From assembly GCA_963811105.1 (NCBI GenBank), contig CAWEPZ010000010.1:1-64000 (forward strand): a stretch of DNA of 64,000 bases, written 5' to 3'. Below the pieces are notes generated by a model. That model was not told the origin of the DNA and made no database searches. It saw only the letters and a list, made by a program, of their open reading frames with translations. The position numbers and the translations under genes are program-made. This DNA is from Candidatus Bathyarchaeota archaeon. GTDB lineage: Archaea; Thermoproteota; Bathyarchaeia; Bathyarchaeales; Bathycorpusculaceae. This document shows, piece after piece, positions 1 to 64,000 of the stretch; position 1 is the stretch's first letter; each line of letters opens with the position of its first letter.

Positions 1-160
1 TAGGAGAAAAAGCGAAGTATTCACAAATTCTTGCGTAAACGAATTTTTGGAGAAGACGTCTGAGTGAAAAGTTACAGAATTCGTCATCCAGCGATTCTGA
101 AGCTGTTATGGAGAACATTCTCTTATCTTTAATAGACGTTATGCAGCAAAATCTTTATTC

Positions 161-547
161 CTATTTTCTTAATTCCAGCATGGATTCATAGCGCTTCAAT
201 GCAACAAGAGTACCTAGAACTATGTATAGAGCAGTGGCACCTGCTGGTAGACCACCACCCACTTCAAGACTCGGTTGAGTGCTCACGGCTACTCGGAGAA
301 TGACTCCTAATGCCCCCAAAACTGAAGCTCCAGCGTAACTCCAAACTTTTTTTCTTCGGCAATAATAGATGAAAACTATGCTAAGAACAGCTATTGGGCT
401 TATGATGGCTAATGATAGAAGTCGCATTTCAGTTGTGCCAGTTGTGAAAGTAGCTAAGAAAGCAAGAGCAATCATAGCAAGAAATAACTCGAGTAGACCG
501 ATTGCAGTTCTCATGTTGATGCTTAGCGATTCATTAACAGCCTTCAA
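161..547 (-). CDS. Hypothetical membrane protein (~4 TM)
   Basis: 128-aa ORF with four hydrophobic segments, directly downstream of pfkA. Confidence 0.6.
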   Translation of the reverse strand: MKAVNESLSINMRTAIGLLELFLAMIALAFLATFTTGTTEMRLLSLAIISPIAVLSIVFIYYCRRKKVWSYAGASVLGALGVILRVAVSTQPSLEVGGGLPAGATALYIVLGTLVALKRYESMLELRK

Positions 548-676
548 GTTTATTCGCCGCTTGAATTAATTAGTTTGAAAGAATCGTCATCTTCACCGTA
601 TACAAGTCTCATGGGTTGATTTCCCACCATAGAAAACATCTCGTCTATTTTTGACCGCTTGGTCTTAAAACCCGCG

Positions 677-1639
677 CTACGTCGTCAATACTCTTGCCAG
701 GTCTAGTAGGCTCAGATCAATTGGTTTCTCTGTCTTGCAGGATTCCTCAAGACCTATGCTCGTTGTTTTGCCATTCTGCAACACAACCGCACTGCTTTTT
801 TGTTGTTCATCTATTAGTTCAACCACTTTGTTAGCGAATAGGCTTGCCAGAAGCCTGCTTCTTGCCGATGGATTGCCACCTCTTTGGGTGTAGCCTAAAA
901 CGCTAAGTCTAACTTCTGCTTCCGTGGCTTTCTCGATTTCAGTTGCAAGTAAACGGGTGTCTCCGATTCCTTCAGCCGCGACAATAATGGCTGACTTTTT
1001 TCCTCTTTCTTTAGTTTCCCTAATAGCTTTAAAGATTCTTTCATTTTCGTATTTTACTTCTGGAATCAGAATCATTTCGGCTCCAACTACGAGCCCTACA
1101 GCTAGTGCAAGGAAACCTCTTGTTCGCCCCATGACTTCAACTATGAAGATCCTTTCGAGGGAGACAGCTGTATCGCGTATCTTGTCGATTTCGTTTACTG
1201 CCGTATTTACTGCCGTGTCGAATCCAATTGTTTCATCCGTTCCGAAAACATCGTTGTCAATTGACGCAGGAACCCCTGCGATTAGTGTGCTGGTTTTTTT
1301 GCTCAATTCTAGAGCTCCTTGGAGAGAACCGTTACCGCCAATAACAACAAGTCCTTCGACATTGTTTAACGCAAGAGTTTCAGCCGCTTTCTTGATCGAT
1401 TCATCTTTTTTGAATTCTGGGCATCTTGATGTATGAAGGATTGTTCCGCCCAAATGCAATATTCCTCCAACAGAACGGGGAGTCAAACGTCTAAACGAGT
1501 TTGTCAGTAAGCCTTCCCAACCCCTTTCAAAGCCTATAACTTCAAAGTTTTTTGAGTAGGCAATACGTACGATGCCCCGAATAGCAGCGTTCATGCCAGG
1601 CGCGTCCCCGCCACTTGTCACCACACCTATAATCTTCAA
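677..1639 (-). CDS. pfkA: 6-phosphofructokinase (PfkA family, probably ATP-dependent)
   Basis: TSGGDAPGMNAAIR, LGGTILHTSR, GGNGS, SIDND, EVMGR and LGYTQRGG motifs. Confidence 0.93.
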   Translation of the reverse strand: MKIIGVVTSGGDAPGMNAAIRGIVRIAYSKNFEVIGFERGWEGLLTNSFRRLTPRSVGGILHLGGTILHTSRCPEFKKDESIKKAAETLALNNVEGLVVIGGNGSLQGALELSKKTSTLIAGVPASIDNDVFGTDETIGFDTAVNTAVNEIDKIRDTAVSLERIFIVEVMGRTRGFLALAVGLVVGAEMILIPEVKYENERIFKAIRETKERGKKSAIIVAAEGIGDTRLLATEIEKATEAEVRLSVLGYTQRGGNPSARSRLLASLFANKVVELIDEQQKSSAVVLQNGKTTSIGLEESCKTEKPIDLSLLDLARVLTT

Positions 1640-1841
1640 AAATCATTCCTCAAATAGACAAAACGAATGGAATGCTTTAGCTTTTCTCTTCACCTTTTGA
1701 AAAGATACATCTACAAATTTACTAAGAAGGTAAAGCAATAAGGCAGTTGAGCAACCTACTATAGTTAATGTCTCTATCCAGCTAATCAAGGAAGGCCTTT
1801 TCTTCAGGAAAAATTAAGGAACCAAAAGTATTGAGACTTTG

Positions 1842-3929
1842 CTAACGCATATGTTGGAGCCTGCGTGCTGAAACTTTTTGCTTTGCCGTTGTTGTCTCCT
1901 CAGTCTTCGGTTCATATCTTCGAAGAGTCTGACTGTTAATTGCCACAATAACTGTGCTAAGGGACATAAAAATTGCGCCTACAGCCGGGTCTATAATAAC
2001 TCCAAAATTGGCAAGGACACCTGCAGCCAAAGGAATGGCGAATATGTTGTAACCTGCAGCCCACCATAAATTCTGAATCATTTTCGAATAGGTTTTCTTT
2101 GAAAGCTCCGCCACTTTTGAGACGTCCCGAGGATCATTCTTAACAAGAATTATATCTGCACTTTCTATCGCCACATCAGTTCCTGCGCCAATAGCAATAC
2201 CCACATCTGCCGTTACCAAAGCTGGAGCGTCGTTGACGCCGTCGCCTACCATAGCTACCTTGTAACCCTGATCTTTTAGCGACTTGATTTTCTCCGCTTT
2301 CTGATCTGGCAAGACCTGCGCAAAATAGTCGTCAATGCCAAGCTCCTTTGAGACGCCTTTCGCAACTGCTTCTGCGTCGCCAGTCAACATGTAGACTTTG
2401 ATTCCTATTGCTTTCAAATCCTCAATAGCAGTTCGTGATTCTTGTCGAATTTTGTCGGCAAGAGCGAAAGCGCCTGCAAGTTTTCCATCAACAACACAGA
2501 AAACAACGGTCTTGCCCTGTTCTTGAAGTGCAACGATTTTCTTGTCATTTGCCTCAATGTTTAATTCTTTTAGAAGATTTGGGCTCCCAAAGTACACTCT
2601 GTGGGCTCCAACCTTTGCCTCAGCGCCTTTTCCCGGAATAGCTTTGAAATCTGTAGCGTTAGAAATCTTCTTAACCTTCGTCTTGGCATATTCAACAATT
2701 GCTTTTGCTATTACATGCTCAGAGTTTTGCTCTACAGCAGCAGTCAAACTCAGAAGGTCACTCTCCGAAATATATGAAACAACATCGCTCACGCCAAATT
2801 GACCCATCGTCAAGGTACCTGTCTTGTCAAAAACCACTGCAGTTACATTTCTGATTTCTTCAAAGGCTCTCCGGTCTCTGATTAAAATCCCACTCTTTGC
2901 TGTAATTGAAGTGGAAAGAGCCACAACCAATGGAATCGCTAATCCCAAAGCGTGTGGACACGCTATAACTAAGACCGTTACCGTTCGTGTAAGCGCAAAT
3001 TGAGTATTGCCTAAGGAATACCAAACCAAGAAAGTTATTACTCCCGCTGTTACTGCAACGTAAAATAGAAGGGCAGCCGCCCGGTTTGCTAAGTCCTGCG
3101 TTCGAGACTTACTTTCCTGAGCCTGCTTGACCAGCTTTATAACCTGGGACAGGTATGTCTCCTCGCCTGTTCTCTCGATCTTAGTTCTTAGGACGCCGTC
3201 TCCGTTTACCGCTCCACCTATGACCTTGTCCTTATTCTGCTTGTGAACAGGTTTAGATTCACCCGTGAGCAGGGATTCGTTTACAAATGATTCTCCTTCA
3301 ATCACTAGGCCATCTGAGGGAATTTTTTCGCCAGGACGAATCAAAACTACATCGTCTACCTTTAACTCTGAAACTGGAATGTCAACAATTTCTCCGTTCT
3401 TCACCACGTGAGCCAGGGTAGGCATTATTTTCACGAGTTCTTCAAGCGCTCTTGAAGCTCCCAGAACGCTCCTAGCTTCAATCCAGTGACCAAGAAGCAT
3501 TACATCAATTAGGGTTGCGAGTTCCCAGAAGAAGTCGTTTCCAACAGGGAAAAACACGGTTGCCGCTGAAAAGAAAAAAGCCACCGATATTGCCGTGCCT
3601 ATAAGCGTCATCATTCCCGGCTGAAGCTTTCTCAATTCTTCCATTAGCCCTTTTAAGAAGGGCCAACCGCCATAGACGTAAATAATTGTGGCTAAAACTA
3701 GAAGAATGTACGTTTGATAGGGTGTAGTAATTGTGAAATGAAACCAGGTTTGAATAGTTTCTGAAAGAAGTAGAACTGGAATAGTAAGAGCGAGGCAAAT
3801 AAAAAATCTTTTTTTGAACATTCCAGTATGCATCATATGACCTGAGGATCCATGTATCATTCCTTGCATGGTTTGGTCAGGCATTTTATGTTCCATCCCA
3901 GAATGCCTATTGTGATTTTCGTGCTCCAT
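1842..3929 (-). CDS. copB: Copper-translocating P1B-type ATPase (CopB-like, His-rich N-terminus)
   Basis: CPHALGLA, DKTGTLT, TGES, SEH and GDGVNDAP motifs; His/Met-rich N-terminus. Confidence 0.9.
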   Translation of the reverse strand: MEHENHNRHSGMEHKMPDQTMQGMIHGSSGHMMHTGMFKKRFFICLALTIPVLLLSETIQTWFHFTITTPYQTYILLVLATIIYVYGGWPFLKGLMEELRKLQPGMMTLIGTAISVAFFFSAATVFFPVGNDFFWELATLIDVMLLGHWIEARSVLGASRALEELVKIMPTLAHVVKNGEIVDIPVSELKVDDVVLIRPGEKIPSDGLVIEGESFVNESLLTGESKPVHKQNKDKVIGGAVNGDGVLRTKIERTGEETYLSQVIKLVKQAQESKSRTQDLANRAAALLFYVAVTAGVITFLVWYSLGNTQFALTRTVTVLVIACPHALGLAIPLVVALSTSITAKSGILIRDRRAFEEIRNVTAVVFDKTGTLTMGQFGVSDVVSYISESDLLSLTAAVEQNSEHVIAKAIVEYAKTKVKKISNATDFKAIPGKGAEAKVGAHRVYFGSPNLLKELNIEANDKKIVALQEQGKTVVFCVVDGKLAGAFALADKIRQESRTAIEDLKAIGIKVYMLTGDAEAVAKGVSKELGIDDYFAQVLPDQKAEKIKSLKDQGYKVAMVGDGVNDAPALVTADVGIAIGAGTDVAIESADIILVKNDPRDVSKVAELSKKTYSKMIQNLWWAAGYNIFAIPLAAGVLANFGVIIDPAVGAIFMSLSTVIVAINSQTLRRYEPKTEETTTAKQKVSARRLQHMR

Positions 3930-4073
3930 TTTATTTACCGCAAATGTGTTGAGTCATACTTACATGAGCTAATGGTTCTAAAATTGAATGGCGTGATAGC
4001 CAGAACACCTACTATTGATTAACCATTTTTTCATTGAGTCAATAGAGCACAGGCTCTGGCCACTCCAAAATAG

Positions 4074-5078
4074 TCAAACAACGTTCTGGGACTTACCGGA
4101 AACGAAGGCAGTTATGTTTTCCACTGTTGTTTCAAGTATTCTTTCTAGGGCTTCTTTGCTGTAGAAAGCTATGTGGGGAGTAAAAACGACGTTGTCTTTG
4201 CTTAACAGAATGTGATCCTTAACTAGGCTTGTTAAGACTTCGAGGTTTTTAGGATCGTACAAAAGCTGTTTTTCCTCTTTTATAACTTCTTCACCTTCAA
4301 AGACGTCAAGTCCAGCACCCGACAAAATTTTCTTGTCAAGCGCATCAATTAATGCTTCAGTGTCCACGATGCTGCCTCTTGCAGTGTTTATCAGAATAGC
4401 GCCTTTCTTTACAAGCTTGAATGTATCTTTGTTCATAAGGTGATGTGTGGCTTTCATGTAGGGTACGTGAAGCGTAATTACGTCTGATCTAGCTAAAAGG
4501 TCCTCCAGCGTAACATATTCAAACCCTAAGACCTCAGATAAGAGTCTGTTTTGACGAACGTCAAAGGCTACCACGTTCATGCCAAAACCTTTTGCAATCC
4601 TTATGACGTGCAAACCGATTTGACCCGTTCCGATGACGCCTATGGTTTTTCCTTTCAAGTCGAATCCCTCTAACCCCTCTATTGAGAAATCTTGTTCAAA
4701 ACGTCTAATGCATGCCTTGCACATGTTTCTCGATAAGGAAAGAATCAAAGCAAACGTGTGCTCGGCAACAGTGTTCTCTCCGTATGATGGAACATTGCAG
4801 ATTGTAATCCCCTGTTTTTTGCATTTTTCTATATCGATATGGTCAAAGCCGGTGGATCTTGTGGTTATTAATTTCAAATTTGGAATTTCCCGTATGATTT
4901 GCTCATCTATTTTAGAGTAGATGAAGACTGAAACGGCATCAAAATCTTTTATTTGCTGAGCATTTTCCAAACTTAGTTTTTCATTTGAGAACTTAAGCAC
5001 GTGACCGTCCAGCTTCTTTTTGAGGTATTCTTCCTCCCAGTCTTCTACTTCATAAAACGCTATTTTCATCTTTTTCAC
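4074..5078 (-). CDS. D-isomer-specific 2-hydroxyacid dehydrogenase (D-lactate dehydrogenase-like)
   Basis: RSTGFDHID, VAEH, GTGQIG, INTARG, GLDVFEGE and TPHIAF motifs. Confidence 0.88.
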   Translation of the reverse strand: MKKMKIAFYEVEDWEEEYLKKKLDGHVLKFSNEKLSLENAQQIKDFDAVSVFIYSKIDEQIIREIPNLKLITTRSTGFDHIDIEKCKKQGITICNVPSYGENTVAEHTFALILSLSRNMCKACIRRFEQDFSIEGLEGFDLKGKTIGVIGTGQIGLHVIRIAKGFGMNVVAFDVRQNRLLSEVLGFEYVTLEDLLARSDVITLHVPYMKATHHLMNKDTFKLVKKGAILINTARGSIVDTEALIDALDKKILSGAGLDVFEGEEVIKEEKQLLYDPKNLEVLTSLVKDHILLSKDNVVFTPHIAFYSKEALERILETTVENITAFVSGKSQNVV

Positions 5079-5151
5079 TTACCTAATGTTGAAGATATTG
5101 CATCTGACTTTCAAGGGAAAGTGCACGTTATTATTTTGTCGTCAGAGATGT

Positions 5152-5676
5152 TTAGGAGTGTTGTTGTAATTCGGTAATGCGATTTTGAACCGTTGTAGAA
5201 AGTGCTTTCCTCAAATTTTCATCTTGGAACCCTGCTTTAATTTGGTTAATTCTTGTGGCTAGTTCTTCATCGCCAATTGTGTTTTTGAGCCATTTTTGAA
5301 AGTCTTGACGCTGGAAATGGAATGTTACGGATTGAATGGGTATTATTTGGATTTTTTCGGCAAACTCCAAAGTGCTTGTTGCAGTAATTCCAGTGAATTT
5401 ACCGAGTTCTGTGAAAAAATGAAAGCCATTTTCAATTGGAACCGTATTAAGTAGGTTTAGGTTATTTGGTTTTTCTATAGGCTGCTTTTTGGTTATGGTT
5501 GTCTTGGACAAAATATGGGCACGACCTGAAATATAGAAAGATAGGTGTGGAGACTTATAACAAGTTGTGAGTGTAAGGGTACTGCCACATTTTTGAAGTA
5601 TATCATGCAGGGTAGATAACTCACAACGAGAATGGCCGGTATGAATTTGGCAATATTCTTCCCATTTAAGAACCAT
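5152..5676 (-). CDS. DUF5752-like protein (true start probably ~160 nt downstream of the ORF start)
   Basis: GFHFFT...SVTFHFQRQDFQKWLKNTIGDEELA pattern. Confidence 0.65.
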   Translation of the reverse strand: MVLKWEEYCQIHTGHSRCELSTLHDILQKCGSTLTLTTCYKSPHLSFYISGRAHILSKTTITKKQPIEKPNNLNLLNTVPIENGFHFFTELGKFTGITATSTLEFAEKIQIIPIQSVTFHFQRQDFQKWLKNTIGDEELATRINQIKAGFQDENLRKALSTTVQNRITELQQHS

Positions 5677-5789
5677 GAAGTGTTTACTCTAACTGTTTCT
5701 TAAAGTATGAGTTCGTGGGCAGCGCAATTATTCGCCGTTAACCTTAACTTGGAATGTGAAGTATTCTAGATTCAACGAGAAGATGTTTT

Positions 5790-7184
5790 TTGAAGAAAAC
5801 AAAGATAATATGCACTTTGGGTCCCGCCAGTTCTTCAAAGGTAGTGATTGAAAAAATTTTCCAAGCAGGCATGAACGGTGTAAGGATAAACACCGCTTAT
5901 GGAAATCTCGCTCAATACAAATCCATTATTGAAACAGTGCGAGAAGTTGCGGATATCCCAATAATAATTGACATCAAGGGAGCCGAAATCAGAATCAGAG
6001 CAGCTCAACAAAAAGTCTTTAGTAAAGGGGAAATTTTGGAAATAGGCTTCGACGGTGAAGAAGTCAGCTTCAATCATGATTTCTATGACGAAATGCTGGT
6101 TGATGATGAAGTATATATTGATAATGGAAAAATTAGAACTCGAGTTGTTGAAAAGAAAGATCGAAAACTTCAACTTCTGACCCTGAACAGCGGTGCCGTA
6201 GAAGATGGAAAAGGCGTTAACATCCCCAACAAACATCTTTCAGTTCCCACCTTCCCTGAGAAGGACATAGGAATTATACAGTTTGCAAAAAAACACGACG
6301 TAGAATACATCGCGATCTCATTCACAAGAAATGCAGAAGACGTGAAAACCTTGTCTCAGACCTATAGTTTTGGCGGCGGAATAATCGCCAAGATTGAGAA
6401 CCCGGAGGGTGTTCAAAACATCGAAGAGATTTTAGACGCCGCTAGTGGATTAATGGTTGCAAGAGGCGATTTGGCAGTTGAAATCGAACCAGAAAGAGTG
6501 CCCTTGGTTCAGAAAGCTCTGATCAAATTATGCAATCAGAAAGGTAAGCTTGTTGTCACTGCAACAGAGATGCTTGAATCGATGATTAATCAACCTAATC
6601 CCACTAGGGCTGAAGTAAGTGATGTTGCAAACGCTATACTTGACGGGTCAGACGCCATAATGCTTTCTGGAGAAACAGCGGTTGGACAGTATCCAGTGGA
6701 TGCCGTTGAGATGATGACTCGCATAGCGAATGAAACAGAGAAAGCTGTTAAGAGCAATGTTGAAGATACTCCATTTGTCAACATCTCGGATACGGTAAGC
6801 AGGGCAATCCAGAGAATAAGCCAAAGCATGCCAATTCACAAAGTCATCCCTTTGACGCGGTCAGGATACACAGCCAGAATGATAGCTCGCTTCAAAATTG
6901 CACAACCGATTATTGCTGTCACACCTGAAATCAAAGTAAAAAAACAACTGGAACTCATATTCGGCGTGTACCCAGTTCTGATAAACTACCCTAAAGAAAA
7001 AGACAGATTATTGACAGTTACAAACAAACTCCATGAGATGCATCTGGTTGATGATGAAGAGACTGTCTTATTCACCGAGGGTGTGAGAACCGCTATGGAG
7101 CACGCGAGCAACTCAATAGAGATACATAACATAAAAGAGTTAAGAGAATTTGCGGCTTCCTCAGCGCTGACGACATTTTGGTGA
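5790..7184 (+). CDS. pyk: Pyruvate kinase
   Basis: KTKIICTLGPAS, AKIEN, MVARGDL, PTRAEVSDVANA and MLSGETAVG motifs. Confidence 0.95.
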   Translation: MKKTKIICTLGPASSSKVVIEKIFQAGMNGVRINTAYGNLAQYKSIIETVREVADIPIIIDIKGAEIRIRAAQQKVFSKGEILEIGFDGEEVSFNHDFYDEMLVDDEVYIDNGKIRTRVVEKKDRKLQLLTLNSGAVEDGKGVNIPNKHLSVPTFPEKDIGIIQFAKKHDVEYIAISFTRNAEDVKTLSQTYSFGGGIIAKIENPEGVQNIEEILDAASGLMVARGDLAVEIEPERVPLVQKALIKLCNQKGKLVVTATEMLESMINQPNPTRAEVSDVANAILDGSDAIMLSGETAVGQYPVDAVEMMTRIANETEKAVKSNVEDTPFVNISDTVSRAIQRISQSMPIHKVIPLTRSGYTARMIARFKIAQPIIAVTPEIKVKKQLELIFGVYPVLINYPKEKDRLLTVTNKLHEMHLVDDEETVLFTEGVRTAMEHASNSIEIHNIKELREFAASSALTTFW

Positions 7185-7882
7185 AAGAGCTTATGATTTG
7201 TGATCTGTTCGTTTTTAGACACGCTGAGACTACCGATAACAGCAACCAAATATTCTCAGGCTGGCGTGACCCAGACTTAACTCCAAAAGGACTTTTACAG
7301 GCACAAGAGACAGCTCAACAGCTGGAAATAGAACAAATTGATTATGCATTTACTTCACACCTTTTGAGAGCCAAAAGAACCCTTGAAATTGTCCTAAAAC
7401 CGCACCGCAACGTTCCTGTTTTCATAGACGACCGCCTGATAGAACGTTGTTATGGTACGTTGCAGGGAAAAAGCAAGATCGAGATTGCAGCCGAAAAACC
7501 CGAGTGGTTCGCCAAAGTTTACCGAGGTTACGATTTTGCGCCGCCTAAAGGTGAAAGCCTGAAGATGGTTGAAAGCCGAACTCTGCCCTTTATTGTGCAA
7601 CTTGAAAAGTGGCTTCAACAGAATTCAGGTAATGTGGCTATCTCATGCCATGGCAACTCAATGCGCCCGATTAGAAAAGTCTTTGAACACTTAAGCCTTA
7701 AGCAGATGCTTCAGCTTGATAATCCACAGGACCAAGCGATGGAGTATGCTCTTCACATACATCGCATCAGAGTTGACGAAGTTGAGGAATGCAGACTCGA
7801 AAAGGATTGGCACAACGTTGTCGTCCCGATGTCTGTAGAGTTAGCGACGGACCCACGAAACCCATTGAAGCAATATTATTAA
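7178..7882 (+). CDS. gpmA: Histidine phosphatase family / 2,3-BPG-dependent phosphoglycerate mutase
   Basis: RHAET..N...FSGWRD, ERCYGTLQG and HGNSMR motifs; overlaps the pyk stop. Confidence 0.75.
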   Translation: MVKELMICDLFVFRHAETTDNSNQIFSGWRDPDLTPKGLLQAQETAQQLEIEQIDYAFTSHLLRAKRTLEIVLKPHRNVPVFIDDRLIERCYGTLQGKSKIEIAAEKPEWFAKVYRGYDFAPPKGESLKMVESRTLPFIVQLEKWLQQNSGNVAISCHGNSMRPIRKVFEHLSLKQMLQLDNPQDQAMEYALHIHRIRVDEVEECRLEKDWHNVVVPMSVELATDPRNPLKQYY

Positions 7883-8223
7883 AGTTCAGCCAAAGCTTTC
7901 TGGCGCGTGCTCAGTACCCGAGTCCGCCTAAGGATTGGCATAATCTTAAAACCTGCAAAAAGCAGAAAACTCTTTCTTCCTCTTTCTTTTTTCCTTTAAG
8001 TATTGTGATACCGAAACGCACAGGACAGCTATTCTTTTGTTGTCGTGGTTTTTGTTTCTTTGTTTTTGTTTTTGCGTTTGGGGATTTTTGGGAAAGAAGC
8101 ATATAACGCGGTGGCTCTTGCGCAGATAATTTTTATTGTTTCCACTGTTACGCGAGACGTTGAACCGAGTTCATCAAGTTTCTTTTTGATGTGTTGTTAA
8201 GCCATACCCGCGATTGGGCAAAA

Positions 8224-8784
8224 TTAAATCTCCTCCTCAGCAAACTTTTCAAAACTCTGCTCTTCATTCACGTCGCCGGCGCCATAACTCTCAAACCCAA
8301 GTCTGTTCATTGCCCATCGATGGCCGCGCTTCTCAAAGATTATTTTGCCAGTCTGAAAATGCATCTTCTTATTGAGGCGAACTAGTCTGCGGCTGACTTC
8401 GTAATACTTCAAGTTGTAGCCAATGCGCTTCTTGACTTCGGCAGCCACGTCCTTGGGCAACGCTCCGTTTACGCCTACCTCAAGAAGCCTTTGAATGATT
8501 TCTTTGTCAATTTCATCCTGGACAGTGAAACGTTCAACTTCTGCCTGGCTATACCTTGTGTCATGTGCTCTGCCGTATTCATTGAGCAGCCAACGCACCT
8601 GAGTGTCTAATTTTTCAATTCCCACTAGGCAGCGCTTTATGAGCTGTTGGCTATACTTGTTCGTGCCGACCTTTTCGGATTGGCTACGCTTCTTTTTGGG
8701 CTTTTCAGCCTTGTTTTTGATTGTTTGAACAACCTCTTGCCTCAGATCCTGCTCATTTTGTTCACTCAAGGAATTCTCCTCCAT
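8224..8784 (-). CDS. Hypothetical protein with probable C-terminal winged helix (mobile-element-like)
   Basis: 186-aa ORF, co-oriented with neighbouring HTH genes. Confidence 0.55.
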   Translation of the reverse strand: MEENSLSEQNEQDLRQEVVQTIKNKAEKPKKKRSQSEKVGTNKYSQQLIKRCLVGIEKLDTQVRWLLNEYGRAHDTRYSQAEVERFTVQDEIDKEIIQRLLEVGVNGALPKDVAAEVKKRIGYNLKYYEVSRRLVRLNKKMHFQTGKIIFEKRGHRWAMNRLGFESYGAGDVNEEQSFEKFAEEEI

Positions 8785-8931
8785 TAATGTCCATTAAAAT
8801 TAGGGTCTGCCAATCTAGCCTAGGCACCGTAAGAAAACTTAATGCCAAAAAGCATGGACTTTTCCCATAGGTACGTACCAACCCCGAAAAGGCGTTTAAA
8901 CAGGCTTTTTTATCCAAAACCTCAAAATCAA

Positions 8932-9279
8932 TCAATTGTAAGCCTCCCGTTGTCTGCGCCTTATCTCTCGCCTTATCTCTCGAATGCGACTAATTACAAC
9001 AAAAAAAGGTGTAATAATTCTGAGAGTTTTGTAACCTTTGGCCGTTAAGCGGAACCTATAATCCGTTAAACATTCGACAAAACCCTCGGTTGTAAGATAG
9101 ATTAAAAGATCCTTTAGGAGTGTGCTATTTAGGTTTGCTTGATACATTATGTGAGTGCTAAGCAAAGGACCCTTCCGCAGCGCAGATAAAATGCCAAAGA
9201 TTTGCTCTCCCGTGCCCCGCTCATGATAATTAAGGCGACCTTGAAAGTGTCTTTTAGGTGACATATTCCTTGCCTCCAA
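8932..9279 (-). CDS. Winged-helix DNA-binding protein (archaeal ArsR/DUF4364-like)
   Basis: ILSAL...THIMYQANLN...L.YL...GFV...FRLTAKG pattern. Confidence 0.7.
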   Translation of the reverse strand: MEARNMSPKRHFQGRLNYHERGTGEQIFGILSALRKGPLLSTHIMYQANLNSTLLKDLLIYLTTEGFVECLTDYRFRLTAKGYKTLRIITPFFVVISRIREIRREIRRRQREAYN

Positions 9280-10075
9280 TCATAGACGCCTTCTGGGCTC
9301 CGTTACTGTCTAGACCAAATATTTCTTTCAAAGCCGACGTCAAGAGATTAAGATCTGTTCGCAGCGCCGCAACCTCACCCCGTAAAGCGGTAACTTCAAC
9401 CTCAATTTTCTTAACACCCTCGGGCATCTGCAGATAACTAACGACAGCATCCCGCTGAGTATGCTCAAGCTCGCCTGGACCCCAACTATGATCAATCTTA
9501 CGATTATTCGCTCTTACAGTGAAGTAGCGGCCAAACAAAGCAGCAATAGGGTCCTCATGTGCGATCTCTCCAGCAATAACCCTCCCGTCACTTAGAACGC
9601 AGCCATATTTGCTGCATAGGGCATTGCTCACTCGGTTTGCCAAGTTCATTGCTAGGTTAGTAACTTCAATCGCATTTCTGCCCTGGATGACCTCAACGTG
9701 CACAATCCAGCTCCTAGGAGTATGCTTCACCTTAACCCCTAACTCAGTACCCAAAAGCGCGGTCCAATTTACCATCTCCACAGGCCTAAACGAACCATTA
9801 GGATATCGCCCCTCCGAAAGAATCTCATAAGAAACCTGGCACTTGTCAAAGCGATAAAGTTCGGCGGGAAACACAGTGCCCTCACATGACCTGAGAAGTT
9901 TTTTACCCTCCTCATTGAGCTCATAGATTATGACGTTGCTGCGTTTTTCTCGGTGGATAAGATTGCATTTCTCCAGCTTTTTGATGTAATACCACGTATG
10001 TTGCTTGCCTAAACCAATGATATGGCCTGCCTGAGTGGGGTAGTCGCCTGCGTCAAGTCGCCTAAGTAGGGGCAA
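9254..10075 (-). CDS. N-terminal wHTH protein with C-terminal coiled coil (mobile-element-associated)
   Basis: HTH-like N-terminus (YYIKKLEKCNLIHRE..YEL) and heptad C-terminus. Confidence 0.6.
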   Translation of the reverse strand: MPLLRRLDAGDYPTQAGHIIGLGKQHTWYYIKKLEKCNLIHREKRSNVIIYELNEEGKKLLRSCEGTVFPAELYRFDKCQVSYEILSEGRYPNGSFRPVEMVNWTALLGTELGVKVKHTPRSWIVHVEVIQGRNAIEVTNLAMNLANRVSNALCSKYGCVLSDGRVIAGEIAHEDPIAALFGRYFTVRANNRKIDHSWGPGELEHTQRDAVVSYLQMPEGVKKIEVEVTALRGEVAALRTDLNLLTSALKEIFGLDSNGAQKASMIGGKEYVT

Positions 10076-10206
10076 AACCCATTTGCGAACAGTAGCATTA
10101 TCAAACTGGATGTCACCAGGCCTAGAGTCAAATTTTACTCTAGACTTTGAACTTAAAACTTTTTGACTTGTATCATCAAGTTTTTTCTGCAGAACAGTCT
10201 ACTCCG

Positions 10207-10473
10207 TTAAGGCAGGTCTTTTTTGTTTTTTAGTTTTTCAAGCCGGGTGGGGCATGAAGAATAAACGGAAGGATCTGCAAAACTGGATTTGGGACAGAAT
10301 GTTCCATCGGCACCGGAACATCTGCGGGCTCCGAGAGTATACTCCAGGAGTGCACCTGCAAACTCACAAGCGTTTAAAGGCAAAGATTCTGGAGTGCGAA
10401 TGCTACACCTGGAAGATTTACCGACGTCGATCTCTTTTTCGTATACATTCCAAAGCGGTGTCCATTTAGACAT
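10207..10473 (-). CDS. Small Cys-rich hypothetical protein (paralog of 51657..51983)
   Basis: CEFA...EYTL..R.C.G..CP.S.F...S.Y..CP.RL shared with the 51657..51983 product. Confidence 0.55.
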   Translation of the reverse strand: MSKWTPLWNVYEKEIDVGKSSRCSIRTPESLPLNACEFAGALLEYTLGARRCSGADGTFCPKSSFADPSVYSSCPTRLEKLKNKKDLP

Positions 10474-11036
10474 CTACAATAAACCCTCCTGGATCTTGAC
10501 GTCGGAAAAAAAATCATCAGAAAAACTTTCCTTAATTTTCTGCAGGATATCCAGGTCCTCACTTAGAAATTCTAGGCAAGGGATGAATTTGTTCCCATGA
10601 AACCTGAAGAATATTGAAGGTTTAAGATGCCGGTAAGTTACCGGGAGATAGAGAGAGATTTGCTTCATTGCCTCTTTCTCCTGCCAGTGGTAATCCGGAT
10701 AGCCTTCAACACACAAAAAATGCCCTTGCTGCAGCTCCCATCAAAATTGCAGGAAACCGGAGCCCCTGAAACAACACTGCCAAGAGGCTTCTTGGATGCA
10801 CATGAATCAAGCGTAACATCGCCACGCCTTTGGCAGCAAAAAGTCTCGACATCCTCAAAAACAGGATCGCTCAAAAAGAAGCCTCCAAACTAAGATAAAG
10901 AAATAGAGAAACTGAAAATACTACTAAAGAAGAAAAAGGAGGGGTGTTGTCGGGAGACATCGCCACCTGATTTGGTTTATAAGAATTGCCGTATATCTTT
11001 TAATCCAACTCCATTATTGTGTTGTCTGGTTGGGTT

Positions 11037-11115
11037 GGGCTCGTAGCCTAGCACGGATTAAGGTGTCGGCCTTCGGAGCCGGAGATCGTGGGTTCAAATC
11101 CCACCGGGCCCGCCA
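11037..11115 (+). tRNA. tRNA-Arg(TCG) with encoded CCA
   Basis: Acceptor stem GGGCTCG/CGGGCCC, anticodon arm TCGGC-CTTCGGA-GCCGG, T arm GTGGG-TTCAAAT-CCCAC, 3' GCCA. Confidence 0.95.
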
Positions 11116-11237
11116 TCATATATAAGAAAAAGTACTAGATTTTTTCCTATTCTACCTTCTTTTTTCTCTCAGCGTATGCTTTATACTTCTTCCGTGCATG
11201 TTTTGGCAAAGTATCTTCCAGCGGAGGCTCTGTCAAC

Positions 11238-11498
11238 ATGGCAACGCTCGAAGAACTACCTCGCAGAGACTGCGTTTTTTGGTGCGGACGCTGCACGGGA
11301 ACAAGTTGCATCTTGATCAAACGATGCATCTTTGCATCGGGTTACCGCTTCAAGTTCGACCGGTCTGTTACACTAGATATCCTGTTCATGTTTCAGGTGC
11401 AGCGGATGGGTTTCGTCGCTAAGGTTCACGGGGACGTTTTGTGTGGGCATATGCCTGAGTTCCCTCTTGCTGAGGCAAGCGTTGATGCAGGTATCTGA
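11238..11498 (+). pseudogene. Gene fragment, possibly a glycosyltransferase-like C-terminus
   Basis: GTSCILIKR..F....F...GFVAKVHGDVLCGH; its last 30 codons recur at 13843-13935. Confidence 0.4.
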
Positions 11499-12060
11499 GT
11501 TGTATAAGACTGTTTTGAGTTGCAGGAGCCCGCTTGGTAGCTATTGCTGGTTTGCTTATCTAACAACTTAACTCTAATGTGAAGCTGGGTGTATTTGACG
11601 TAACCCGCCTTATGATTTTAGTGATACTTTCAAGTTAAACACTAAGTTTTTTTTGAGCCAGAAGCCATTTACACAATAGTGAGGAGTCTGGTGCAGAAAT
11701 GGAGTCAATTGCATTAATTTATTGGTTGGGCGAATTAGCGAATAAGCGGTTCCGAACAATGCAAGGCCGGTCCTTTAGTTTGCACGTTTTGCGGGTCCAA
11801 AATCAAAGACGGCGAAGTATGTATCAAAAGAATCCACTGGTCGGGAACTAAACGGTCCGACTATGTTCACGAAAAATGTGATGATGTGAAAAGGTATTGA
11901 TTGACATGATCGAACAACATTTAGAACCAAAAAAAGAAAGCCCCCTATCCCCGACTAAAGCAATAGAAAAAACCATGTGTGACCTTTAAAGAAATCCGAA
12001 GAAATCACCGAAGGCTTAAGATTACCGCCTAAGGAATGGCGGGCTTTTTATCGCCTTCAA

Positions 12061-12246
12061 ATGGTTCTATGTTACTTTCCCAAAGAACAACCGTTCCACA
12101 CCACGGACCAAGAAGCCGAAGCCATCTTGGACTTGCGGAAAAGACACAATTATTCGATCGCGGACTTGGCGTTTATCTTTCAGCGGTCGAAACAAACAAT
12201 CTTTGAAGTGTTAAGAAAAAACAACATAGACACCCCCGAAAAATAG
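12061..12246 (+). CDS. Small HTH protein (probably the 3' part of a frameshifted gene starting near 11907)
   Basis: YSIADLAFIFQRSKQTIFEVL helix-turn-helix. Confidence 0.5.
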   Translation: MVLCYFPKEQPFHTTDQEAEAILDLRKRHNYSIADLAFIFQRSKQTIFEVLRKNNIDTPEK

Positions 12247-12345
12247 GAAAAACAACGTGTCCCAACAAAGCCCCCTATACTTCCGATTTGGAAAGGCATA
12301 AAAGAAAATTGTGCTGAAATAGGTCTATCTTGGTTAAGGGACAAA

Positions 12346-13077
12346 ATGTCATTTTATTATAGAAAACGTGGGTTTGGCGGATATGGTGAATACGGTTACA
12401 GTAGACCCCGCAAGCGAACCGACCCCGCAAAATTTGAAAAAGCCTATGAAATGCGGCATAATCCAACACGCGCGGAAGCGGCTATGTGGGAAATACTTCG
12501 CAAACAAGTCTATCGGAATTTTCCAAACCACATATTTCACCGCCAATACGTTCAATATGGCTACATTTTGGATTTCTATTGTCCAACCTTGCGGTTAGGT
12601 ATAGAAGTTGATGGTTCTATTCATGATAGTCAGAAAGAATATGATTGGAATCGGGATAACGTTCTTGCACGGCATAAGATTGAAATCCAAAGATACACCA
12701 ATGATGAAGTCCTATACAACCCTAACGAAACAGAATCTAGAATTTATCAGCTATTACAAACTAAAAGCACGCAAACGCAAGCGGCAAAAATTGGTTGTTT
12801 CATAGCAACAGCCGCTTTTGGGACCCCGATGGCACAAGAAATTAACATATTAAGACGATTTAGGAACCTAAAAATGGAACCAAACTTGGTTGGACGATGT
12901 TTTGTTCATGTTTATTACAATCTAAGTCCACCCTTAGCTGAAGTTATTTCAAAAAGCAATAATATGAAAGCCTTTGTAAGATTGACCTTAAAGCCAATTA
13001 TCCGATTCCTTGATAAGCAAATCAATAATAGCCAAAAGGGTAATACGCGCGCGCAAGAAGTCAAATCGAAAACTTGA
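12346..13077 (+). CDS. DUF559 (Vsr-like) endonuclease fused to a CFI-box-CTERM domain
   Basis: MRHNPTRAE..MW..LR, FHRQ, YILDFYC, IEVDG..H; C-terminal GCFIATAAFG...LRRFR...GR.FV..YY..SPP.A. Confidence 0.8.
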   Translation: MSFYYRKRGFGGYGEYGYSRPRKRTDPAKFEKAYEMRHNPTRAEAAMWEILRKQVYRNFPNHIFHRQYVQYGYILDFYCPTLRLGIEVDGSIHDSQKEYDWNRDNVLARHKIEIQRYTNDEVLYNPNETESRIYQLLQTKSTQTQAAKIGCFIATAAFGTPMAQEINILRRFRNLKMEPNLVGRCFVHVYYNLSPPLAEVISKSNNMKAFVRLTLKPIIRFLDKQINNSQKGNTRAQEVKSKT

Positions 13078-13130
13078 AACCACCAAATTTAAGAATCAAA
13101 CAGACACAATATTTGGATTAGGACAAACCA

Positions 13131-13664
13131 ATGATCGAAGATATTTGGTCCATTATAGGCTTATCTTCAATTATTAGCGCAATAGTTTCCATAACCTTAG
13201 GTTTCGTCAGCGCCTACGTACTTGAAAGAAGTCGTTTTGCAAGGGAACAAAAAACCACGCATTTAAAGAATCAGATTCAATTATTATCCCGCATGCATTC
13301 GGTTTTGGTTAGAATTCAAAAAAACGCAACCGATTTGCGATTCTACGAAGATGAAGAAAATGAAATAAAAGAATTGAACAGCGATATGAAAGGGGATACG
13401 ACGCTATTACCACAAGAATTATTTAACGATTGGAACGATATTTGGATTCACATCAGGGTTTGGGAACGCGAAGAAGACCCCAAGAAAAAGATAAGGTTGG
13501 GTGGCAATTTGGGGCTTAAATGGGATAGCATGATCGCGGAAATACAAGGCTATCATAATCACGTATTGCTTCCAAAATATCGAAAAATCGTTGGGGATAC
13601 AATTAACGACCTACGTGCAGAAAATTTTAGGGAAAGCCCTTTCACTAAGCGTGATGAAACTTAG
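13131..13664 (+). CDS. Hypothetical protein with N-terminal TM helix
   Basis: 177-aa ORF with a hydrophobic N-terminus. Confidence 0.6.
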   Translation: MIEDIWSIIGLSSIISAIVSITLGFVSAYVLERSRFAREQKTTHLKNQIQLLSRMHSVLVRIQKNATDLRFYEDEENEIKELNSDMKGDTTLLPQELFNDWNDIWIHIRVWEREEDPKKKIRLGGNLGLKWDSMIAEIQGYHNHVLLPKYRKIVGDTINDLRAENFRESPFTKRDET

Positions 13665-14399
13665 CACAAAATCCTTTCCTTTTTGACTAAAAAATGCGGC
13701 ACTTTTCTGTTTTAAAACTTTATTCTAGGTCTTTTAATTTAATAAAGGGACATCAATCATCATAATCAAAGAAAGGGACTTGTCCTTACTGAATAAACAA
13801 TAAAGTTTTCCCAACACGCCAAACTTACCTATTAAATGACTAATGGGTTTCGTCGCAAAGGTCCACGGCGACGTATTATGCGGCCATCTGCCAGAATTCC
13901 CCATTCCTGCAGCAAGTCCAAATTCAAGTATTTAATCAGTGCTAAATGATACTGTTTAGTATCAAATTTTCGATAATTCAATCATGTATCCCAACAAATT
14001 GGATACTCACTCGAGAAGAACTAACTTAATTTTATTGGTGCATTAGTGCTAGTATCGCTAATGCCATCTCAAGACATTAATGCTCAGACAGTTGATGTGT
14101 TTGAGTAGTAAGTATTGAGGTTTGGTGAATTTAGGCGGCAACTCTATCAAATAATGAGGAAGGGTTAATTCTTGGAATTGCGGAAGCATCCGGCGTAAGG
14201 GCAGCGTTTCTTCTAACTCAACCTATAGACCCAGCGGTCAAAGCTACTGTCTGCAGTATTCTTGGCTTGATAAGCGTTGCATTAAATGCTTTCTGGCTAA
14301 AATACGTGAACATTACGCAACCTCAGAAGCCTTCATCTATTTAGGCTCGACACCAGCTCACTTGCGGAGCTAGCGAGAACCCTCAAAGGATGAAAAACA

Positions 14400-14732
14400 T
14401 TGACTGACTACTGCGATATTAGCGATTTAGAAGAAGTCCTACGAACAGATATAACCACTGAGTTAGATGCTCTTGCGGACCGAGGCATAACCTCGGCTAG
14501 TGCAATGATCGATGCGCTTTTGAAAGTTAGTAATTTGACTGTTCCCGGTACTGTGCCTCAGCTGATTATGGAGGCTACTGCTTGGCTTGCCGCTTGGATG
14601 TTTAGGCGAACCAGTGATCCTGTCGGGGCTGAGGTATTCTGGAACGAATCCCAACGTTTCCTAAACCTTTATGTTCAAAATCAGGACGAAGGCGAAATCG
14701 CCTTCAAGGTGGGATCAGACTATCGTGATTGA
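14400..14732 (+). CDS. Putative viral head-tail adaptor (gp6/gp15-like)
   Basis: YCDISDL...ASAMID...VP..I.EAT..LAA pattern, upstream of an HK97 gp10-like gene. Confidence 0.55.
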   Translation: MTDYCDISDLEEVLRTDITTELDALADRGITSASAMIDALLKVSNLTVPGTVPQLIMEATAWLAAWMFRRTSDPVGAEVFWNESQRFLNLYVQNQDEGEIAFKVGSDYRD

Positions 14733-15159
14733 GATAAAAATCTCAACCCGCGGGCTAGACTTCAATGACGCGGTCAGCAAGATTAGTGGGCCGCTTAGGC
14801 AGAAACTTGTCGAGCGGCTGGCAGACGTTGCCTGGGCTAGCGCCTTTTGGGGAGCACCTCACAGAACTGGATATCTAGCCAGCACAATCACCAAAGAGGT
14901 CGGAGTTGGCAAGGCATCCGTTTCCGCTAACGCTTCTTACGCTCGATTTGTCGAGGAAGGCACTAGGCCTCATGAGATCCGCCCCATAAACGGACGCCTC
15001 TTAGTTTTTCAAGTTAGAGGCAAAACAGTTTTCACTCCTCTAGTTCATCATCCCGGAACGAAGCCTAATCCGTTCATGCACCACGCAGCTGAAGAGACCA
15101 GAGGCAGAGTTGAAGGCGTCTTTAATGACGTGTGGCAGGAGCTGATGGGTAACGCATGA
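14725..15159 (+). CDS. HK97 gp10-family tail-completion protein
   Basis: APHRTGYLASTI, YARFVEEGTRPHEIRP and HPGTKPNPFM motifs. Confidence 0.8.
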   Translation: MIEIKISTRGLDFNDAVSKISGPLRQKLVERLADVAWASAFWGAPHRTGYLASTITKEVGVGKASVSANASYARFVEEGTRPHEIRPINGRLLVFQVRGKTVFTPLVHHPGTKPNPFMHHAAEETRGRVEGVFNDVWQELMGNA

Positions 15160-15419
15160 ACTGTTACGCAGCGTATAAGGCAGTTTTTGACGCCGTTTAT
15201 CACGCGCTCCATTATGTTGCTCCAGTGGCTGGTACTCCAAAAGTTCTTGCTCATGACGATGTACCTGACGTTCCAGCGGTCCCTGCAGTAGCTGAATCCG
15301 GTGTCAAACCACTCAAGACTGTAATCTTTGGGGAACAGTTCTCTATCGGGAATTTGCCTAAGGCTATAATTAACGCTGGGCCTGCCCAATCGTACCTGGC
15401 TCGACGAGTACTTTTTTGA
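15156..15419 (+). pseudogene. Truncated viral tail-region gene
   Basis: Overlaps the gp10 stop (ATGA) and ends abruptly before AT-rich DNA. Confidence 0.4.
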
Positions 15420-16376
15420 AAGTCTCGCTAAACTTCATAGTTGTTTTAGCCCGATGGTTTGGTGCCTATCTTAGAAGGGGATGCGCCAGATTTCTTGGAT
15501 TTGCCAATCCAACAAAAATGCCGTATAAAGCCATAGGTAATTATAACATAAGCTAGAGTTTCTCTATAAGTGCCATAAGCAGCTCTGGAAATTGTTGTTA
15601 TTGAATTGATTTGAGACTGCTGGGGTATTTGACACGCGCAACTTTGAAAATATGGCTACAATGATTGCAGGAATAATAGGTGAGAGAGAAATACAGATTT
15701 TCCAATTTCTTATGAATTTCAGTAATTTCTTTTCTGCACTTAGGACATTTAACCATTTTTAGCGCACGTTAAAGAAAGGCTTTAGTCTGCACATAAAAGT
15801 GTTATGCACTGTTTTTCCTGATTTAAGGTTTCAGAAAGTTAAAAATAGATAATTCATCCATACATTGCCTGATTTCTGAATGAGAGAAAAGAAACCAAAG
15901 ATTACTTGGTTATTGCTCACAATAACTGCTAAAGCATCAATTGGTGGGTTACTAAAAATATATACACATTATTGCTCGATTTTTAGGTCGGGACCTATGG
16001 ATTAGATTTTTGCCAAAGACGCAATCAATCGCGGTCTTTTGGTCTTTAAGCCAAAAAGCTCTATTATGACTTCTGTGACATGAATAACTTTTCTAACTTT
16101 TGAGGCGCTTAAGACAATAATCGACTTTGGTGACTTCAATGATGTTCTCTTATGTTCTGTCGCAATTATCTGCTTAATAATTCTGATAAACAGATACACT
16201 AAAAAATAATGAAGGATGCAATTTCATTTTTGGGTTAACCTCCGCCCGCCTTAGGAGAAAAGAAAAATGTGGACATGTTTCTTAATTGCTTGCTATCAGA
16301 CCCTACTCGGTTTCTTGCTAATAGTTATTTGATTAATATTAAAGAAAAAGGGAATTAAGCTGTTTTGTCTGTAAAT

Positions 16377-18357
16377 TTATGGTCGCTTTTTAAGTATCAA
16401 CATTGTTGCTATGGCAACTGAGACCACAACTACAATGCTTATTCCGATTGCTGCAGCTGTGATTGCCATGGTGTAGTCTGTCGCTGCCTGTATTTGTGCT
16501 GGGGTTGTGCTTGAGGTAGGTGCTTCTGATACCGTTGCGTAGGTGTTTGCCCATGAACTACCGTACGAGTCGTCACCAGCAAAGCTTGCTGTAAGCTTAT
16601 ATTGACCAGAAATAGTGGGTGTCCAAGCGTATCCAAAGGATCCAGTCTCATCGCTGGTCGAAGTGCCAATATGTGCATAGTTTCCGTTAGGGTCAATAAC
16701 ATCTATTGAAACAGGAACGCCGCTTACAGTTATGTTATGGTAAACACCATCGATAGGCTTTTGCATATGTAGGTACTCCATGTAAGTCGTCATTGAGGCG
16801 TCTGATACGCATGCTTTGCCATTTTGAGCTGGAGATTTGTCAAGGACTGTGCCAGTAATAACAGCAGTTTGTCCCGAAGTGATTGCCATTTGAGGTGCCG
16901 TGATTGTCATTGCGCTTTGTCCTTTGCCAAACACGTACATGTACCCGTCATAAGCGTTTGAGCCTGTCAGGTAACCGTCGGAAACTGCTCCAGGTGTTCC
17001 CCAATTTCCGGTAATGTTCCATATGCCTTGGCCTGATGTTGCGTTTATGCAGAACAGTTTCCAGCCTCTTGTAATTGGTTGCGTCGGAGAATGTTCACTG
17101 TTAGCTACGTACAGTTTTCCATCAGCAACTATGCCGTTTGAATTCCATGAGTAGACGGTTGACTGGTTTTCATTGGTATAAGGTGTTTCGTAAGGATTAG
17201 CGGGCGCTTCAAATTTCCACACTATTTTGCCAGTATTCCAATCGAATGCAAAGACAGCATCATAAGACATTCTATAGAACAAGCCGTAAGCTGATTGTAC
17301 TCCATAAGCTCCAAAAGCATCCGATGACCAGGGGTAATCCATCTTTTCGCTTACCCATAATACTTTTCCACTGCTTAGGTCATAACATTTCCACCGCCCG
17401 GCGGAATCTCCAGTCATCATTAATACAGCAAGTTTTCCATGATCAGCGATAAAGGTTTCTAGGTTGTAAAGTTTTGCGTTTTCTGTTATATTCCATAGAA
17501 GGTTTCCTGTAATCAAGCTTGCAGCCACAATTTGCCAACTTGCACTTACGCCTGTTCCACTTGGTGTAGTACTCGCTTTGTTGGTTGCTATTCCAGATTC
17601 AAAATCAGCGTATCCCAGAGTTGTCAGGGGGAAACTTATGTTACTAAAGATTCTAGTTCTAAAGTCTGTGCTCGTTCCTGAGGTTGTCCAGTTAATCAGG
17701 CGTGTTCCAGCTACTGTATTATTTGTTTGAATGCTAAGTACGTAAGGATCCTGGTAGAAAGTGCCTGACATACCAGTTACGTTTAGAGTTATTGCTCCTG
17801 TCGTGGGGTTAATTTTTATGAGTCTGTCGCTAATCGATAAGAGGCTTATAGTATAGGATTGGTCCGCACCGCTACCTTCCACCGCACCAGTTGCTGGTCT
17901 ATAATAAGAGGTTACGGTCGGCGTAATTCCGCCTTGTGCGGTTGGAATTGCATAATACTGTTGCCCCGTTTGCAAATCATAACATACTGCGCAGCTAATA
18001 GGTACACCATTAATTGGCACTGTAAGTGTTTGATAGCATCTTCCTGCATAGATTACACTTGGGTTACCAGGACCACTACCTGTGTTGTATTGTCCAGCCG
18101 TTCCACCAATTAACCCTGCTATGTTGCCTTGCATTTTCCACACAATGTGCGAACTATTTGGAGCTTGGACGTATGGGGTGAAACCGTAAGTGCTCTGAAT
18201 GTATGGATTTGTGTCAGCTGGCCAGTTTGGACCACCACCTACTATACCTGTTCCTGGATAGTTACCCGCTATGGGCCACCATTCTCCATTTTCAGATGAA
18301 ATCGGTCGTGTCCAATAATCTGTTGGCAACGGTGCCAGGGGCCAAGATATCACTCCG
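16377..18357 (-). pseudogene. C-terminal part of a PQQ-like beta-propeller surface protein; N-terminal part lies at 52689-53248 (+)
   Basis: Starts mid-domain at SWPLAPLPTDYWTRP with no signal peptide; ADGKLY, SEHSPTQP and NAYDGYMYVFGKG motifs; C-terminal TM anchor. Confidence 0.85.
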
Positions 18358-18365
18358 AAGGCAAA
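18358..18365. other. Left inversion breakpoint (AAGGCAAA)
   Basis: Reverse complement of TTTGCCTT at 53241-53248; joining the two sites restores two ORFs in frame. Confidence 0.8.
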
Positions 18366-18437
18366 ATGAGGGCCAATACAAAGAAAAGATTAAAGAAAGC
18401 ACTAAAAAAATAGGCGTTCAATGAGGTTTATTCTTCG

Positions 18438-19838
18438 GTGGCTAAAATAACCAGGCAACCGCATATAGACAAAACGGTAGGGCGACCGCAATTAGTCCAA
18501 GAATTATCAAATCAGTGGATACTCTCCCCGTTCGTTCATGCCTTTAACATAAACGAATCCACCAAATGCCTATTCAACTCTTTAACCCTCAAAAAAATAT
18601 ACTTGGATAGCGAAAAATACGCCAAGCTCATAGCTGACGTAAGCACAACACAACCAAACGCCGAAGTGAAGAGTTTGATTGATCTAAAGTTTCTTGTGCC
18701 TAAAGGGTTTGATCCCAAACGAGTATTCGACAGCCTTGCAGGTAGTCTTCTTAGGAAAAAGCCTTGTCCAAGCATTTCTTATGTTTTGGATATGGATTTC
18801 TGCAATTTTAGATGCGGCTACTGCTTTATAGAAAATTCCTTAAACGAACGACCAAGCGTTGTAATGACTAAAGAAGTGGCTGACAAAGTCATAAACGTAT
18901 TAGGTAACGCTGCAAAAGATGTCAAAAAATACAGGGTCACCTTCTATGGCGGAGAACCACTTAGCAACAGTGAAATCGTATTTTACATAATTGAAAAACT
19001 TAATCAGGGCTCACCAAACAAATTTTCGTTTTCCTGCCTAACAAACGGAAGTCTAGTAACAGAAGAATTAGCCCAAAAACTCAAACAACAAAACGTTTCT
19101 GTAGGGTTGTCGCTTGACGGATGGGCAAATATCGACAAAAACCGCCGATTAACTAATGGAAAAGAAACAGTTTACTCAACATTAAAAGCGTTAAGCATTC
19201 TAAAACAAGCGGGCGTCGATTTAGGAATATCATGCACCATAACAAAACAAAACTACCAATATACCGAAGAAATTATTGATTTTTTTCATAAATTAGGTGT
19301 AAACAGTGTAGGCTTTAATTTGCTAACTAGGATAAAGGATGCCTATGAATTTGAGGTCCCTGATCCCAAACAATTGGCATATTATCTTTTTATGGCATAC
19401 CTAAAAGCAGAAAAGCTGCGCATGTTTGAAGACCGCATAGGCAAACGGCGAGCAAACTATTTCTTTAAAGAGATTTTTCATGTTTACGATTGCCCAGCGT
19501 TTGGAGAACAAATATTTTTCTCACCTACAGGAACAGTGGGACCTTGCCAGGCATTTTATCCATCAGGAAAATACCAAATTCCAATAACGGAAACTCTAAA
19601 CATTCACCAGGAACCGTTATTTTATAAATGGTTAGAGCTTGGCACCTTAAAAAATAAGCAATGCATGAATTGCCCAGCGATTGGAATTTGCGGAGGAGCA
19701 TGTGGCTATGATGTCTACATTAAGACTGGAAAAATCGGAATAAAAGAAAACTATTTTTGCACCTTCCAAAATGAAATACTCAAACTATTACTAACTTACA
19801 ATTATCTAGCCAGCGACAAAAAAACATTAAAGAAATAA
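18438..19838 (+). CDS. Radical SAM/SPASM peptide maturase
   Basis: CNFRCGYC, FYGGEPL, TNG and SLDG motifs; SPASM cysteines CPA..GPC..CMNC.....CGGAC..C; GAGGT RBS. Confidence 0.9.
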   Translation: MAKITRQPHIDKTVGRPQLVQELSNQWILSPFVHAFNINESTKCLFNSLTLKKIYLDSEKYAKLIADVSTTQPNAEVKSLIDLKFLVPKGFDPKRVFDSLAGSLLRKKPCPSISYVLDMDFCNFRCGYCFIENSLNERPSVVMTKEVADKVINVLGNAAKDVKKYRVTFYGGEPLSNSEIVFYIIEKLNQGSPNKFSFSCLTNGSLVTEELAQKLKQQNVSVGLSLDGWANIDKNRRLTNGKETVYSTLKALSILKQAGVDLGISCTITKQNYQYTEEIIDFFHKLGVNSVGFNLLTRIKDAYEFEVPDPKQLAYYLFMAYLKAEKLRMFEDRIGKRRANYFFKEIFHVYDCPAFGEQIFFSPTGTVGPCQAFYPSGKYQIPITETLNIHQEPLFYKWLELGTLKNKQCMNCPAIGICGGACGYDVYIKTGKIGIKENYFCTFQNEILKLLLTYNYLASDKKTLKK

Positions 19839-20010
19839 TCGGCTCCAAATCAGAGATAAAGTTTAAGGAAATGCCAAAGGACGACCCAAGAAAACGTTGC
19901 CCAGACATAAACAAACTCGAAAAACTTTCCCGTGGAAACCAACCGTCAACTTTGAAGAAGAACACAAAAAAACAATAACCTGGCTTAAACAAAAGCAGAT
20001 CAAAAATAAA
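19822..20010 (+). pseudogene. 3' remnant of a UDP-glucuronate decarboxylase / NAD-dependent epimerase
   Basis: Translates as IKEIIGSKSEIKFKEMPKDDPRKRCPDINKL (frameshift) WKPTVNFEE..KKTITW. Confidence 0.65.
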
Positions 20011-20018
20011 AAAAGTGC

Positions 20019-20337
20019 TAGAAAGCAGTTGCGCCGTCATCACTCTCCACTAATCTGGGTTGGCGAGCACTAAACCTGACTATGCTTATCTCATTTTGCG
20101 GCAACCAACTTTCCTCCGTTCTTGCCTTCGGCAGACGGAACATGACATTTGCAGACGCAACCAAAAAGCCCTCCAAAGCCTGTGAGGCAAAAGCAACCCA
20201 AAACAAGCCCGACGCTGAAAAGTGCAAAAAATACCTGATCATCTTCTATCAGACAAAGAATAATTAAGTAATTAGGCAGTAGTTGCGCCGTCATCGTTCT
20301 CTACTTATGTGGGGTTGGCGAGTACCTAAAGTTGTCT
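20019..20337 (+). repeat. Composite repeat X-linker-Y-X (sites X1, Y1, X2)
   Basis: X = AGTTGYGCCGTCATCRTTCTCYA-N6-8-GGGTTGGCGAGYACCTAAA; Y = GCCTTCGGCAGACG...TTTGCAGACGCAACC...TTCTATCAGACAA; the same unit is reverse-complemented at 55088-55386. Confidence 0.9.
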
Positions 20338-20453
20338 GCGCAGCATGTTTCATGCAATAGAAAATAATAATTAAGTCGCAACGAGCCATTTTTCATGCTC
20401 GCCAATAACCTGCTTGATGGTTGAAAAGAAATTGAGGAAAGTTTCTTTGCGGT

Positions 20454-20963
20454 TTATTTGTTTATGGCGATGTTGCCGGATGTGATTGGTGTTGGTTTCA
20501 TGGAGCAGTGTATTTGGCCATTTGGCTCGTAGAGTGTGATGCCGATTGTGTCTTTGGCTTTTGTGTTTGAGTCAAACGCTGTGATGGTGAATGTCCAGCC
20601 TTCTTGCCATGGGTTATTGTCCATTTTTACGGTGGCAGATCCAGTGAAGGTGGTTTGTAAACCTTTTTTGACTGATTCAACACTAAAACTCGCTATGGCG
20701 TTGCTTTTAATTATCATAAGGATTTGTTTGTCTTGCACGCAAACCAGGTGAAATGAGCCTTCGGGGCCATTTTTAGTGTCGAAGATGCTGAAATCAAAGT
20801 AATGCTTGTGAGTTATTCCTGATTCGTCATGGAGAAATACTCCTGCTCCAACAGCAAAAGATTTTTCGCAACTCTTGTTTGTTGGTTTTGCGTTTACTAT
20901 GGAGAGCGTCGCTGTGAGACTTAATATTATTACAATTGAGATGACTAAAGCTTTGCTTTTCAT
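20454..20963 (-). CDS. Secreted hypothetical beta-rich protein
   Basis: Signal peptide MKSKALVISIVIILSL; lies between repeat sites. Confidence 0.7.
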   Translation of the reverse strand: MKSKALVISIVIILSLTATLSIVNAKPTNKSCEKSFAVGAGVFLHDESGITHKHYFDFSIFDTKNGPEGSFHLVCVQDKQILMIIKSNAIASFSVESVKKGLQTTFTGSATVKMDNNPWQEGWTFTITAFDSNTKAKDTIGITLYEPNGQIHCSMKPTPITSGNIAINK

Positions 20964-21034
20964 TAAATTACCTCAGTTTTCTTATGTATGTTGATATAAT
21001 ATTGGTTTGTTGGTGGCAAGATACAGTTACAACC

Positions 21035-21183
21035 GCCTTTCAGCACACGAAACCTGACGTTTGCAGAGGCAACCAAAAAGCCTCCAAAGCCTATACAGCA
21101 AACGCAACCCAAACCTTCATGCACGCACGAAAACCCTGCTTCTTCTATCAGACAAAAAAATAAAGAATTAGGAAGTAGTTGTG
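21035..21183 (+). repeat. Repeat Y2 plus left part of X (X3, truncated)
   Basis: GCCTTTCAGCAC...TTTGCAGAGGCAACC...TTCTATCAGACAA...AATTAGGAAGTAGTTGTG. Confidence 0.8.
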
Positions 21184-21311
21184 AGAAGTTGCTGCTGCTG
21201 CCACTCGCTCCCTGCACAATAGTTGCAACAATCAACCCAACAAAAACTTCTTTTTAAAACGTCCAGAAACAATTATATTCTGGATTATCCAGATAACTTA
21301 GATGATCTGCA

Positions 21312-21584
21312 ATGTCAACAATCCTAGTAAAAAACCTGCCTGAAGAACTACTAAAAGAACTAAAACGGCTAAAAATAGAACTCGGCTGTAAAACCTGGGC
21401 AGACCTCCTATCAGAACTAGTCACCAGCGAAGAAACCCTGCTCAACGAAGAAAAAAATAGCGAAACCGAAATCGGCGTCAAAAACTTCCTAAACCTAAAA
21501 ACCGCAGTCTCAACCGAATGGAATAACAACCCAACCGTACTGCAAGAAACACGCAGGTCTAGACGACATGAAACAGCCAAGTAG
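21312..21584 (+). CDS. Antitoxin (VapB/RHH-like)
   Basis: MSTILVKNLPEELLKELKRLK; overlaps the downstream PIN gene. Confidence 0.75.
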   Translation: MSTILVKNLPEELLKELKRLKIELGCKTWADLLSELVTSEETLLNEEKNSETEIGVKNFLNLKTAVSTEWNNNPTVLQETRRSRRHETAK

Positions 21585-22014
21585 ACGCCTTACTCTAGAC
21601 TCCAACGTCCTTGTCGCTGCATTAAAAGCAGATGAACCTCACAGTGAAAAATGCGCACAAATACTTAGCAAGGTACCAAACAACTTCCAATTAGCTGAGC
21701 CAAGTATCATCTACCAAGAAGTGTGTGGGACTCTTGCCAGAAAAACAAACCTTGCCATAGCCAACATGGCAAAAAAGCAAATGGACCTTATGATTAATCC
21801 AAAACTGCTAACGAACTGTGACAAAACCCTATGTACCTCAGCATTTTGCTTGTGCTCAGAATATAAAATTTACACTATCGACGCAGTCTACCTACAGGTA
21901 GCTCTAACGAACAAAGCTATCATGGTTTCTCTTGACAAAGAAGACTTTGTAGAAAGACTTAAACAGAAAAAGTTGCCCATCGAAGTCTACAGTGTCTCGG
22001 ACTTTCCCTACTAA
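21568..22014 (+). CDS. vapC: PIN-domain toxin (VapC-like)
   Basis: LDSNVL, E, DAVYL and SLD PIN motifs. Confidence 0.8.
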   Translation: MKQPSRRLTLDSNVLVAALKADEPHSEKCAQILSKVPNNFQLAEPSIIYQEVCGTLARKTNLAIANMAKKQMDLMINPKLLTNCDKTLCTSAFCLCSEYKIYTIDAVYLQVALTNKAIMVSLDKEDFVERLKQKKLPIEVYSVSDFPY

Positions 22015-22025
22015 AACAACAAAAC

Positions 22026-22385
22026 TGTTTCTTTATCTGCAAGTGTCTCTAACGTTGCAAGTATCTGCTCCATCTTGATGTAAGTGCCGACCATTTCCTT
22101 GAAAAGCTTCTTTGGAATAACGATTCCTTCGTCTTTGATTTTGACTTTGCCTCCAACTGAGTGCACCTGAGTAATAGACAATTTAAGCAGTTTTTAATTC
22201 TTTTCAGACAAATCCTTAATTTCGAACAAGAGTCTCTTACTTGAAACATTATTACAACAGAAGCCAAGGTTGCTGCATAATAGAGAAAGCCTTAGTGAAC
22301 AAGAAGACCCCCCCCACTATACTTTGCATGTCGTACACCAGACAACAATCAACTCGCCTTCATCTCAAATTTTGTCAAAAGATAA
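22026..22385 (-). repeat. Inverted partial copy of the 55632..55853 antitoxin gene plus its upstream region
   Basis: Close reverse complement of ~55405-55763, truncated and frameshifted. Confidence 0.85.
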
Positions 22386-22393
22386 CAAAGTAC

Positions 22394-22457
22394 TAGAAAG
22401 TAGTTGTGCCGTCATCATTCTCCACAAACTGGGGTTAGCGAGTCCCTAAATCAGATT
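22394..22457 (+). repeat. Site X4
   Basis: TAGAAAGTAGTTGTGCCGTCATCATTCTCCA-CAAAC-TGGGGTTAGCGAGTCCCTAAA. Confidence 0.85.
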
Positions 22458-22549
22458 ACGAATTATCATGGAAAACATGTGTTCCTGCCCAGATATCAAT
22501 AGTGGGAAAACTTAAATTAGTGGAGTCATAATTTATTGTGGGAAACTCA

Positions 22550-22804
22550 ATGAGTGAAACAACCGCGAAAATAGATGAGAAAGGCAGAGTAATGATTCCC
22601 AAAAGCATCAGAAAGGCAGCCAAAATTAAGGCAGGAACATACGTTAACATCAAGGCAACAGACACAACCATAATAATAGAACACTCTGAATCTATAGCTG
22701 AAAAATATAGCGGTTTCTTCCAGATAGCTAAATGGCCTGAAGACTTGGATGAATTTATAGTGGAGGCAACTAGAAAATGGTGGACAAATCACGCCTCTAC
22801 GTAG
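22550..22804 (+). CDS. AbrB/MazE/SpoVT-family antitoxin
   Basis: KIDEKGRVMIPKSIRK motif. Confidence 0.85.
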   Translation: MSETTAKIDEKGRVMIPKSIRKAAKIKAGTYVNIKATDTTIIIEHSESIAEKYSGFFQIAKWPEDLDEFIVEATRKWWTNHAST

Positions 22805-23202
22805 ACGTAAACGTATTTGTCTACTGGCTTGGAAATCACCCAAAATACGGGCATGTAGCGTTGGACTGGATTAAGAAAATGGAAACCTCTCCACGAGGAG
22901 AATATGTTACGTCAGCTTTAACACTCTATGAAACACTAGTGATAATATGTGGCTTAACTGGCAAGAATCTGAAAGACAAGAACTTTGTGCAACAAGTCAT
23001 CAATCCGATAACGAGAATCAAAGGATTAGTTATTGAATCTCTTAGATCAGAAGACTTCAAGAAAGCTGCGGACTTGATGAATGAATGCAAACTCGACTAC
23101 GAAGACTCACTTCATCTCGCCGTAGCGATAAGAACGGGTGCACAAGAAATAATCTCAAACGATAAAGACTTTGATGCTACCCAAATCAAAAGAATTATGT
23201 AG
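22777..23202 (+). CDS. vapC: VapC PIN-domain toxin
   Basis: YVDVNVF, E, DYEDSLHLA and ISNDKDFD motifs. Confidence 0.88.
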   Translation: MVDKSRLYVDVNVFVYWLGNHPKYGHVALDWIKKMETSPRGEYVTSALTLYETLVIICGLTGKNLKDKNFVQQVINPITRIKGLVIESLRSEDFKKAADLMNECKLDYEDSLHLAVAIRTGAQEIISNDKDFDATQIKRIM

Positions 23203-23247
23203 ATAACTGCAAACGAAATATTCAATCTTAACTAAAAAGGCGAGCAA

Positions 23248-23337
23248 TTAGAAAGTAGTTGCGCCGTCATCGTTCTCCTGACCAGACCCGACGCTGCACT
23301 TGGCAAAAAACCCGGTATTCTTCTAGAGACAACAAAC
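23248..23337 (+). repeat. Left half of X (X5) fused at its spacer to the 3' part of Y
   Basis: TTAGAAAGTAGTTGCGCCGTCATCGTTCTCC followed by ACCAGACCCGACGCTGCAC...TTCTAGAGACAACAAAC. Confidence 0.75.
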
Positions 23338-23362
23338 CACTCCACAACAGAAGACGCAATAA

Positions 23363-23761
23363 TCAGTATATTTTGCACCATGTCGTTTTGAGGTTTTCGA
23401 TGTTCTTAAAGTGAGTATCATCTGAAAAAAGAGGGCACTGCTGAATTTGGGCTGTGGCTGCAATTACACTGTCAGCCATTGGAATTTGATGTTTATTTCT
23501 TAATTCAGCACTTTTTATTGCTATCTTGTAGTCAACGTCAATGACTTCAAAATCTCCCTGTATGGTGTTGCTTCTTAAGGTTGCAACGTCCTTACCTTCT
23601 TTTTTCAAAACGATGCGATGTATCTCATGAACTGTTAAAGATGAAACCATCCTTTCCTTTACTGACCTAAGTTCTTCCTTAAGTTTTCTAACAAATTCGG
23701 GGTTGTTTGAATAGAAGTACTCAACAAAAAACCGAGTGTCGTAGAGGCGTCTGTCAGGCAT
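23363..23761 (-). CDS. vapC: VapC PIN-domain toxin
   Basis: YDTRFF, E, MADSVIAATA and SDDTHF motifs. Confidence 0.88.
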   Translation of the reverse strand: MPDRRLYDTRFFVEYFYSNNPEFVRKLKEELRSVKERMVSSLTVHEIHRIVLKKEGKDVATLRSNTIQGDFEVIDVDYKIAIKSAELRNKHQIPMADSVIAATAQIQQCPLFSDDTHFKNIENLKTTWCKIY

Positions 23762-23987
23762 CTTCAGCCCTCATTTGGTCTAACAGCCTCTTTAATTCCT
23801 CTACATTAGCTTTTCCAGCGCCGCTTCCTGCGAGATCAAAGATGCTTGGGCGCTTTTTTATTACAATTCTACCTTCTTCCTCTATGACTTCTACTTTGGA
23901 GCTTTCTTCTATGCCAAACTTCCTTCTTAGCTTAACCGGGATGGTGATCTGCCCTTTCCTTGTAACTACACTTTCATTTGAAGTCAT
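23754..23987 (-). CDS. AbrB-family antitoxin
   Basis: VTRKGQITIPVKLRRKFGI motif. Confidence 0.88.
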   Translation of the reverse strand: MTSNESVVTRKGQITIPVKLRRKFGIEESSKVEVIEEEGRIVIKKRPSIFDLAGSGAGKANVEELKRLLDQMRAEDA

Positions 23988-24116
23988 ACTTAATCGAATG
24001 TACAACTAACAAAAAGTACTACTTAAGCGTTCATGCAGTTTTATGCAAACAAGTTTCTTTAACAGGGATTCAACTTTTCTATTCGCCTTTCTCAAAAAAA
24101 AGGCAATTAATTAGAA

Positions 24117-24420
24117 AAGCCAAAGAAACAGTGCTAACAATGGTAACTAGAGGATTTCGACTAGAACCAACTCTACTCGCTAGGTTAATTATCGAAATAG
24201 AAAAATATCAACTCAAAAAATAACAAATCAGCTACAAACCCAGCATAGCTCAAGTAAAACTCACAAAAGCCAAGGCGGCTGGATTAATGGAGAAACGTTA
24301 GTAAAAAAAGAAAAACCAGCTCAGTGTAGAAAGACCGTACACCAAAAAACAATCACTTTTTCTGCATTTTTTTTCTTATAAAATAACCATTTAATTAGGA
24401 AATATTAAGCAGTTGTGCCG
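24117..24420 (+). repeat. Near-identical inverted copy of the DUF3368 3' end and downstream DNA (53951-54253)
   Basis: Same KETVLTMVTRGFRLEPTLLARLIIEIEKYQLKK end plus ~190 bp of downstream non-coding sequence. Confidence 0.9.
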
Positions 24421-24595
24421 TCATCATTCTCCGTGCTTTGGAGTTGGCGAGCACCTAAACCTGACTATGCTTATCTCATTCTGCAGTAACTAGAGCACCC
24501 TTTCATTCTTGCCTTCGGCAGACGGAACATGACATTTGCAGACGCAACCAAAAAGCCCTCCAAAGCCTGTGAGGCAAAAGCAACCCAAAACAAGC
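24405..24595 (+). repeat. Site X6, linker and Y3 (truncated)
   Basis: Matches 20019-20205. Confidence 0.85.
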
Positions 24596-24817
24596 TATGC
24601 AAAAATTTTTGCAGCAAAGCTCGTCTTCATCTATTAAACTAACTTAATCAAACCTTATTGCGAAAGTTTGTAAAATGACAATCAAGGGAGTTCTCCTAAA
24701 AACCTATCTGGACTTATCTCAATTGAGTACTACTATACCCTACTACTTTAATCAACTAGAAGTATTATGGAGAAAGGTTGGGGAATGAATACCGAACTCA
24801 AGATGACTCACAATAAA

Positions 24818-25036
24818 CTAGAGTGGACCAAGCCTAACCTCTACTACCTGATTATCTAGATTGCGCTTGCCGTCTTTGAATATGATGATTGTTAGTTTGG
24901 GTATTACTATTCTTCCGTCTTTGCTTATTCTGGATAGAAAACTCTGGGGAGGCTGCCATGCTCCAAGGATGCTTACGGTTACTTCTAAGATTTGAGTTGT
25001 TTCTAGCTTATAGTGCCATATGACATGCCTCTTCAA
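24818..25036 (-). pseudogene. 5'-truncated AbrB-like DNA-binding protein (paralog of 61329..61625)
   Basis: WHYKLETTQILEVTV..SFLSRISKDGRIVIPKL; flank 24595-24724 matches the reverse complement of 61700-61825. Confidence 0.75.
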
Positions 25037-25528
25037 GTATCTGACATTTTAAGCGGGTTTAAGAGTGTCTTTTTCAAGCAAATCAACGTTTACCCCTAGT
25101 TCATCCTTGAGGAAAAGTCAAGTTCGATAATTTTGAAGAGATCATCATTGTTTGGCTCGGAGAATGTTACTAAGACATCAAAATCACTTTTTTCAGTCTT
25201 CTTTTCTCACAAAAGAACCGAAAAGGTCAAGAGTTTTTACTGTAAAATTCTTTTTAAGAACTGGATTTATAGCCTTCAATCGACGTCTTATTTCTTTTAG
25301 CGACTTCATTTTCAAATAACCCTACAAAGAATCAACATAAAGACTTTGCAATGTAACACCTACCCGCTTGTCGAGTGTTGAAGAATTCAAGGCACTTAGG
25401 ATGCTGATGGAAATAGAGAAAGCGAATGTAAGCAAAGAAGATCAACCTTCAACGGTCCAGAAAAACCGTATGCCTAAAAATAATCAGCTCTTCTCCATTC
25501 TTCATTTTTTTATGGAAATAATTAAGAC

Positions 25529-25593
25529 TTAGAAAGTAGTTGTGCCGTTATCAATCTCCACAAATTGAGTTAGGCGAGCACCTAAACTTGACT
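25529..25593 (+). repeat. Site X7 (last site of the left cluster)
   Basis: TTAGAAAGTAGTTGTGCCGTTATCAATCTCCA-CAAA-TTGAGTTAGGCGAGCACCTAAAC. Confidence 0.8.
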
Positions 25594-25699
25594 CTGTTCA
25601 AAAACAATAACTGCAAATTGCCTACCATCGACGAAATTAAGCAGTAATCAGCCTAAAACGCTGCAAAGAATTCTAATCGTTTGTTGTCTGAAAAATATC

Positions 25700-25951
25700 T
25701 TATCGGGGAAATTCAATAATTCTAATTTTTGATTCAGCAGCTTTCTCAAAAACTTGAGAAATCAATGCACCTTCAATTCTTTTAACTTCAGCATCTTTTG
25801 CGCTTCTATTTTTGTGCTCTAAAAGGTGGTTTTGGATCGCTTGGTCCATAGCCTTCAAATCAGGCAAGAAGAGAATTTCATAGCCGCATTCACACTTTAT
25901 AATCAGCAAACGAGATTTTAGTGAGTGGTTGTACACTTTTAATTCAGTCAA
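25700..25951 (-). CDS. Small CxCG zinc-finger-like hypothetical protein
   Basis: IKCECGYEILFLPDLKAM..AI..H..EH; frameshifted paralog at 29433-29640. Confidence 0.65.
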   Translation of the reverse strand: MTELKVYNHSLKSRLLIIKCECGYEILFLPDLKAMDQAIQNHLLEHKNRSAKDAEVKRIEGALISQVFEKAAESKIRIIEFPR

Positions 25952-26864
25952 AGTTGTGTCCCGAAACAGTAGTTAGCGGCTCATATTAAAAAACAGAGTT
26001 CCCAAAATAGAAATAATACTTAAAGAGAAATATTCTTGAATCAAAAGTAATAGTGTGACAACATTTTAAAACTAAAATTCACTCACCTCATGACCATGAA
26101 CGCAAAAAGTTGGCGTGAATATTGCAGACTCCAAAAACGAAGCCTATTGCGAAACGGGCTGGTCGCCAAAATTGAACAGTTACCAAGCAGTTAACAAACG
26201 GCAAAAGCAATATTAGTTATTAAAAGTTTACTGCTGTATTGTTCCGTTTAATGGAACGGTTTGATTTTGCCAAGCACTGCTATTGTTGTTGCGTTAGAAG
26301 TTGTGCTGCTATTGTGATTACGATTGCTAGTCGGACTGTTAGTCTTTTCACGATTTACGACCCGAACCAGTATCTGAGGCGCAAACTCAAAATAAAAGTA
26401 GATATGTTTCAAAGAACTTCTGAATAAGTACTTAAAAGATCAGGTATTAAAAGAGGCCATTGCGGTTTGACAAAAGACCCGGAACGGAGAGACCCTAAAC
26501 TATATCTTAATGAAATCATAAGTCGTATGAATCAGTTATGTTGATTCTTTTAGCCAAATATTCTCAGATGAATTAACCTTGCAGATTCTCCAGCAGACTC
26601 TCTCGGATGATCCTTTTTAGCTATATAATGCAAGACTTTGTTAGGGTGACAACTCTCGCTTTTGTAAATGTATTAAGGAAACATACACAACAAAGAAAAG
26701 GGCATGCTGCTTTTACTGAGTAATTAAGCTTTGATTTTGGTGGGGGCGCAATAATTCTTTCGAAAGAGAATAATCAATAAAAGTCTGTCTCAATTAGTAT
26801 GCAAGGAGTTTAATAAAAAATTGGGAGAAGAAGCAAGGTAACAAGCGTTGATGAGGCACTTCGT

Positions 26865-27518
26865 TTGTCAAAGAAATTAAGTCTTACCGATAATTCCACA
26901 ATTTTGTTTCAGGGCGACAGCATAACAGATGCAGGTAGAAAAAGCAATCACAACGGAGCACTTGGTGACGGATATGTAATGATGGCAGCATCATGGTTGT
27001 CTGCATTACTTCCAGAATATCACATGAAATTCTATAATCGTGGGATTAGCGGAAATCGAATTGGAGATCTAAGGCACCGTTGGAAAAAAGACTGTTTAGA
27101 TCTCAAACCCAATTTAGTTTCGATATTGATAGGTGTCAATGATCTCGGTTTACCTTGTTGGAAAAGCTCAACTCCCACTAAAAGCTTTCAGTCAGATTAC
27201 GCAAGCATTCTGGAACAAACTCAGCAATTAAGATGCCAAGTAGTTTTGCTAGAGCCATTTCTCGTTCAATCCAACGGGAACTTTCGTAAATTTAACGAAG
27301 AGCTAAACAAAAAAATAGAAGTAGTCAGAGAACTTTTCCGAGAATTTGATACCAAGCTAATTCCGTTGAATGATATTTTTATGAAAGCTTGCATAAAGCG
27401 AGGTTCTTCATTTTGGGCGTTTGATGGAGTACATCCAACCCTTGCAGGGCACGCTTTAATTGCACAATCATGGATTAAAGGCGTAATGGAGAACCCTGAA
27501 GCCTTTTTCAGGCAATGA
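26865..27518 (+). CDS. SGNH/GDSL hydrolase
   Basis: GDSITD, NRGISG, GVND and DGVHP motifs. Confidence 0.9.
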   Translation: MSKKLSLTDNSTILFQGDSITDAGRKSNHNGALGDGYVMMAASWLSALLPEYHMKFYNRGISGNRIGDLRHRWKKDCLDLKPNLVSILIGVNDLGLPCWKSSTPTKSFQSDYASILEQTQQLRCQVVLLEPFLVQSNGNFRKFNEELNKKIEVVRELFREFDTKLIPLNDIFMKACIKRGSSFWAFDGVHPTLAGHALIAQSWIKGVMENPEAFFRQ

Positions 27519-28282
27519 CTAATAATGAAATTTCAACGCAAACTTTGCTTTTCTTCAAGTCGGCGATTCAAATCCTGGATAGGCACTTCTTATTTCCCAA
27601 AGCCTCATATTATAGTGGACAAACAAAAAACCCGAAAGATATGGAATATTGATTTACCATAAAAACCCAACATACAACCCCAAATTAACAAATCGGCATA
27701 AAACTTGTCCTTCCACCCTCCGCAGTCCCCCCTCCACAAATCAAGTTTATCCATCAATTGTAGAGCAATGGGCCGTATTTCGTCAATGCAAAAATAAGTT
27801 TTAGCCAATTCAGAAACAAACAAACACAACTATTTGATACACCTACCAAAACAAACACAACAAAAACCAAAACAAAACAAAACAAAAAACATTCACATCA
27901 CAAAATCTACACAAGACCACCAGCTAATTTCTTCAACCTTAAGCAAGAAGACGCAGCCCAAAACACGACTGCACAAACTTTTTTAGTTCAAGTTAGTCCT
28001 AAGAGTAAAATTTGAAAAGTTGTTAACCATTCTATTGTTGAGACGTCAAAAAAATGTCAAACGAAACCTGTCCAAGAGACACTCTGCAAAAACTTGATTC
28101 AAAACATTACCTTTAACAAGTCTAAACCTACACAACACGGCCTCAATAAAGATCTTAGGTTTCTATCTTTTGTTAGTGTTTTGATATGTTACTTTTTTGG
28201 AAATAAATCTTATATGCTTTTTTTGTCGTTGCTGTTTGAGCAAAGAAAGATCATGAGCGCATGAAATTAGGTGGTGATTTGA

Positions 28283-28591
28283 ATGGTTAGCAAAGATCAA
28301 GGAATTGGCGGAGCAATACTTGCCGTTTGCGTTATTATAGCTTTAGGATTTGCATTACTAGTGATCTTTCCCGGAGAGATTTCTAAATTCTTAGGAATGG
28401 CCGCTGATGGTAATACATTAAGACTAGATGCTGTATTGGTTCTTGTTTCCATAGCATTTATTGCGATTCTAGCGATCGGTGCATGGATAGGATTTACAAT
28501 GGCAACGACATCGCCTCCAAAACCAATAGAAGAAATTTCAACTGAAATCAGCGAGAAGAAAGAAGACGAAAAAAAGGTAGGATCAACGTAG
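28283..28591 (+). CDS. Conserved small archaeal 2-TM membrane protein
   Basis: SKDQGIGG...WIGFTMATTSPPKPIEE; GGTG RBS. Confidence 0.8.
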   Translation: MVSKDQGIGGAILAVCVIIALGFALLVIFPGEISKFLGMAADGNTLRLDAVLVLVSIAFIAILAIGAWIGFTMATTSPPKPIEEISTEISEKKEDEKKVGST

Positions 28592-28959
28592 AAAGGCGTT
28601 GCAGATCAGCTAAAAAAAGGACAATTTCATGAACAGGCTGCCTGTTTTTTCTTCCTACGTTTTAAATCATTTTCTTTTACTTATTCTGCTTTGTCATTAC
28701 TATGCTTGTTTAACCTATTTTCAATTTTTCCGCCGTCGTTATTTGGCGATAAGTGCCTCTTCGATCCGTTGCCGCAGTTCGAATTCTCTAATTATCTTCA
28801 AAGTCTCCTCAGCAAGCCCTCAAAAAACGCTTCAACCTCTCCTAATGCACGAAAGAAGTGTTTCCCATGAGTGTACCAGTTCAATAGTACACAAGCGTAA
28901 GCGTTGACGTCTTCAGCGTGCAATCTCAGATGCACTTCGTTTCTTTTGCCCTTTGAGGA

Positions 28960-29100
28960 GTTTTGACGTGAAAATAAGTAATTCGAAGTGTTCATCTCGA
29001 GCTACAAGTTCTTTCTGGTTTGCTATTATGATTGCTGCTATTAGTATGTCGAATTCCCCGACCATGTAACCTTCGTTTTTGAGTTCTTTGTAGTTTTTTG
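28960..29100 (-). pseudogene. VapC PIN-domain C-terminal fragment
   Basis: YKELKNEG.MVGEFDILIAA.......LVARDEHF. Confidence 0.6.
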
Positions 29101-29432
29101 TAGTCGTGACTACGATAGTGACAGCTCTCTCAATTCGTTCTTCCTCTATCACAGCAGGCGAGCAGAAGAGAAAAACTCAGATTGCAAATAGATGACTTGA
29201 TATTGTGGGCCGTTCTCAAGAACCGAAATTTAATCTTAGCGAAAACCCGTTTGAACTTAGTCCTAAGCAAAATGTGGTTGGTGATAGAGGTTTTGGGTTG
29301 TTTTTCTAGAAATATCACTTTTGCCTCTATTTTTTTGATTTTTAAATGCTCTGTTTCTGGGTATATTTCTATTTTAGGAACCTCGCTTTTTAGGAGGTGC
29401 AGTCTGATTGGTGTTTCGAGGAAAGATTTGAG

Positions 29433-29640
29433 GTGCCAAAGGTTCATAACCACTCCTATAGTGGACGTTTGCCAGTCATAAGATGCGAATGTGGTCATGA
29501 GATTCTTGTCTTGCCTGATTCGAAGGCTATGGATCAAGCTATAGACATGTTTTGGAGCACAAGAATAAACGCGATGTCGATGCTGAGGCTGACAGAATCG
29601 AACTCGATCTGATTGCCCAAGTTCTTAATAAACTGCAGAT
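29433..29640 (+). pseudogene. Frameshifted paralog of 25700..25951
   Basis: RLPVIRCECGHEILVLPDSKAMDQAI, then a shift to LEHKNK..EADRIE.DLIAQV. Confidence 0.65.
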
Positions 29641-30322
29641 AAATCAGAGATTTAGAATGCTTGCCAAATCATAATAAGTTATGTAATATTGGAAAAATTT
29701 TTAAAAACTTTTTAGTTATTTATGTTGGGGTTGGAGCTTATAAGAACACTTAAGAAACCTCCATCTACGACTTCGCCCTTAACCGCCCATAAAAAAGGCA
29801 CTCCGCACGCATCCTCTTACAAAAGCAATCCCCGCAACAATTAGAAATTAGATAATGAAGAAATCAACCATCAAAACCCGCGACTAAACAAACCACGAAA
29901 CATAACCCGACTCCAAAAAACTACATTGGCTTTGGTTCGTCCAGTTGTTCCTTTAGCAGATAGAGATTGGGTCTGATATTTAGCTCCTCAAACTACTTCT
30001 ATTGGTCCCGAATTAGATTCGAGGCGCGCCATGTGATCAGCGATAAGATAACACAAAACGCAGCAGATGATTGAAAAACAGAAAATAAACCAATTTATCC
30101 ATCCGATAGGCCATTAAAAATCGATTCTTTTGAGTTCTAAAAGAGAATCGACTGTTGATATGTCCGAAACGCAAAGAAATAAATCCAAATTTTAATATAC
30201 AATAATCAATTACGAGAAATTATTTATCGGTCTTAATTCCGCATTAGTCAATTCAGCGGCTCCGCTCAAACTCAACTTCTAAGCGGATAAGAAAAGTCAA
30301 CAAGAACATTAGATGGAAAAGC

Positions 30323-33300
30323 ATGAAGAAACTCCAAATCCTAATAATCACACTGTTAATTTCGCTTTCAATCTGTGCACTGGCCAGTATGCCAGCCAGA
30401 GCTCAAACAAACACTTTGTCTCAATTTGTCTTTAATACTGTAAGTAGTCCTCAGACTGCTGGTTCTGCCTTCACTGTAACAATAACGGCTAAGGCTTCAA
30501 ACGGAAACACTATCACAAGTTACACTGGAACTAACACTTTAACCGCATCTTCTGGAACGATTACTCCAACAACCACATCTGCATTCGTAGCAGGCATCTG
30601 GACTGGCCAAGTAACACTCTCCCAAGCAGGAACAGGTATTTCAATCTCAACGAGCGGCGGTGGCAAATCTGGAACAACCAACAAAATTACTGTTAACCCA
30701 GGCGCTCTTGCCCGATTCATCTTTAATACTGTAAGCAGTCCACAAACCGCAGGTAAAACTTTCAGCATAATAATAACAGCCAAAGATGCAAACAGCAACA
30801 CAGTCACAAGCTACACTGGAACTAACACTTTAACGACGTCTTTAGGAACGATTAGCCAAACAAGCACTTCTGCATTTGTTGCTGGTATTTGGACGGGTTC
30901 AGTATCACTTTCTGCGTCTGGTTCAGGAATTACAATTGGAACGTCTGGTTCTTCAAAGTCTGGAATAAGCAATTCTTTTACCGTTAATGCAGGTGCTCTT
31001 GATCATTTTGTTTTCGGCAATATTGACACACAGACAGCGGGCACTGCTTTCATCATAACTATTACTGCTAAAGATTCGAGCGGCAATACAGTTACAAGTT
31101 ATACCGGAACTAACACTCTTTCTGTATCTTCAGGAACCATAAGTCCAACAAGCAGCGGGACCTTCTCCTTGGGCGTCTGGACGGGTTCAGTATCACTTTC
31201 TGCGTCTGGTTCAGGAATTACAATTGGTACATTTGGGTCTCCAAAGTCTGGAACGAGCAATTTATTCACTGTCAACGCGGTTGCTCTTGATCATTTCGTC
31301 TTTAATTCTGTTATTGGTCCTCAGACTGCTGGATCTGCCTTCAGCATAACGATAACGGCTAAGGCTTCAAACGGCAACACAATTGCGAGCTATAATGGTA
31401 GGCCGATTTTGAGTGTTTCAACTGGAAATATTAGTCCCGCTGTCACTGGCGCTTTCTCGAGTGGTATCTGGACGGGTTCAGTTACGGCAAATGGCGCTGG
31501 TTCAGGCGTTGCCATTACCGCCATTGATGGTTCTCATACTGGGACAAGTAACTCTTTTACGGTAAATTCGGGCGTTGTTAATTCATTGGTGGTTTCAAGT
31601 GGAACTTCTCAAGTTGTTGGTGTTGCTTTCTCTCTGACAGTTACAGCTAAGGATGCGTATGGGAACACTGCTACGAGCTATACTGGTAGAGTTCATTTTA
31701 GCTCTTCCGATTCTGGATCTGGGGTTAGTTTGCCAAGTGACTACAAGTTCCTATCTGCGGATCTAGGTACTCACACTTTCTCTAATGGCGCCACGTTGAC
31801 TACAGTCGGCTCTGGTATCTCGGTAACGGTTACTGATACGGTTACGACCTCAATTGCTGGTTCTCAGACTGGCATAACACTGACTCGTGCTGCGGCAGTT
31901 AATGTTGTGATTTCTCCTTCTGATTCATCGGTTACGGCTGGTTTGTCTAAGACTTTTTCGGCTACGGCTTCTGACTCATATGGCAACAATTGGGACGTAA
32001 CCGCTTCGACTTCTTGGAGTATAACTTCTGGCGCTGGCGGTTCTTGGAGCAGTAACATTTACACTTCTGCAGTTGCTGGTTCATGGACTGTTACGGGCAT
32101 TTATGTTTCTAACTCTTATACTACTGGCTTGACCGTGAATCCGGCTAGTTTAGATCACTTTGTATTTAACACCATTGCATCCCAGATTACTAGTTCTGCT
32201 TTTAGCATAACAATTATCGCTAAGGACGCGTCTAACAACACGGTTACAGGCTATACTGGCAAGCCATTTTTAACCTATTCTGCAGGGTCAATTAGTCCTA
32301 TCAATATGGATCCTTTTGTTAGCGGTGTGGGGTCGACTTCGGTTATAGTAAGTGCTGCAGGTTCAGGAGTGACAATTGGGGCAACTGACGGTTCTCATTC
32401 TGGGACAAGTAACTCGTTTATGGTGAATCCCACTATTTCAGCTTCTGCTGGTGCCGGTGGCGCCATAACTCCGACGGGAAATGTTTCTATCAATTATGGA
32501 GGCACTCAAAGCTTCAACATAACTGCGAACGCTGGTTATTACATTGCCGACGTCGTTGCAGATAACGTTTCTTTGGGTGTTGTCTCATCTTACACATTCA
32601 CTGGTGTTCAGGCTGCTCATATGATTATTGCTAACTTTGCAATTTACACATTCAATATTACTGCCTCAGCTGGAACTGGTGGTTCTATTAATCCGAATGG
32701 ATCTGTTAGCGTTAACTATAATGATACTCAAACTTACATTATAGCAGTTGACCCTGGTAATTACATAGTTGATGTCTTGGTGAATTCTAGTTCAGTTGGA
32801 GCTGTTAACTCGTACACCTTCACTAATGTTCAGGCATCATATACTATCTCGGCAACATTTGCACCAACACCGACGCTAACGCCAACACCAACTCTTTCAC
32901 CTTCACCTACAACCACTCAAACCACTGCACCTACTCCAACAACCAAACCTACAAACCCTCCTACTCCAACGCCGTCACCTACTCCAACTTCGCTGCCAAC
33001 AACTGTGTTAGCGACAATAGATGGTGGGGTAACAGTCGAGATTGAAATCGGAGGAAACATAACCAGCCTACAAATATCCAACGCTAAAATCACGTCAAAT
33101 CAACAAACCAACACAACCACATTAGCTTTCACACTCAATGGACCAAACGGGACAGCAGGTTTAGGCAATATGACTATTCCAAAAACCGCCGTCCCTTACG
33201 GAACAATCATAGTTGTTTACATAGACGACTTGCAGGCTACAAATCAAGGTTACGCGCAAGACTCCGATAATTTCTATGTTTGGTATACAACGGAATTTAG

Positions 33301-33457
33301 CGCACATCAAATGAAAATTCAATTCGAAGTACCTTCAACTATGCATGCGTCACCATTTGGACCTTTATTCGCGATCGTTGTAACTATTCCCGAAATCATT
33401 TTAATCTACACTGTAATAGCTGTCAAACGTTTAAAACGAAAACCTGACAACACGTAG
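30323..33457 (+). CDS. Large secreted, membrane-anchored surface protein with tandem Ig-like repeats
   Basis: Signal peptide; ~5-6 repeats of LDHFVFN...QTAG.AF.ITITAKD; two ITASAG.GG.I.P repeats; PT-rich linker; C-terminal TM and basic tail. Confidence 0.85.
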   Translation: MKKLQILIITLLISLSICALASMPARAQTNTLSQFVFNTVSSPQTAGSAFTVTITAKASNGNTITSYTGTNTLTASSGTITPTTTSAFVAGIWTGQVTLSQAGTGISISTSGGGKSGTTNKITVNPGALARFIFNTVSSPQTAGKTFSIIITAKDANSNTVTSYTGTNTLTTSLGTISQTSTSAFVAGIWTGSVSLSASGSGITIGTSGSSKSGISNSFTVNAGALDHFVFGNIDTQTAGTAFIITITAKDSSGNTVTSYTGTNTLSVSSGTISPTSSGTFSLGVWTGSVSLSASGSGITIGTFGSPKSGTSNLFTVNAVALDHFVFNSVIGPQTAGSAFSITITAKASNGNTIASYNGRPILSVSTGNISPAVTGAFSSGIWTGSVTANGAGSGVAITAIDGSHTGTSNSFTVNSGVVNSLVVSSGTSQVVGVAFSLTVTAKDAYGNTATSYTGRVHFSSSDSGSGVSLPSDYKFLSADLGTHTFSNGATLTTVGSGISVTVTDTVTTSIAGSQTGITLTRAAAVNVVISPSDSSVTAGLSKTFSATASDSYGNNWDVTASTSWSITSGAGGSWSSNIYTSAVAGSWTVTGIYVSNSYTTGLTVNPASLDHFVFNTIASQITSSAFSITIIAKDASNNTVTGYTGKPFLTYSAGSISPINMDPFVSGVGSTSVIVSAAGSGVTIGATDGSHSGTSNSFMVNPTISASAGAGGAITPTGNVSINYGGTQSFNITANAGYYIADVVADNVSLGVVSSYTFTGVQAAHMIIANFAIYTFNITASAGTGGSINPNGSVSVNYNDTQTYIIAVDPGNYIVDVLVNSSSVGAVNSYTFTNVQASYTISATFAPTPTLTPTPTLSPSPTTTQTTAPTPTTKPTNPPTPTPSPTPTSLPTTVLATIDGGVTVEIEIGGNITSLQISNAKITSNQQTNTTTLAFTLNGPNGTAGLGNMTIPKTAVPYGTIIVVYIDDLQATNQGYAQDSDNFYVWYTTEFSAHQMKIQFEVPSTMHASPFGPLFAIVVTIPEIILIYTVIAVKRLKRKPDNT

Positions 33458-34122
33458 CTAACCCTCAAAATTAAGCGCGTTTAGCCAATTGCCAACCAAG
33501 CCTAAACCTTCAAATGGGGAGAGTATCAAATAAAGCTCAAGCCATCACTTAGAGTCTATTTTTTAAACAAAAGGCATTTAACAACCGCCGAAAATTCTTC
33601 CAATTTTAATCAAGAAAAACCTACCAAAACACGCCTTACATTTTCGACATTTTTTGTAGCTTTTATTCTGGTTAGTCGTTACTAGGCTAGTAGTAGCTCT
33701 CTTAATTCACTCTTCTCTATCTCAGATAGCGATTGCAGGAAAGTAAAACCAGTCAAGTGGAGATAACTTCCACAAGTAATGTTTGCGAATTACACGCTGG
33801 CGGCTTTCTTTTTTTCAAAGAAAGGTATTGTTGCTTAGCTACAAGTGCCTCTTCAATTTGTCGCAGCAGCTGGGAACTGGAAATCGTCTTCAAGGCTTCC
33901 GGCAGTGAGCCCTCCATGGGTGCTTGATCCTCTCACAATGCGTGTAAGAAACGGCTTCCATGGTTCACCAATCCAAGAGGACACTTTCGTAAGCGTTGAA
34001 GCCTTCAGCCTACGACTTAGATGTACCAAACTAAATATGTTTTTGAGGCAATTTTAACTAATTAGGCTCAAGTACAGCTTATTCAAAGGTAATTTTTAAA
34101 TCGACTGAATTGGCGACAAAAT

Positions 34123-36090
34123 TCATTTAGTGGAAACGCGCGGGCTGATACTTGTTATTTTCCGGACATTGTCACATCCGCTTTCGGAAGGAGTAGGCAA
34201 AATTATTTGAGAGTTGGACTTCCCACTTGTATGAATTCCAACCAACCCTAATGTTGCAATGCGTGCGGCGCTATCAACTACTACGCCATCTTCAAGGATA
34301 ATTTGTCTTTCTGCATAATTGGCTATCTCTTGATCGTGAGTTATTACTATTATAGTCGTTTTTGTTTCTTCATGAAAATTCTTGATTAACTCCATTACTT
34401 GTTTGCCCGTTTCTGAATCTAGGTCCCCAGTGGGTTCATCCGCAAATAGAACTTTTGGCCTGTTTGTCAGTGCTCTAGCTATAGCGACTCTTTGCATTTG
34501 TCCTCCGCTAAGTTGTGCAGGGTATTGTTTGGCTTGTTTGTCAATTCCAACCCCTTTGAGAAGGTTTTCTATTCTATCTCTCAGGTTTTGGCTTAACCCT
34601 GCCAAATCCGCAGGAAGTGTAACGTTTTCGCGAGTGTTAAAGTGGGGTAGCAAAGCGTAGCTTTGGAAGATAAAGCCCATATCTAAAAGTCTAGCTTTCG
34701 ATTTTTCTGAATCACCCATTTTGCGCAAGTGTTTTTCTTCAAACAGGACAACTCCGTGGTCGGGTTCGTCTATTCCAGCCATGCAGTTGAGAAGAGTAGT
34801 TTTTCCAGCGCCAGAATTGCCAACTATCGATAAGAACTCTCCTTTGTTGACGTCAAGATCTACTCCTCTTAGGGCATAGACTGTTGTTCTTCCAAGATTG
34901 TAGTTTCTAACTAATCCTCGAACGGAAATGATGTATGCCTTTGATACTTCCACGTTTTGGATGGTTTGAGGAGTAAACAGTTTCTTCTGATAGGTGAAAT
35001 ATGGCAGGTCTGATCCAAAGAAGTCTAGCCACATTTTCAATAGTTCGGTTTCAACAAACAAGTCAGAGCTTAATTCAGCTATATTTAGGAGAGCAAGTTT
35101 GAATTCATCTTTTGACTGGATGATTTTAACGCCGTTCTTTGTTTCATCAAAATATTCTTTTATTTGTGTTTGGCATTCTTCGAGGCTTACCTGGACCTCT
35201 GAAAGAAGCCTTTTTCCCAGGTTGTTTTTCCATGACATCTGTCTCAGCACTACCCGGAGATTTTGGCAAGCGTCTTTGAAATTTTGTTTGCTGCAGAAAG
35301 CTTTAGGTTCAATAAATAGTTTGAGAATACTCAAGATGGTTCTTTCCATATTCTGTAGTGCACTGAGTTTAGCTGAGAGAATGCGGAAGAACATTTCAAG
35401 TTTGGCTTGCACCTCGGGGTTGTTGCTTCTGTAATGTGTTCCTTGAAGACCTAAATCTAACCGCTCCAATACGTTTTTCATTTCCTGCAAGCGCAGCAAT
35501 GTAGGGTTGATGAATATCCAGAAGAAATTCAACAACGCCAGTTTGTCAACCATCTCCTCCAAATTCAAATCGGCTTTTGCAGTTGATATGGGAAAGATTT
35601 GAGGTCCAAATCCTGAAAGACGAAACTGAGCTTTATTTTCTTCCTCTATAATCCAAAGTGCAATAACGCTTTTGGTTTGAAGTTTGCAGTATTCAGCTGG
35701 AAGGTCAGAAATTATCTTTCCAAGTCGGAGACTAAAGACTTTGGGAAGTTTAGGATCGATCTCTTCTAGAAAATCCTTAACTATCTGAGCCGTTTCCTTT
35801 AGTTCTTGTTTGGTTCTTAAATATTTTTGCAGGTTTGACTTATTGTTTAGATAATAGCTACTCAGACGCTTAGCTACAATAGCTTCGAGATTCTCTGCCG
35901 TTTTAGCGTCGAAAGTGTCTTTGAGTTGTTTCTCGGCTCCTAAGAAAATAAGAGTGTTGTGTATGTTACTGTTTATTCTTGAATTTGGGATTTTGAGGTT
36001 TTTCTTTAGGTCTGATTGCAGTTTTTTGGACAGTTTCGAGTTTTCTACAGAGACTGATTTATCAATAAGCGCTGAAAAATAGATTTTCAT
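34123..36090 (-). CDS. ABC ATPase (MacB/LolD-like) with a ~385-aa N-terminal extension
   Basis: GNSGAGKT, LSGGQMQR and ADEPTGDLD in the C-terminal half. Confidence 0.85.
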   Translation of the reverse strand: MKIYFSALIDKSVSVENSKLSKKLQSDLKKNLKIPNSRINSNIHNTLIFLGAEKQLKDTFDAKTAENLEAIVAKRLSSYYLNNKSNLQKYLRTKQELKETAQIVKDFLEEIDPKLPKVFSLRLGKIISDLPAEYCKLQTKSVIALWIIEEENKAQFRLSGFGPQIFPISTAKADLNLEEMVDKLALLNFFWIFINPTLLRLQEMKNVLERLDLGLQGTHYRSNNPEVQAKLEMFFRILSAKLSALQNMERTILSILKLFIEPKAFCSKQNFKDACQNLRVVLRQMSWKNNLGKRLLSEVQVSLEECQTQIKEYFDETKNGVKIIQSKDEFKLALLNIAELSSDLFVETELLKMWLDFFGSDLPYFTYQKKLFTPQTIQNVEVSKAYIISVRGLVRNYNLGRTTVYALRGVDLDVNKGEFLSIVGNSGAGKTTLLNCMAGIDEPDHGVVLFEEKHLRKMGDSEKSKARLLDMGFIFQSYALLPHFNTRENVTLPADLAGLSQNLRDRIENLLKGVGIDKQAKQYPAQLSGGQMQRVAIARALTNRPKVLFADEPTGDLDSETGKQVMELIKNFHEETKTTIIVITHDQEIANYAERQIILEDGVVVDSAARIATLGLVGIHTSGKSNSQIILPTPSESGCDNVRKITSISPRVSTK

Positions 36091-36839
36091 TGTTTTATCT
36101 CCACAGAACTGAAGGGTCCTTGTTCGATGCTTGAGATTTTGCCATCACTCATATGAACGATATAATCACATTGTTCAGCAATCCAGCGGTTATGAGTTAC
36201 AAGAATTAGTGTTTGACGATTTATCCGGTTTATTCTGCGGAAAAGGTTCATGACATCTGCGCTTGTTTTGGAGTCCAGATCGCCTGTCGGTTCGTCTCCA
36301 AGAATTATTGCTGGATCATTGATCAAGGCTCGAGCGACTGCTACTCGCTGCTGTTGGCCACCAGACAGTTCATTAGGTAGATGGTATAGTCGATCTCCCA
36401 TTCCGAGCTCTCGAAGCAACATTTTGGCTTGTTCTCTAGATAGTCCAGAATTGACGCCCTTAAGCAACAATGGAGTTTCGACGTTTTCTACTGCAGTTAA
36501 AAATGGAAAGAGATTGAACAATTGAAATATGAAACCTATGTTGTCTCGGCGAAAAGCTGTCATTTGAGCGTCTGACAGAGTGGATGTGGCTACGTGATTG
36601 ATTACAATTTCTCCGCAGGAGCGCCGATCTAAATGACCTATCATGTTCAAAAGGGTGGTTTTCCCGCAGCCTGAAGAACCCATAATTGCCATCATGTCTC
36701 CTTGATTAACCGTCAGGTCTATTCCCTGCAGGGCATGAACTTCATTTGATTTACCCTCGTTGTAACGTTTATGGAGCTCTGAAATTTTCAAAATGGGTTT
36801 TTCTGAGCCCATTTCTTGGGCGATTTTTTCTTTAATCAT
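36087..36839 (-). CDS. ABC transporter ATP-binding protein (LolD/MacB family)
   Basis: GSSGCGKT, LSGGQQQR and DEPTGDLD motifs. Confidence 0.92.
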   Translation of the reverse strand: MIKEKIAQEMGSEKPILKISELHKRYNEGKSNEVHALQGIDLTVNQGDMMAIMGSSGCGKTTLLNMIGHLDRRSCGEIVINHVATSTLSDAQMTAFRRDNIGFIFQLFNLFPFLTAVENVETPLLLKGVNSGLSREQAKMLLRELGMGDRLYHLPNELSGGQQQRVAVARALINDPAIILGDEPTGDLDSKTSADVMNLFRRINRINRQTLILVTHNRWIAEQCDYIVHMSDGKISSIEQGPFSSVEIKQ

Positions 36840-39800
36840 CCAACATACCTCAAAGCTTCTGCTGGTGGAATTCTTGAAGCAATATATGCTGGGATTGAGC
36901 CTGCCCCAATGGCGATAAGAACAATGAAGGAAAGATACAAGCCAAGTTGGTCCCAGGGAATAATTAGGGTCATGTTTTGCAAATTTGCGAAACCTACGCT
37001 AACTAGTAGGCCATTTACAATTCCAATCATCAACCCAATTACTCCAAGTACAACCAGTTCAAGAAGGACTGAAAACATAACCTGTTTTCTCGGGAAGCCT
37101 ATAGCACGCATCATTCCGATTTCTCGTTTTCTTTCAGCAACATTTCTGACGGAGATAACGCCCATACCAACGGCACCGATTACAAGACCAAAAGAGACGT
37201 AGATCTGCAGAAATGACGCGATTCTATTTGTCATTTGAACTGTGGTTTCAATTCTGGCATAGACAAGATTTGAGCTTGCAAAAATGAAGTTGTTCCCTGT
37301 TAAAAGACGATAACTCTGATTGTTGGTGTTGGTATATGCTTCTATTGATTGAGCTATGTTTTCCAGTTTAGGATCAGCGAAATCTAGTTTAGTTTTAATC
37401 AGGTAGGAATCATACTGATTTGGCTCTCTTGAAAAAGCTGTCTTGCCATCCGCCTCACCTAAATAACTTGTTTGATTTGCCCAATACTGTGGCATATACA
37501 CATTTCCTATTATTGCTGAGAAATCGAAATCCCCCGATCCGAAATCAACCGATGTTGCTAAAGGAAAACCTCCACCACGCTGGTTGTCAAGACGACCTCC
37601 AACTGTGAATGCTTGATAAGCTGGGATTCCCTGAGAAGAAGTGTTCATTGGAATCCATATTTGCAAACCAACAGGTAAGATAGATGAATCAGTGAACACC
37701 ATTGGGTTTTTAACAATGCTTTTGTTAGAGTTCAGCAAAGGCGCAACGCCCTTAAGAGAGTCGTCGCTAAATCCTGCTAAAGCCGAACCAAATTTAAGAT
37801 TAGATTGATCTGATTGGCCCGTAATCACGTTTAGAAGATTTGAAGTAACATTATATGCTGCCATCTTGTACTCAGGATCAAAGAACTCGTCCCATGCCTC
37901 TTTGGATAACTGTAGAATTTGAGGATCGGTGAGATCTGAATTTAAAGATTGGCGAACGCCATCAGGAAAAGCGTTTAAGTAGAAATCATAACGCCAGTTT
38001 GATACCGAAGCGTCTGAAGCGTTACCCCTTATCTGTTCGGCTTTAAATTCTACTAGACCTATTGGCAGCATGTCAGTTCTTGCATCAAATCCTTGTGATG
38101 AAGGATCGTTTAAAGCTGAAAACTTGGTATAATCTTTTGGCTTAAACGTCTTGAAACCTATCACATCAGTTATTCGTCCATCTATATTGTAGAGTTGTTG
38201 TGAAAACGAAGTTCCAGGGACAATTGCTTCCGGCTTGCTTAAGAATACCGAGAGATCAATTCCTCGAGATTCTTGTTCTTTCTGAGTTAGAGTTCCAAGG
38301 TTTGTCGGAATTAACGTTGCCACTAGCACATTCAAAGTCAGAATAATCGCGAATATAGCAAAGGTCAAAGTAGAGCGAGTAATGTGGGAAGATATGAGTG
38401 CAGGTGAGATCTGGCCTACACCTTTCAATCCTTTAACCCTAATCAACATGTGTCTTAGACTACGCATTAGAATCGGTAGGTTCAAAGCAACAAACATGAC
38501 TGAGCCGATTATTATCTCGACCATTCCTAAAACCAATATTTCAATCGGAATCCCCACGACATTTGTTATCCAATTTCCCATGGCGAAAACAAACAGGACT
38601 ACGGGCATTATGTAGAGGGTAATCGCAGTTATGTTAAATGCTTTTATCCGACTTATGAATTTGGAGAGAACAATTCCAATGCCACCGGACAGCAAAGCAA
38701 AACCAATCATTAACGCTCTCCACTCTTCCAATGTGTTCCAGCCTTCACTGCTCCAGAATACTTGATACGATTTTTCAAAGACTCCATTGTAGAGCAAAAC
38801 AATGATTCCACAAAGAGCCATTAGCGCTCCCAAAGCTGCTAAGTTACGGCTAGATTTTGTTTTGAAAGCAGTTTTTATTCCTCTCAAAGCCTCAACTATG
38901 TTGACTCTAGAGGCCCGCAACGCAGGAAGAATGCCAGTTACAATACTCAGAACCACTCCTACAACCACGGACAAAATAACTACTTCTTGAGAAATCATAG
39001 GTTTTACACTTAATTCTCCTGTTCCAAACAACTCGGCAAGGTACATGGCCACTGCTTGACCAAACGCTAAGCCTCCAACAAGTCCCAACAAGCCTCCAAT
39101 TACTCCCTGAAACAGATTTTCAATTAATATAGATTGGAAAATTCCTCTTCGATTTTCACCAACCGCCCTCAAAACGCCAGTTTGAAATTCGCGGTCTTCC
39201 ACACTCATGAGTTGCACGTTAGTAATTAGCAAGACACCAGTGAGCATAATTAGGAAACCTAGGGCGGTTAAGATGGTGCTCAATAATGAGATTATGAAAG
39301 CTGCAACTCCGAAGAAATCAAGCCGAGCCGAACTGACCTGATACATTTTTTCGGTCTTTCCTGTTTGTGCATCTATGCTTGTGGGAATTGTTTGCTCAAG
39401 CAGGTTCACTTTGGCTTTCAAATAATCTTCATTAATTTCAGAGGTGAAATGATTTGCTTTCAGAGCTACCAGAAACGCGCTGACTATGTCCGTTTGTTTT
39501 TGAGGGTCCTGTAAACTCAACCACTGTTGCAAATGATCCAATCTAAAGACAACTCCAGGATATTGAGAACCAATTCCCGGACGACTAGAATCAAAAATCC
39601 CAACTATATGCAGCTCTACCCTTGAGGTCTCAGGAACAAATGATACAACCGGCACAACAGATACAAAAGTAATTCCTGTAATATTCACGCTTGCCCGGGT
39701 TCCATTAGAACTCATCATTGCAACATAGAAATCGCCTCTCGTAACTCCTCCAGCATATGGAGCCAGATCAAAAGGTGAAGTATTGAGAGAGGTCGGGTCT

Positions 39801-40648
39801 GTCCAATTTGCTAAATCGATACTTGTTCCATTTGCCAACGAGAACCCTAAAAGAACCTCAGCGTTATCGGTCCCAGTAGCTGTAACATTAACATAAGCGT
39901 AATCCGATAGACTTAATCTGGGACCGTCAGCTGTGAAAATCGTAACCACGCTGTCCGGAGTAGTCGGATTAAGCTCAAGAGAAAGCGTAAGCGCACTGGA
40001 GTCAAGAGTATATGCGCCAGTGGTAAAGTTGGAATTTACCATCCAACCAGACAACGAAACCAACGGTGGCTGCGAAATTACAGCTGAGAGATTGGTAAAT
40101 TCCGTTGTTAAGGTTAAGGGTAAAGATGTGTCCTTGGTTAATCCCATCTTTGTAGCTTCTTTGCTAGACAAGAGCACACTGCTATTGTCTGCCAGAAGAG
40201 CGTTAGTCTGCAATTGGTTTCCTGTTTTCCAATCATAAAAACTTCCGAAAACCTCAGGGTAGTCTGGCAGTACCCCAGCTGCATCCATTTTGGGGTTAAA
40301 CTGACTCTGGATCAGAGCAGGGATCTGCGTTGAAAGGTCAGGCATTATGCCCACCGCTTCAGGCACCAGCGTACGTATTGACTCCAAGTCTGCAGCCTTA
40401 AGGTATGTTCCTCCGGTGGCATTGGAGATTTGAAGATCCACTTCACCTTGACTCTGAAGAAGACTTGTCAGAAACGAATTCTTCAATGTATCAGTAGTGA
40501 TCTGAATTCCAACAAGTAATGTAACTCCTAAAGTCACTGCTAATATTACGCTGAGGTTTTTTGTTTTCCTCCTCGAAAGAGACCGCCACGCAATCAATAG
40601 ACTAGATCTAATACCCATAGTTCCATCAACCAAAACTTTTCCAGTCAT
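36836..40648 (-). CDS. FtsX/MacB-family ABC permease (duplicated domain)
   Basis: Two FtsX motifs (DREFQTGVLRAVG, ERKREIGMMRAIG) and large extracellular domains. Confidence 0.88.
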   Translation of the reverse strand: MTGKVLVDGTMGIRSSLLIAWRSLSRRKTKNLSVILAVTLGVTLLVGIQITTDTLKNSFLTSLLQSQGEVDLQISNATGGTYLKAADLESIRTLVPEAVGIMPDLSTQIPALIQSQFNPKMDAAGVLPDYPEVFGSFYDWKTGNQLQTNALLADNSSVLLSSKEATKMGLTKDTSLPLTLTTEFTNLSAVISQPPLVSLSGWMVNSNFTTGAYTLDSSALTLSLELNPTTPDSVVTIFTADGPRLSLSDYAYVNVTATGTDNAEVLLGFSLANGTSIDLANWTDPTSLNTSPFDLAPYAGGVTRGDFYVAMMSSNGTRASVNITGITFVSVVPVVSFVPETSRVELHIVGIFDSSRPGIGSQYPGVVFRLDHLQQWLSLQDPQKQTDIVSAFLVALKANHFTSEINEDYLKAKVNLLEQTIPTSIDAQTGKTEKMYQVSSARLDFFGVAAFIISLLSTILTALGFLIMLTGVLLITNVQLMSVEDREFQTGVLRAVGENRRGIFQSILIENLFQGVIGGLLGLVGGLAFGQAVAMYLAELFGTGELSVKPMISQEVVILSVVVGVVLSIVTGILPALRASRVNIVEALRGIKTAFKTKSSRNLAALGALMALCGIIVLLYNGVFEKSYQVFWSSEGWNTLEEWRALMIGFALLSGGIGIVLSKFISRIKAFNITAITLYIMPVVLFVFAMGNWITNVVGIPIEILVLGMVEIIIGSVMFVALNLPILMRSLRHMLIRVKGLKGVGQISPALISSHITRSTLTFAIFAIILTLNVLVATLIPTNLGTLTQKEQESRGIDLSVFLSKPEAIVPGTSFSQQLYNIDGRITDVIGFKTFKPKDYTKFSALNDPSSQGFDARTDMLPIGLVEFKAEQIRGNASDASVSNWRYDFYLNAFPDGVRQSLNSDLTDPQILQLSKEAWDEFFDPEYKMAAYNVTSNLLNVITGQSDQSNLKFGSALAGFSDDSLKGVAPLLNSNKSIVKNPMVFTDSSILPVGLQIWIPMNTSSQGIPAYQAFTVGGRLDNQRGGGFPLATSVDFGSGDFDFSAIIGNVYMPQYWANQTSYLGEADGKTAFSREPNQYDSYLIKTKLDFADPKLENIAQSIEAYTNTNNQSYRLLTGNNFIFASSNLVYARIETTVQMTNRIASFLQIYVSFGLVIGAVGMGVISVRNVAERKREIGMMRAIGFPRKQVMFSVLLELVVLGVIGLMIGIVNGLLVSVGFANLQNMTLIIPWDQLGLYLSFIVLIAIGAGSIPAYIASRIPPAEALRYVG

Positions 40649-40665
40649 AACCCCAAAATAAATAA

Positions 40666-41259
40666 TTAAGGTTCACCATAAGCTGGAGTTTTTTGAGCAA
40701 ATCTTTCAAGTTCTTCAGAGCACGCAGCCAAAGTCATAGCTATTTCTTCAGAGTCTTTTTGCGAAAGACTGTCCAGATTATGACGAATAGCCATAAAAGT
40801 GCTAATCAATTTCCTTGCAGGTTCTACTACAGTACACAGTTTTTCCTTATTGGGTTCAAATTGGAATCCCCCAATAAGCATCGGCAAAAGAAACTCCATT
40901 TTGTCCAAGAAATCTTTTCCAAGCTCTATTTGTTTTTCAAAGAATTTGCTACCTTGAATTGTGAAAGTGTAACGTTTAAGCCCATCATTCTCATCGGGTG
41001 ACGCTTTGGTGAAACCTTTATCATGCATCCAAGCTAGTAAAGGGTATATCGAACCAGAACTTGGTTTCCAATGGCCCTTAGTCTGCTTCTCGATTTGCTC
41101 AGAGATTTCCACTCCCGACATAGGCTTTTCGCTTAGCATTTTTAGAACCAGAAGTCTAAGCAAACCTCTGGGAGCGTCAACAGTTTTGCCAAATCGACTC
41201 GAAACCAAAACCACAACACCTGAAGTATCTCCAACGATATCACCTACGACATATAACAT
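40666..41259 (-). CDS. PadR-family transcriptional regulator
   Basis: PRGLLRLLVL...WKPSSGSIYPLL. Confidence 0.85.
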   Translation of the reverse strand: MLYVVGDIVGDTSGVVVLVSSRFGKTVDAPRGLLRLLVLKMLSEKPMSGVEISEQIEKQTKGHWKPSSGSIYPLLAWMHDKGFTKASPDENDGLKRYTFTIQGSKFFEKQIELGKDFLDKMEFLLPMLIGGFQFEPNKEKLCTVVEPARKLISTFMAIRHNLDSLSQKDSEEIAMTLAACSEELERFAQKTPAYGEP

Positions 41260-41411
41260 TTATGAGTTCATAATCAATAGCCAGAATTCACCCCGAACTT
41301 GCTAATTCAACTGAGGACAACATTGAAGGAAAAAATAAGTTGGCTTTGCTAGTTGAAGTACTTTCAAAGATGATTAATGTTTATCCTTAAACTTCAAAAG
41401 CAACTATAAGA

Positions 41412-42656
41412 TTAAACACTTATCCCATTCATCCAGTTAACTCCAGTAGCTTCAGATAGTTCTTTTTTCAGAGCAACGAGATCTTCTAACCCCAGCTTCT
41501 TGATATCATCCTTCCCAACAATTCTCAATAAATTCGCAACTTCTTGATTTGAAACATTAATGAAATTCGTCAGCTTACGAATCCCATCCTCAACATCTAG
41601 TCGCTGTACTAAAACAGGATCATTCGTAGTTACTCCTGTTGGACAGTGTCCTGTATGACAGATTCTGTACTGCTGACAGTTCATCGCAATCAAAGCAGAA
41701 GTCCCGATGTAGACTGCGTCTGCACCAAGGGCAAGACACTTAGCGAAATCGGCTGAGGTTCTCAATCCACCCCCCGCTATCAAACTTACCTTATTCCTTT
41801 CGCCAATCTTCTTCAAATGCCTGTCTGCTCTTGGAAGAGCTATCACAATGGGAATTCCAACATTCTCTCTGACAAAAAATTCGGTAGCCCCAGTTCCCCC
41901 ACCAAAACCATCAAGAGAAATAAAGTCTACACCGCTGTTCGCTAGAATCTCAATATCATTCTCGACATTTCCACAACCTATCTTAGCCCCTATTGGAACT
42001 CCATTAGTTAACCTCCTTAGCCAACTTATTTTTTCCTTAAGCTCATCTTCATTTCTTATATCAGGGTGATGAGCAGGAGAGTATGCGTCCTCTCCTTCTT
42101 TAAGCTCCATCAACTTTGCTACTTCCGGCGACACTTTTTCCGCAGGCAACAGACTCTCCCACCCAGGATACGCGCCCTGGCCAAACCTAATTTCTACCGC
42201 TGAACTTTCCTTTAGAATCGCTTCAGTTGTTCCATACCTTCCTGTGGAGTACTGAACAATAAGAGTTTTTAATGCAATATCCAGCTCTTCTGGCAGAATA
42301 ATATCTTCCCCTGTGTTTAATCCAAGATCCAACTTCGAGGCAACTTTCGCCAGAACCAACCTCACATGTCTGGAAACAGTTCCAAAGCTCATCCCTCCAA
42401 ACATAATTGGAGAGGAAACATTCAGAGGCTTTCTTGCTTCAGGCCCAACAACAACTCTAGTGCTTACCTCTTCACTGCTATTGAGAGGAATTTTGAAAAC
42501 TTGAGCTGGCACAAAATGAAGATCATTAAGAGAAAACGGCATTTTCTTAAGGGAACCCATAGAACAGAGCATACTTGTTCCTTTGTCTGCCACATATCTT
42601 ATTTCGGCCATTGCAGGGCAAAATTCTTTTCTCTCACCTAAACCTATTTTGCTCAT
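41412..42656 (-). CDS. FMN-binding glutamate synthase family protein
   Basis: GMSFG, NTGE, GQGAYPG, DGFGGGTGA and CQQYRICHTGHCPTGV motifs. Confidence 0.88.
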   Translation of the reverse strand: MSKIGLGERKEFCPAMAEIRYVADKGTSMLCSMGSLKKMPFSLNDLHFVPAQVFKIPLNSSEEVSTRVVVGPEARKPLNVSSPIMFGGMSFGTVSRHVRLVLAKVASKLDLGLNTGEDIILPEELDIALKTLIVQYSTGRYGTTEAILKESSAVEIRFGQGAYPGWESLLPAEKVSPEVAKLMELKEGEDAYSPAHHPDIRNEDELKEKISWLRRLTNGVPIGAKIGCGNVENDIEILANSGVDFISLDGFGGGTGATEFFVRENVGIPIVIALPRADRHLKKIGERNKVSLIAGGGLRTSADFAKCLALGADAVYIGTSALIAMNCQQYRICHTGHCPTGVTTNDPVLVQRLDVEDGIRKLTNFINVSNQEVANLLRIVGKDDIKKLGLEDLVALKKELSEATGVNWMNGISV

Positions 42657-43081
42657 AAAATTTAGCTCCCAAGCTTCCTTATTTACGTAACTGTAATCAT
42701 ATATTCAAAGTCACCTCCGTATAATATTAGTGCGTGCTGCTAAAGTTTTTCTCCAACTTCCAAAAGTACAATTTACCAGTACACAAGATTTTATTCAGAT
42801 CGTGCTACTTCAAGATGGACTAAAGTAACTTTAGATTTTGTTGTTCCATTGAATTATTATTGCGATGGTTATGGTTATTCCACAAATGGAGATTTTCTAA
42901 AGGAGATTATGCTACCCCTTCGAGTTGTATTCCTTGGATTCTTTTAGCTTCTGAAAATCCGGCGGCTGAACATGCGTGGATGTGGGTTAGAGATGCTGAA
43001 TTATGCATTAGTTAATTTTGCGATGCTGACTTACTTCATTACATGAACAGGCAGTAACCCTTTAACTGACACCGACCGAAA

Positions 43082-43750
43082 TTACCAAGCCGCAATAACA
43101 ATGTTAAAGTCCCATTGTTGCCCAGGAGGCGCGTCAGGAGAAACGATTAATGTCAGTGTCGAAGTGATTGGCGCATTTGGGCATATGATGATGTTCTCTG
43201 AATCCCACGTTAAAGACAAGTAACTTGGCATATTATGAATAGCCATTGATAGAGTCGCGTTTGTGTTTCCAATATTAGTAATATTCATTGTACGAATTAA
43301 AGTGGCTCCTGGATTCATTTGCCCCCAATCTATTGCTGTTGGATTTGTAGTTATTCCCAATTGCTCAAGGTTGCAAACAACCACAGCTTCGCGCGCTCTT
43401 GGAGAAGGGTCACGCAAGATTACAGTTGGAGCAGATGTATACCCTTCACCTTTATTTAGTAATATCACCTGGTAAATAACACCGCATGAAACTCTTGCAA
43501 CCGCAGTCGCACCTGAACCTCCACCGCCAGTAATCATAACATGTGGAGTCGTATAGTTTTGCCCACCTGACACTACAGTGAATCCGCTGATCACAACAAA
43601 TACATCTGCTTTAGCGCTCAACAAAATTATTGAAACCAACAATACACCAATCAATGTTGCAGCTATTACTGATTTTTTCTTTATCATTGTATTCACATCA
43701 AATAAATGGAGCAGGTAAGAAAACACACTGTTCGAGTTGGTACTTGTCAA
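43082..43750 (-). CDS. Secreted hypothetical protein
   Basis: Signal peptide from MIKKKS; GGGGSGATA and IDWG.M.PG..NIGN Ig-like motif. Confidence 0.7.
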   Translation of the reverse strand: MTSTNSNSVFSYLLHLFDVNTMIKKKSVIAATLIGVLLVSIILLSAKADVFVVISGFTVVSGGQNYTTPHVMITGGGGSGATAVARVSCGVIYQVILLNKGEGYTSAPTVILRDPSPRAREAVVVCNLEQLGITTNPTAIDWGQMNPGATLIRTMNITNIGNTNATLSMAIHNMPSYLSLTWDSENIIICPNAPITSTLTLIVSPDAPPGQQWDFNIVIAAW

Positions 43751-43817
43751 CCAACTTTAATTAAAGACTACGACTTTGCTGCAAAATGCTTCGTACATGC
43801 AAGTTTTTGTTGTTTAT

Positions 43818-44267
43818 CTATTGGGTGCCGGTGATTGTTACGTCGCAGCTGAACGTTGTGAGACTACCGGTGTTTGACGCCGCCGCTAATGTTAGTATTG
43901 CTTGATTTGATATTCCTGCGTTTAGGACTGTGTTTTGTCGGTTCCATGTCAGAGTCAATGAGGATGTAGCGTTGAGTGGATTCCAATTGTTCGGGGTCAT
44001 GGTTAGTGTTTCTGGTACGTTGCCGGTATTTTTAACGTAGATTGTTTGCGTAGCATTCCCGCCCGGGTTGAGGGTTCCAACGTTTAGGGCTGTGACGGCT
44101 TGTGTGCAAGCGCTGTCTGAGTATACACCTAGGTTTACTGCGTTTATTGTTCCGTTTAGGGGGACGGTTTGGTTGGTGCTGAGAACGGCAGCTGTTATTA
44201 CCGTTAGGAAGATTGCGGCTATTGATAGGGCGATTATTGCTATTTTGGTTAGTTTTTGGAATTGCAT
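43818..44267 (-). CDS. Secreted/pilin-like hypothetical protein
   Basis: N-terminal hydrophobic helix; LGVYSDSACT and YVKNTGN motifs. Confidence 0.7.
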   Translation of the reverse strand: MQFQKLTKIAIIALSIAAIFLTVITAAVLSTNQTVPLNGTINAVNLGVYSDSACTQAVTALNVGTLNPGGNATQTIYVKNTGNVPETLTMTPNNWNPLNATSSLTLTWNRQNTVLNAGISNQAILTLAAASNTGSLTTFSCDVTITGTQ

Positions 44268-44803
44268 ATTTCTTTTCCTCTACACTACTATGTCTTAAGT
44301 CTTAAGTGTTAATAAGCATTTTGAGTGGAGAACAATACCATCTACAAGAACAACACAAATACACTCCGCATTGAATCTTGACGGTGTACTGTCTAATTTG
44401 CGGCTAATGCACACCCTAAACTTGACTGTAACTGTAAGCTTGATAGCCAACCCAACTGAAAATTCCATGTTTAAGATGGAGAACCACTACGTTTGATATT
44501 CAACAAATGTAATTGCGAACATTTTTTGCGCATTTTCCCTGAAGTGTCTTGGGAGCTAAAATTACTAAGACTGTTTTCTATATAAGAGCTTATTTTTAGA
44601 ATATTTTGTACATATAAAGGCTGAATGTTTATGCAAACAAGCTTTTTGCCTTCAAATTTCAATGTGCGGCTTTATCATGATGGAACTTAGGTTTTTTCAA
44701 GCAATATTTATATCGAAAGCACTGCATTGAAGGATTCTAACTACCTTTCAGGCGCAGTACTAAATTGTTCTGCGCATGGAAAAAATCTTGGTGAATAGAA
44801 TAA

Positions 44804-45739
44804 ATGCCGTTAAAAACCGTTAAGAAAGATGCGGCAGATGCTTTAACATTAGAATGGGTCATGCAAGTCAAAAACTACAAGCTAACCCTTGACAAAAACC
44901 GTTGTGTTGGTTGCCAAATATGCAGTTTAGCCTGCCCTAAGGAAGCAATTAAAACAGAAAAACAACCCAAAACTCAAGGAGAACAGGCTAAAAAAGCCAA
45001 AGTGGACATTGACTTAGCCAAATGTACTTTCTGCGGAATTTGCGATGTGACTTGTCCTTATGGCGCAATAAAAGTTACCCTGAATGGGTCGCATGACCTC
45101 AGTATTTTAGCAAAAGAGAGTTACCCGCAGCTTGTTCGAGATATAATTGTTGACACTGGACTATGCCAAAAAGAATGCGTTGAATGCGAAACCGCATGCC
45201 CGCTATCACTGATTAAGGTTTCTAAAGTTGGGTTTGATGGCAAACCGGTCGAAAACATGGAAGATTTATCTCCAAACTTGAAAAAGCGCGTTGAGGTTAG
45301 CCTTGACATTCAAAAGGATTATTGTCCAACTTGCAAAGTGTGCGAGTTCAAATGTGCCCCTGGCGCTCTAAAAGTAAGGAAAACCTTTGAAGGCACAATC
45401 GCAATTGACCAAGAAAAATGCCCACAAGGCTGCAAAGACTGCCTAGATGTTTGCCCAATTACTGGAGCATTAACACTTGGCGAAGATAACAAAGTTTACG
45501 TTAATGATCAAGTCTGCACTTACTGTGGCGCTTGCAAAAATGTTTGCCCAGTACCTGAAGCATTAACTGTTAAACGAACTACGGTTCATCACACGCCTAT
45601 TCATTCAGGCACATGGAACAAAGCGTTAGAAAGAATCGCTTCACCAGCCGACGCTGCAAAAGAATTAAGAACTGTTGCTGGTGAAAACAGACGCAAAGTA
45701 GTTGCTAAAAGATTCGTTTTAGAGGAGACAGTAAGATGA
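44804..45739 (+). CDS. Polyferredoxin (six 4Fe-4S-type motifs)
   Basis: Repeated CxxCxxCxxxCP. Confidence 0.9.
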   Translation: MPLKTVKKDAADALTLEWVMQVKNYKLTLDKNRCVGCQICSLACPKEAIKTEKQPKTQGEQAKKAKVDIDLAKCTFCGICDVTCPYGAIKVTLNGSHDLSILAKESYPQLVRDIIVDTGLCQKECVECETACPLSLIKVSKVGFDGKPVENMEDLSPNLKKRVEVSLDIQKDYCPTCKVCEFKCAPGALKVRKTFEGTIAIDQEKCPQGCKDCLDVCPITGALTLGEDNKVYVNDQVCTYCGACKNVCPVPEALTVKRTTVHHTPIHSGTWNKALERIASPADAAKELRTVAGENRRKVVAKRFVLEETVR

Positions 45740-48192
45740 GCAATACACAAACCCTCGCCCAACCAGAAAATCCAAAACCTGAAGAACTCAGAGTAGGCGT
45801 TTTCGTTTGCCACTGCGGGTTGAACATCGCAGGCACAGTAGACGTAAAAGCAGTTGCTGAATATGCCAAGACTATTCCAGATGTCGTATTTGTTAAAGAA
45901 AACCGCTACACATGTGCTGACCCAGGTCAAGAAGAAATCCGCAAAGCCATTCGCGAACAAAAACTAAACCGAGTTGTCATTGCCGCTTGCTCTCCAAGAA
46001 TGCACGAGCCTACATTTAGACGTACCGTTTCAGAAGCAGGGTTAAACCCCTTCCTTTATGAAATGGCAAACATTCGAGAATTTGCTTCCTGGTGCCACCA
46101 AAATGACCCAGCCGCGGCAACAGAGCGAGCCAAAGACTCAGTTCGTATGGCAGTGGCAAAAGTGCGATTAATGCAGCCGCTTCAAACTATCGAGGTGCCA
46201 GTAACCAACAAAGCCTTGATTATCGGCGGCGGAATTGCAGGAATGAACGCAGCGTTAGACCTAGCAGAGCAAGGGTTCAAAGTTTACATGCTTGAGAATA
46301 CGCAGAGCATTGGTGGGCATATGGCCGCCTTGGACAAGACATTTCCAACTTTGGATTGCAGCATCTGTATTGAAGGACCAAAAATGGTGGATTGTGGGCG
46401 CCATCCGAACATCACGATCTTTGCTAATTCAGAACTCGTCAAAGTTGATGGTTACATAGGCAATTTTAAGGTTAGAATTCGCAAAAATGCACGTTACGTT
46501 ATACCTGAAAAGTGCACTGGTTGTGGCGAATGCAAAGACGCTTGCCCGATAGAATACCCTAACGAATGGGACATGAACCTTGGTTCCCGCAAAGCAATTT
46601 CAGTGCCTTTTGACCAGACAGTGCCTTTGATTTACTCTATCAATAAGGATTATTGCATTGAATGCTTCAAATGTACAGATGTTTGTGGTGAGCGTCAAGC
46701 CATAGACTTCAACCAGAAACCTGAGGAAGTTGACATAGATGTGGGTGCAATCATTGTTTCAACAGGCTTTGACGTTTATGAACCCTACGATATGCCATTG
46801 TTAGGCTATGGGAAATATCCAAACGTCATCACCAGCATGGAGTTTGAAAGACTCATCTTAGCTGCTGGTCCAACAGGCGGCAAAGTTATCAGGCAATCAG
46901 ACGGTCAGAAGCCACATAGAATCGCTTTCATTCAATGCGTTGGCAGTAGAGACAAAAACAAGTACCCCTATTGTAGCAACTTCTGCTGCATGTACACGCT
47001 AAAGCATGTAGTTCAGATTAAAGAGAAATACAAAGAAGACGTGGAAGTATACGTTTTCTATATGGACATACGCAGCGCAGGCAAAGGATACGAAGAATTC
47101 TATGACCGCGCGAGAGAACGCGGCGCAAACTTTATCCGTGGACGCGTAAGCCGCATAGACGAAGACCCGGTAACCCATAATTTAACCGTTCACTCCGAAG
47201 ATTCAATTCTGGGAACACCAATTGAAGTCGAAGTAGACATGGTGGTGCTTGCAACAGCGGCAATTCCAAAAAAAGGTTCAGCGGACGTTGCGCGCATGCT
47301 TAATTTGTCAAGGGGAGCAGACGGCTTTTTCATGGAAGCACACCCCAAACTTAAACCCATGGATGCACCCACAGACGGTGTCTTCTATGCTGGCGCATGT
47401 GTTGCCCTAAAAGACATACCCTACAGCGTTTCACAAGGGAGCGGCGCTGCATCACGAGCAGCAACCGTTATTTCGAAGCCAAAATGGAAGATTGAACCAA
47501 TCATTTCAATTGTTGACGAAACTAAATGCAGAAACAAGACAGCGAAATGCGGCGTTTGCGTTGACAAATGTCCCTATGGTGCTATCAAAGCTGAGCCAGG
47601 TAAAGCAGCAAGCATCAATACAGCTAACTGCCATGGTTGTGGAACTTGCGTTGCAGAATGTCCACAGCATGCGATTACTCAAATGCACTTTACTGACGCA
47701 CAAATCATGGCTCAAATACGTTCTGCGCTCCAAGATAAACCAGGAGAGAAAATACTTGCCATCCTTTGCAACTGGTGCAGTTATGCAGGCGCGGACCTTG
47801 CAGGTATTAGCCGCTTTGACTATCCAGCTAGCGTTCGAGCAATACGTGTCATGTGCAGTGGCAGAGTTGCCAGAGAATTCGTTCTTGAAGCTTTGAGGCT
47901 TGGTGCGGGCATGGTTTTGATTGGTGCGTGTCACTTGCCATACGACTGCCACTATATCAACGGAAACTACAAGATGAAAGCACGAACCGACGCGCTTAAA
48001 GGTATGTTGACAAAGCTTGGAATGAGTCCAGAACGGTTCAGGGTAGAATATGTTTCAGCCGCAGAAGGGATACGCTACGCTGAAGTCATCAAAGAAATCG
48101 ACGAGCAAAGAAAAGCATTGGGCAAAGAGAAGATCGAAGCTGAAACAGCAAAGCTAAAGCCATTCCTCGAAAACATGCTTAAACGAAAGTAG
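45736..48192 (+). CDS. hdrA: Heterodisulfide reductase subunit A fused to MvhD
   Basis: VFVCHCG, ACSP, GGGIAG, LDKTFPTLDC and IQCVGSR; C-terminal CNWCSYAGADLAG..RVMCSGRV..DCHY. Confidence 0.92.
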   Translation: MSNTQTLAQPENPKPEELRVGVFVCHCGLNIAGTVDVKAVAEYAKTIPDVVFVKENRYTCADPGQEEIRKAIREQKLNRVVIAACSPRMHEPTFRRTVSEAGLNPFLYEMANIREFASWCHQNDPAAATERAKDSVRMAVAKVRLMQPLQTIEVPVTNKALIIGGGIAGMNAALDLAEQGFKVYMLENTQSIGGHMAALDKTFPTLDCSICIEGPKMVDCGRHPNITIFANSELVKVDGYIGNFKVRIRKNARYVIPEKCTGCGECKDACPIEYPNEWDMNLGSRKAISVPFDQTVPLIYSINKDYCIECFKCTDVCGERQAIDFNQKPEEVDIDVGAIIVSTGFDVYEPYDMPLLGYGKYPNVITSMEFERLILAAGPTGGKVIRQSDGQKPHRIAFIQCVGSRDKNKYPYCSNFCCMYTLKHVVQIKEKYKEDVEVYVFYMDIRSAGKGYEEFYDRARERGANFIRGRVSRIDEDPVTHNLTVHSEDSILGTPIEVEVDMVVLATAAIPKKGSADVARMLNLSRGADGFFMEAHPKLKPMDAPTDGVFYAGACVALKDIPYSVSQGSGAASRAATVISKPKWKIEPIISIVDETKCRNKTAKCGVCVDKCPYGAIKAEPGKAASINTANCHGCGTCVAECPQHAITQMHFTDAQIMAQIRSALQDKPGEKILAILCNWCSYAGADLAGISRFDYPASVRAIRVMCSGRVAREFVLEALRLGAGMVLIGACHLPYDCHYINGNYKMKARTDALKGMLTKLGMSPERFRVEYVSAAEGIRYAEVIKEIDEQRKALGKEKIEAETAKLKPFLENMLKRK

Positions 48193-48618
48193 AGGACCAC
48201 TCTATCTCCTTTTTTGTTACCATATAAACTAATCAAATGGGTAACCTCTCACTTAATCATATGAGGAGATCTTTAGCTAATTGGGCAGAATTTCAGAATT
48301 GCTTTTTCTCAAACAGGACAAGAATTCCCAACAGCAACGCTGCCGCCACCCCCGCCGCTAAATGAATTGTGAAGACCTCCGCATTAGCAATGTTTTAACA
48401 GCGTTGGGACAAGTGGAATTATTGAAATCTTGTTTCCGCTCGTAGATTACTATTATTACGGCGACGAGCACTTTGTATTCCTACTGTATTTAGTGGGTTG
48501 TTTTGACTTATTCTGAGCTTTGGAACAGAGTGTTTAGGGAATAGACGGTAACCTATCGAGCCTTGGATGTGAAAAATAAGAATTAATTAACTAAACTTTG
48601 TTAGAATAAAAAAAGCGG

Positions 48619-48900
48619 TTAATCTTCTTCTTCGAGTTTTCGCCCTTTAATTTTAAGAGTATTCTCTTCGTCACTTATTACTCTGAAAAGCTCTGTTAGT
48701 TCATGTTTATGCAGGAACTTTTTCAATGTTACTCGTATGTATTTCTTGCTTAATGCTTCGCCCTCGCCTTTTACTGTTATGGCTTTTGCGTTTGTTGTTA
48801 CTTCTCCGCCTGTTTTTTCTTTAAGGAAATCAGCTAGTTTCTCTATGAGTTTTGCCTCGTCGCTTTTAAGTTCTGATGCATCAACTTCCATTTCAACCAT
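48619..48900 (-). CDS. rpl22e: Ribosomal protein eL22 (L22e)-like
   Basis: L..FLKEK...SKKYIRVTLKKFLHK..L...FRVIS motif; GAGGTG RBS before the ATG at 48900. Confidence 0.75.
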   Translation of the reverse strand: MVEMEVDASELKSDEAKLIEKLADFLKEKTGGEVTTNAKAITVKGEGEALSKKYIRVTLKKFLHKHELTELFRVISDEENTLKIKGRKLEEED

Positions 48901-49162
48901 TTTATGTTCACCTCGATTCATGTTGCGGCAATTAACTTGCATTTAAAGTAGTTTTCATGACTGCTTTACTGATAAGTTTTCCGCTGTCAGTTCGCCCGTC
49001 GAGTCATTATCACTGCATAAGCTCTGTGACTCTAGTGCTCATCATCCAGATGAATAATTCAGCAACAAAACTTAAGACTCTTGCGTTTTAAGGGCAAGAA
49101 ACTCAAAGAATCAAATGATTTTTGTTTACTAATTCGATATGTTGTTATTGGAGTTACTGTCT

Positions 49163-49324
49163 ATGGGTGTTTTAAACCTTATAAAGAAACGAAGAAGCAT
49201 TAGAACCTACATAAGACAAGATCTTCCTCAAGAGACGATTGAAAAACTTCTTGAAGCGGCAACGTGGGCGCCTTTAACTGGGAACGTTCAACCTTGGGAA
49301 TTCGTGGTTGCAGAAGCGATTTAG
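49163..49324 (+). pseudogene. Nitroreductase N-terminal fragment
   Basis: IKKRRSIRTY...LLEAATWAP..GNVQPWEFVV, then stop. Confidence 0.75.
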
Positions 49325-49376
49325 TGTAAAAAATGGTATTTGTGAAATATGAATTATGGTTATTTATTGTGTTCTC

Positions 49377-50327
49377 TTACATCTGTTTAGCGCTTCTTTG
49401 TGGTTGCGGCTGTGTTATTGGGATGATGGTTGCTTTTGAAAGGTTTTCTTGTTCGTTGAGAATCAGAGACATAGCTTTGCCTTCAGGAACAATTATCTTT
49501 GTGTTGTTAGCCAAAGATGCTGCTACTGTTTCCAGTTGCTTAAAGACTATTGCGCTGTCTTTGAAGTATGTGGTCAAAGCTTCGTTCCTTAGTCTAGTTG
49601 CTTGAGCATCTCCTTCAGCTATTTCAATGGTTGCCGTTTTCTGTCCTTCCGCTTGTAGGATAGCTGCTTGTTTCTGTCCTTCTGCAACTTGAATTGCCGC
49701 GTTTTTCTGTCCGCTTGCCAAAGTTGCTTGGGCTATGGCGGTTTTCTCAGCGGCTTGCCTCTCGTTGTCAGCTTTGAGAACAGATTCCATTGATATGATG
49801 AGTTCTCTTGGAGGCTCTAAGTCTTTGATTTCTGCTCGTATGATTTCTATGCCCCAGCATTCCGTTTGTTCATCGAGGGCTTCTTTGAGTTTCTCGTTTA
49901 TGGTGGGTCTTGATGTGTTTGCTATTGCCATGTCCATGCCGCCTATGATGTCTCTGAGCACGGTTCGGGCAAGCGTGTCAATTTGTGCTGCAAAATTGGC
50001 CACTGAGTATTGGGATGCTTTAACTGAGGGTTCGTCGGGCTTGATTTTGTAGAAAACCACGGCATCTACACCCATGAAGACTTTGTCTTTGGTGATGACA
50101 TCTTGACGCTGCACAGGAGTCATGCGTTCGGTGGTGTTTACTTTTATTATTCGATCTATGAATGGAACAAGAAATGTTAAGCCTCCTTGAACGAATCGAT
50201 GGTATTTGCCAAGCCTCTCCACTAAGCCTTTCTCTGTAGGTCTAACAATGCGAAGTGACGAAATAATCGCGTAAATTACTACAAGTAATGGAATCACTAC
50301 TGCTATTATTTCAATTGCATCTACCAT
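49377..50327 (-). CDS. SPFH/band-7 (stomatin/QmcA-like) protein
   Basis: GLVERLGKY, QDVITKD, LRDIIG and WGIEI motifs; AEGQK repeats. Confidence 0.9.
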   Translation of the reverse strand: MVDAIEIIAVVIPLLVVIYAIISSLRIVRPTEKGLVERLGKYHRFVQGGLTFLVPFIDRIIKVNTTERMTPVQRQDVITKDKVFMGVDAVVFYKIKPDEPSVKASQYSVANFAAQIDTLARTVLRDIIGGMDMAIANTSRPTINEKLKEALDEQTECWGIEIIRAEIKDLEPPRELIISMESVLKADNERQAAEKTAIAQATLASGQKNAAIQVAEGQKQAAILQAEGQKTATIEIAEGDAQATRLRNEALTTYFKDSAIVFKQLETVAASLANNTKIIVPEGKAMSLILNEQENLSKATIIPITQPQPQRSAKQM

Positions 50328-50715
50328 ATGTCTCTATCTTCCTTCCTCTTCTTGTTAGGGCGAGGCGCAGAGATTTAAGATTTGCGAAAAAATTACATAA
50401 TATAACTAAATTAGGGGGAGGCGCATGAGATTTTAACCCAAGATTTACGGATCATGAGTGCAGTTAATGGCATAAAGATTTTTCACTTTCAGTGGTCCCT
50501 CCAGGATTTGTATAATGCAATCTGTTTACAAAGTGTACCAAAAAAGTTGCCAAGCTGACTACAAAGAGCAGGTCATTTAATTCTGATTCTTTGTTTTGGA
50601 AAATGTGCAACCAAGATGACTTTGCTGATTTTGGGCGATATCACATTTCCAGGTACCACAGCGACTAATTGGCTAACGTGTTGTCGGCATCAGTATGGCC
50701 TTCTGTTAATAAAAT

Positions 50716-51006
50716 ATGAATTTTCAGTTCATAAGTGAATTATATGTGACAGTCATATTTTTCGGCATGAGAGAAATTATGAAAAATCAGGAAATTCGAC
50801 GTAGAAAAGAATTAAAAATCAAAATGGCCCAAGCGTTTAACAATGAAATACAAATACTCCAAAAGGAAACGCAAAGTTTTCTATTAGATGATCTTGTTAC
50901 AGCTTTTGACAATAGACTTAAAGTCTTGCAAAAAAGTCAGATGAAATCAGAAATGCAATTTCTAATTGCTAATGTGCAATGCTACGAAGTACTTCAAACT
51001 TCTTAA
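50716..51006 (+). CDS. Small hypothetical protein (start probably near 50768-50779)
   Basis: LLDDLVTAFDNRLKVL helical pattern. Confidence 0.55.
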   Translation: MNFQFISELYVTVIFFGMREIMKNQEIRRRKELKIKMAQAFNNEIQILQKETQSFLLDDLVTAFDNRLKVLQKSQMKSEMQFLIANVQCYEVLQTS

Positions 51007-51029
51007 AGTCTCTGGAGTCAGTCAGCCAA

Positions 51030-51410
51030 CCTACCTCTTCATCCGCATGAACATAACGCCAAAGTTTTCCCTGTCCTTGGCTTCATGATACTTAAAGTAA
51101 ATCTCCCTGTCCATTATACCAAGTATCTCTAGTTTGCCGGTTACATGCGACATTATTTAAAGCGCTTACTAAGTTCATCACAGCTCACTTTTGCTTTTTC
51201 AAGTATCCTGGATCCTTCGCACAATGGGACTTGGAATTGATGCTTAACCCTCTTGACAGGGCGGCACTGAAAAACGTGGTAAGGCGCCACCCCAACAACT
51301 GCGCGTCTATTGTTTAAGGTTGCAAGCGCTTTAGGATTATCGTTAACTCCATGTAGCAGAACAGTTTGACTGCTTACTAGAACGTTAGACTTGCGCAGAT
51401 TGCTCACGCC
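51030..51410 (-). pseudogene. KamA / lysine 2,3-aminomutase-family C-terminal remnant
   Basis: QTVLLHGVND, PYHVFQCRPV and HQFQVP, continuing after a stop as MSHVTGKLEILG. Confidence 0.75.
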
Positions 51411-51656
51411 ACGAATGGAATCAGAACAAAGAGAATTGATATATGATATCTGCAGTAATCTTATTAAATACCAACTTAGGCTCTCAAGATAACGTGGTAG
51501 AAAGCCTAAAAACCTGTTGAGGGTGAATAGTTAAGGCTGTGTTGTAGCAAGGATGAACCCACGAATAAATTTTTTTAAAACCTGTGATCATTTCGACGAA
51601 CTGTTAAGCTAAGAGAGCAGGTTAATTGCCAATTCAATAAAATTGGGTTCTTGACA

Positions 51657-51983
51657 TTACCACTCAGATTTTTTCTTCCAAATGTTGAGCGTGCATTGCC
51701 CCCAACAGTAAGAACCTGCCTTATATTGACAGCCATTACAGCCCATACCAGTGAATTTGGGTCCGGAATCTTGTTTTGAATGAACACGGACAAAAACTTT
51801 TTTAGGTTCACTTTGATTCGCAGACACGCCGTCTTTTTGGTATTTCAAGCGATAAGGACATTTTTCATAAATTGAAGAATTTGAAAAAATAGATTGAGGA
51901 CAAGTTTGGCCTCCGCACTCACGAACACTTAATTCAAATTCTCCTAAACCAGTTTCGACTTTAGCGTATTCGCAAAAAACCAC
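51657..51983 (-). CDS. Small Cys-rich hypothetical protein
   Basis: Eight Cys; N-terminal half similar to 10207..10473. Confidence 0.55.
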   Translation of the reverse strand: MVFCEYAKVETGLGEFELSVRECGGQTCPQSIFSNSSIYEKCPYRLKYQKDGVSANQSEPKKVFVRVHSKQDSGPKFTGMGCNGCQYKAGSYCWGQCTLNIWKKKSEW

Positions 51984-52688
51984 ACTGTTCTCCCATCCAG
52001 TACAAACTCCAATCTAGTATAAAACGGTTTAAAGGAGAAAGGATATAGATAGTCTGGAAATGGTCTTGAGCGGTCGGATTTGCCAAAGTCATAAGATTTC
52101 GAGCTTTCTCAAACGAAGATGTATTTTAGAGGCGAATTGAGTGGAGCAAGGCATAGATTTCACGATTTAGCCTTTCAAATTACGCAAACTTGGACAGAGA
52201 AGTGACAAGGGAAATAGCCACAATTGACCCCCTAGATTCGCCGAGAATGGTAATGGTATGTCTCCAAGAATTAAGAAGAGGTTTGGATTCGGAGTTTGTG
52301 GAAGAAGCGTGAAGATGGCGAACCACCCAGCATTTCCCTCTGAATCCAACCCAATTACAGAGAACTAGACAACTATTCTTTAAGATTTATGAACCCAGAA
52401 TCAAGAACAAAAAAGCAATCAATGCAAATCCCCACTTCCTCACTCAATGAGCGGAGAATCTCTGAACCTTCAAAGTATGGAACGGAGATTTCTCCGCACC
52501 ATTTTCCGGTTTTTCCCCTTTTTCCAGTCCACAATACTGGACCAATTTCCAACATTTGATACGATTAATGGAAAAATCAACTTTTTGAGTTTTATCTAAT
52601 GTTTTTGATTCATCATATTTGGCAAGATATTATATACATATTGATTGCATATCCTAAAATCGTTAAATAACTTAAGGAGAAAATAGAA

Positions 52689-53248
52689 TTGAACAAAAAA
52701 TCCAACACATTAGCAAACGCAATACTCGTAATCCTTTTGATGTCTTTAACTATTCTACCATTAGTGCCATCTCAACTTGTGAAGGCTCAGGTAGCAACAC
52801 AGCAACCAACTGCAGGTCCTCTCCCCGCTGGCACAATTCCCAGCATTACAGTCGATACAATGGCTTTTCTTAGCTTTAGACCAAACCCAGTGGGAGTTGG
52901 GCAAACTGTCCTAGTGAATATGTGGGTTGAACCTCCAATTAATGTTGCCAGAGATTTAATTAGTACATTTCGCGTTACGATAACAAAGCCAGACACAACT
53001 GTCGAAACAATTGGACCGCTTAACTCCTACGGAGGCGACTCAACTCAATGGTTCGAATACAAAGTCACGCAGGTCGGTACATACAAACTCAAATTTGACT
53101 TTCTTGGAGAATACTATCCAGCTGGAAATTACTTAAACGGAATAATTGTAACGAACTCTTCAGGAACAGCCCTCGGTTCAGCCTACTACAAACCAAGTGC
53201 GACGCTGGAACAAAACTTAACAGTTCAAGAACTACAAGACTTTGCCTT
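52689..53248 (+). pseudogene. N-terminal part of the PQQ-like beta-propeller surface protein, split by the inversion
   Basis: AAGGAGA RBS, signal peptide, FLSFRPNPVGVGQTVLVNMW and YYKPS..LTVQE; frame continues into 18357(-) across TTTGCCTT. Confidence 0.85.
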
Positions 53249-53729
53249 TTTTTGTTTTTTCTTCTAAGGCAGATCTGAATGCTGCATTCATTGCCTCATC
53301 GACTGCTTCTTTGGCAACTTTACCAATAATTCTGCCCTCATTATCGCAACTACCGCAGATTTCAACTGGACAATCGTTACCGCAAGAACCGCAAATTTCA
53401 GTAGGGCAATCATTACCACATGAGCTGCATATCTCAACGGGGCAATCGTTTCCGCATGAACTGCAAATCTCAACCGGACAATCGTCAGCTACAACTTTCC
53501 GGCCAAACTCAGAGTTTAGCCATTTTTTGTATTCAGGCAGAGTTTTTTCGACCGCTTCATTAATTACTGACTGCAGTTTTTGGTAAATTTTAGGATCCAA
53601 TTTCTCGATAGGTGGTGTCTTGGCTATGATTTTAGTTAATCGTTCGTTGTCTGTTTGTGTGAGCTTTTTGGTTGGGGCTTTATTAGGGGCTTTTTTGGTT
53701 GGCTTTTTTGAACTTGATTTAGATGACAA
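53232..53729 (-). CDS. Cys-rich tandem-repeat peptide, putative RiPP precursor (original C-terminus at 18366-18413)
   Basis: Four 12-aa repeats DCP[VT]EIC[SG]SC[GD]N flanked by charged helical regions. Confidence 0.8.
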   Translation of the reverse strand: MSSKSSSKKPTKKAPNKAPTKKLTQTDNERLTKIIAKTPPIEKLDPKIYQKLQSVINEAVEKTLPEYKKWLNSEFGRKVVADDCPVEICSSCGNDCPVEICSSCGNDCPTEICGSCGNDCPVEICGSCDNEGRIIGKVAKEAVDEAMNAAFRSALEEKTKKGKVL

Positions 53730-53902
53730 AAAAAATCACTACCTTGTTTTGTTAAGAATCGTTTATTTATGCCTTTTTGAGGCTTCATTAAGTTGAACGG
53801 GTAATGTAACAAGGTTAAAAAGTTATTAAGATTTGTGTATCGATTTCTAACTTGCCAAAATAACTCCTCAGTGGTAAACACAAATTGAAATAAAAACTGC
53901 GT

Positions 53903-53965
53903 AGTCAAGTTTAGTTGCTCGCCAATCCCATGCCAGTAGAGAACGATGACGGCACAATTCCTTAA
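53903..53965 (-). repeat. Site X8
   Basis: Reverse complement TTGTGCCGTCATCGTTCTCTA-CTGGCA-TGGGATTGGCGAGCAACTAAAC. Confidence 0.85.
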
Positions 53966-54146
53966 TATTTCCTAATTAAATGGTTATTTTATAAGAAAAA
54001 AAATGCAGAAAAAGTGATTGTTTTTTGGTGTACGGTCTTTCTACACTGAGCTGGTTTTTCTTTTTTTACTAACGGTTCTCCATTAATCCAGCCGCCTTGG
54101 CTTTTGTGAGTTTTACTTGAGCTATGCTGGGTTTGTAGCTGATTTG

Positions 54147-54677
54147 TTATTTTTTGAGTTGATATTTTTCTATTTCGATAATTAACCTAGCGAGTAGAGT
54201 TGGTTCTAGGCGAAATCCTCTAGTTACCATTGTTAGCACTGTTTCTTTGGCTTCAGTTTCACTGATTAGGCCTTTTCTAAGGGCTGATATGAAAACATAG
54301 ATTGTCCCCTTTACTTTTAGCCCCCAAGCCTGTGCGAATGCGCGTCCAGCTGATTCATCCATAAGCAAAAGTAATTTCATTTCACGAGCCAAAACTATTG
54401 CTTGAGCTTCTCCTGAGTGGATGTCAAAGCAATGTTCAGAGACCTTTTGAAGAATGCTTTGGTCTTTGATGTTTAGTTTGGAGAGCTTTATCCAGCCTTC
54501 ATTTATGCATTCTTTTATGGTCTGCGCATCGGAGAATCCGCCTTGTAATCCTTTTTCTACGGCTTCTATGTACACTTCTTGAGGTATAATGACTTCCACA
54601 AAAAGGTCTTTTAGGAGAGTTATTTTACCCGCTTTTGCAAGCCATATAAGGGGGCTGGTGTCTGAGATTACAGGCAA
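54147..54677 (-). CDS. DUF3368 PIN-like toxin
   Basis: ISDTSPLI, GEAQAI..A, MDE..GR and GTI motifs. Confidence 0.85.
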   Translation of the reverse strand: MPVISDTSPLIWLAKAGKITLLKDLFVEVIIPQEVYIEAVEKGLQGGFSDAQTIKECINEGWIKLSKLNIKDQSILQKVSEHCFDIHSGEAQAIVLAREMKLLLLMDESAGRAFAQAWGLKVKGTIYVFISALRKGLISETEAKETVLTMVTRGFRLEPTLLARLIIEIEKYQLKK

Positions 54678-54689
54678 GTTCTATTCCTT

Positions 54690-54989
54690 TTAGGGTTTGA
54701 GGTCTTCTTCGAGGTCTTGTTGGGAATATTGTAGCAGGATGCCTTTTTCAGTTAAGAGCTTGTAGAAGTTCCACAGCGAGATATTTGCTAGCTGGGCTGC
54801 TTTCCAGCCTGTTATGCGCCCTTTTTGATATAGCTCCATTGCATATTCTGTGTTTTTTTCTTCAATGCCTTCTTCTAAAATTTCGCGTATCAGGGTTGAT
54901 CGGTCTTTTTCTTCTTTGTTAGCTATTTCTCGAAGTTTTTTTGCTGTTTCTTTGGATAATCTTAGACAGATTGTTTCAGACTCGGACAT
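54690..54989 (-). CDS. UPF0175-family antitoxin
   Basis: RHH N-terminus; LYQKGRIT.WKAAQLANISLW.F motif. Confidence 0.85.
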   Translation of the reverse strand: MSESETICLRLSKETAKKLREIANKEEKDRSTLIREILEEGIEEKNTEYAMELYQKGRITGWKAAQLANISLWNFYKLLTEKGILLQYSQQDLEEDLKP

Positions 54990-55087
54990 AACCCACACGT
55001 AATACATTATATATCAAATGTAATTATATATATTTTGCCACCGTTTTGAGTAGAGATAAAGAGGCAAAAACTCAATGACTAAAACGC

Positions 55088-55386
55088 AGTCAACTTTAGG
55101 TACTCGCCAACATCCCATGCCAGTAGAGAACGATGACGGCACAACTACGTTCTAATTACTTAATTATTCTTTTGTCTGATAGAAGATGAACGGGTGTTTT
55201 TTTGTGTGTGCAGCGTCGAGTTTTGTTGAACAGGCTCTGGAGATCTCTTTGGTTGCGTCTGCAAATGTCACGTTTCGTCTGCCGAAGGCAAGAACGGAGG
55301 AAGGTTGGTTGCCGCAAAATGAGATAAGCATAGTCAGGTTTAGGTGCTCGCCAACCCCATGACAGGAGAATGATGACGGCACAATT
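55088..55386 (-). repeat. Composite X-linker-Y-X (sites X10, Y4, X9)
   Basis: Reverse complement of 20019-20337 with substitutions and a small deletion. Confidence 0.9.
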
Positions 55387-55631
55387 TTTTTCATTTATTT
55401 TACATTTCTTGACAAAATTAGAGATGAAGGCAAGTTGATTGTTGTCTAGTGTACGACTTTTCCGAGATGTTGTGGGGTGGTCTTCTTGTTTACCAAGGCT
55501 TTTCTAATTATGCAGCAACCTTGGCTTCTGTTGTAATAATGTTTCAAGTAAGAGACTCTTGTTCGAAATTAAGGATTTGTCTGAAAAGAATTAAAAGGCG
55601 CTTAATCAGTCTATTACTCAGGTGCATTCAG

Positions 55632-55853
55632 TTGGAGGCAAAGGTCAAAATCAAAGAAGAAGGAATCATTATTCCAAAAGAGCTTTTCAAGGAAATGGTC
55701 GGCACTTACATCAAGATGGAGCAGATACTTGCAACCTTAGAGACACTTGCAGATAAAGAAACATTAACAGCGATTGAGGAAAGCAAAAAACAAGTGGCTA
55801 AGGGCGAATACGTTGAGTGCTCAATTAATGACTTGGAAAAAGTCTTGAAGTAA
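55632..55853 (+). CDS. Putative antitoxin of the RelE pair
   Basis: ATLETLADKE....IEESKKQ...G; CAGGTG RBS; directly upstream of relE. Confidence 0.75.
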   Translation: MEAKVKIKEEGIIIPKELFKEMVGTYIKMEQILATLETLADKETLTAIEESKKQVAKGEYVECSINDLEKVLK

Positions 55854-55854
55854 C

Positions 55855-56109
55855 ATGCCCTACACCGCAAGATTTTCTAAAGCTTTTCTTAAGAAAGAGA
55901 AACAATTGCCAAGCGCAGTAAAGTCTAGAATTGTGGAAACAGTTAAAGATACGCTCATGAAGCCCGGTAACGGCATCATGCTTGTTGGTCCGCTTAAGGG
56001 TTTATGGAAAGTGCGAGTTGGAAAATATCGAATTATCTATGAAATTGATGAGCAAGAGAAAAGGGTTATTTTCCATGAAGTTGAACTCAGGAAAAAAGTG
56101 TATGAATAA
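55855..56109 (+). CDS. relE: RelE/ParE-family toxin
   Basis: L.GPLKGLWKVRVGKYRIIYEI...RKKVY. Confidence 0.88.
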   Translation: MPYTARFSKAFLKKEKQLPSAVKSRIVETVKDTLMKPGNGIMLVGPLKGLWKVRVGKYRIIYEIDEQEKRVIFHEVELRKKVYE

Positions 56110-56179
56110 AGTACCCACTGCAAATGAAATGAAAAAAAGTAAATGGCGAACCTAGCCACTACCACACGTTACCGCTAAA

Positions 56180-56498
56180 CAAGCCGCACTCTTGCGATAA
56201 ACACGGATGTTCTCGAGAGACCAAATATTATTTCGGCTACAGCTTCTATTGTGATGATAAAGCGGTGAGTCATTTTAGAGAAATCGCAAACAAAAATGCC
56301 GCCAAGAAGGATTTATGTTAATTGTGGATTTGGCGCGGCTTGACATCTGTTTATATTTGGAGGGTTTGTTGTCTGATAGATGATGATCGGGTGTTTTTTT
56401 GTGTGCAGCGTCAGTCTGGTTTGGGTTGGTTTTGTTGAACAGGCTCTACAGATCTCTTTGGTTGCGTCTGCAAACGTCAGGGTCCGTCTGCCAAAGGC
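56180..56498. repeat. ~320-bp segment (W plus Y5), repeated directly at 62866-63184
   Basis: Shared TTGCGA..ACGGATGTTC...GATGATAAAGCGGTGAGT...GCCGCCAAGAAGG...GTTGTCTGATAG. Confidence 0.85.
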
Positions 56499-56771
56499 TG
56501 GACCTTGGATTGATGCTCTCGTTGTAGAGGTTTGCACAGCTTGTTGCTTCAACAAAAAGAAGAACAGAACCTACGATTGCATCTTACCAACACAGTCACG
56601 ACTAACCAGAATAAAAGTTACAAAAAAATTGTCGGCGACGAAAGCGTGTTTTGGGTTACCTCTTATTGCTTGAGATTGGAAGAATTAGCAGGCGGGTTGT
56701 ATAGATTTTGGGATGAGCATTTTTTGTTTTTGTTTGGTTGTGTGGGTGTTTGAAGATGCGGTGGATGCAGC

Positions 56772-59700
56772 TTAAGCGGGTCGATTTTTGGAGCGCCTTC
56801 TCAAGGTGACTCCAACTGCTAATGCTATCCCCGCAAGTCCTATTCCTGTTCCGGCGATGGCGGCTGTTTCTGCTGTGTTCAAGCTTTCCTTCAGGTTGCC
56901 AATTTCGTTTTGCATCTTGTCCAACGACGAGTTCAGGCTGATTCCAAGACCTCCGAGTTGATTCTGAAGCGATGATTGCGAAGAATTTAAACTGTTAAGA
57001 CTGTTATTTAGATTGTTGGTCTGATTCTGCAGGGCTAATTGGGTAGAACTCAAAGAATTTAGGCTGTTTCCAAGACCTCCGAGTTGATTCTGTATGTTTG
57101 ACTGGGTTGAACTTAAGGTGTTTAGTGTTGATTGAGTCGAATTTAGTTGGTTCTGGATGTTTGACTGGGCTGAACTTAAGGAGTCTATTGTTGATTGAGT
57201 GGAATTTAATTGGTTCTGGAGGAATATTGTTGAATTTGCGCTTGTGTTTATTCCGTCAGTTTGAGTTGCAACGGTTTTTAGGGTGTAGGTTCCATCTGGA
57301 TAGTTGGCTGTTGGGATGATGAAGCTGAGTGTGCCGTTGTTGTTGGATGTTTGAATGGTTTGGTCGTTGAGGTATGTTGTGACTGTGTTTATGTTGTTTC
57401 CGGAGATGGTTATTGTTACGTTTAGATCTCCTTTGAGGCTGGTTCCGCTTTGGGGCGTTAGAATTTGAATTGTAGGTGGAGCAGGGTTGATTGTTTGGTA
57501 GCTTGAAGCAGTCATTGAAATGGTCGAGTCTACAAGAGTGATTGCATTTAGGTTGGTATTAACTAGGTTTATGCTGCTGTTTGAGGCAACAATGTTTCCG
57601 CCGCGTACAGCTTGTAGCGTTAGATTTGAATTATTGATGTTTAGTGTTCCGTTTATTATCGAGTCAGATATGACAATGTTTGTTGACTGCACCGTATTTG
57701 ATCCCAAGAAGAGGTCTTGAGTTAAACTGGCTGGTCCCGTTATGTTGACTGCGTTTAATGCTAAGCCCCAATTTTGTTGAAATAATGTGATGACCTGGTT
57801 AGAAACGTAAACATAGGGTTGAATCATGAAGCTTTTCTGGGCAGAGAGCATGGTAGTTGTGGGTACTCCGTCGTATGAAATGCCTGTGACATATGCTTCG
57901 TATGGACCCGAGTAGACGAATGAATTGGCGTTAATTGGCGATAGTGCGCCTGCATTGTAGGGGGAGGGCAGTTGTATGTTTCCTATCCATTTGTTAAGAG
58001 TTGAGTTAAACGATAGGGGAATTAATTCGAAATTCTGGTATTCCGTGCGCATTATGGTCATGAAGGTATTTTGCAGTTCTTGTGGGTAAATAATCGCTGT
58101 GTATTCGCCTTGGGTTACTTCTTGGCCGTTGGAATATTGTATGTCTGCAATGATTTGTGCTGTTTGTCCCATGAAAAGAGTGGAAGGCGAAAGCGTTATC
58201 AATGGGGTTATAGTGGCGTTTGAAACCCAAATATTGCTATAGAATAAGCCGGCTAAGGTGTATCCGAGTGTTAGTGAGCCATAGTTTGCCTGCAGCAAGA
58301 TGGTATACAATCCTGATGGTGAATTAATTGGTACTTGGAGGGAACCACTAATTTTTGATGATTGGGAAATTAGTGCTGAACTGGCTACAACATTTCTTGT
58401 GGCATTGACTAGGTAGGCAGTTATACTGGAGCCTGCTGCAATATCTGAACCCACTGTGTTGCCGGTGTCAAAAGAGGGAGTGTCTGCAATGTTTGTAGGC
58501 GCGATTGGTGAAGTAATGATTGTTAGGGATTGACCCGGTGCTATCGAGGCGGGTTCAGCAACTACCTCAGGTTCGATTATACTTGTTTGTAGGTAGATGC
58601 CATTGGTGAATGGCAAAAATCCATATGTGTTCCCTTGCAACATCAAATTTATGGGGCCTGCGGGATAGGGCAATGTTAAGTTTGCAGCTGTTACGTTTCC
58701 AAAGGTCGTTAGGTTCGCAGGGACAAGAGTTACTGTGTCGACAGGGTTGTAGGAGTTGCTTAGAATCGAGTAGGAGTTAACCTGCATAGTTTGGTTGCTC
58801 AAGGGAGCTGGGTTGCCGTCAAGGTCTGTGGATGCAACGGCTACTTGTAATCCGTTTGCCGTTGTCCAGGGGTTTGTGGGAGTGGGGGTTAAGAAAGTTG
58901 CGAGGTAACCTGCAAATATTTGAGCAAACCCTTCTCCGAAAAGACCCGCGGAAGAGCCGTTGACGTCAATGTAGGCTACTCCAGATTGTTGACCCATCAC
59001 CAAGGAGGCATTCCAGGTTCCTGAGGTTATGTCGAAAGTCAAAGGTGTAATAATGGATGTTCCAGTGAGCGTGATGAGTTTGGTTGAAAAGTTCCCATTG
59101 GTAACCACGTTGTTTCCATTGTAGATGTAGGCAGAGATGTTGATTGCTTGGTTGGGAGTAAATTCTAGTTGTGGTTGCCCTGAGGCGTTATAATAATCTA
59201 TGTATATGTCGAGGCTTGGTTGCGTGAGTTGAGTGTTATATAGGGTGTTTATTTCGCCGATGTTTGGGGCGCCCCAGCCTGTTACGAGGTTGTAGCCATA
59301 GGACGCGGTCCATGGAATATTGTAGCCGAATGTTATTGGATTATACGCTTTGGCGTATAGGTTTGCGTTGTTGCCTAAATTGTAGAGGAAAGGATTGAGT
59401 AAGCCAAGAGGACCTCCTGATGACTGCGCAATTAGAGTGAGCAGACCTGAAAGAGCTTGAACCGAACCCGATGTACCCCCCACTACCATTAGGGATCCGG
59501 AATTTATTATGAAAATTCCTGGGTTAACGCCTGCTTGCAGTGAAAGGTCTGGTTCCATTCGTCCATTTGGGTACGATGGAGGGGTCTGTTGATTCTTTTG
59601 ATACCATGGTTTTGGCTCAAGGAAACTTACTCCTCCCCCGCTTCCGCCTGCGTTTACGCCATTTGGCACATAGCCTGGATTGGACCATGCAGTTTGAACA

Positions 59701-60926
59701 AAACTATTAGTTCCGTTTGGTTGGGTGTAGAGGTAGGTTTGGGTTCCTCCAGTACTTGTGACGTAGGGTGAGTCATCTGGATATCCTAAATTGCCTGCGG
59801 GACCGGAACTATAACCGCTTCCTCCCGCGTCCCCTGAAGAACACAGAAAAGTTATTCCTTCAAGTGATCCCAGCATAAAGTAGAGATCTGGGAGAAACAT
59901 GTTGAAATAGAATAGTTGCCCTCCCACCAGTGAGTACAGCCATTCGGGTCCTATGGAGAAACTCATCGACAGAGTTGTGACACTATCGTCGTCTACTATG
60001 GTGGCGATGTCGGCTGCAAACGGCAGGGCTCCGGTTGCAACGTACATGTTAATGTCGGCGTTTGGAGCCATCGCATGAGCCATTTCGACGTCAAGGGCGA
60101 CTTCGGTGCTCCATCCGTTCCCAACCCCAAGGTTAGGGTTGTATGGCACTATGGGGGTTATCACGAAGTTTGGATCTGGGAAACCGAATGTCTTATCGAA
60201 CTGAATTAAGTCCTGAGTCACTGTAGGAGATCCGAAGAAATCAAGCATACCTATTGTCTGGCCTTCACCTTGAAAGCCTTGGGTATACAAAGATGTAGCA
60301 TTGTAAACCTCTTGCAAATTTTTCGTTGAGAAACCGCCCTGAGTATAAGTTATGTTAGTGCCCTGCGTCATTGGAGAAAGATTTGCGTACCGAGGTTCAA
60401 CCATAAGTGAGGTAATATTGGAGGCAATGAAATGAGCTTCATTGAACACCGAATTTCCTTTGGTCATATAGTAGGAGTCAATTCCGTTTGTGTACATGTT
60501 TACATTAGCGCCAAAATACTGCTTAACCTGAGCTGCAGAAGCCTGAACAACTATAATCGAATCCATAGAATTCATCAAAACAGGTAAGCCCATGCTATGG
60601 AGGGTTAGGAGCATTGAATTGAATTTGGTCGTTGGCAAGAACTCCTGCTTGATCTGAGAGGGAGTTAAGAAATGTCGATACAGAGCAGAAGATGGATCCG
60701 ATACTTGCACTAATAATGAACCCAAAACATCGACGTTTTCCAGCGGGATCGCGATGTTTACTAGAACTGCAAGATCCCCAGGTGCTTGACCTTGCTGAAC
60801 ATAACCTGGAAGGGGAGTAACTGGGTTATAAGGAGGATAAGAGGTGCTTGCGGCGGCTGAATACAAGCTTCCCAACGGCATGATTACAAGCAAAATTACC
60901 ACAAAAATAACATAAAAAGGCTTCAT
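56772..60926 (-). CDS. Secreted, membrane-anchored S53 (sedolisin-like) peptidase
   Basis: Signal peptide, prodomain, EVALDVE, SSGDAG, GGTS and YNLVTGWGAP; C-terminal coiled-coil repeats and TM. Confidence 0.88.
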   Translation of the reverse strand: MKPFYVIFVVILLVIMPLGSLYSAAASTSYPPYNPVTPLPGYVQQGQAPGDLAVLVNIAIPLENVDVLGSLLVQVSDPSSALYRHFLTPSQIKQEFLPTTKFNSMLLTLHSMGLPVLMNSMDSIIVVQASAAQVKQYFGANVNMYTNGIDSYYMTKGNSVFNEAHFIASNITSLMVEPRYANLSPMTQGTNITYTQGGFSTKNLQEVYNATSLYTQGFQGEGQTIGMLDFFGSPTVTQDLIQFDKTFGFPDPNFVITPIVPYNPNLGVGNGWSTEVALDVEMAHAMAPNADINMYVATGALPFAADIATIVDDDSVTTLSMSFSIGPEWLYSLVGGQLFYFNMFLPDLYFMLGSLEGITFLCSSGDAGGSGYSSGPAGNLGYPDDSPYVTSTGGTQTYLYTQPNGTNSFVQTAWSNPGYVPNGVNAGGSGGGVSFLEPKPWYQKNQQTPPSYPNGRMEPDLSLQAGVNPGIFIINSGSLMVVGGTSGSVQALSGLLTLIAQSSGGPLGLLNPFLYNLGNNANLYAKAYNPITFGYNIPWTASYGYNLVTGWGAPNIGEINTLYNTQLTQPSLDIYIDYYNASGQPQLEFTPNQAINISAYIYNGNNVVTNGNFSTKLITLTGTSIITPLTFDITSGTWNASLVMGQQSGVAYIDVNGSSAGLFGEGFAQIFAGYLATFLTPTPTNPWTTANGLQVAVASTDLDGNPAPLSNQTMQVNSYSILSNSYNPVDTVTLVPANLTTFGNVTAANLTLPYPAGPINLMLQGNTYGFLPFTNGIYLQTSIIEPEVVAEPASIAPGQSLTIITSPIAPTNIADTPSFDTGNTVGSDIAAGSSITAYLVNATRNVVASSALISQSSKISGSLQVPINSPSGLYTILLQANYGSLTLGYTLAGLFYSNIWVSNATITPLITLSPSTLFMGQTAQIIADIQYSNGQEVTQGEYTAIIYPQELQNTFMTIMRTEYQNFELIPLSFNSTLNKWIGNIQLPSPYNAGALSPINANSFVYSGPYEAYVTGISYDGVPTTTMLSAQKSFMIQPYVYVSNQVITLFQQNWGLALNAVNITGPASLTQDLFLGSNTVQSTNIVISDSIINGTLNINNSNLTLQAVRGGNIVASNSSINLVNTNLNAITLVDSTISMTASSYQTINPAPPTIQILTPQSGTSLKGDLNVTITISGNNINTVTTYLNDQTIQTSNNNGTLSFIIPTANYPDGTYTLKTVATQTDGINTSANSTIFLQNQLNSTQSTIDSLSSAQSNIQNQLNSTQSTLNTLSSTQSNIQNQLGGLGNSLNSLSSTQLALQNQTNNLNNSLNSLNSSQSSLQNQLGGLGISLNSSLDKMQNEIGNLKESLNTAETAAIAGTGIGLAGIALAVGVTLRRRSKNRPA

Positions 60927-61119
60927 TAAAACAGCTCCAAATTCGAAAAATTCAAACTCAAATTCTGACTCATCTGTATCATTCTATTCAGAACCTCATG
61001 TTTCAAAATATGTTTCAAATTCATCTCAAAGATCATAAAAGCTTTTTCCTAATTCAATCTGTTAAAAAGAAAAAAGATAAAGAAAAAGCATACATTTTAA
61101 GGATTCAAGAATAATTGAA

Positions 61120-61306
61120 GTGCTCGCCAACCCCATATTAATGGAGAATGATGACGGCGCAACTGCTTTCTAATTCTTTATTATTTTTTTGTCTGATAGA
61201 AGTAGCAGGGTTTTTGGCGTGCATTGAAGGTTTGGGTTGCGTTTGTTGTTAGGCTTTGGAGCTTTTCGGATGCGTCTGCAAACGTCAGGGTTCGGCTGAC
61301 AAAGGC
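61120..61306 (-). repeat. Y6 plus site X11
   Basis: Reverse complement ...TTCTATCAGACAA...AATTAGAAAGCAGTTGCGCCGTCATCATTCTCCAT-TAAT-ATGGGGTTGGCGAGCAC. Confidence 0.85.
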
Positions 61307-61328
61307 TAACTGCGGAGGACTATTGTAG

Positions 61329-61625
61329 TTGCCGTTAACTGAACGCGTCACATTCAAAACAAGACTGCAGCGAGGCAATCGAGTGCAGGCTCCAAAATAC
61401 GTCAGATGGAACTACAAACTAGAACCAACTCAAATCTTACAAGTAACCGTAAAAATCCTTGGAGCATGGCAGCTTCCCCAGAGTTTTCTATCCAGAATAA
61501 GCAAAGACGGAAGAATAGTAATCCCCAAACTAACCATCGCCATATTCAAAGACGGCAAACCCAATCTTGAATATAATGTAGCCGAAGTATGGCTTAGGTC
61601 ACTCTATTTAATGCGATTCGCCTAA
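61329..61625 (+). CDS. AbrB-like double-domain DNA-binding protein (MPLTE family)
   Basis: FKTRLQRGNRVQAPKYVRW...SRISKDGRIVIPKL; GGAGG RBS; fragment copy at 63207-63290. Confidence 0.7.
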   Translation: MPLTERVTFKTRLQRGNRVQAPKYVRWNYKLEPTQILQVTVKILGAWQLPQSFLSRISKDGRIVIPKLTIAIFKDGKPNLEYNVAEVWLRSLYLMRFA

Positions 61626-61857
61626 GTTTTGCTATCATTCTCTACATATTTTCTAGAATACATATATTGATTAAAGTGGAAAGGCATAGAGGGTATTCAT
61701 TGAAATAAGTCCAGATAGGTTTTCAGATAAACTGTTTCGATTGTTATTTTACATACCTTCGCAATTATATTGATTAAGTAGTTTAATAGAAGAAGACAAG
61801 CTTTGCTGCAAAAATTTTTGTAAAGCCTGTTTTGGGTTACTTTGCCTTTAGGGTTGG

Positions 61858-62376
61858 TTAGAATTCTGTTTTTTCTATTAATTCCATAATCTTTGCGTAG
61901 CTTTCGAGGCTGCATCGCCAACCAGCAGAAACCATATCGTTTACTGCTAGCTTAGCCTGCTCTTGTGAGATGATTTTCTCAAAAACAGCTCTAGCCAAAA
62001 TGTACGGTGTGCCTCTATAATTGATTCGGTACACCTTCGCTGTTTTTCTAGCCACTTCATCATCAATAACTGCCAGCGCATCAAATTCTTTTGCTAATGC
62101 TAAAACCTGAGCATCCGCAATATGAAGCCCACGCGTCAAAGTTAACTGAGACAGAAACGCCTTATCTTTGGGTTCACATAGCTTGAAAACGCCTCTATCG
62201 AACAATTTTTCCAGAGCAATTGCGTCTGGAACACCCTTGAGCTTGCCTTTGTCTACAACTTCTTGCTTAACTAGCGGAGACGTCAACTTTTCTGCTTTTA
62301 GTTTCTCAATAATATTGCTTAATCCAGCTTTGGAAAGGTAAATCAAAGGTGTAGAATTGAAAACTAATGGTTTCAA
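61858..62376 (-). CDS. DUF3368 PIN-like toxin
   Basis: FNSTPLIYL, AD..VLALA, IDDEVARK and GT motifs. Confidence 0.82.
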   Translation of the reverse strand: MKPLVFNSTPLIYLSKAGLSNIIEKLKAEKLTSPLVKQEVVDKGKLKGVPDAIALEKLFDRGVFKLCEPKDKAFLSQLTLTRGLHIADAQVLALAKEFDALAVIDDEVARKTAKVYRINYRGTPYILARAVFEKIISQEQAKLAVNDMVSAGWRCSLESYAKIMELIEKTEF

Positions 62377-62747
62377 TTTTGGTTGGCCGCCGATGCTTCG
62401 CTGAACTCTTTAGCTACATCTTCGGGGGTATATCTGACCCATTCAATGTTGTGTTGCTTAACCAAATCGGCAAACTCCCAAAGAGAGAGTTTTGCAATAT
62501 CTGCTGCTTTAGCGAAAGTTGTTTTTCCTTTCTGCAGAAGGTCCAGTGCCGTTTGTTTTCTCCATTCAGTGATGCCTATTTCGAGAAGATTTCTGACGAC
62601 TGTCGCTTTATCTATTTTTTCTGTTTTTATGATTTCGAGAATTTCTTTTTCTAATTCAGCTGGAACTCTGACGGCTAAAGGTTTGAGGGTCAACACAACC
62701 ACAGTATACAATAGATGTCGTTTGCATACATAAACTTTTTCGGCCAA
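62373..62747 (-). CDS. UPF0175-family antitoxin (true start probably near 62690)
   Basis: AVRVP...DKATVVRNLL...KAADIAKLSLWEF. Confidence 0.82.
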   Translation of the reverse strand: MAEKVYVCKRHLLYTVVVLTLKPLAVRVPAELEKEILEIIKTEKIDKATVVRNLLEIGITEWRKQTALDLLQKGKTTFAKAADIAKLSLWEFADLVKQHNIEWVRYTPEDVAKEFSEASAANQN

Positions 62748-63054
62748 CCACTAAATAATTCAGCTCTAAATCTCCGATGGTGAAAAAATTACACTGACAA
62801 AAAATCTACGGTTACCTGCGGTGGTTGTGGTGCCTGATAAAAATAGGAAGGAACTTACCCCCAAATGAGCCACATCCTTGCGACAAATACGGATGTTCAA
62901 GAGAAGCCAAATACCATCTGGGCACCAGCTACTATTTTGATGATAAAGCGGTGAGTTATTTTAGAGAAATCGCAGACAAATGCCGCCAAGAAGGGTTTAT
63001 GTTAATTGAGGTTTGGCGCAGCTTGACATCTAAGTTTATATTTTGGAGGGTTTG

Positions 63055-63452
63055 TTGTCTGATAGAAGATGAACGAGTGTTTTTTGTGTGCAGCGTCGAG
63101 TCTGGTTTGGGTTGGTTTTGTTAAACAGGCTCTATAGATCTCTGCGGTTGGGTCTGCAAACGTCAGGGTTCGGCTGACAAAGGCTAACTGCGGAGGACTA
63201 TTGTAGTTGCCGTTAACTGAACGCGTCTCCTTCAAAACAAGGCTGCAGCGAGGCAATCGAGTCCAAGTTCCAAAATACGTCAGATGGCACGGGCTTTGGA
63301 GAGCTTTTGGGTTGCGTCTGCATATGTCAAGTTCCGTCTGCCAGAGGCAAGAGCGGAGGGATGTTTTATTTGCCGTTAAATGAGGTAAGAATGGTCAGGT
63401 TTAGGTGCGCGCCAACCCCAAACTATTGGAGAATGATGACGGCATAACTATA
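63055..63452 (-). repeat. Y7, AbrB-like fragment, partial Y8 and site X12
   Basis: Reverse complement AGTTATGCCGTCATCATTCTCCAA-TAGT-TTGGGGTTGGCGCGCACCTAAAC at 63393-63452. Confidence 0.85.
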
Positions 63453-63819
63453 AGATCAAAGATTGGAATTAAAGAAATAAAAAAAAAGAGCTAAAAATAT
63501 TAATCCTTTGCCTTCTTTGAATTAGGGTTATTTAGTTTTTTGATGCGTTGCATCTTTTTATCGAAGAAAAATTTTATTGAAGCTGTGTTTGTGTCTAACA
63601 ATACTTAAGACAACGACATATTAACAAACTCTATTAATAACCACACCCATCACTGGAATTCGAGTATTTTTGTAGTTGAAGAAAACTTAAACTAACGCCC
63701 TACATAACTCCTTTCTTACGTTGCAGCTGAAAGTTGCTATTTCTCCCGGTGTTCGAAACTTTGATTTTGGATTGATTGAATTTTTTTTATTATTTCATTG
63801 AAAACTAATGAAGTTCTTT

Positions 63820-64000
63820 TTAATTGGTTTCAGCTTCAGTTAAGCAGGTTTCATAGAGCGCTTCTTTAACCATCATTATGTGCAGTTCTTCTCTTTCTTT
63901 TTCTCTTATTCGTTGGAGCGCGTATTCAATTACGTGAGTTGTGTTTGCGAAGCGTTTCAATTTGACCATTTTGTTTATCCATATCAGTAGCTCATTGTCT
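63820..64000 (-). CDS. Ribbon-helix-helix protein (partial, runs off the window)
   Basis: DNELLIWINKMVKLKRFANTTHVIEYALQR. Confidence 0.6.
   Translation of the reverse strand, partial: DNELLIWINKMVKLKRFANTTHVIEYALQRIREKEREELHIMMVKEALYETCLTEAETN

Follow-up and report, generated by a model that had tools for sequence, protein, structure and literature searches.

Gene-cassette platforms are known mainly from integrons, which are defined by the integrase IntI and its attC sites, the latter having the layout 5'-RYYYAAC ... GTTRRRY-3' over 57-141 bp and being recognised as folded single strands with extrahelical bases. Integron cassette arrays, and arrays without an integrase (CALINs), occur in bacteria and have been reported in 75 archaeal MAGs, including Thermoproteota (Ghaly et al. 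2022, PMC9668308). In the pdif, or Xer-dependent, modules of Acinetobacter plasmids, modules that often carry toxin-antitoxin (TA) pairs are bounded by sites in alternating orientation, and a host-encoded recombinase acts in trans; dif sites consist of two 11-bp inverted arms separated by a 6-bp spacer (PMC2958812). Successive integration could give tandem direct sites, as for IMEX arrays at dif. REP/BIME elements with RAYT and IS200/IS605-derived PATEs are short extragenic imperfect hairpins with a conserved 5' flank, a strand-specific structure, and a possible orientation bias.

Here, we examined a 64,000-nt stretch (the window; positions 1 to 64,000 of contig CAWEPZ010000010.1, C10) of a Candidatus Bathyarchaeota archaeon genome (GCA_963811105.1, G000). 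A preliminary description had identified ten near-complete and two half copies of a quasi-palindromic non-coding site, X, usually linked to a second repeat, Y, and punctuating TA-rich cargo, and had inferred an undescribed archaeal gene-cassette system whose recombinase lies outside the window. That observation was borne out, with X present at all 12 places, whereas the interpretation was only partly supported. The left arm of X, X_L (AGTTGYGCCGTCATCRTTCTCYA, up to 3 mismatches), has 11 matches in the window and the right arm, X_R, has 8, with 0 expected for each in 100 dinucleotide shuffles. An nhmmer profile built from 76 copies placed all but one of the 12 copies (Table 1), the exception being a half copy that retains only AGTTGTG plus its upstream flank, and located a 13th copy just outside the window at C10:64470-64543. 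Y is also real, with partial cores in addition to the tabulated copies. Six TA pairs, the pro-kumamolisin (S53-type) protein, the protein with a signal-like N-terminus and, from the proposed peptide/radical SAM operon, the radical SAM gene were confirmed by Pfam or by reading.

Table 1. Features of the X-punctuated arrays in the window (positions in the window; profile scores are from the 76-copy nhmmer search).
Position	Strand	Feature	Support
18353..18354		Left breakpoint of the ~35-kb inversion; right breakpoint is near 53237; 8-nt inverted microhomology AAGGCAAA	
18438..19838	+	Radical SAM gene; lies between the two X clusters once the inversion is undone	PF04055, 9.8e-23
20019..20095	+	X copy 1, followed by Y	62.9 bits; X_L 1 mismatch
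20070..20260	+	Y: decayed AbrB2-like leader and first codons, read on the - strand; an 'empty' unit between two X copies	Repeat families; X-Y alignment; origin of Y
20272..20345	+	X copy 2	62.4 bits
20454..20963	-	Cargo A: 169-aa protein with signal-like N-terminus, no Pfam family; 92% identical copy at C3:107171-108025	
21166..21183	+	Half X (upstream flank plus AGTTGTG only), preceded by a Y core at 21039-21160	
21312..22014	+	Cargo B: 90-aa ORF plus PIN toxin; 97% identical copy at C3:115641-116884	
22394..22466	+	X copy 3; variant ...TTAGCGAGTCCCTAAAT travels with cargo C	nhmmer profile
22538..23202	+	Cargo C: MazE/AbrB antitoxin plus PIN toxin; 94% identical copy at C3:114762-115656, where it lies before B, not after	
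23247..23280	+	Half X (left arm only) joined to the tail of a Y	28.6 bits, profile positions 1-34
23363..24005	-	Cargo D: PIN toxin plus MazE/AbrB antitoxin	
24117..24410	+	Truncated duplicate of the end of the DUF3368 module (inverted copy of 53960-54253, 98%); homology stops at the 5' edge of X	
24403..24479	+	X copy 4, followed by Y (24437-24595)	73.6 bits
24818..25036	-	AbrB2-like small gene (72-aa ORF), member of a multi-copy family	
25529..25600	+	X copy 5; last of cluster 1, followed by the GDSL-type gene at 26865-27518 as in relative G012	nhmmer profile
53890..53967	-	X copy 6	64.2 bits
54147..55007	-	Cargo: UPF0175/RHH antitoxin plus DUF3368 (PIN-like) toxin	
55075..55155	-	X copy 7	62.3 bits
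55160..55343	-	Y ('empty' unit between X copies 8 and 7)	
55318..55393	-	X copy 8	74.4 bits
55641..56109	+	Cargo: 70-aa ORF (no family) plus ParE toxin	
56772..60926	-	Cargo: 1384-aa secreted protein with pro-kumamolisin activation domain and Ig domain	
61113..61173	-	X copy 9	60.1 bits
61329..61625	+	AbrB2-like small gene, intact (98 aa), with Y-like leader at 61254-61306	
61858..62747	-	Cargo: UPF0175 antitoxin plus DUF3368 toxin	
63380..63451	-	X copy 10, followed by Y (63288-63422), which abuts a 5' fragment of an AbrB2-like gene (63207-63290)	nhmmer profile

X is about 80 bp long and strand-polar, with a weakly conserved A-rich tract, then AGTTGYGCCGTCATCRTTCTCC, a variable centre, and TTGGCGAGCACCTAAA(C/G)YTGAYT; the two arms are near-invariant. 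To test if X forms arrays elsewhere, as would be expected of a cassette system rather than of scattered MITEs, we searched other contigs, genomes, and metagenome sequences. G000 has 22 profile hits, with 12 on C10, 8 in a second array on contig C3 (103-118 kb, all +), and 1 each on C11 and C13. A related genome, G012, has 23 copies within 48 kb of its contig C1, all on +, while a close relative, G065, has 12 on C29, all on -, and 5 on C57, all on +. Copies are co-oriented in all 24 metagenome contigs carrying X and in 47 of 48 sequences with two or more copies. The one exception is the contig examined here, which is explained by the ~35-kb inversion proposed in the preliminary description. This inversion was confirmed, since the loose end, at window position 18354, of a contig from another sample matches window positions 53207-53236 on the minus strand with 1 mismatch, and the two pieces of a split PQQ/Ig-domain gene (16377-18353 on -, 52689-~53237 on +) read open when joined. 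Undoing the inversion puts all X copies on one strand. The site is also conserved across species, with 45 full copies in Bathyarchaeota MAG records and 0-4 mismatches of 23 in X_L of G012; for comparison, an epimerase gene shared by G000 and G012 is 84% identical in protein and about 80% in DNA columns.

The cargo is modular and mostly comprises type II TA pairs, with some surface-glycan genes, proteases, and unknowns. Of 150 array ORFs, 28 matched PIN, 9 MazE, 7 UPF0175, 7 DUF3368, 5 RHH, 4 NTP_transf_2, 4 VapB, and 3 HepT. Modules occur in different orders and beside different neighbours: C10 runs A-B-C-D, while C3 has A ... C-B, with blocks 92-97% identical that end at 'ttagaaagtAGTTGYG', and G065 has B ... 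D ... A-C at 88-99% identity. Among 135 copies of X, 25 pairs share only the upstream flank and 9 share only the downstream flank. At one locus, the epimerase-flippase spacer, there is no X in genome G001, a solo X in G012, and X plus 1.6 kb in G000. The switches between modules fall in or at the edges of X, although not at one nucleotide; they lie at its 5' edge, inside it, and at its 3' edge, a pattern that fits homologous recombination within an 80-bp shared linker at least as well as one precise crossover. The region also shows rearrangements that do not use X, namely tandem duplications of 7 kb and 1.5 kb in G012, truncated X copies cut at three different lengths, and the inversion at an 8-nt microhomology.

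In contrast to the proposal that Y is a second site, we found that Y is the 5' leader, Shine-Dalgarno sequence, and first ~10 codons of a decayed AbrB-like small gene on the opposite strand, with the same leader preceding intact homologues in genomes without X. Y is therefore degenerate cargo, the commonest 'empty' unit, and not part of the machinery.

No dedicated recombinase was found in our searches. There are 16 PF00589 (tyrosine recombinase) matches in G000, none of them on C10 or C3. In G001, G002, G003, G012, and G023, none flanks an array, and the only one inside an array is a 162-aa fragment in G002. Serine, Y1, IS110, and Y2 families (PF00239, PF01797, PF01548, and PF04986) do not track X across genomes and are not adjacent to the arrays examined. 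No circular cassette was seen, as 0 of 24 metagenome contigs have terminal repeats, and no viral contig carries a full X.

Compared with integrons and CALINs, the arrays share co-oriented, imperfectly palindromic sites separating short self-contained modules, TA-rich cargo, module order that differs between arrays, sites that are more alike within a lineage, and, in most arrays, no adjacent integrase. However, as the preliminary description had noted, X lacks the attC layout: 16 kb of array contains 0 RYYYAAC...GTTRRRY pairs of 57-141 nt on either strand, and none touching an X, against 12 in the other 48 kb. X has GTT at its 5' end and AAC at its 3' end, the reverse of attC, and its arms are near-invariant in sequence across species. 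No IntI was found. An imperfect hairpin with a 4-nt and a 1-nt bulge can be drawn, and the mean MFE of X with DNA parameters is only -4.7 kcal/mol, no better than shuffles. X resembles pdif sites in having two conserved arms around a variable centre and modules that often carry TA pairs, but, as also noted previously, it lacks the dif layout. The distance between the conserved blocks is 10-14 nt in 75 copies rather than 6, and the arms are poorly complementary, with the 11-mers either side of the centre matching in 5 of 11 positions by our reading of the consensus. All sites are direct rather than alternating, and no link to XerA or dif was shown. X shares with REP elements and PATEs a short extragenic imperfect hairpin with a conserved 5' flank, a strand-specific structure, and a possible orientation bias, but it is confined to a few arrays rather than dispersed, and modules move along with it.

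We favour, with moderate confidence, the explanation that X is a non-coding inter-module linker punctuating chromosomal cassette arrays in a group of Bathyarchaeia, in which modules are gained, lost, duplicated, and permuted by recombination in or at X. Because all copies are direct repeats, an exchange between two X copies would loop out the intervening modules as a circle carrying one X, which could re-enter at any other X in the same polarity. Our data demonstrate the element, its clustering and co-orientation, its extreme conservation across species, the modular cargo, and permutation with switches at X, whereas the role of X as the cis site of exchange, and the identity of what catalyses it, are inferences. 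Within this explanation, we consider a trans-encoded, still unidentified site- or structure-specific recombinase only slightly less likely than the host's homologous recombination using X as portable homology. It remains possible, although doubtful, that some Bathyarchaeia carry a platform functionally equivalent to an integron but built from unrelated parts, with X playing the role of attC and a recombinase or nuclease of a family not yet linked to cassette capture acting on it in trans to move TA, surface-glycan, and protease modules between arrays and between species.

Among the alternatives, a role for X as RNA is unlikely but has the most support. Each copy could be a small promoter-plus-5'-hairpin unit, or a processing or stability signal in an array-long transcript, with module shuffling a by-product of homologous recombination between these repeats. 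With RNA parameters, the X strand folds to a mean of -13.2 kcal/mol against -9.0 for the opposite strand and is the more stable strand in 70 of 74 copies, with mean z of -1.58 and -0.31, respectively. The consensus has two U.G pairs that would be C.A on the other strand, with variants that are U-A or C-G. An A-rich, TATA-like tract at -27..-1 is weakly conserved over 111 copies, whatever the upstream module, and about three quarters of G012 cargo lies on the X strand by our count. However, a search of Rfam 15 found only a tRNA in the window at gathering score, with a best E-value of 1.3 over an X-Y-X stretch, and pairing was not above shuffled controls (91.9% against 91.7% of cells paired). 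Roughly half of the cargo in G000 lies on the opposite strand, whereas an RNA signal for the cargo should follow gene orientation; mixed cargo strand with constant X polarity argues against a role tied to each cargo transcript.

We consider it less likely still that X is a tiny selfish element of the REP, PATE, or MITE kind, inserting in one strand orientation as IS200/IS605-type elements do and accumulating in a permissive island, with the 'cassettes' simply the genes between insertions. The solo X in G012, the occurrence of X before and after a flippase gene in G012, G023, and one metagenome contig, the absence of a 449-bp stretch holding the X at 25538 from contigs of two other samples, and the strictly uniform orientation are consistent with this idea. 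Conversely, no Y1 (IS200/RAYT; PF01797) transposase was found in G000, G001, or G012, all of which carry X, copies are confined to 2-4 loci per genome (20 of the 22 in G000 lie in the two arrays), we saw no target duplication or terminal inverted repeats beyond the weak internal dyad, and whole modules, not X alone, move between arrays. That the arrays are ordinary CALINs is very unlikely despite their TA-rich, co-oriented composition and the archaeal precedents (PMC9668308), given the lack of RYYYAAC...GTTRRRY pairs in the 16 kb of array, the reversed polarity, and the lack of a tyrosine recombinase on C10 or C3. Similarly remote is the possibility that X and Y are fragments of one protein-coding gene. 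Both strands carry short ORFs through X-Y, X_L on the opposite strand reads, by our reading, ...ENDDG(T/A)T(T/A)F followed by a stop that is TAA or TAG in most copies, and Y does hold the start of an AbrB2-like ORF. However, column entropy shows no 3-periodicity in X or Y, centre lengths of 10, 11, 12, 13, and 14 nt break any frame across X, most X copies have no Y and no upstream start, and no conserved ORF spanning X in most copies was seen.

Collectively, X is a real, undescribed cassette-array element. These arrays have the same logic as integron arrays but a different, sequence-conserved site and no linked integrase, and they occur in an abundant, uncultured archaeal class. If X is a true recombination site, it points to a second, independent route to cassette capture in Archaea, and the X profile would offer a handle for finding the mobile gene pool of these organisms in metagenomes. 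If host homologous recombination does the work, X would be a case of a 'portable homology tag' kept conserved by selection on cassette mobility. Either way, X marks hypervariable TA and glycan islands that current annotation leaves blank.

To test if the repeats noted in the preliminary description are real, we searched the window for both arms of X, the non-coding site of about 80 bp. The left arm (AGTTGYGCCGTCATCRTTCTCYA, up to 3 mismatches) occurs 11 times and the right arm 8 times, while none is expected in 100 dinucleotide-preserving shuffles. A profile built from 76 copies placed X at all ten near-complete positions named in that description and at one of its two half copies, whereas the second half copy keeps only the upstream flank and AGTTGTG. 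Y, the repeat described alongside X, is also real. Pfam searches confirmed six toxin-antitoxin pairs (PIN with MazE/AbrB or a small partner, DUF3368 with UPF0175, and ParE), as well as a 1384-aa pro-kumamolisin-type protein and a radical SAM gene. The preliminary observation therefore held. Its interpretation, an undescribed archaeal gene-cassette system in which X and Y are the repeated sites and the recombinase lies outside the window, was supported only in part, as detailed below.

The inversion invoked in the preliminary description to co-orient the copies was also confirmed. Contigs of another sample stop matching at the left breakpoint, where the loose end matches window 53207-53236 on the minus strand with one mismatch; these contigs carry the uninverted junction. 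A PQQ beta-propeller/Ig-domain gene is split by this inversion of about 35 kb and reads open when the pieces are joined. The ends share an inverted 8-mer (AAGGCAAA), rather than an X copy or an IS. Undoing the inversion puts all 13 copies of the contig, including one just outside the window, on one strand in a single array of about 18 kb that ends at a GDSL-type gene, as does the array of the relative G012. We considered whether the GDSL gene is a fixed array anchor, but it was found next to the array in the source genome (G000) and G012 only; of five further genomes, only the close relative G065 has it, on another contig.

Features of the arrays and of the surrounding sequence. Positions are those of the window unless a genome or contig (C) of G000 or a relative is named; L numbers denote individual loci.
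Location	Strand	Feature	Observation
11037-11115		tRNA-Arg	Only tRNA of the window
11406-11494 and 13843-13931		Two 89-nt stretches	75% identical; probably the starts of paralogous genes; near the tRNA
16377-18353 and 52689-53267	- and +	Split PQQ beta-propeller/Ig-domain gene	Second piece, as joined, is 52689-~53237
18353/18354 and ~53237		Inversion breakpoints	
21166-21183		Half copy of X	
23247-23280		Half copy of X	Placed by the profile
24818-25036	-	AbrB2-like ORF family	
25249-25697		449-bp stretch containing X(25538)	Skipped by one contig in each of two other samples (25248/25698); joint has 4 letters that fit both sides; an indel polymorphism that includes an X copy
25700-25951		ORF	No Pfam or NCBIfam match
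30424-31580		Four tandem copies of a 287-291-nt unit	62-72% identical; related 108-nt pieces up to 32428; probably a repeat-domain protein gene
53232-53729		ORF	No Pfam or NCBIfam match
61329-61625	+	AbrB2-like ORF family	
62825-63124		ORF	No Pfam or NCBIfam match
63207-63290	+	AbrB2-like ORF family	
C10:64470-64543		X	Outside the window
C10:68750-69028		AbrB2-like ORF family	
C3:103-118 kb	+	Second X array of G000	8 profile hits
C3:109265-109547		AbrB2-like ORF family	
C3:109703-113917 (L001:14704-16001, L002:1-2914)		851-aa ORF with a DUF5906 domain (416 aa scanned), with 145-aa and 234-aa ORFs of no family beside it	Inside the C3 array; may be a remnant of an integrated replicon
C3:113925-113976		Divergent X	Bounds the DUF5906 region
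C3:118124-119175	-	Two adjacent ORFs (162 and 160 aa)	Directly after the last X-Y of the C3 array; by eye alone, resemble a split transposase with an HTH
C11:452180-452455		AbrB2-like ORF family	
G065 C57:4838-6043 and C29:27056-28468 (L151, L150)		IS110-family and IS66-family transposases	Inside the X arrays; IS110 copy 98% identical to G000 C2:74175-75234 and starts about 160 nt after a degenerate X
G012 C1:17.7-31.2 kb and 7.6-10.9 kb (L006, L007)		Tandem duplications	A ~7-kb block of several modules duplicated; a 1.5-kb unit (AbrB2-like ORF, 103-aa ORF, RHH-PIN pair) present three times

We next examined the distribution of X. The source genome (3.49 Mb in 15 contigs, with the window at C10:1-64000) has 22 profile hits: 12 on C10, 8 on C3, one on C11, and one weak one on C13. 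A 236-nt X-Y query found matches in 6 of 36 other genomes of the genus and in none of 24 genomes of other genera of the order. An exact 19-mer scan of one genome per species returned 101 loci, in which 45 copies carry a full X, all in records titled Candidatus Bathyarchaeota or Bathyarchaeia; the bacterial hits and all 15 viral hits lack the right arm and are chance matches. A two-arm pattern identified 24 metagenome contigs. Annotated X-bearing genomes number about 20 MAGs, against about 30 X-free congeners. Arrays are large and uniform in polarity, with 23 copies in 48 kb on contig C1 of G012 (all on +), 12 on C29 (all on -) and 5 on C57 (all on +) of G065, and 12 DNA-query matches on C9 of the relative G066 (all on +). 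Overall, 47 of 48 sequences with two or more copies are co-oriented, the exception being the inverted window contig, although these sequences partly overlap the same contigs and are not 48 independent cases. Because the relatives are kin, counts across them are likewise not independent.

Over 80 distinct copies, the two arms of X are at least 90% invariant at most columns, while the 10-14 nt between TTCTCC and TTGGCGAG vary in sequence and length. Conservation continues for about 15 nt after CCTAAA, and a weak A-rich tract covers -27 to -1 whatever the upstream module. The arms can pair as GTGCC-GTCA-[TCAT]-CTCCA / TGGRG-TGRC-G[A]GCAC, where two consensus pairs are T.G with variants T-A or C-G. 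However, pairing was not above shuffled-column controls (91.9 against 91.7% of cells), and only 4 cells change on both sides, such that the structure is compatible with the data but not proven. With RNA parameters, the X strand is predicted to fold better than the opposite strand (-13.2 against -9.0 kcal/mol, 70 of 74 copies), while with DNA parameters both strands are weak (-4.7 and -4.2 kcal/mol). X is not coding, since column entropy has no 3-periodicity and the centre lengths break any frame, and no Rfam family matches. A C/D-box sRNA reading of the opposite strand, which has an AUGAUGA ... CUGA spacing of about 50 nt, was rejected because the internal boxes are absent and the CUGA part is missing from most copies. 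Ideas of a tRNA fragment, ORB, or K-turn were likewise dropped on inspection of the sequence.

In contrast to X, Y is not a second site. On the strand opposite X, Y carries GGAGG, a TTG start about 10 nt later, and codons LPL(N/T)E..., which match the start of a 92-98-aa ORF with two '...G(R/N)(I/V)x(I/V)PK' motifs that we call AbrB2-like by eye, as neither Pfam nor NCBIfam names it. This multi-copy family of ORFs of about 95 aa has a conserved leader of about 150 nt and up to 10 copies per genome. It has matches in 23 of 41 genomes of the genus, many of them without X, where it is dispersed, which led us to reject the AbrB2-like protein as an X-specific partner. From our reading of the sequences, members in X-free genomes are preceded by a leader that shares an 18-nt stretch, TTGTTTTGGGTTGCTTTT, with Y. 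Y is therefore the leader and first ~10 codons of a decayed member of this family, joined to X, and represents a degenerate cargo unit. The conserved leader may itself be regulatory or mobile.

To survey the cargo, we assigned Pfam families to 150 non-redundant ORFs of at least 70 aa inside arrays of G000, G012, G065, and the relative G001, leaving out six further ORFs; the ORFs were picked greedily rather than called with a gene finder. Among the top 25 of 52 families, the tally was PIN 28, MazE 9, UPF0175 7, DUF3368 7, RHH_1 5, NTP_transf_2 4, VapB 4, and HepT 3, and also contained epimerase, glycosyltransferase, NUDIX, and trehalose-synthesis genes. Ten larger ORFs checked separately gave IS66 and IS110 transposases in G065, a DUF5906 protein in C3, and beta-propeller and beta-helix proteins. 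Pfam and NCBIfam searches gave nothing for the 169-aa secreted protein. Distant relatives of the DUF5906 protein are encoded at 12 viral loci, none of which has an X hit at E<=10. In G012 and the relative G023, a UDP-GlcNAc 2-epimerase and a Wzx-type flippase are each bracketed by X, and in G023 a 30-kb glycan cluster lies between two X copies. Cargo lies on either strand while X polarity is constant.

We then asked whether modules have been exchanged at X. Within the source genome, C10 carries modules A (secreted protein), B (90-aa ORF with PIN), C (AbrB with PIN), and D in that order, while C3 carries A, then other modules, then C followed by B. Block identities are 92, 97, and 94%, and block ends lie at 'ttagaaagtAGTTGYG' or at the 3' end of X. 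In the close relative G065, where other shared genes are 91-98% identical, the same modules recur at 88-99% identity in the order B ... D ... A-C. Among 135 distinct copies with flanks, 25 pairs share only the upstream flank and 9 share only the downstream flank. The centre of X is stable when both flanks are homologous, with 6 of 7 such pairs listed being 95-100% identical over X, although one of those pairs is a chance bacterial match. The centre differs in most pairs that share only one flank. Exchange therefore happens on both sides of the centre. Some switches are at the 5' edge (A|B, C|next, the 24117-24431/53939-54253 pair, and G065 copies at 13332 and 28998), some are inside X (G065 9284), and some are at the 3' edge (G065 8619, and C3:105802 against L067:1284). 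At one locus, the epimerase-flippase spacer, there is no X in G001, a solo X in G012, and X plus 1.6 kb in G000.

Excised or circular products were not detected among assembled contigs. When assembled contigs of four sequencing runs, which cannot show rare junctions, were compared with the window, nearly all joints linked the left arm of one X to the right arm of another with different centre letters; these are other X copies of related organisms cross-mapping, not excision products. Only the 449-bp deletion and the loose ends of the inversion were usable. None of the 24 metagenome contigs has terminal repeats.

A search for recombinases by family (PF00589, PF00239, PF01797, PF01548, and PF04986) identified none that tracks X, and no recombinase gene was found beside the arrays examined, although IS110-family and IS66-family transposases sit inside the arrays of G065. 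PF00589 has 16 matches in G000, none on C10 or C3, and in five relatives none flanks an array. G000 has no serine recombinase, Y1 transposases are missing from G000, G001, and G012, and IS110-type genes are missing from the relative G002 and from G012. The single Y2 gene of G000 has no counterpart in G001, G002, G012, or G023. A tyrosine recombinase acting in trans remains possible, because every genome has several; candidates are the XerA-like protein at C2:524021 and the 400-490-aa integrases on C14, C6, C8, C9, and C11.

The logic of these arrays is that of integron arrays or CALINs, which are reported in Archaea (PMC9668308). However, the defining attC layout is absent, with 0 pairs in 16 kb of array against 12 in the other 48 kb, X has the opposite polarity (GTT...AAC), and no IntI is linked. 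X also lacks the 11-6-11 layout of dif/pdif sites (PMC2958812). Its copies do not show the alternating orientation of pdif modules. REP/RAYT and IS200-type elements fail on dispersal and on the enzyme. Among the records listed in our literature searches, none described such arrays in Archaea apart from attC-type integrons.

The spread of switch points, the tandem duplications in G012, and X copies cut at three different lengths fit homologous or illegitimate recombination in a repeat-rich island, and the G012 array is recombinationally active beyond exchange at X. Conversely, three features are more typical of a site recognized by a protein: two near-invariant arms around a free centre, a strict polarity that is independent of gene strand, and conservation exceeding that of a shared enzyme gene, which is 84% identical in protein and about 80% in DNA columns between G000 and G012. 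While the site, its polarity, and the permuted modules come directly from sequence comparison, the role of X and the nature of the catalyst are inferred. A dedicated enzyme and host homologous recombination are almost equally plausible as the catalyst, with the latter slightly favoured. Collectively, and with moderate confidence, these findings lead us to propose X as the cis element at which modules are exchanged.
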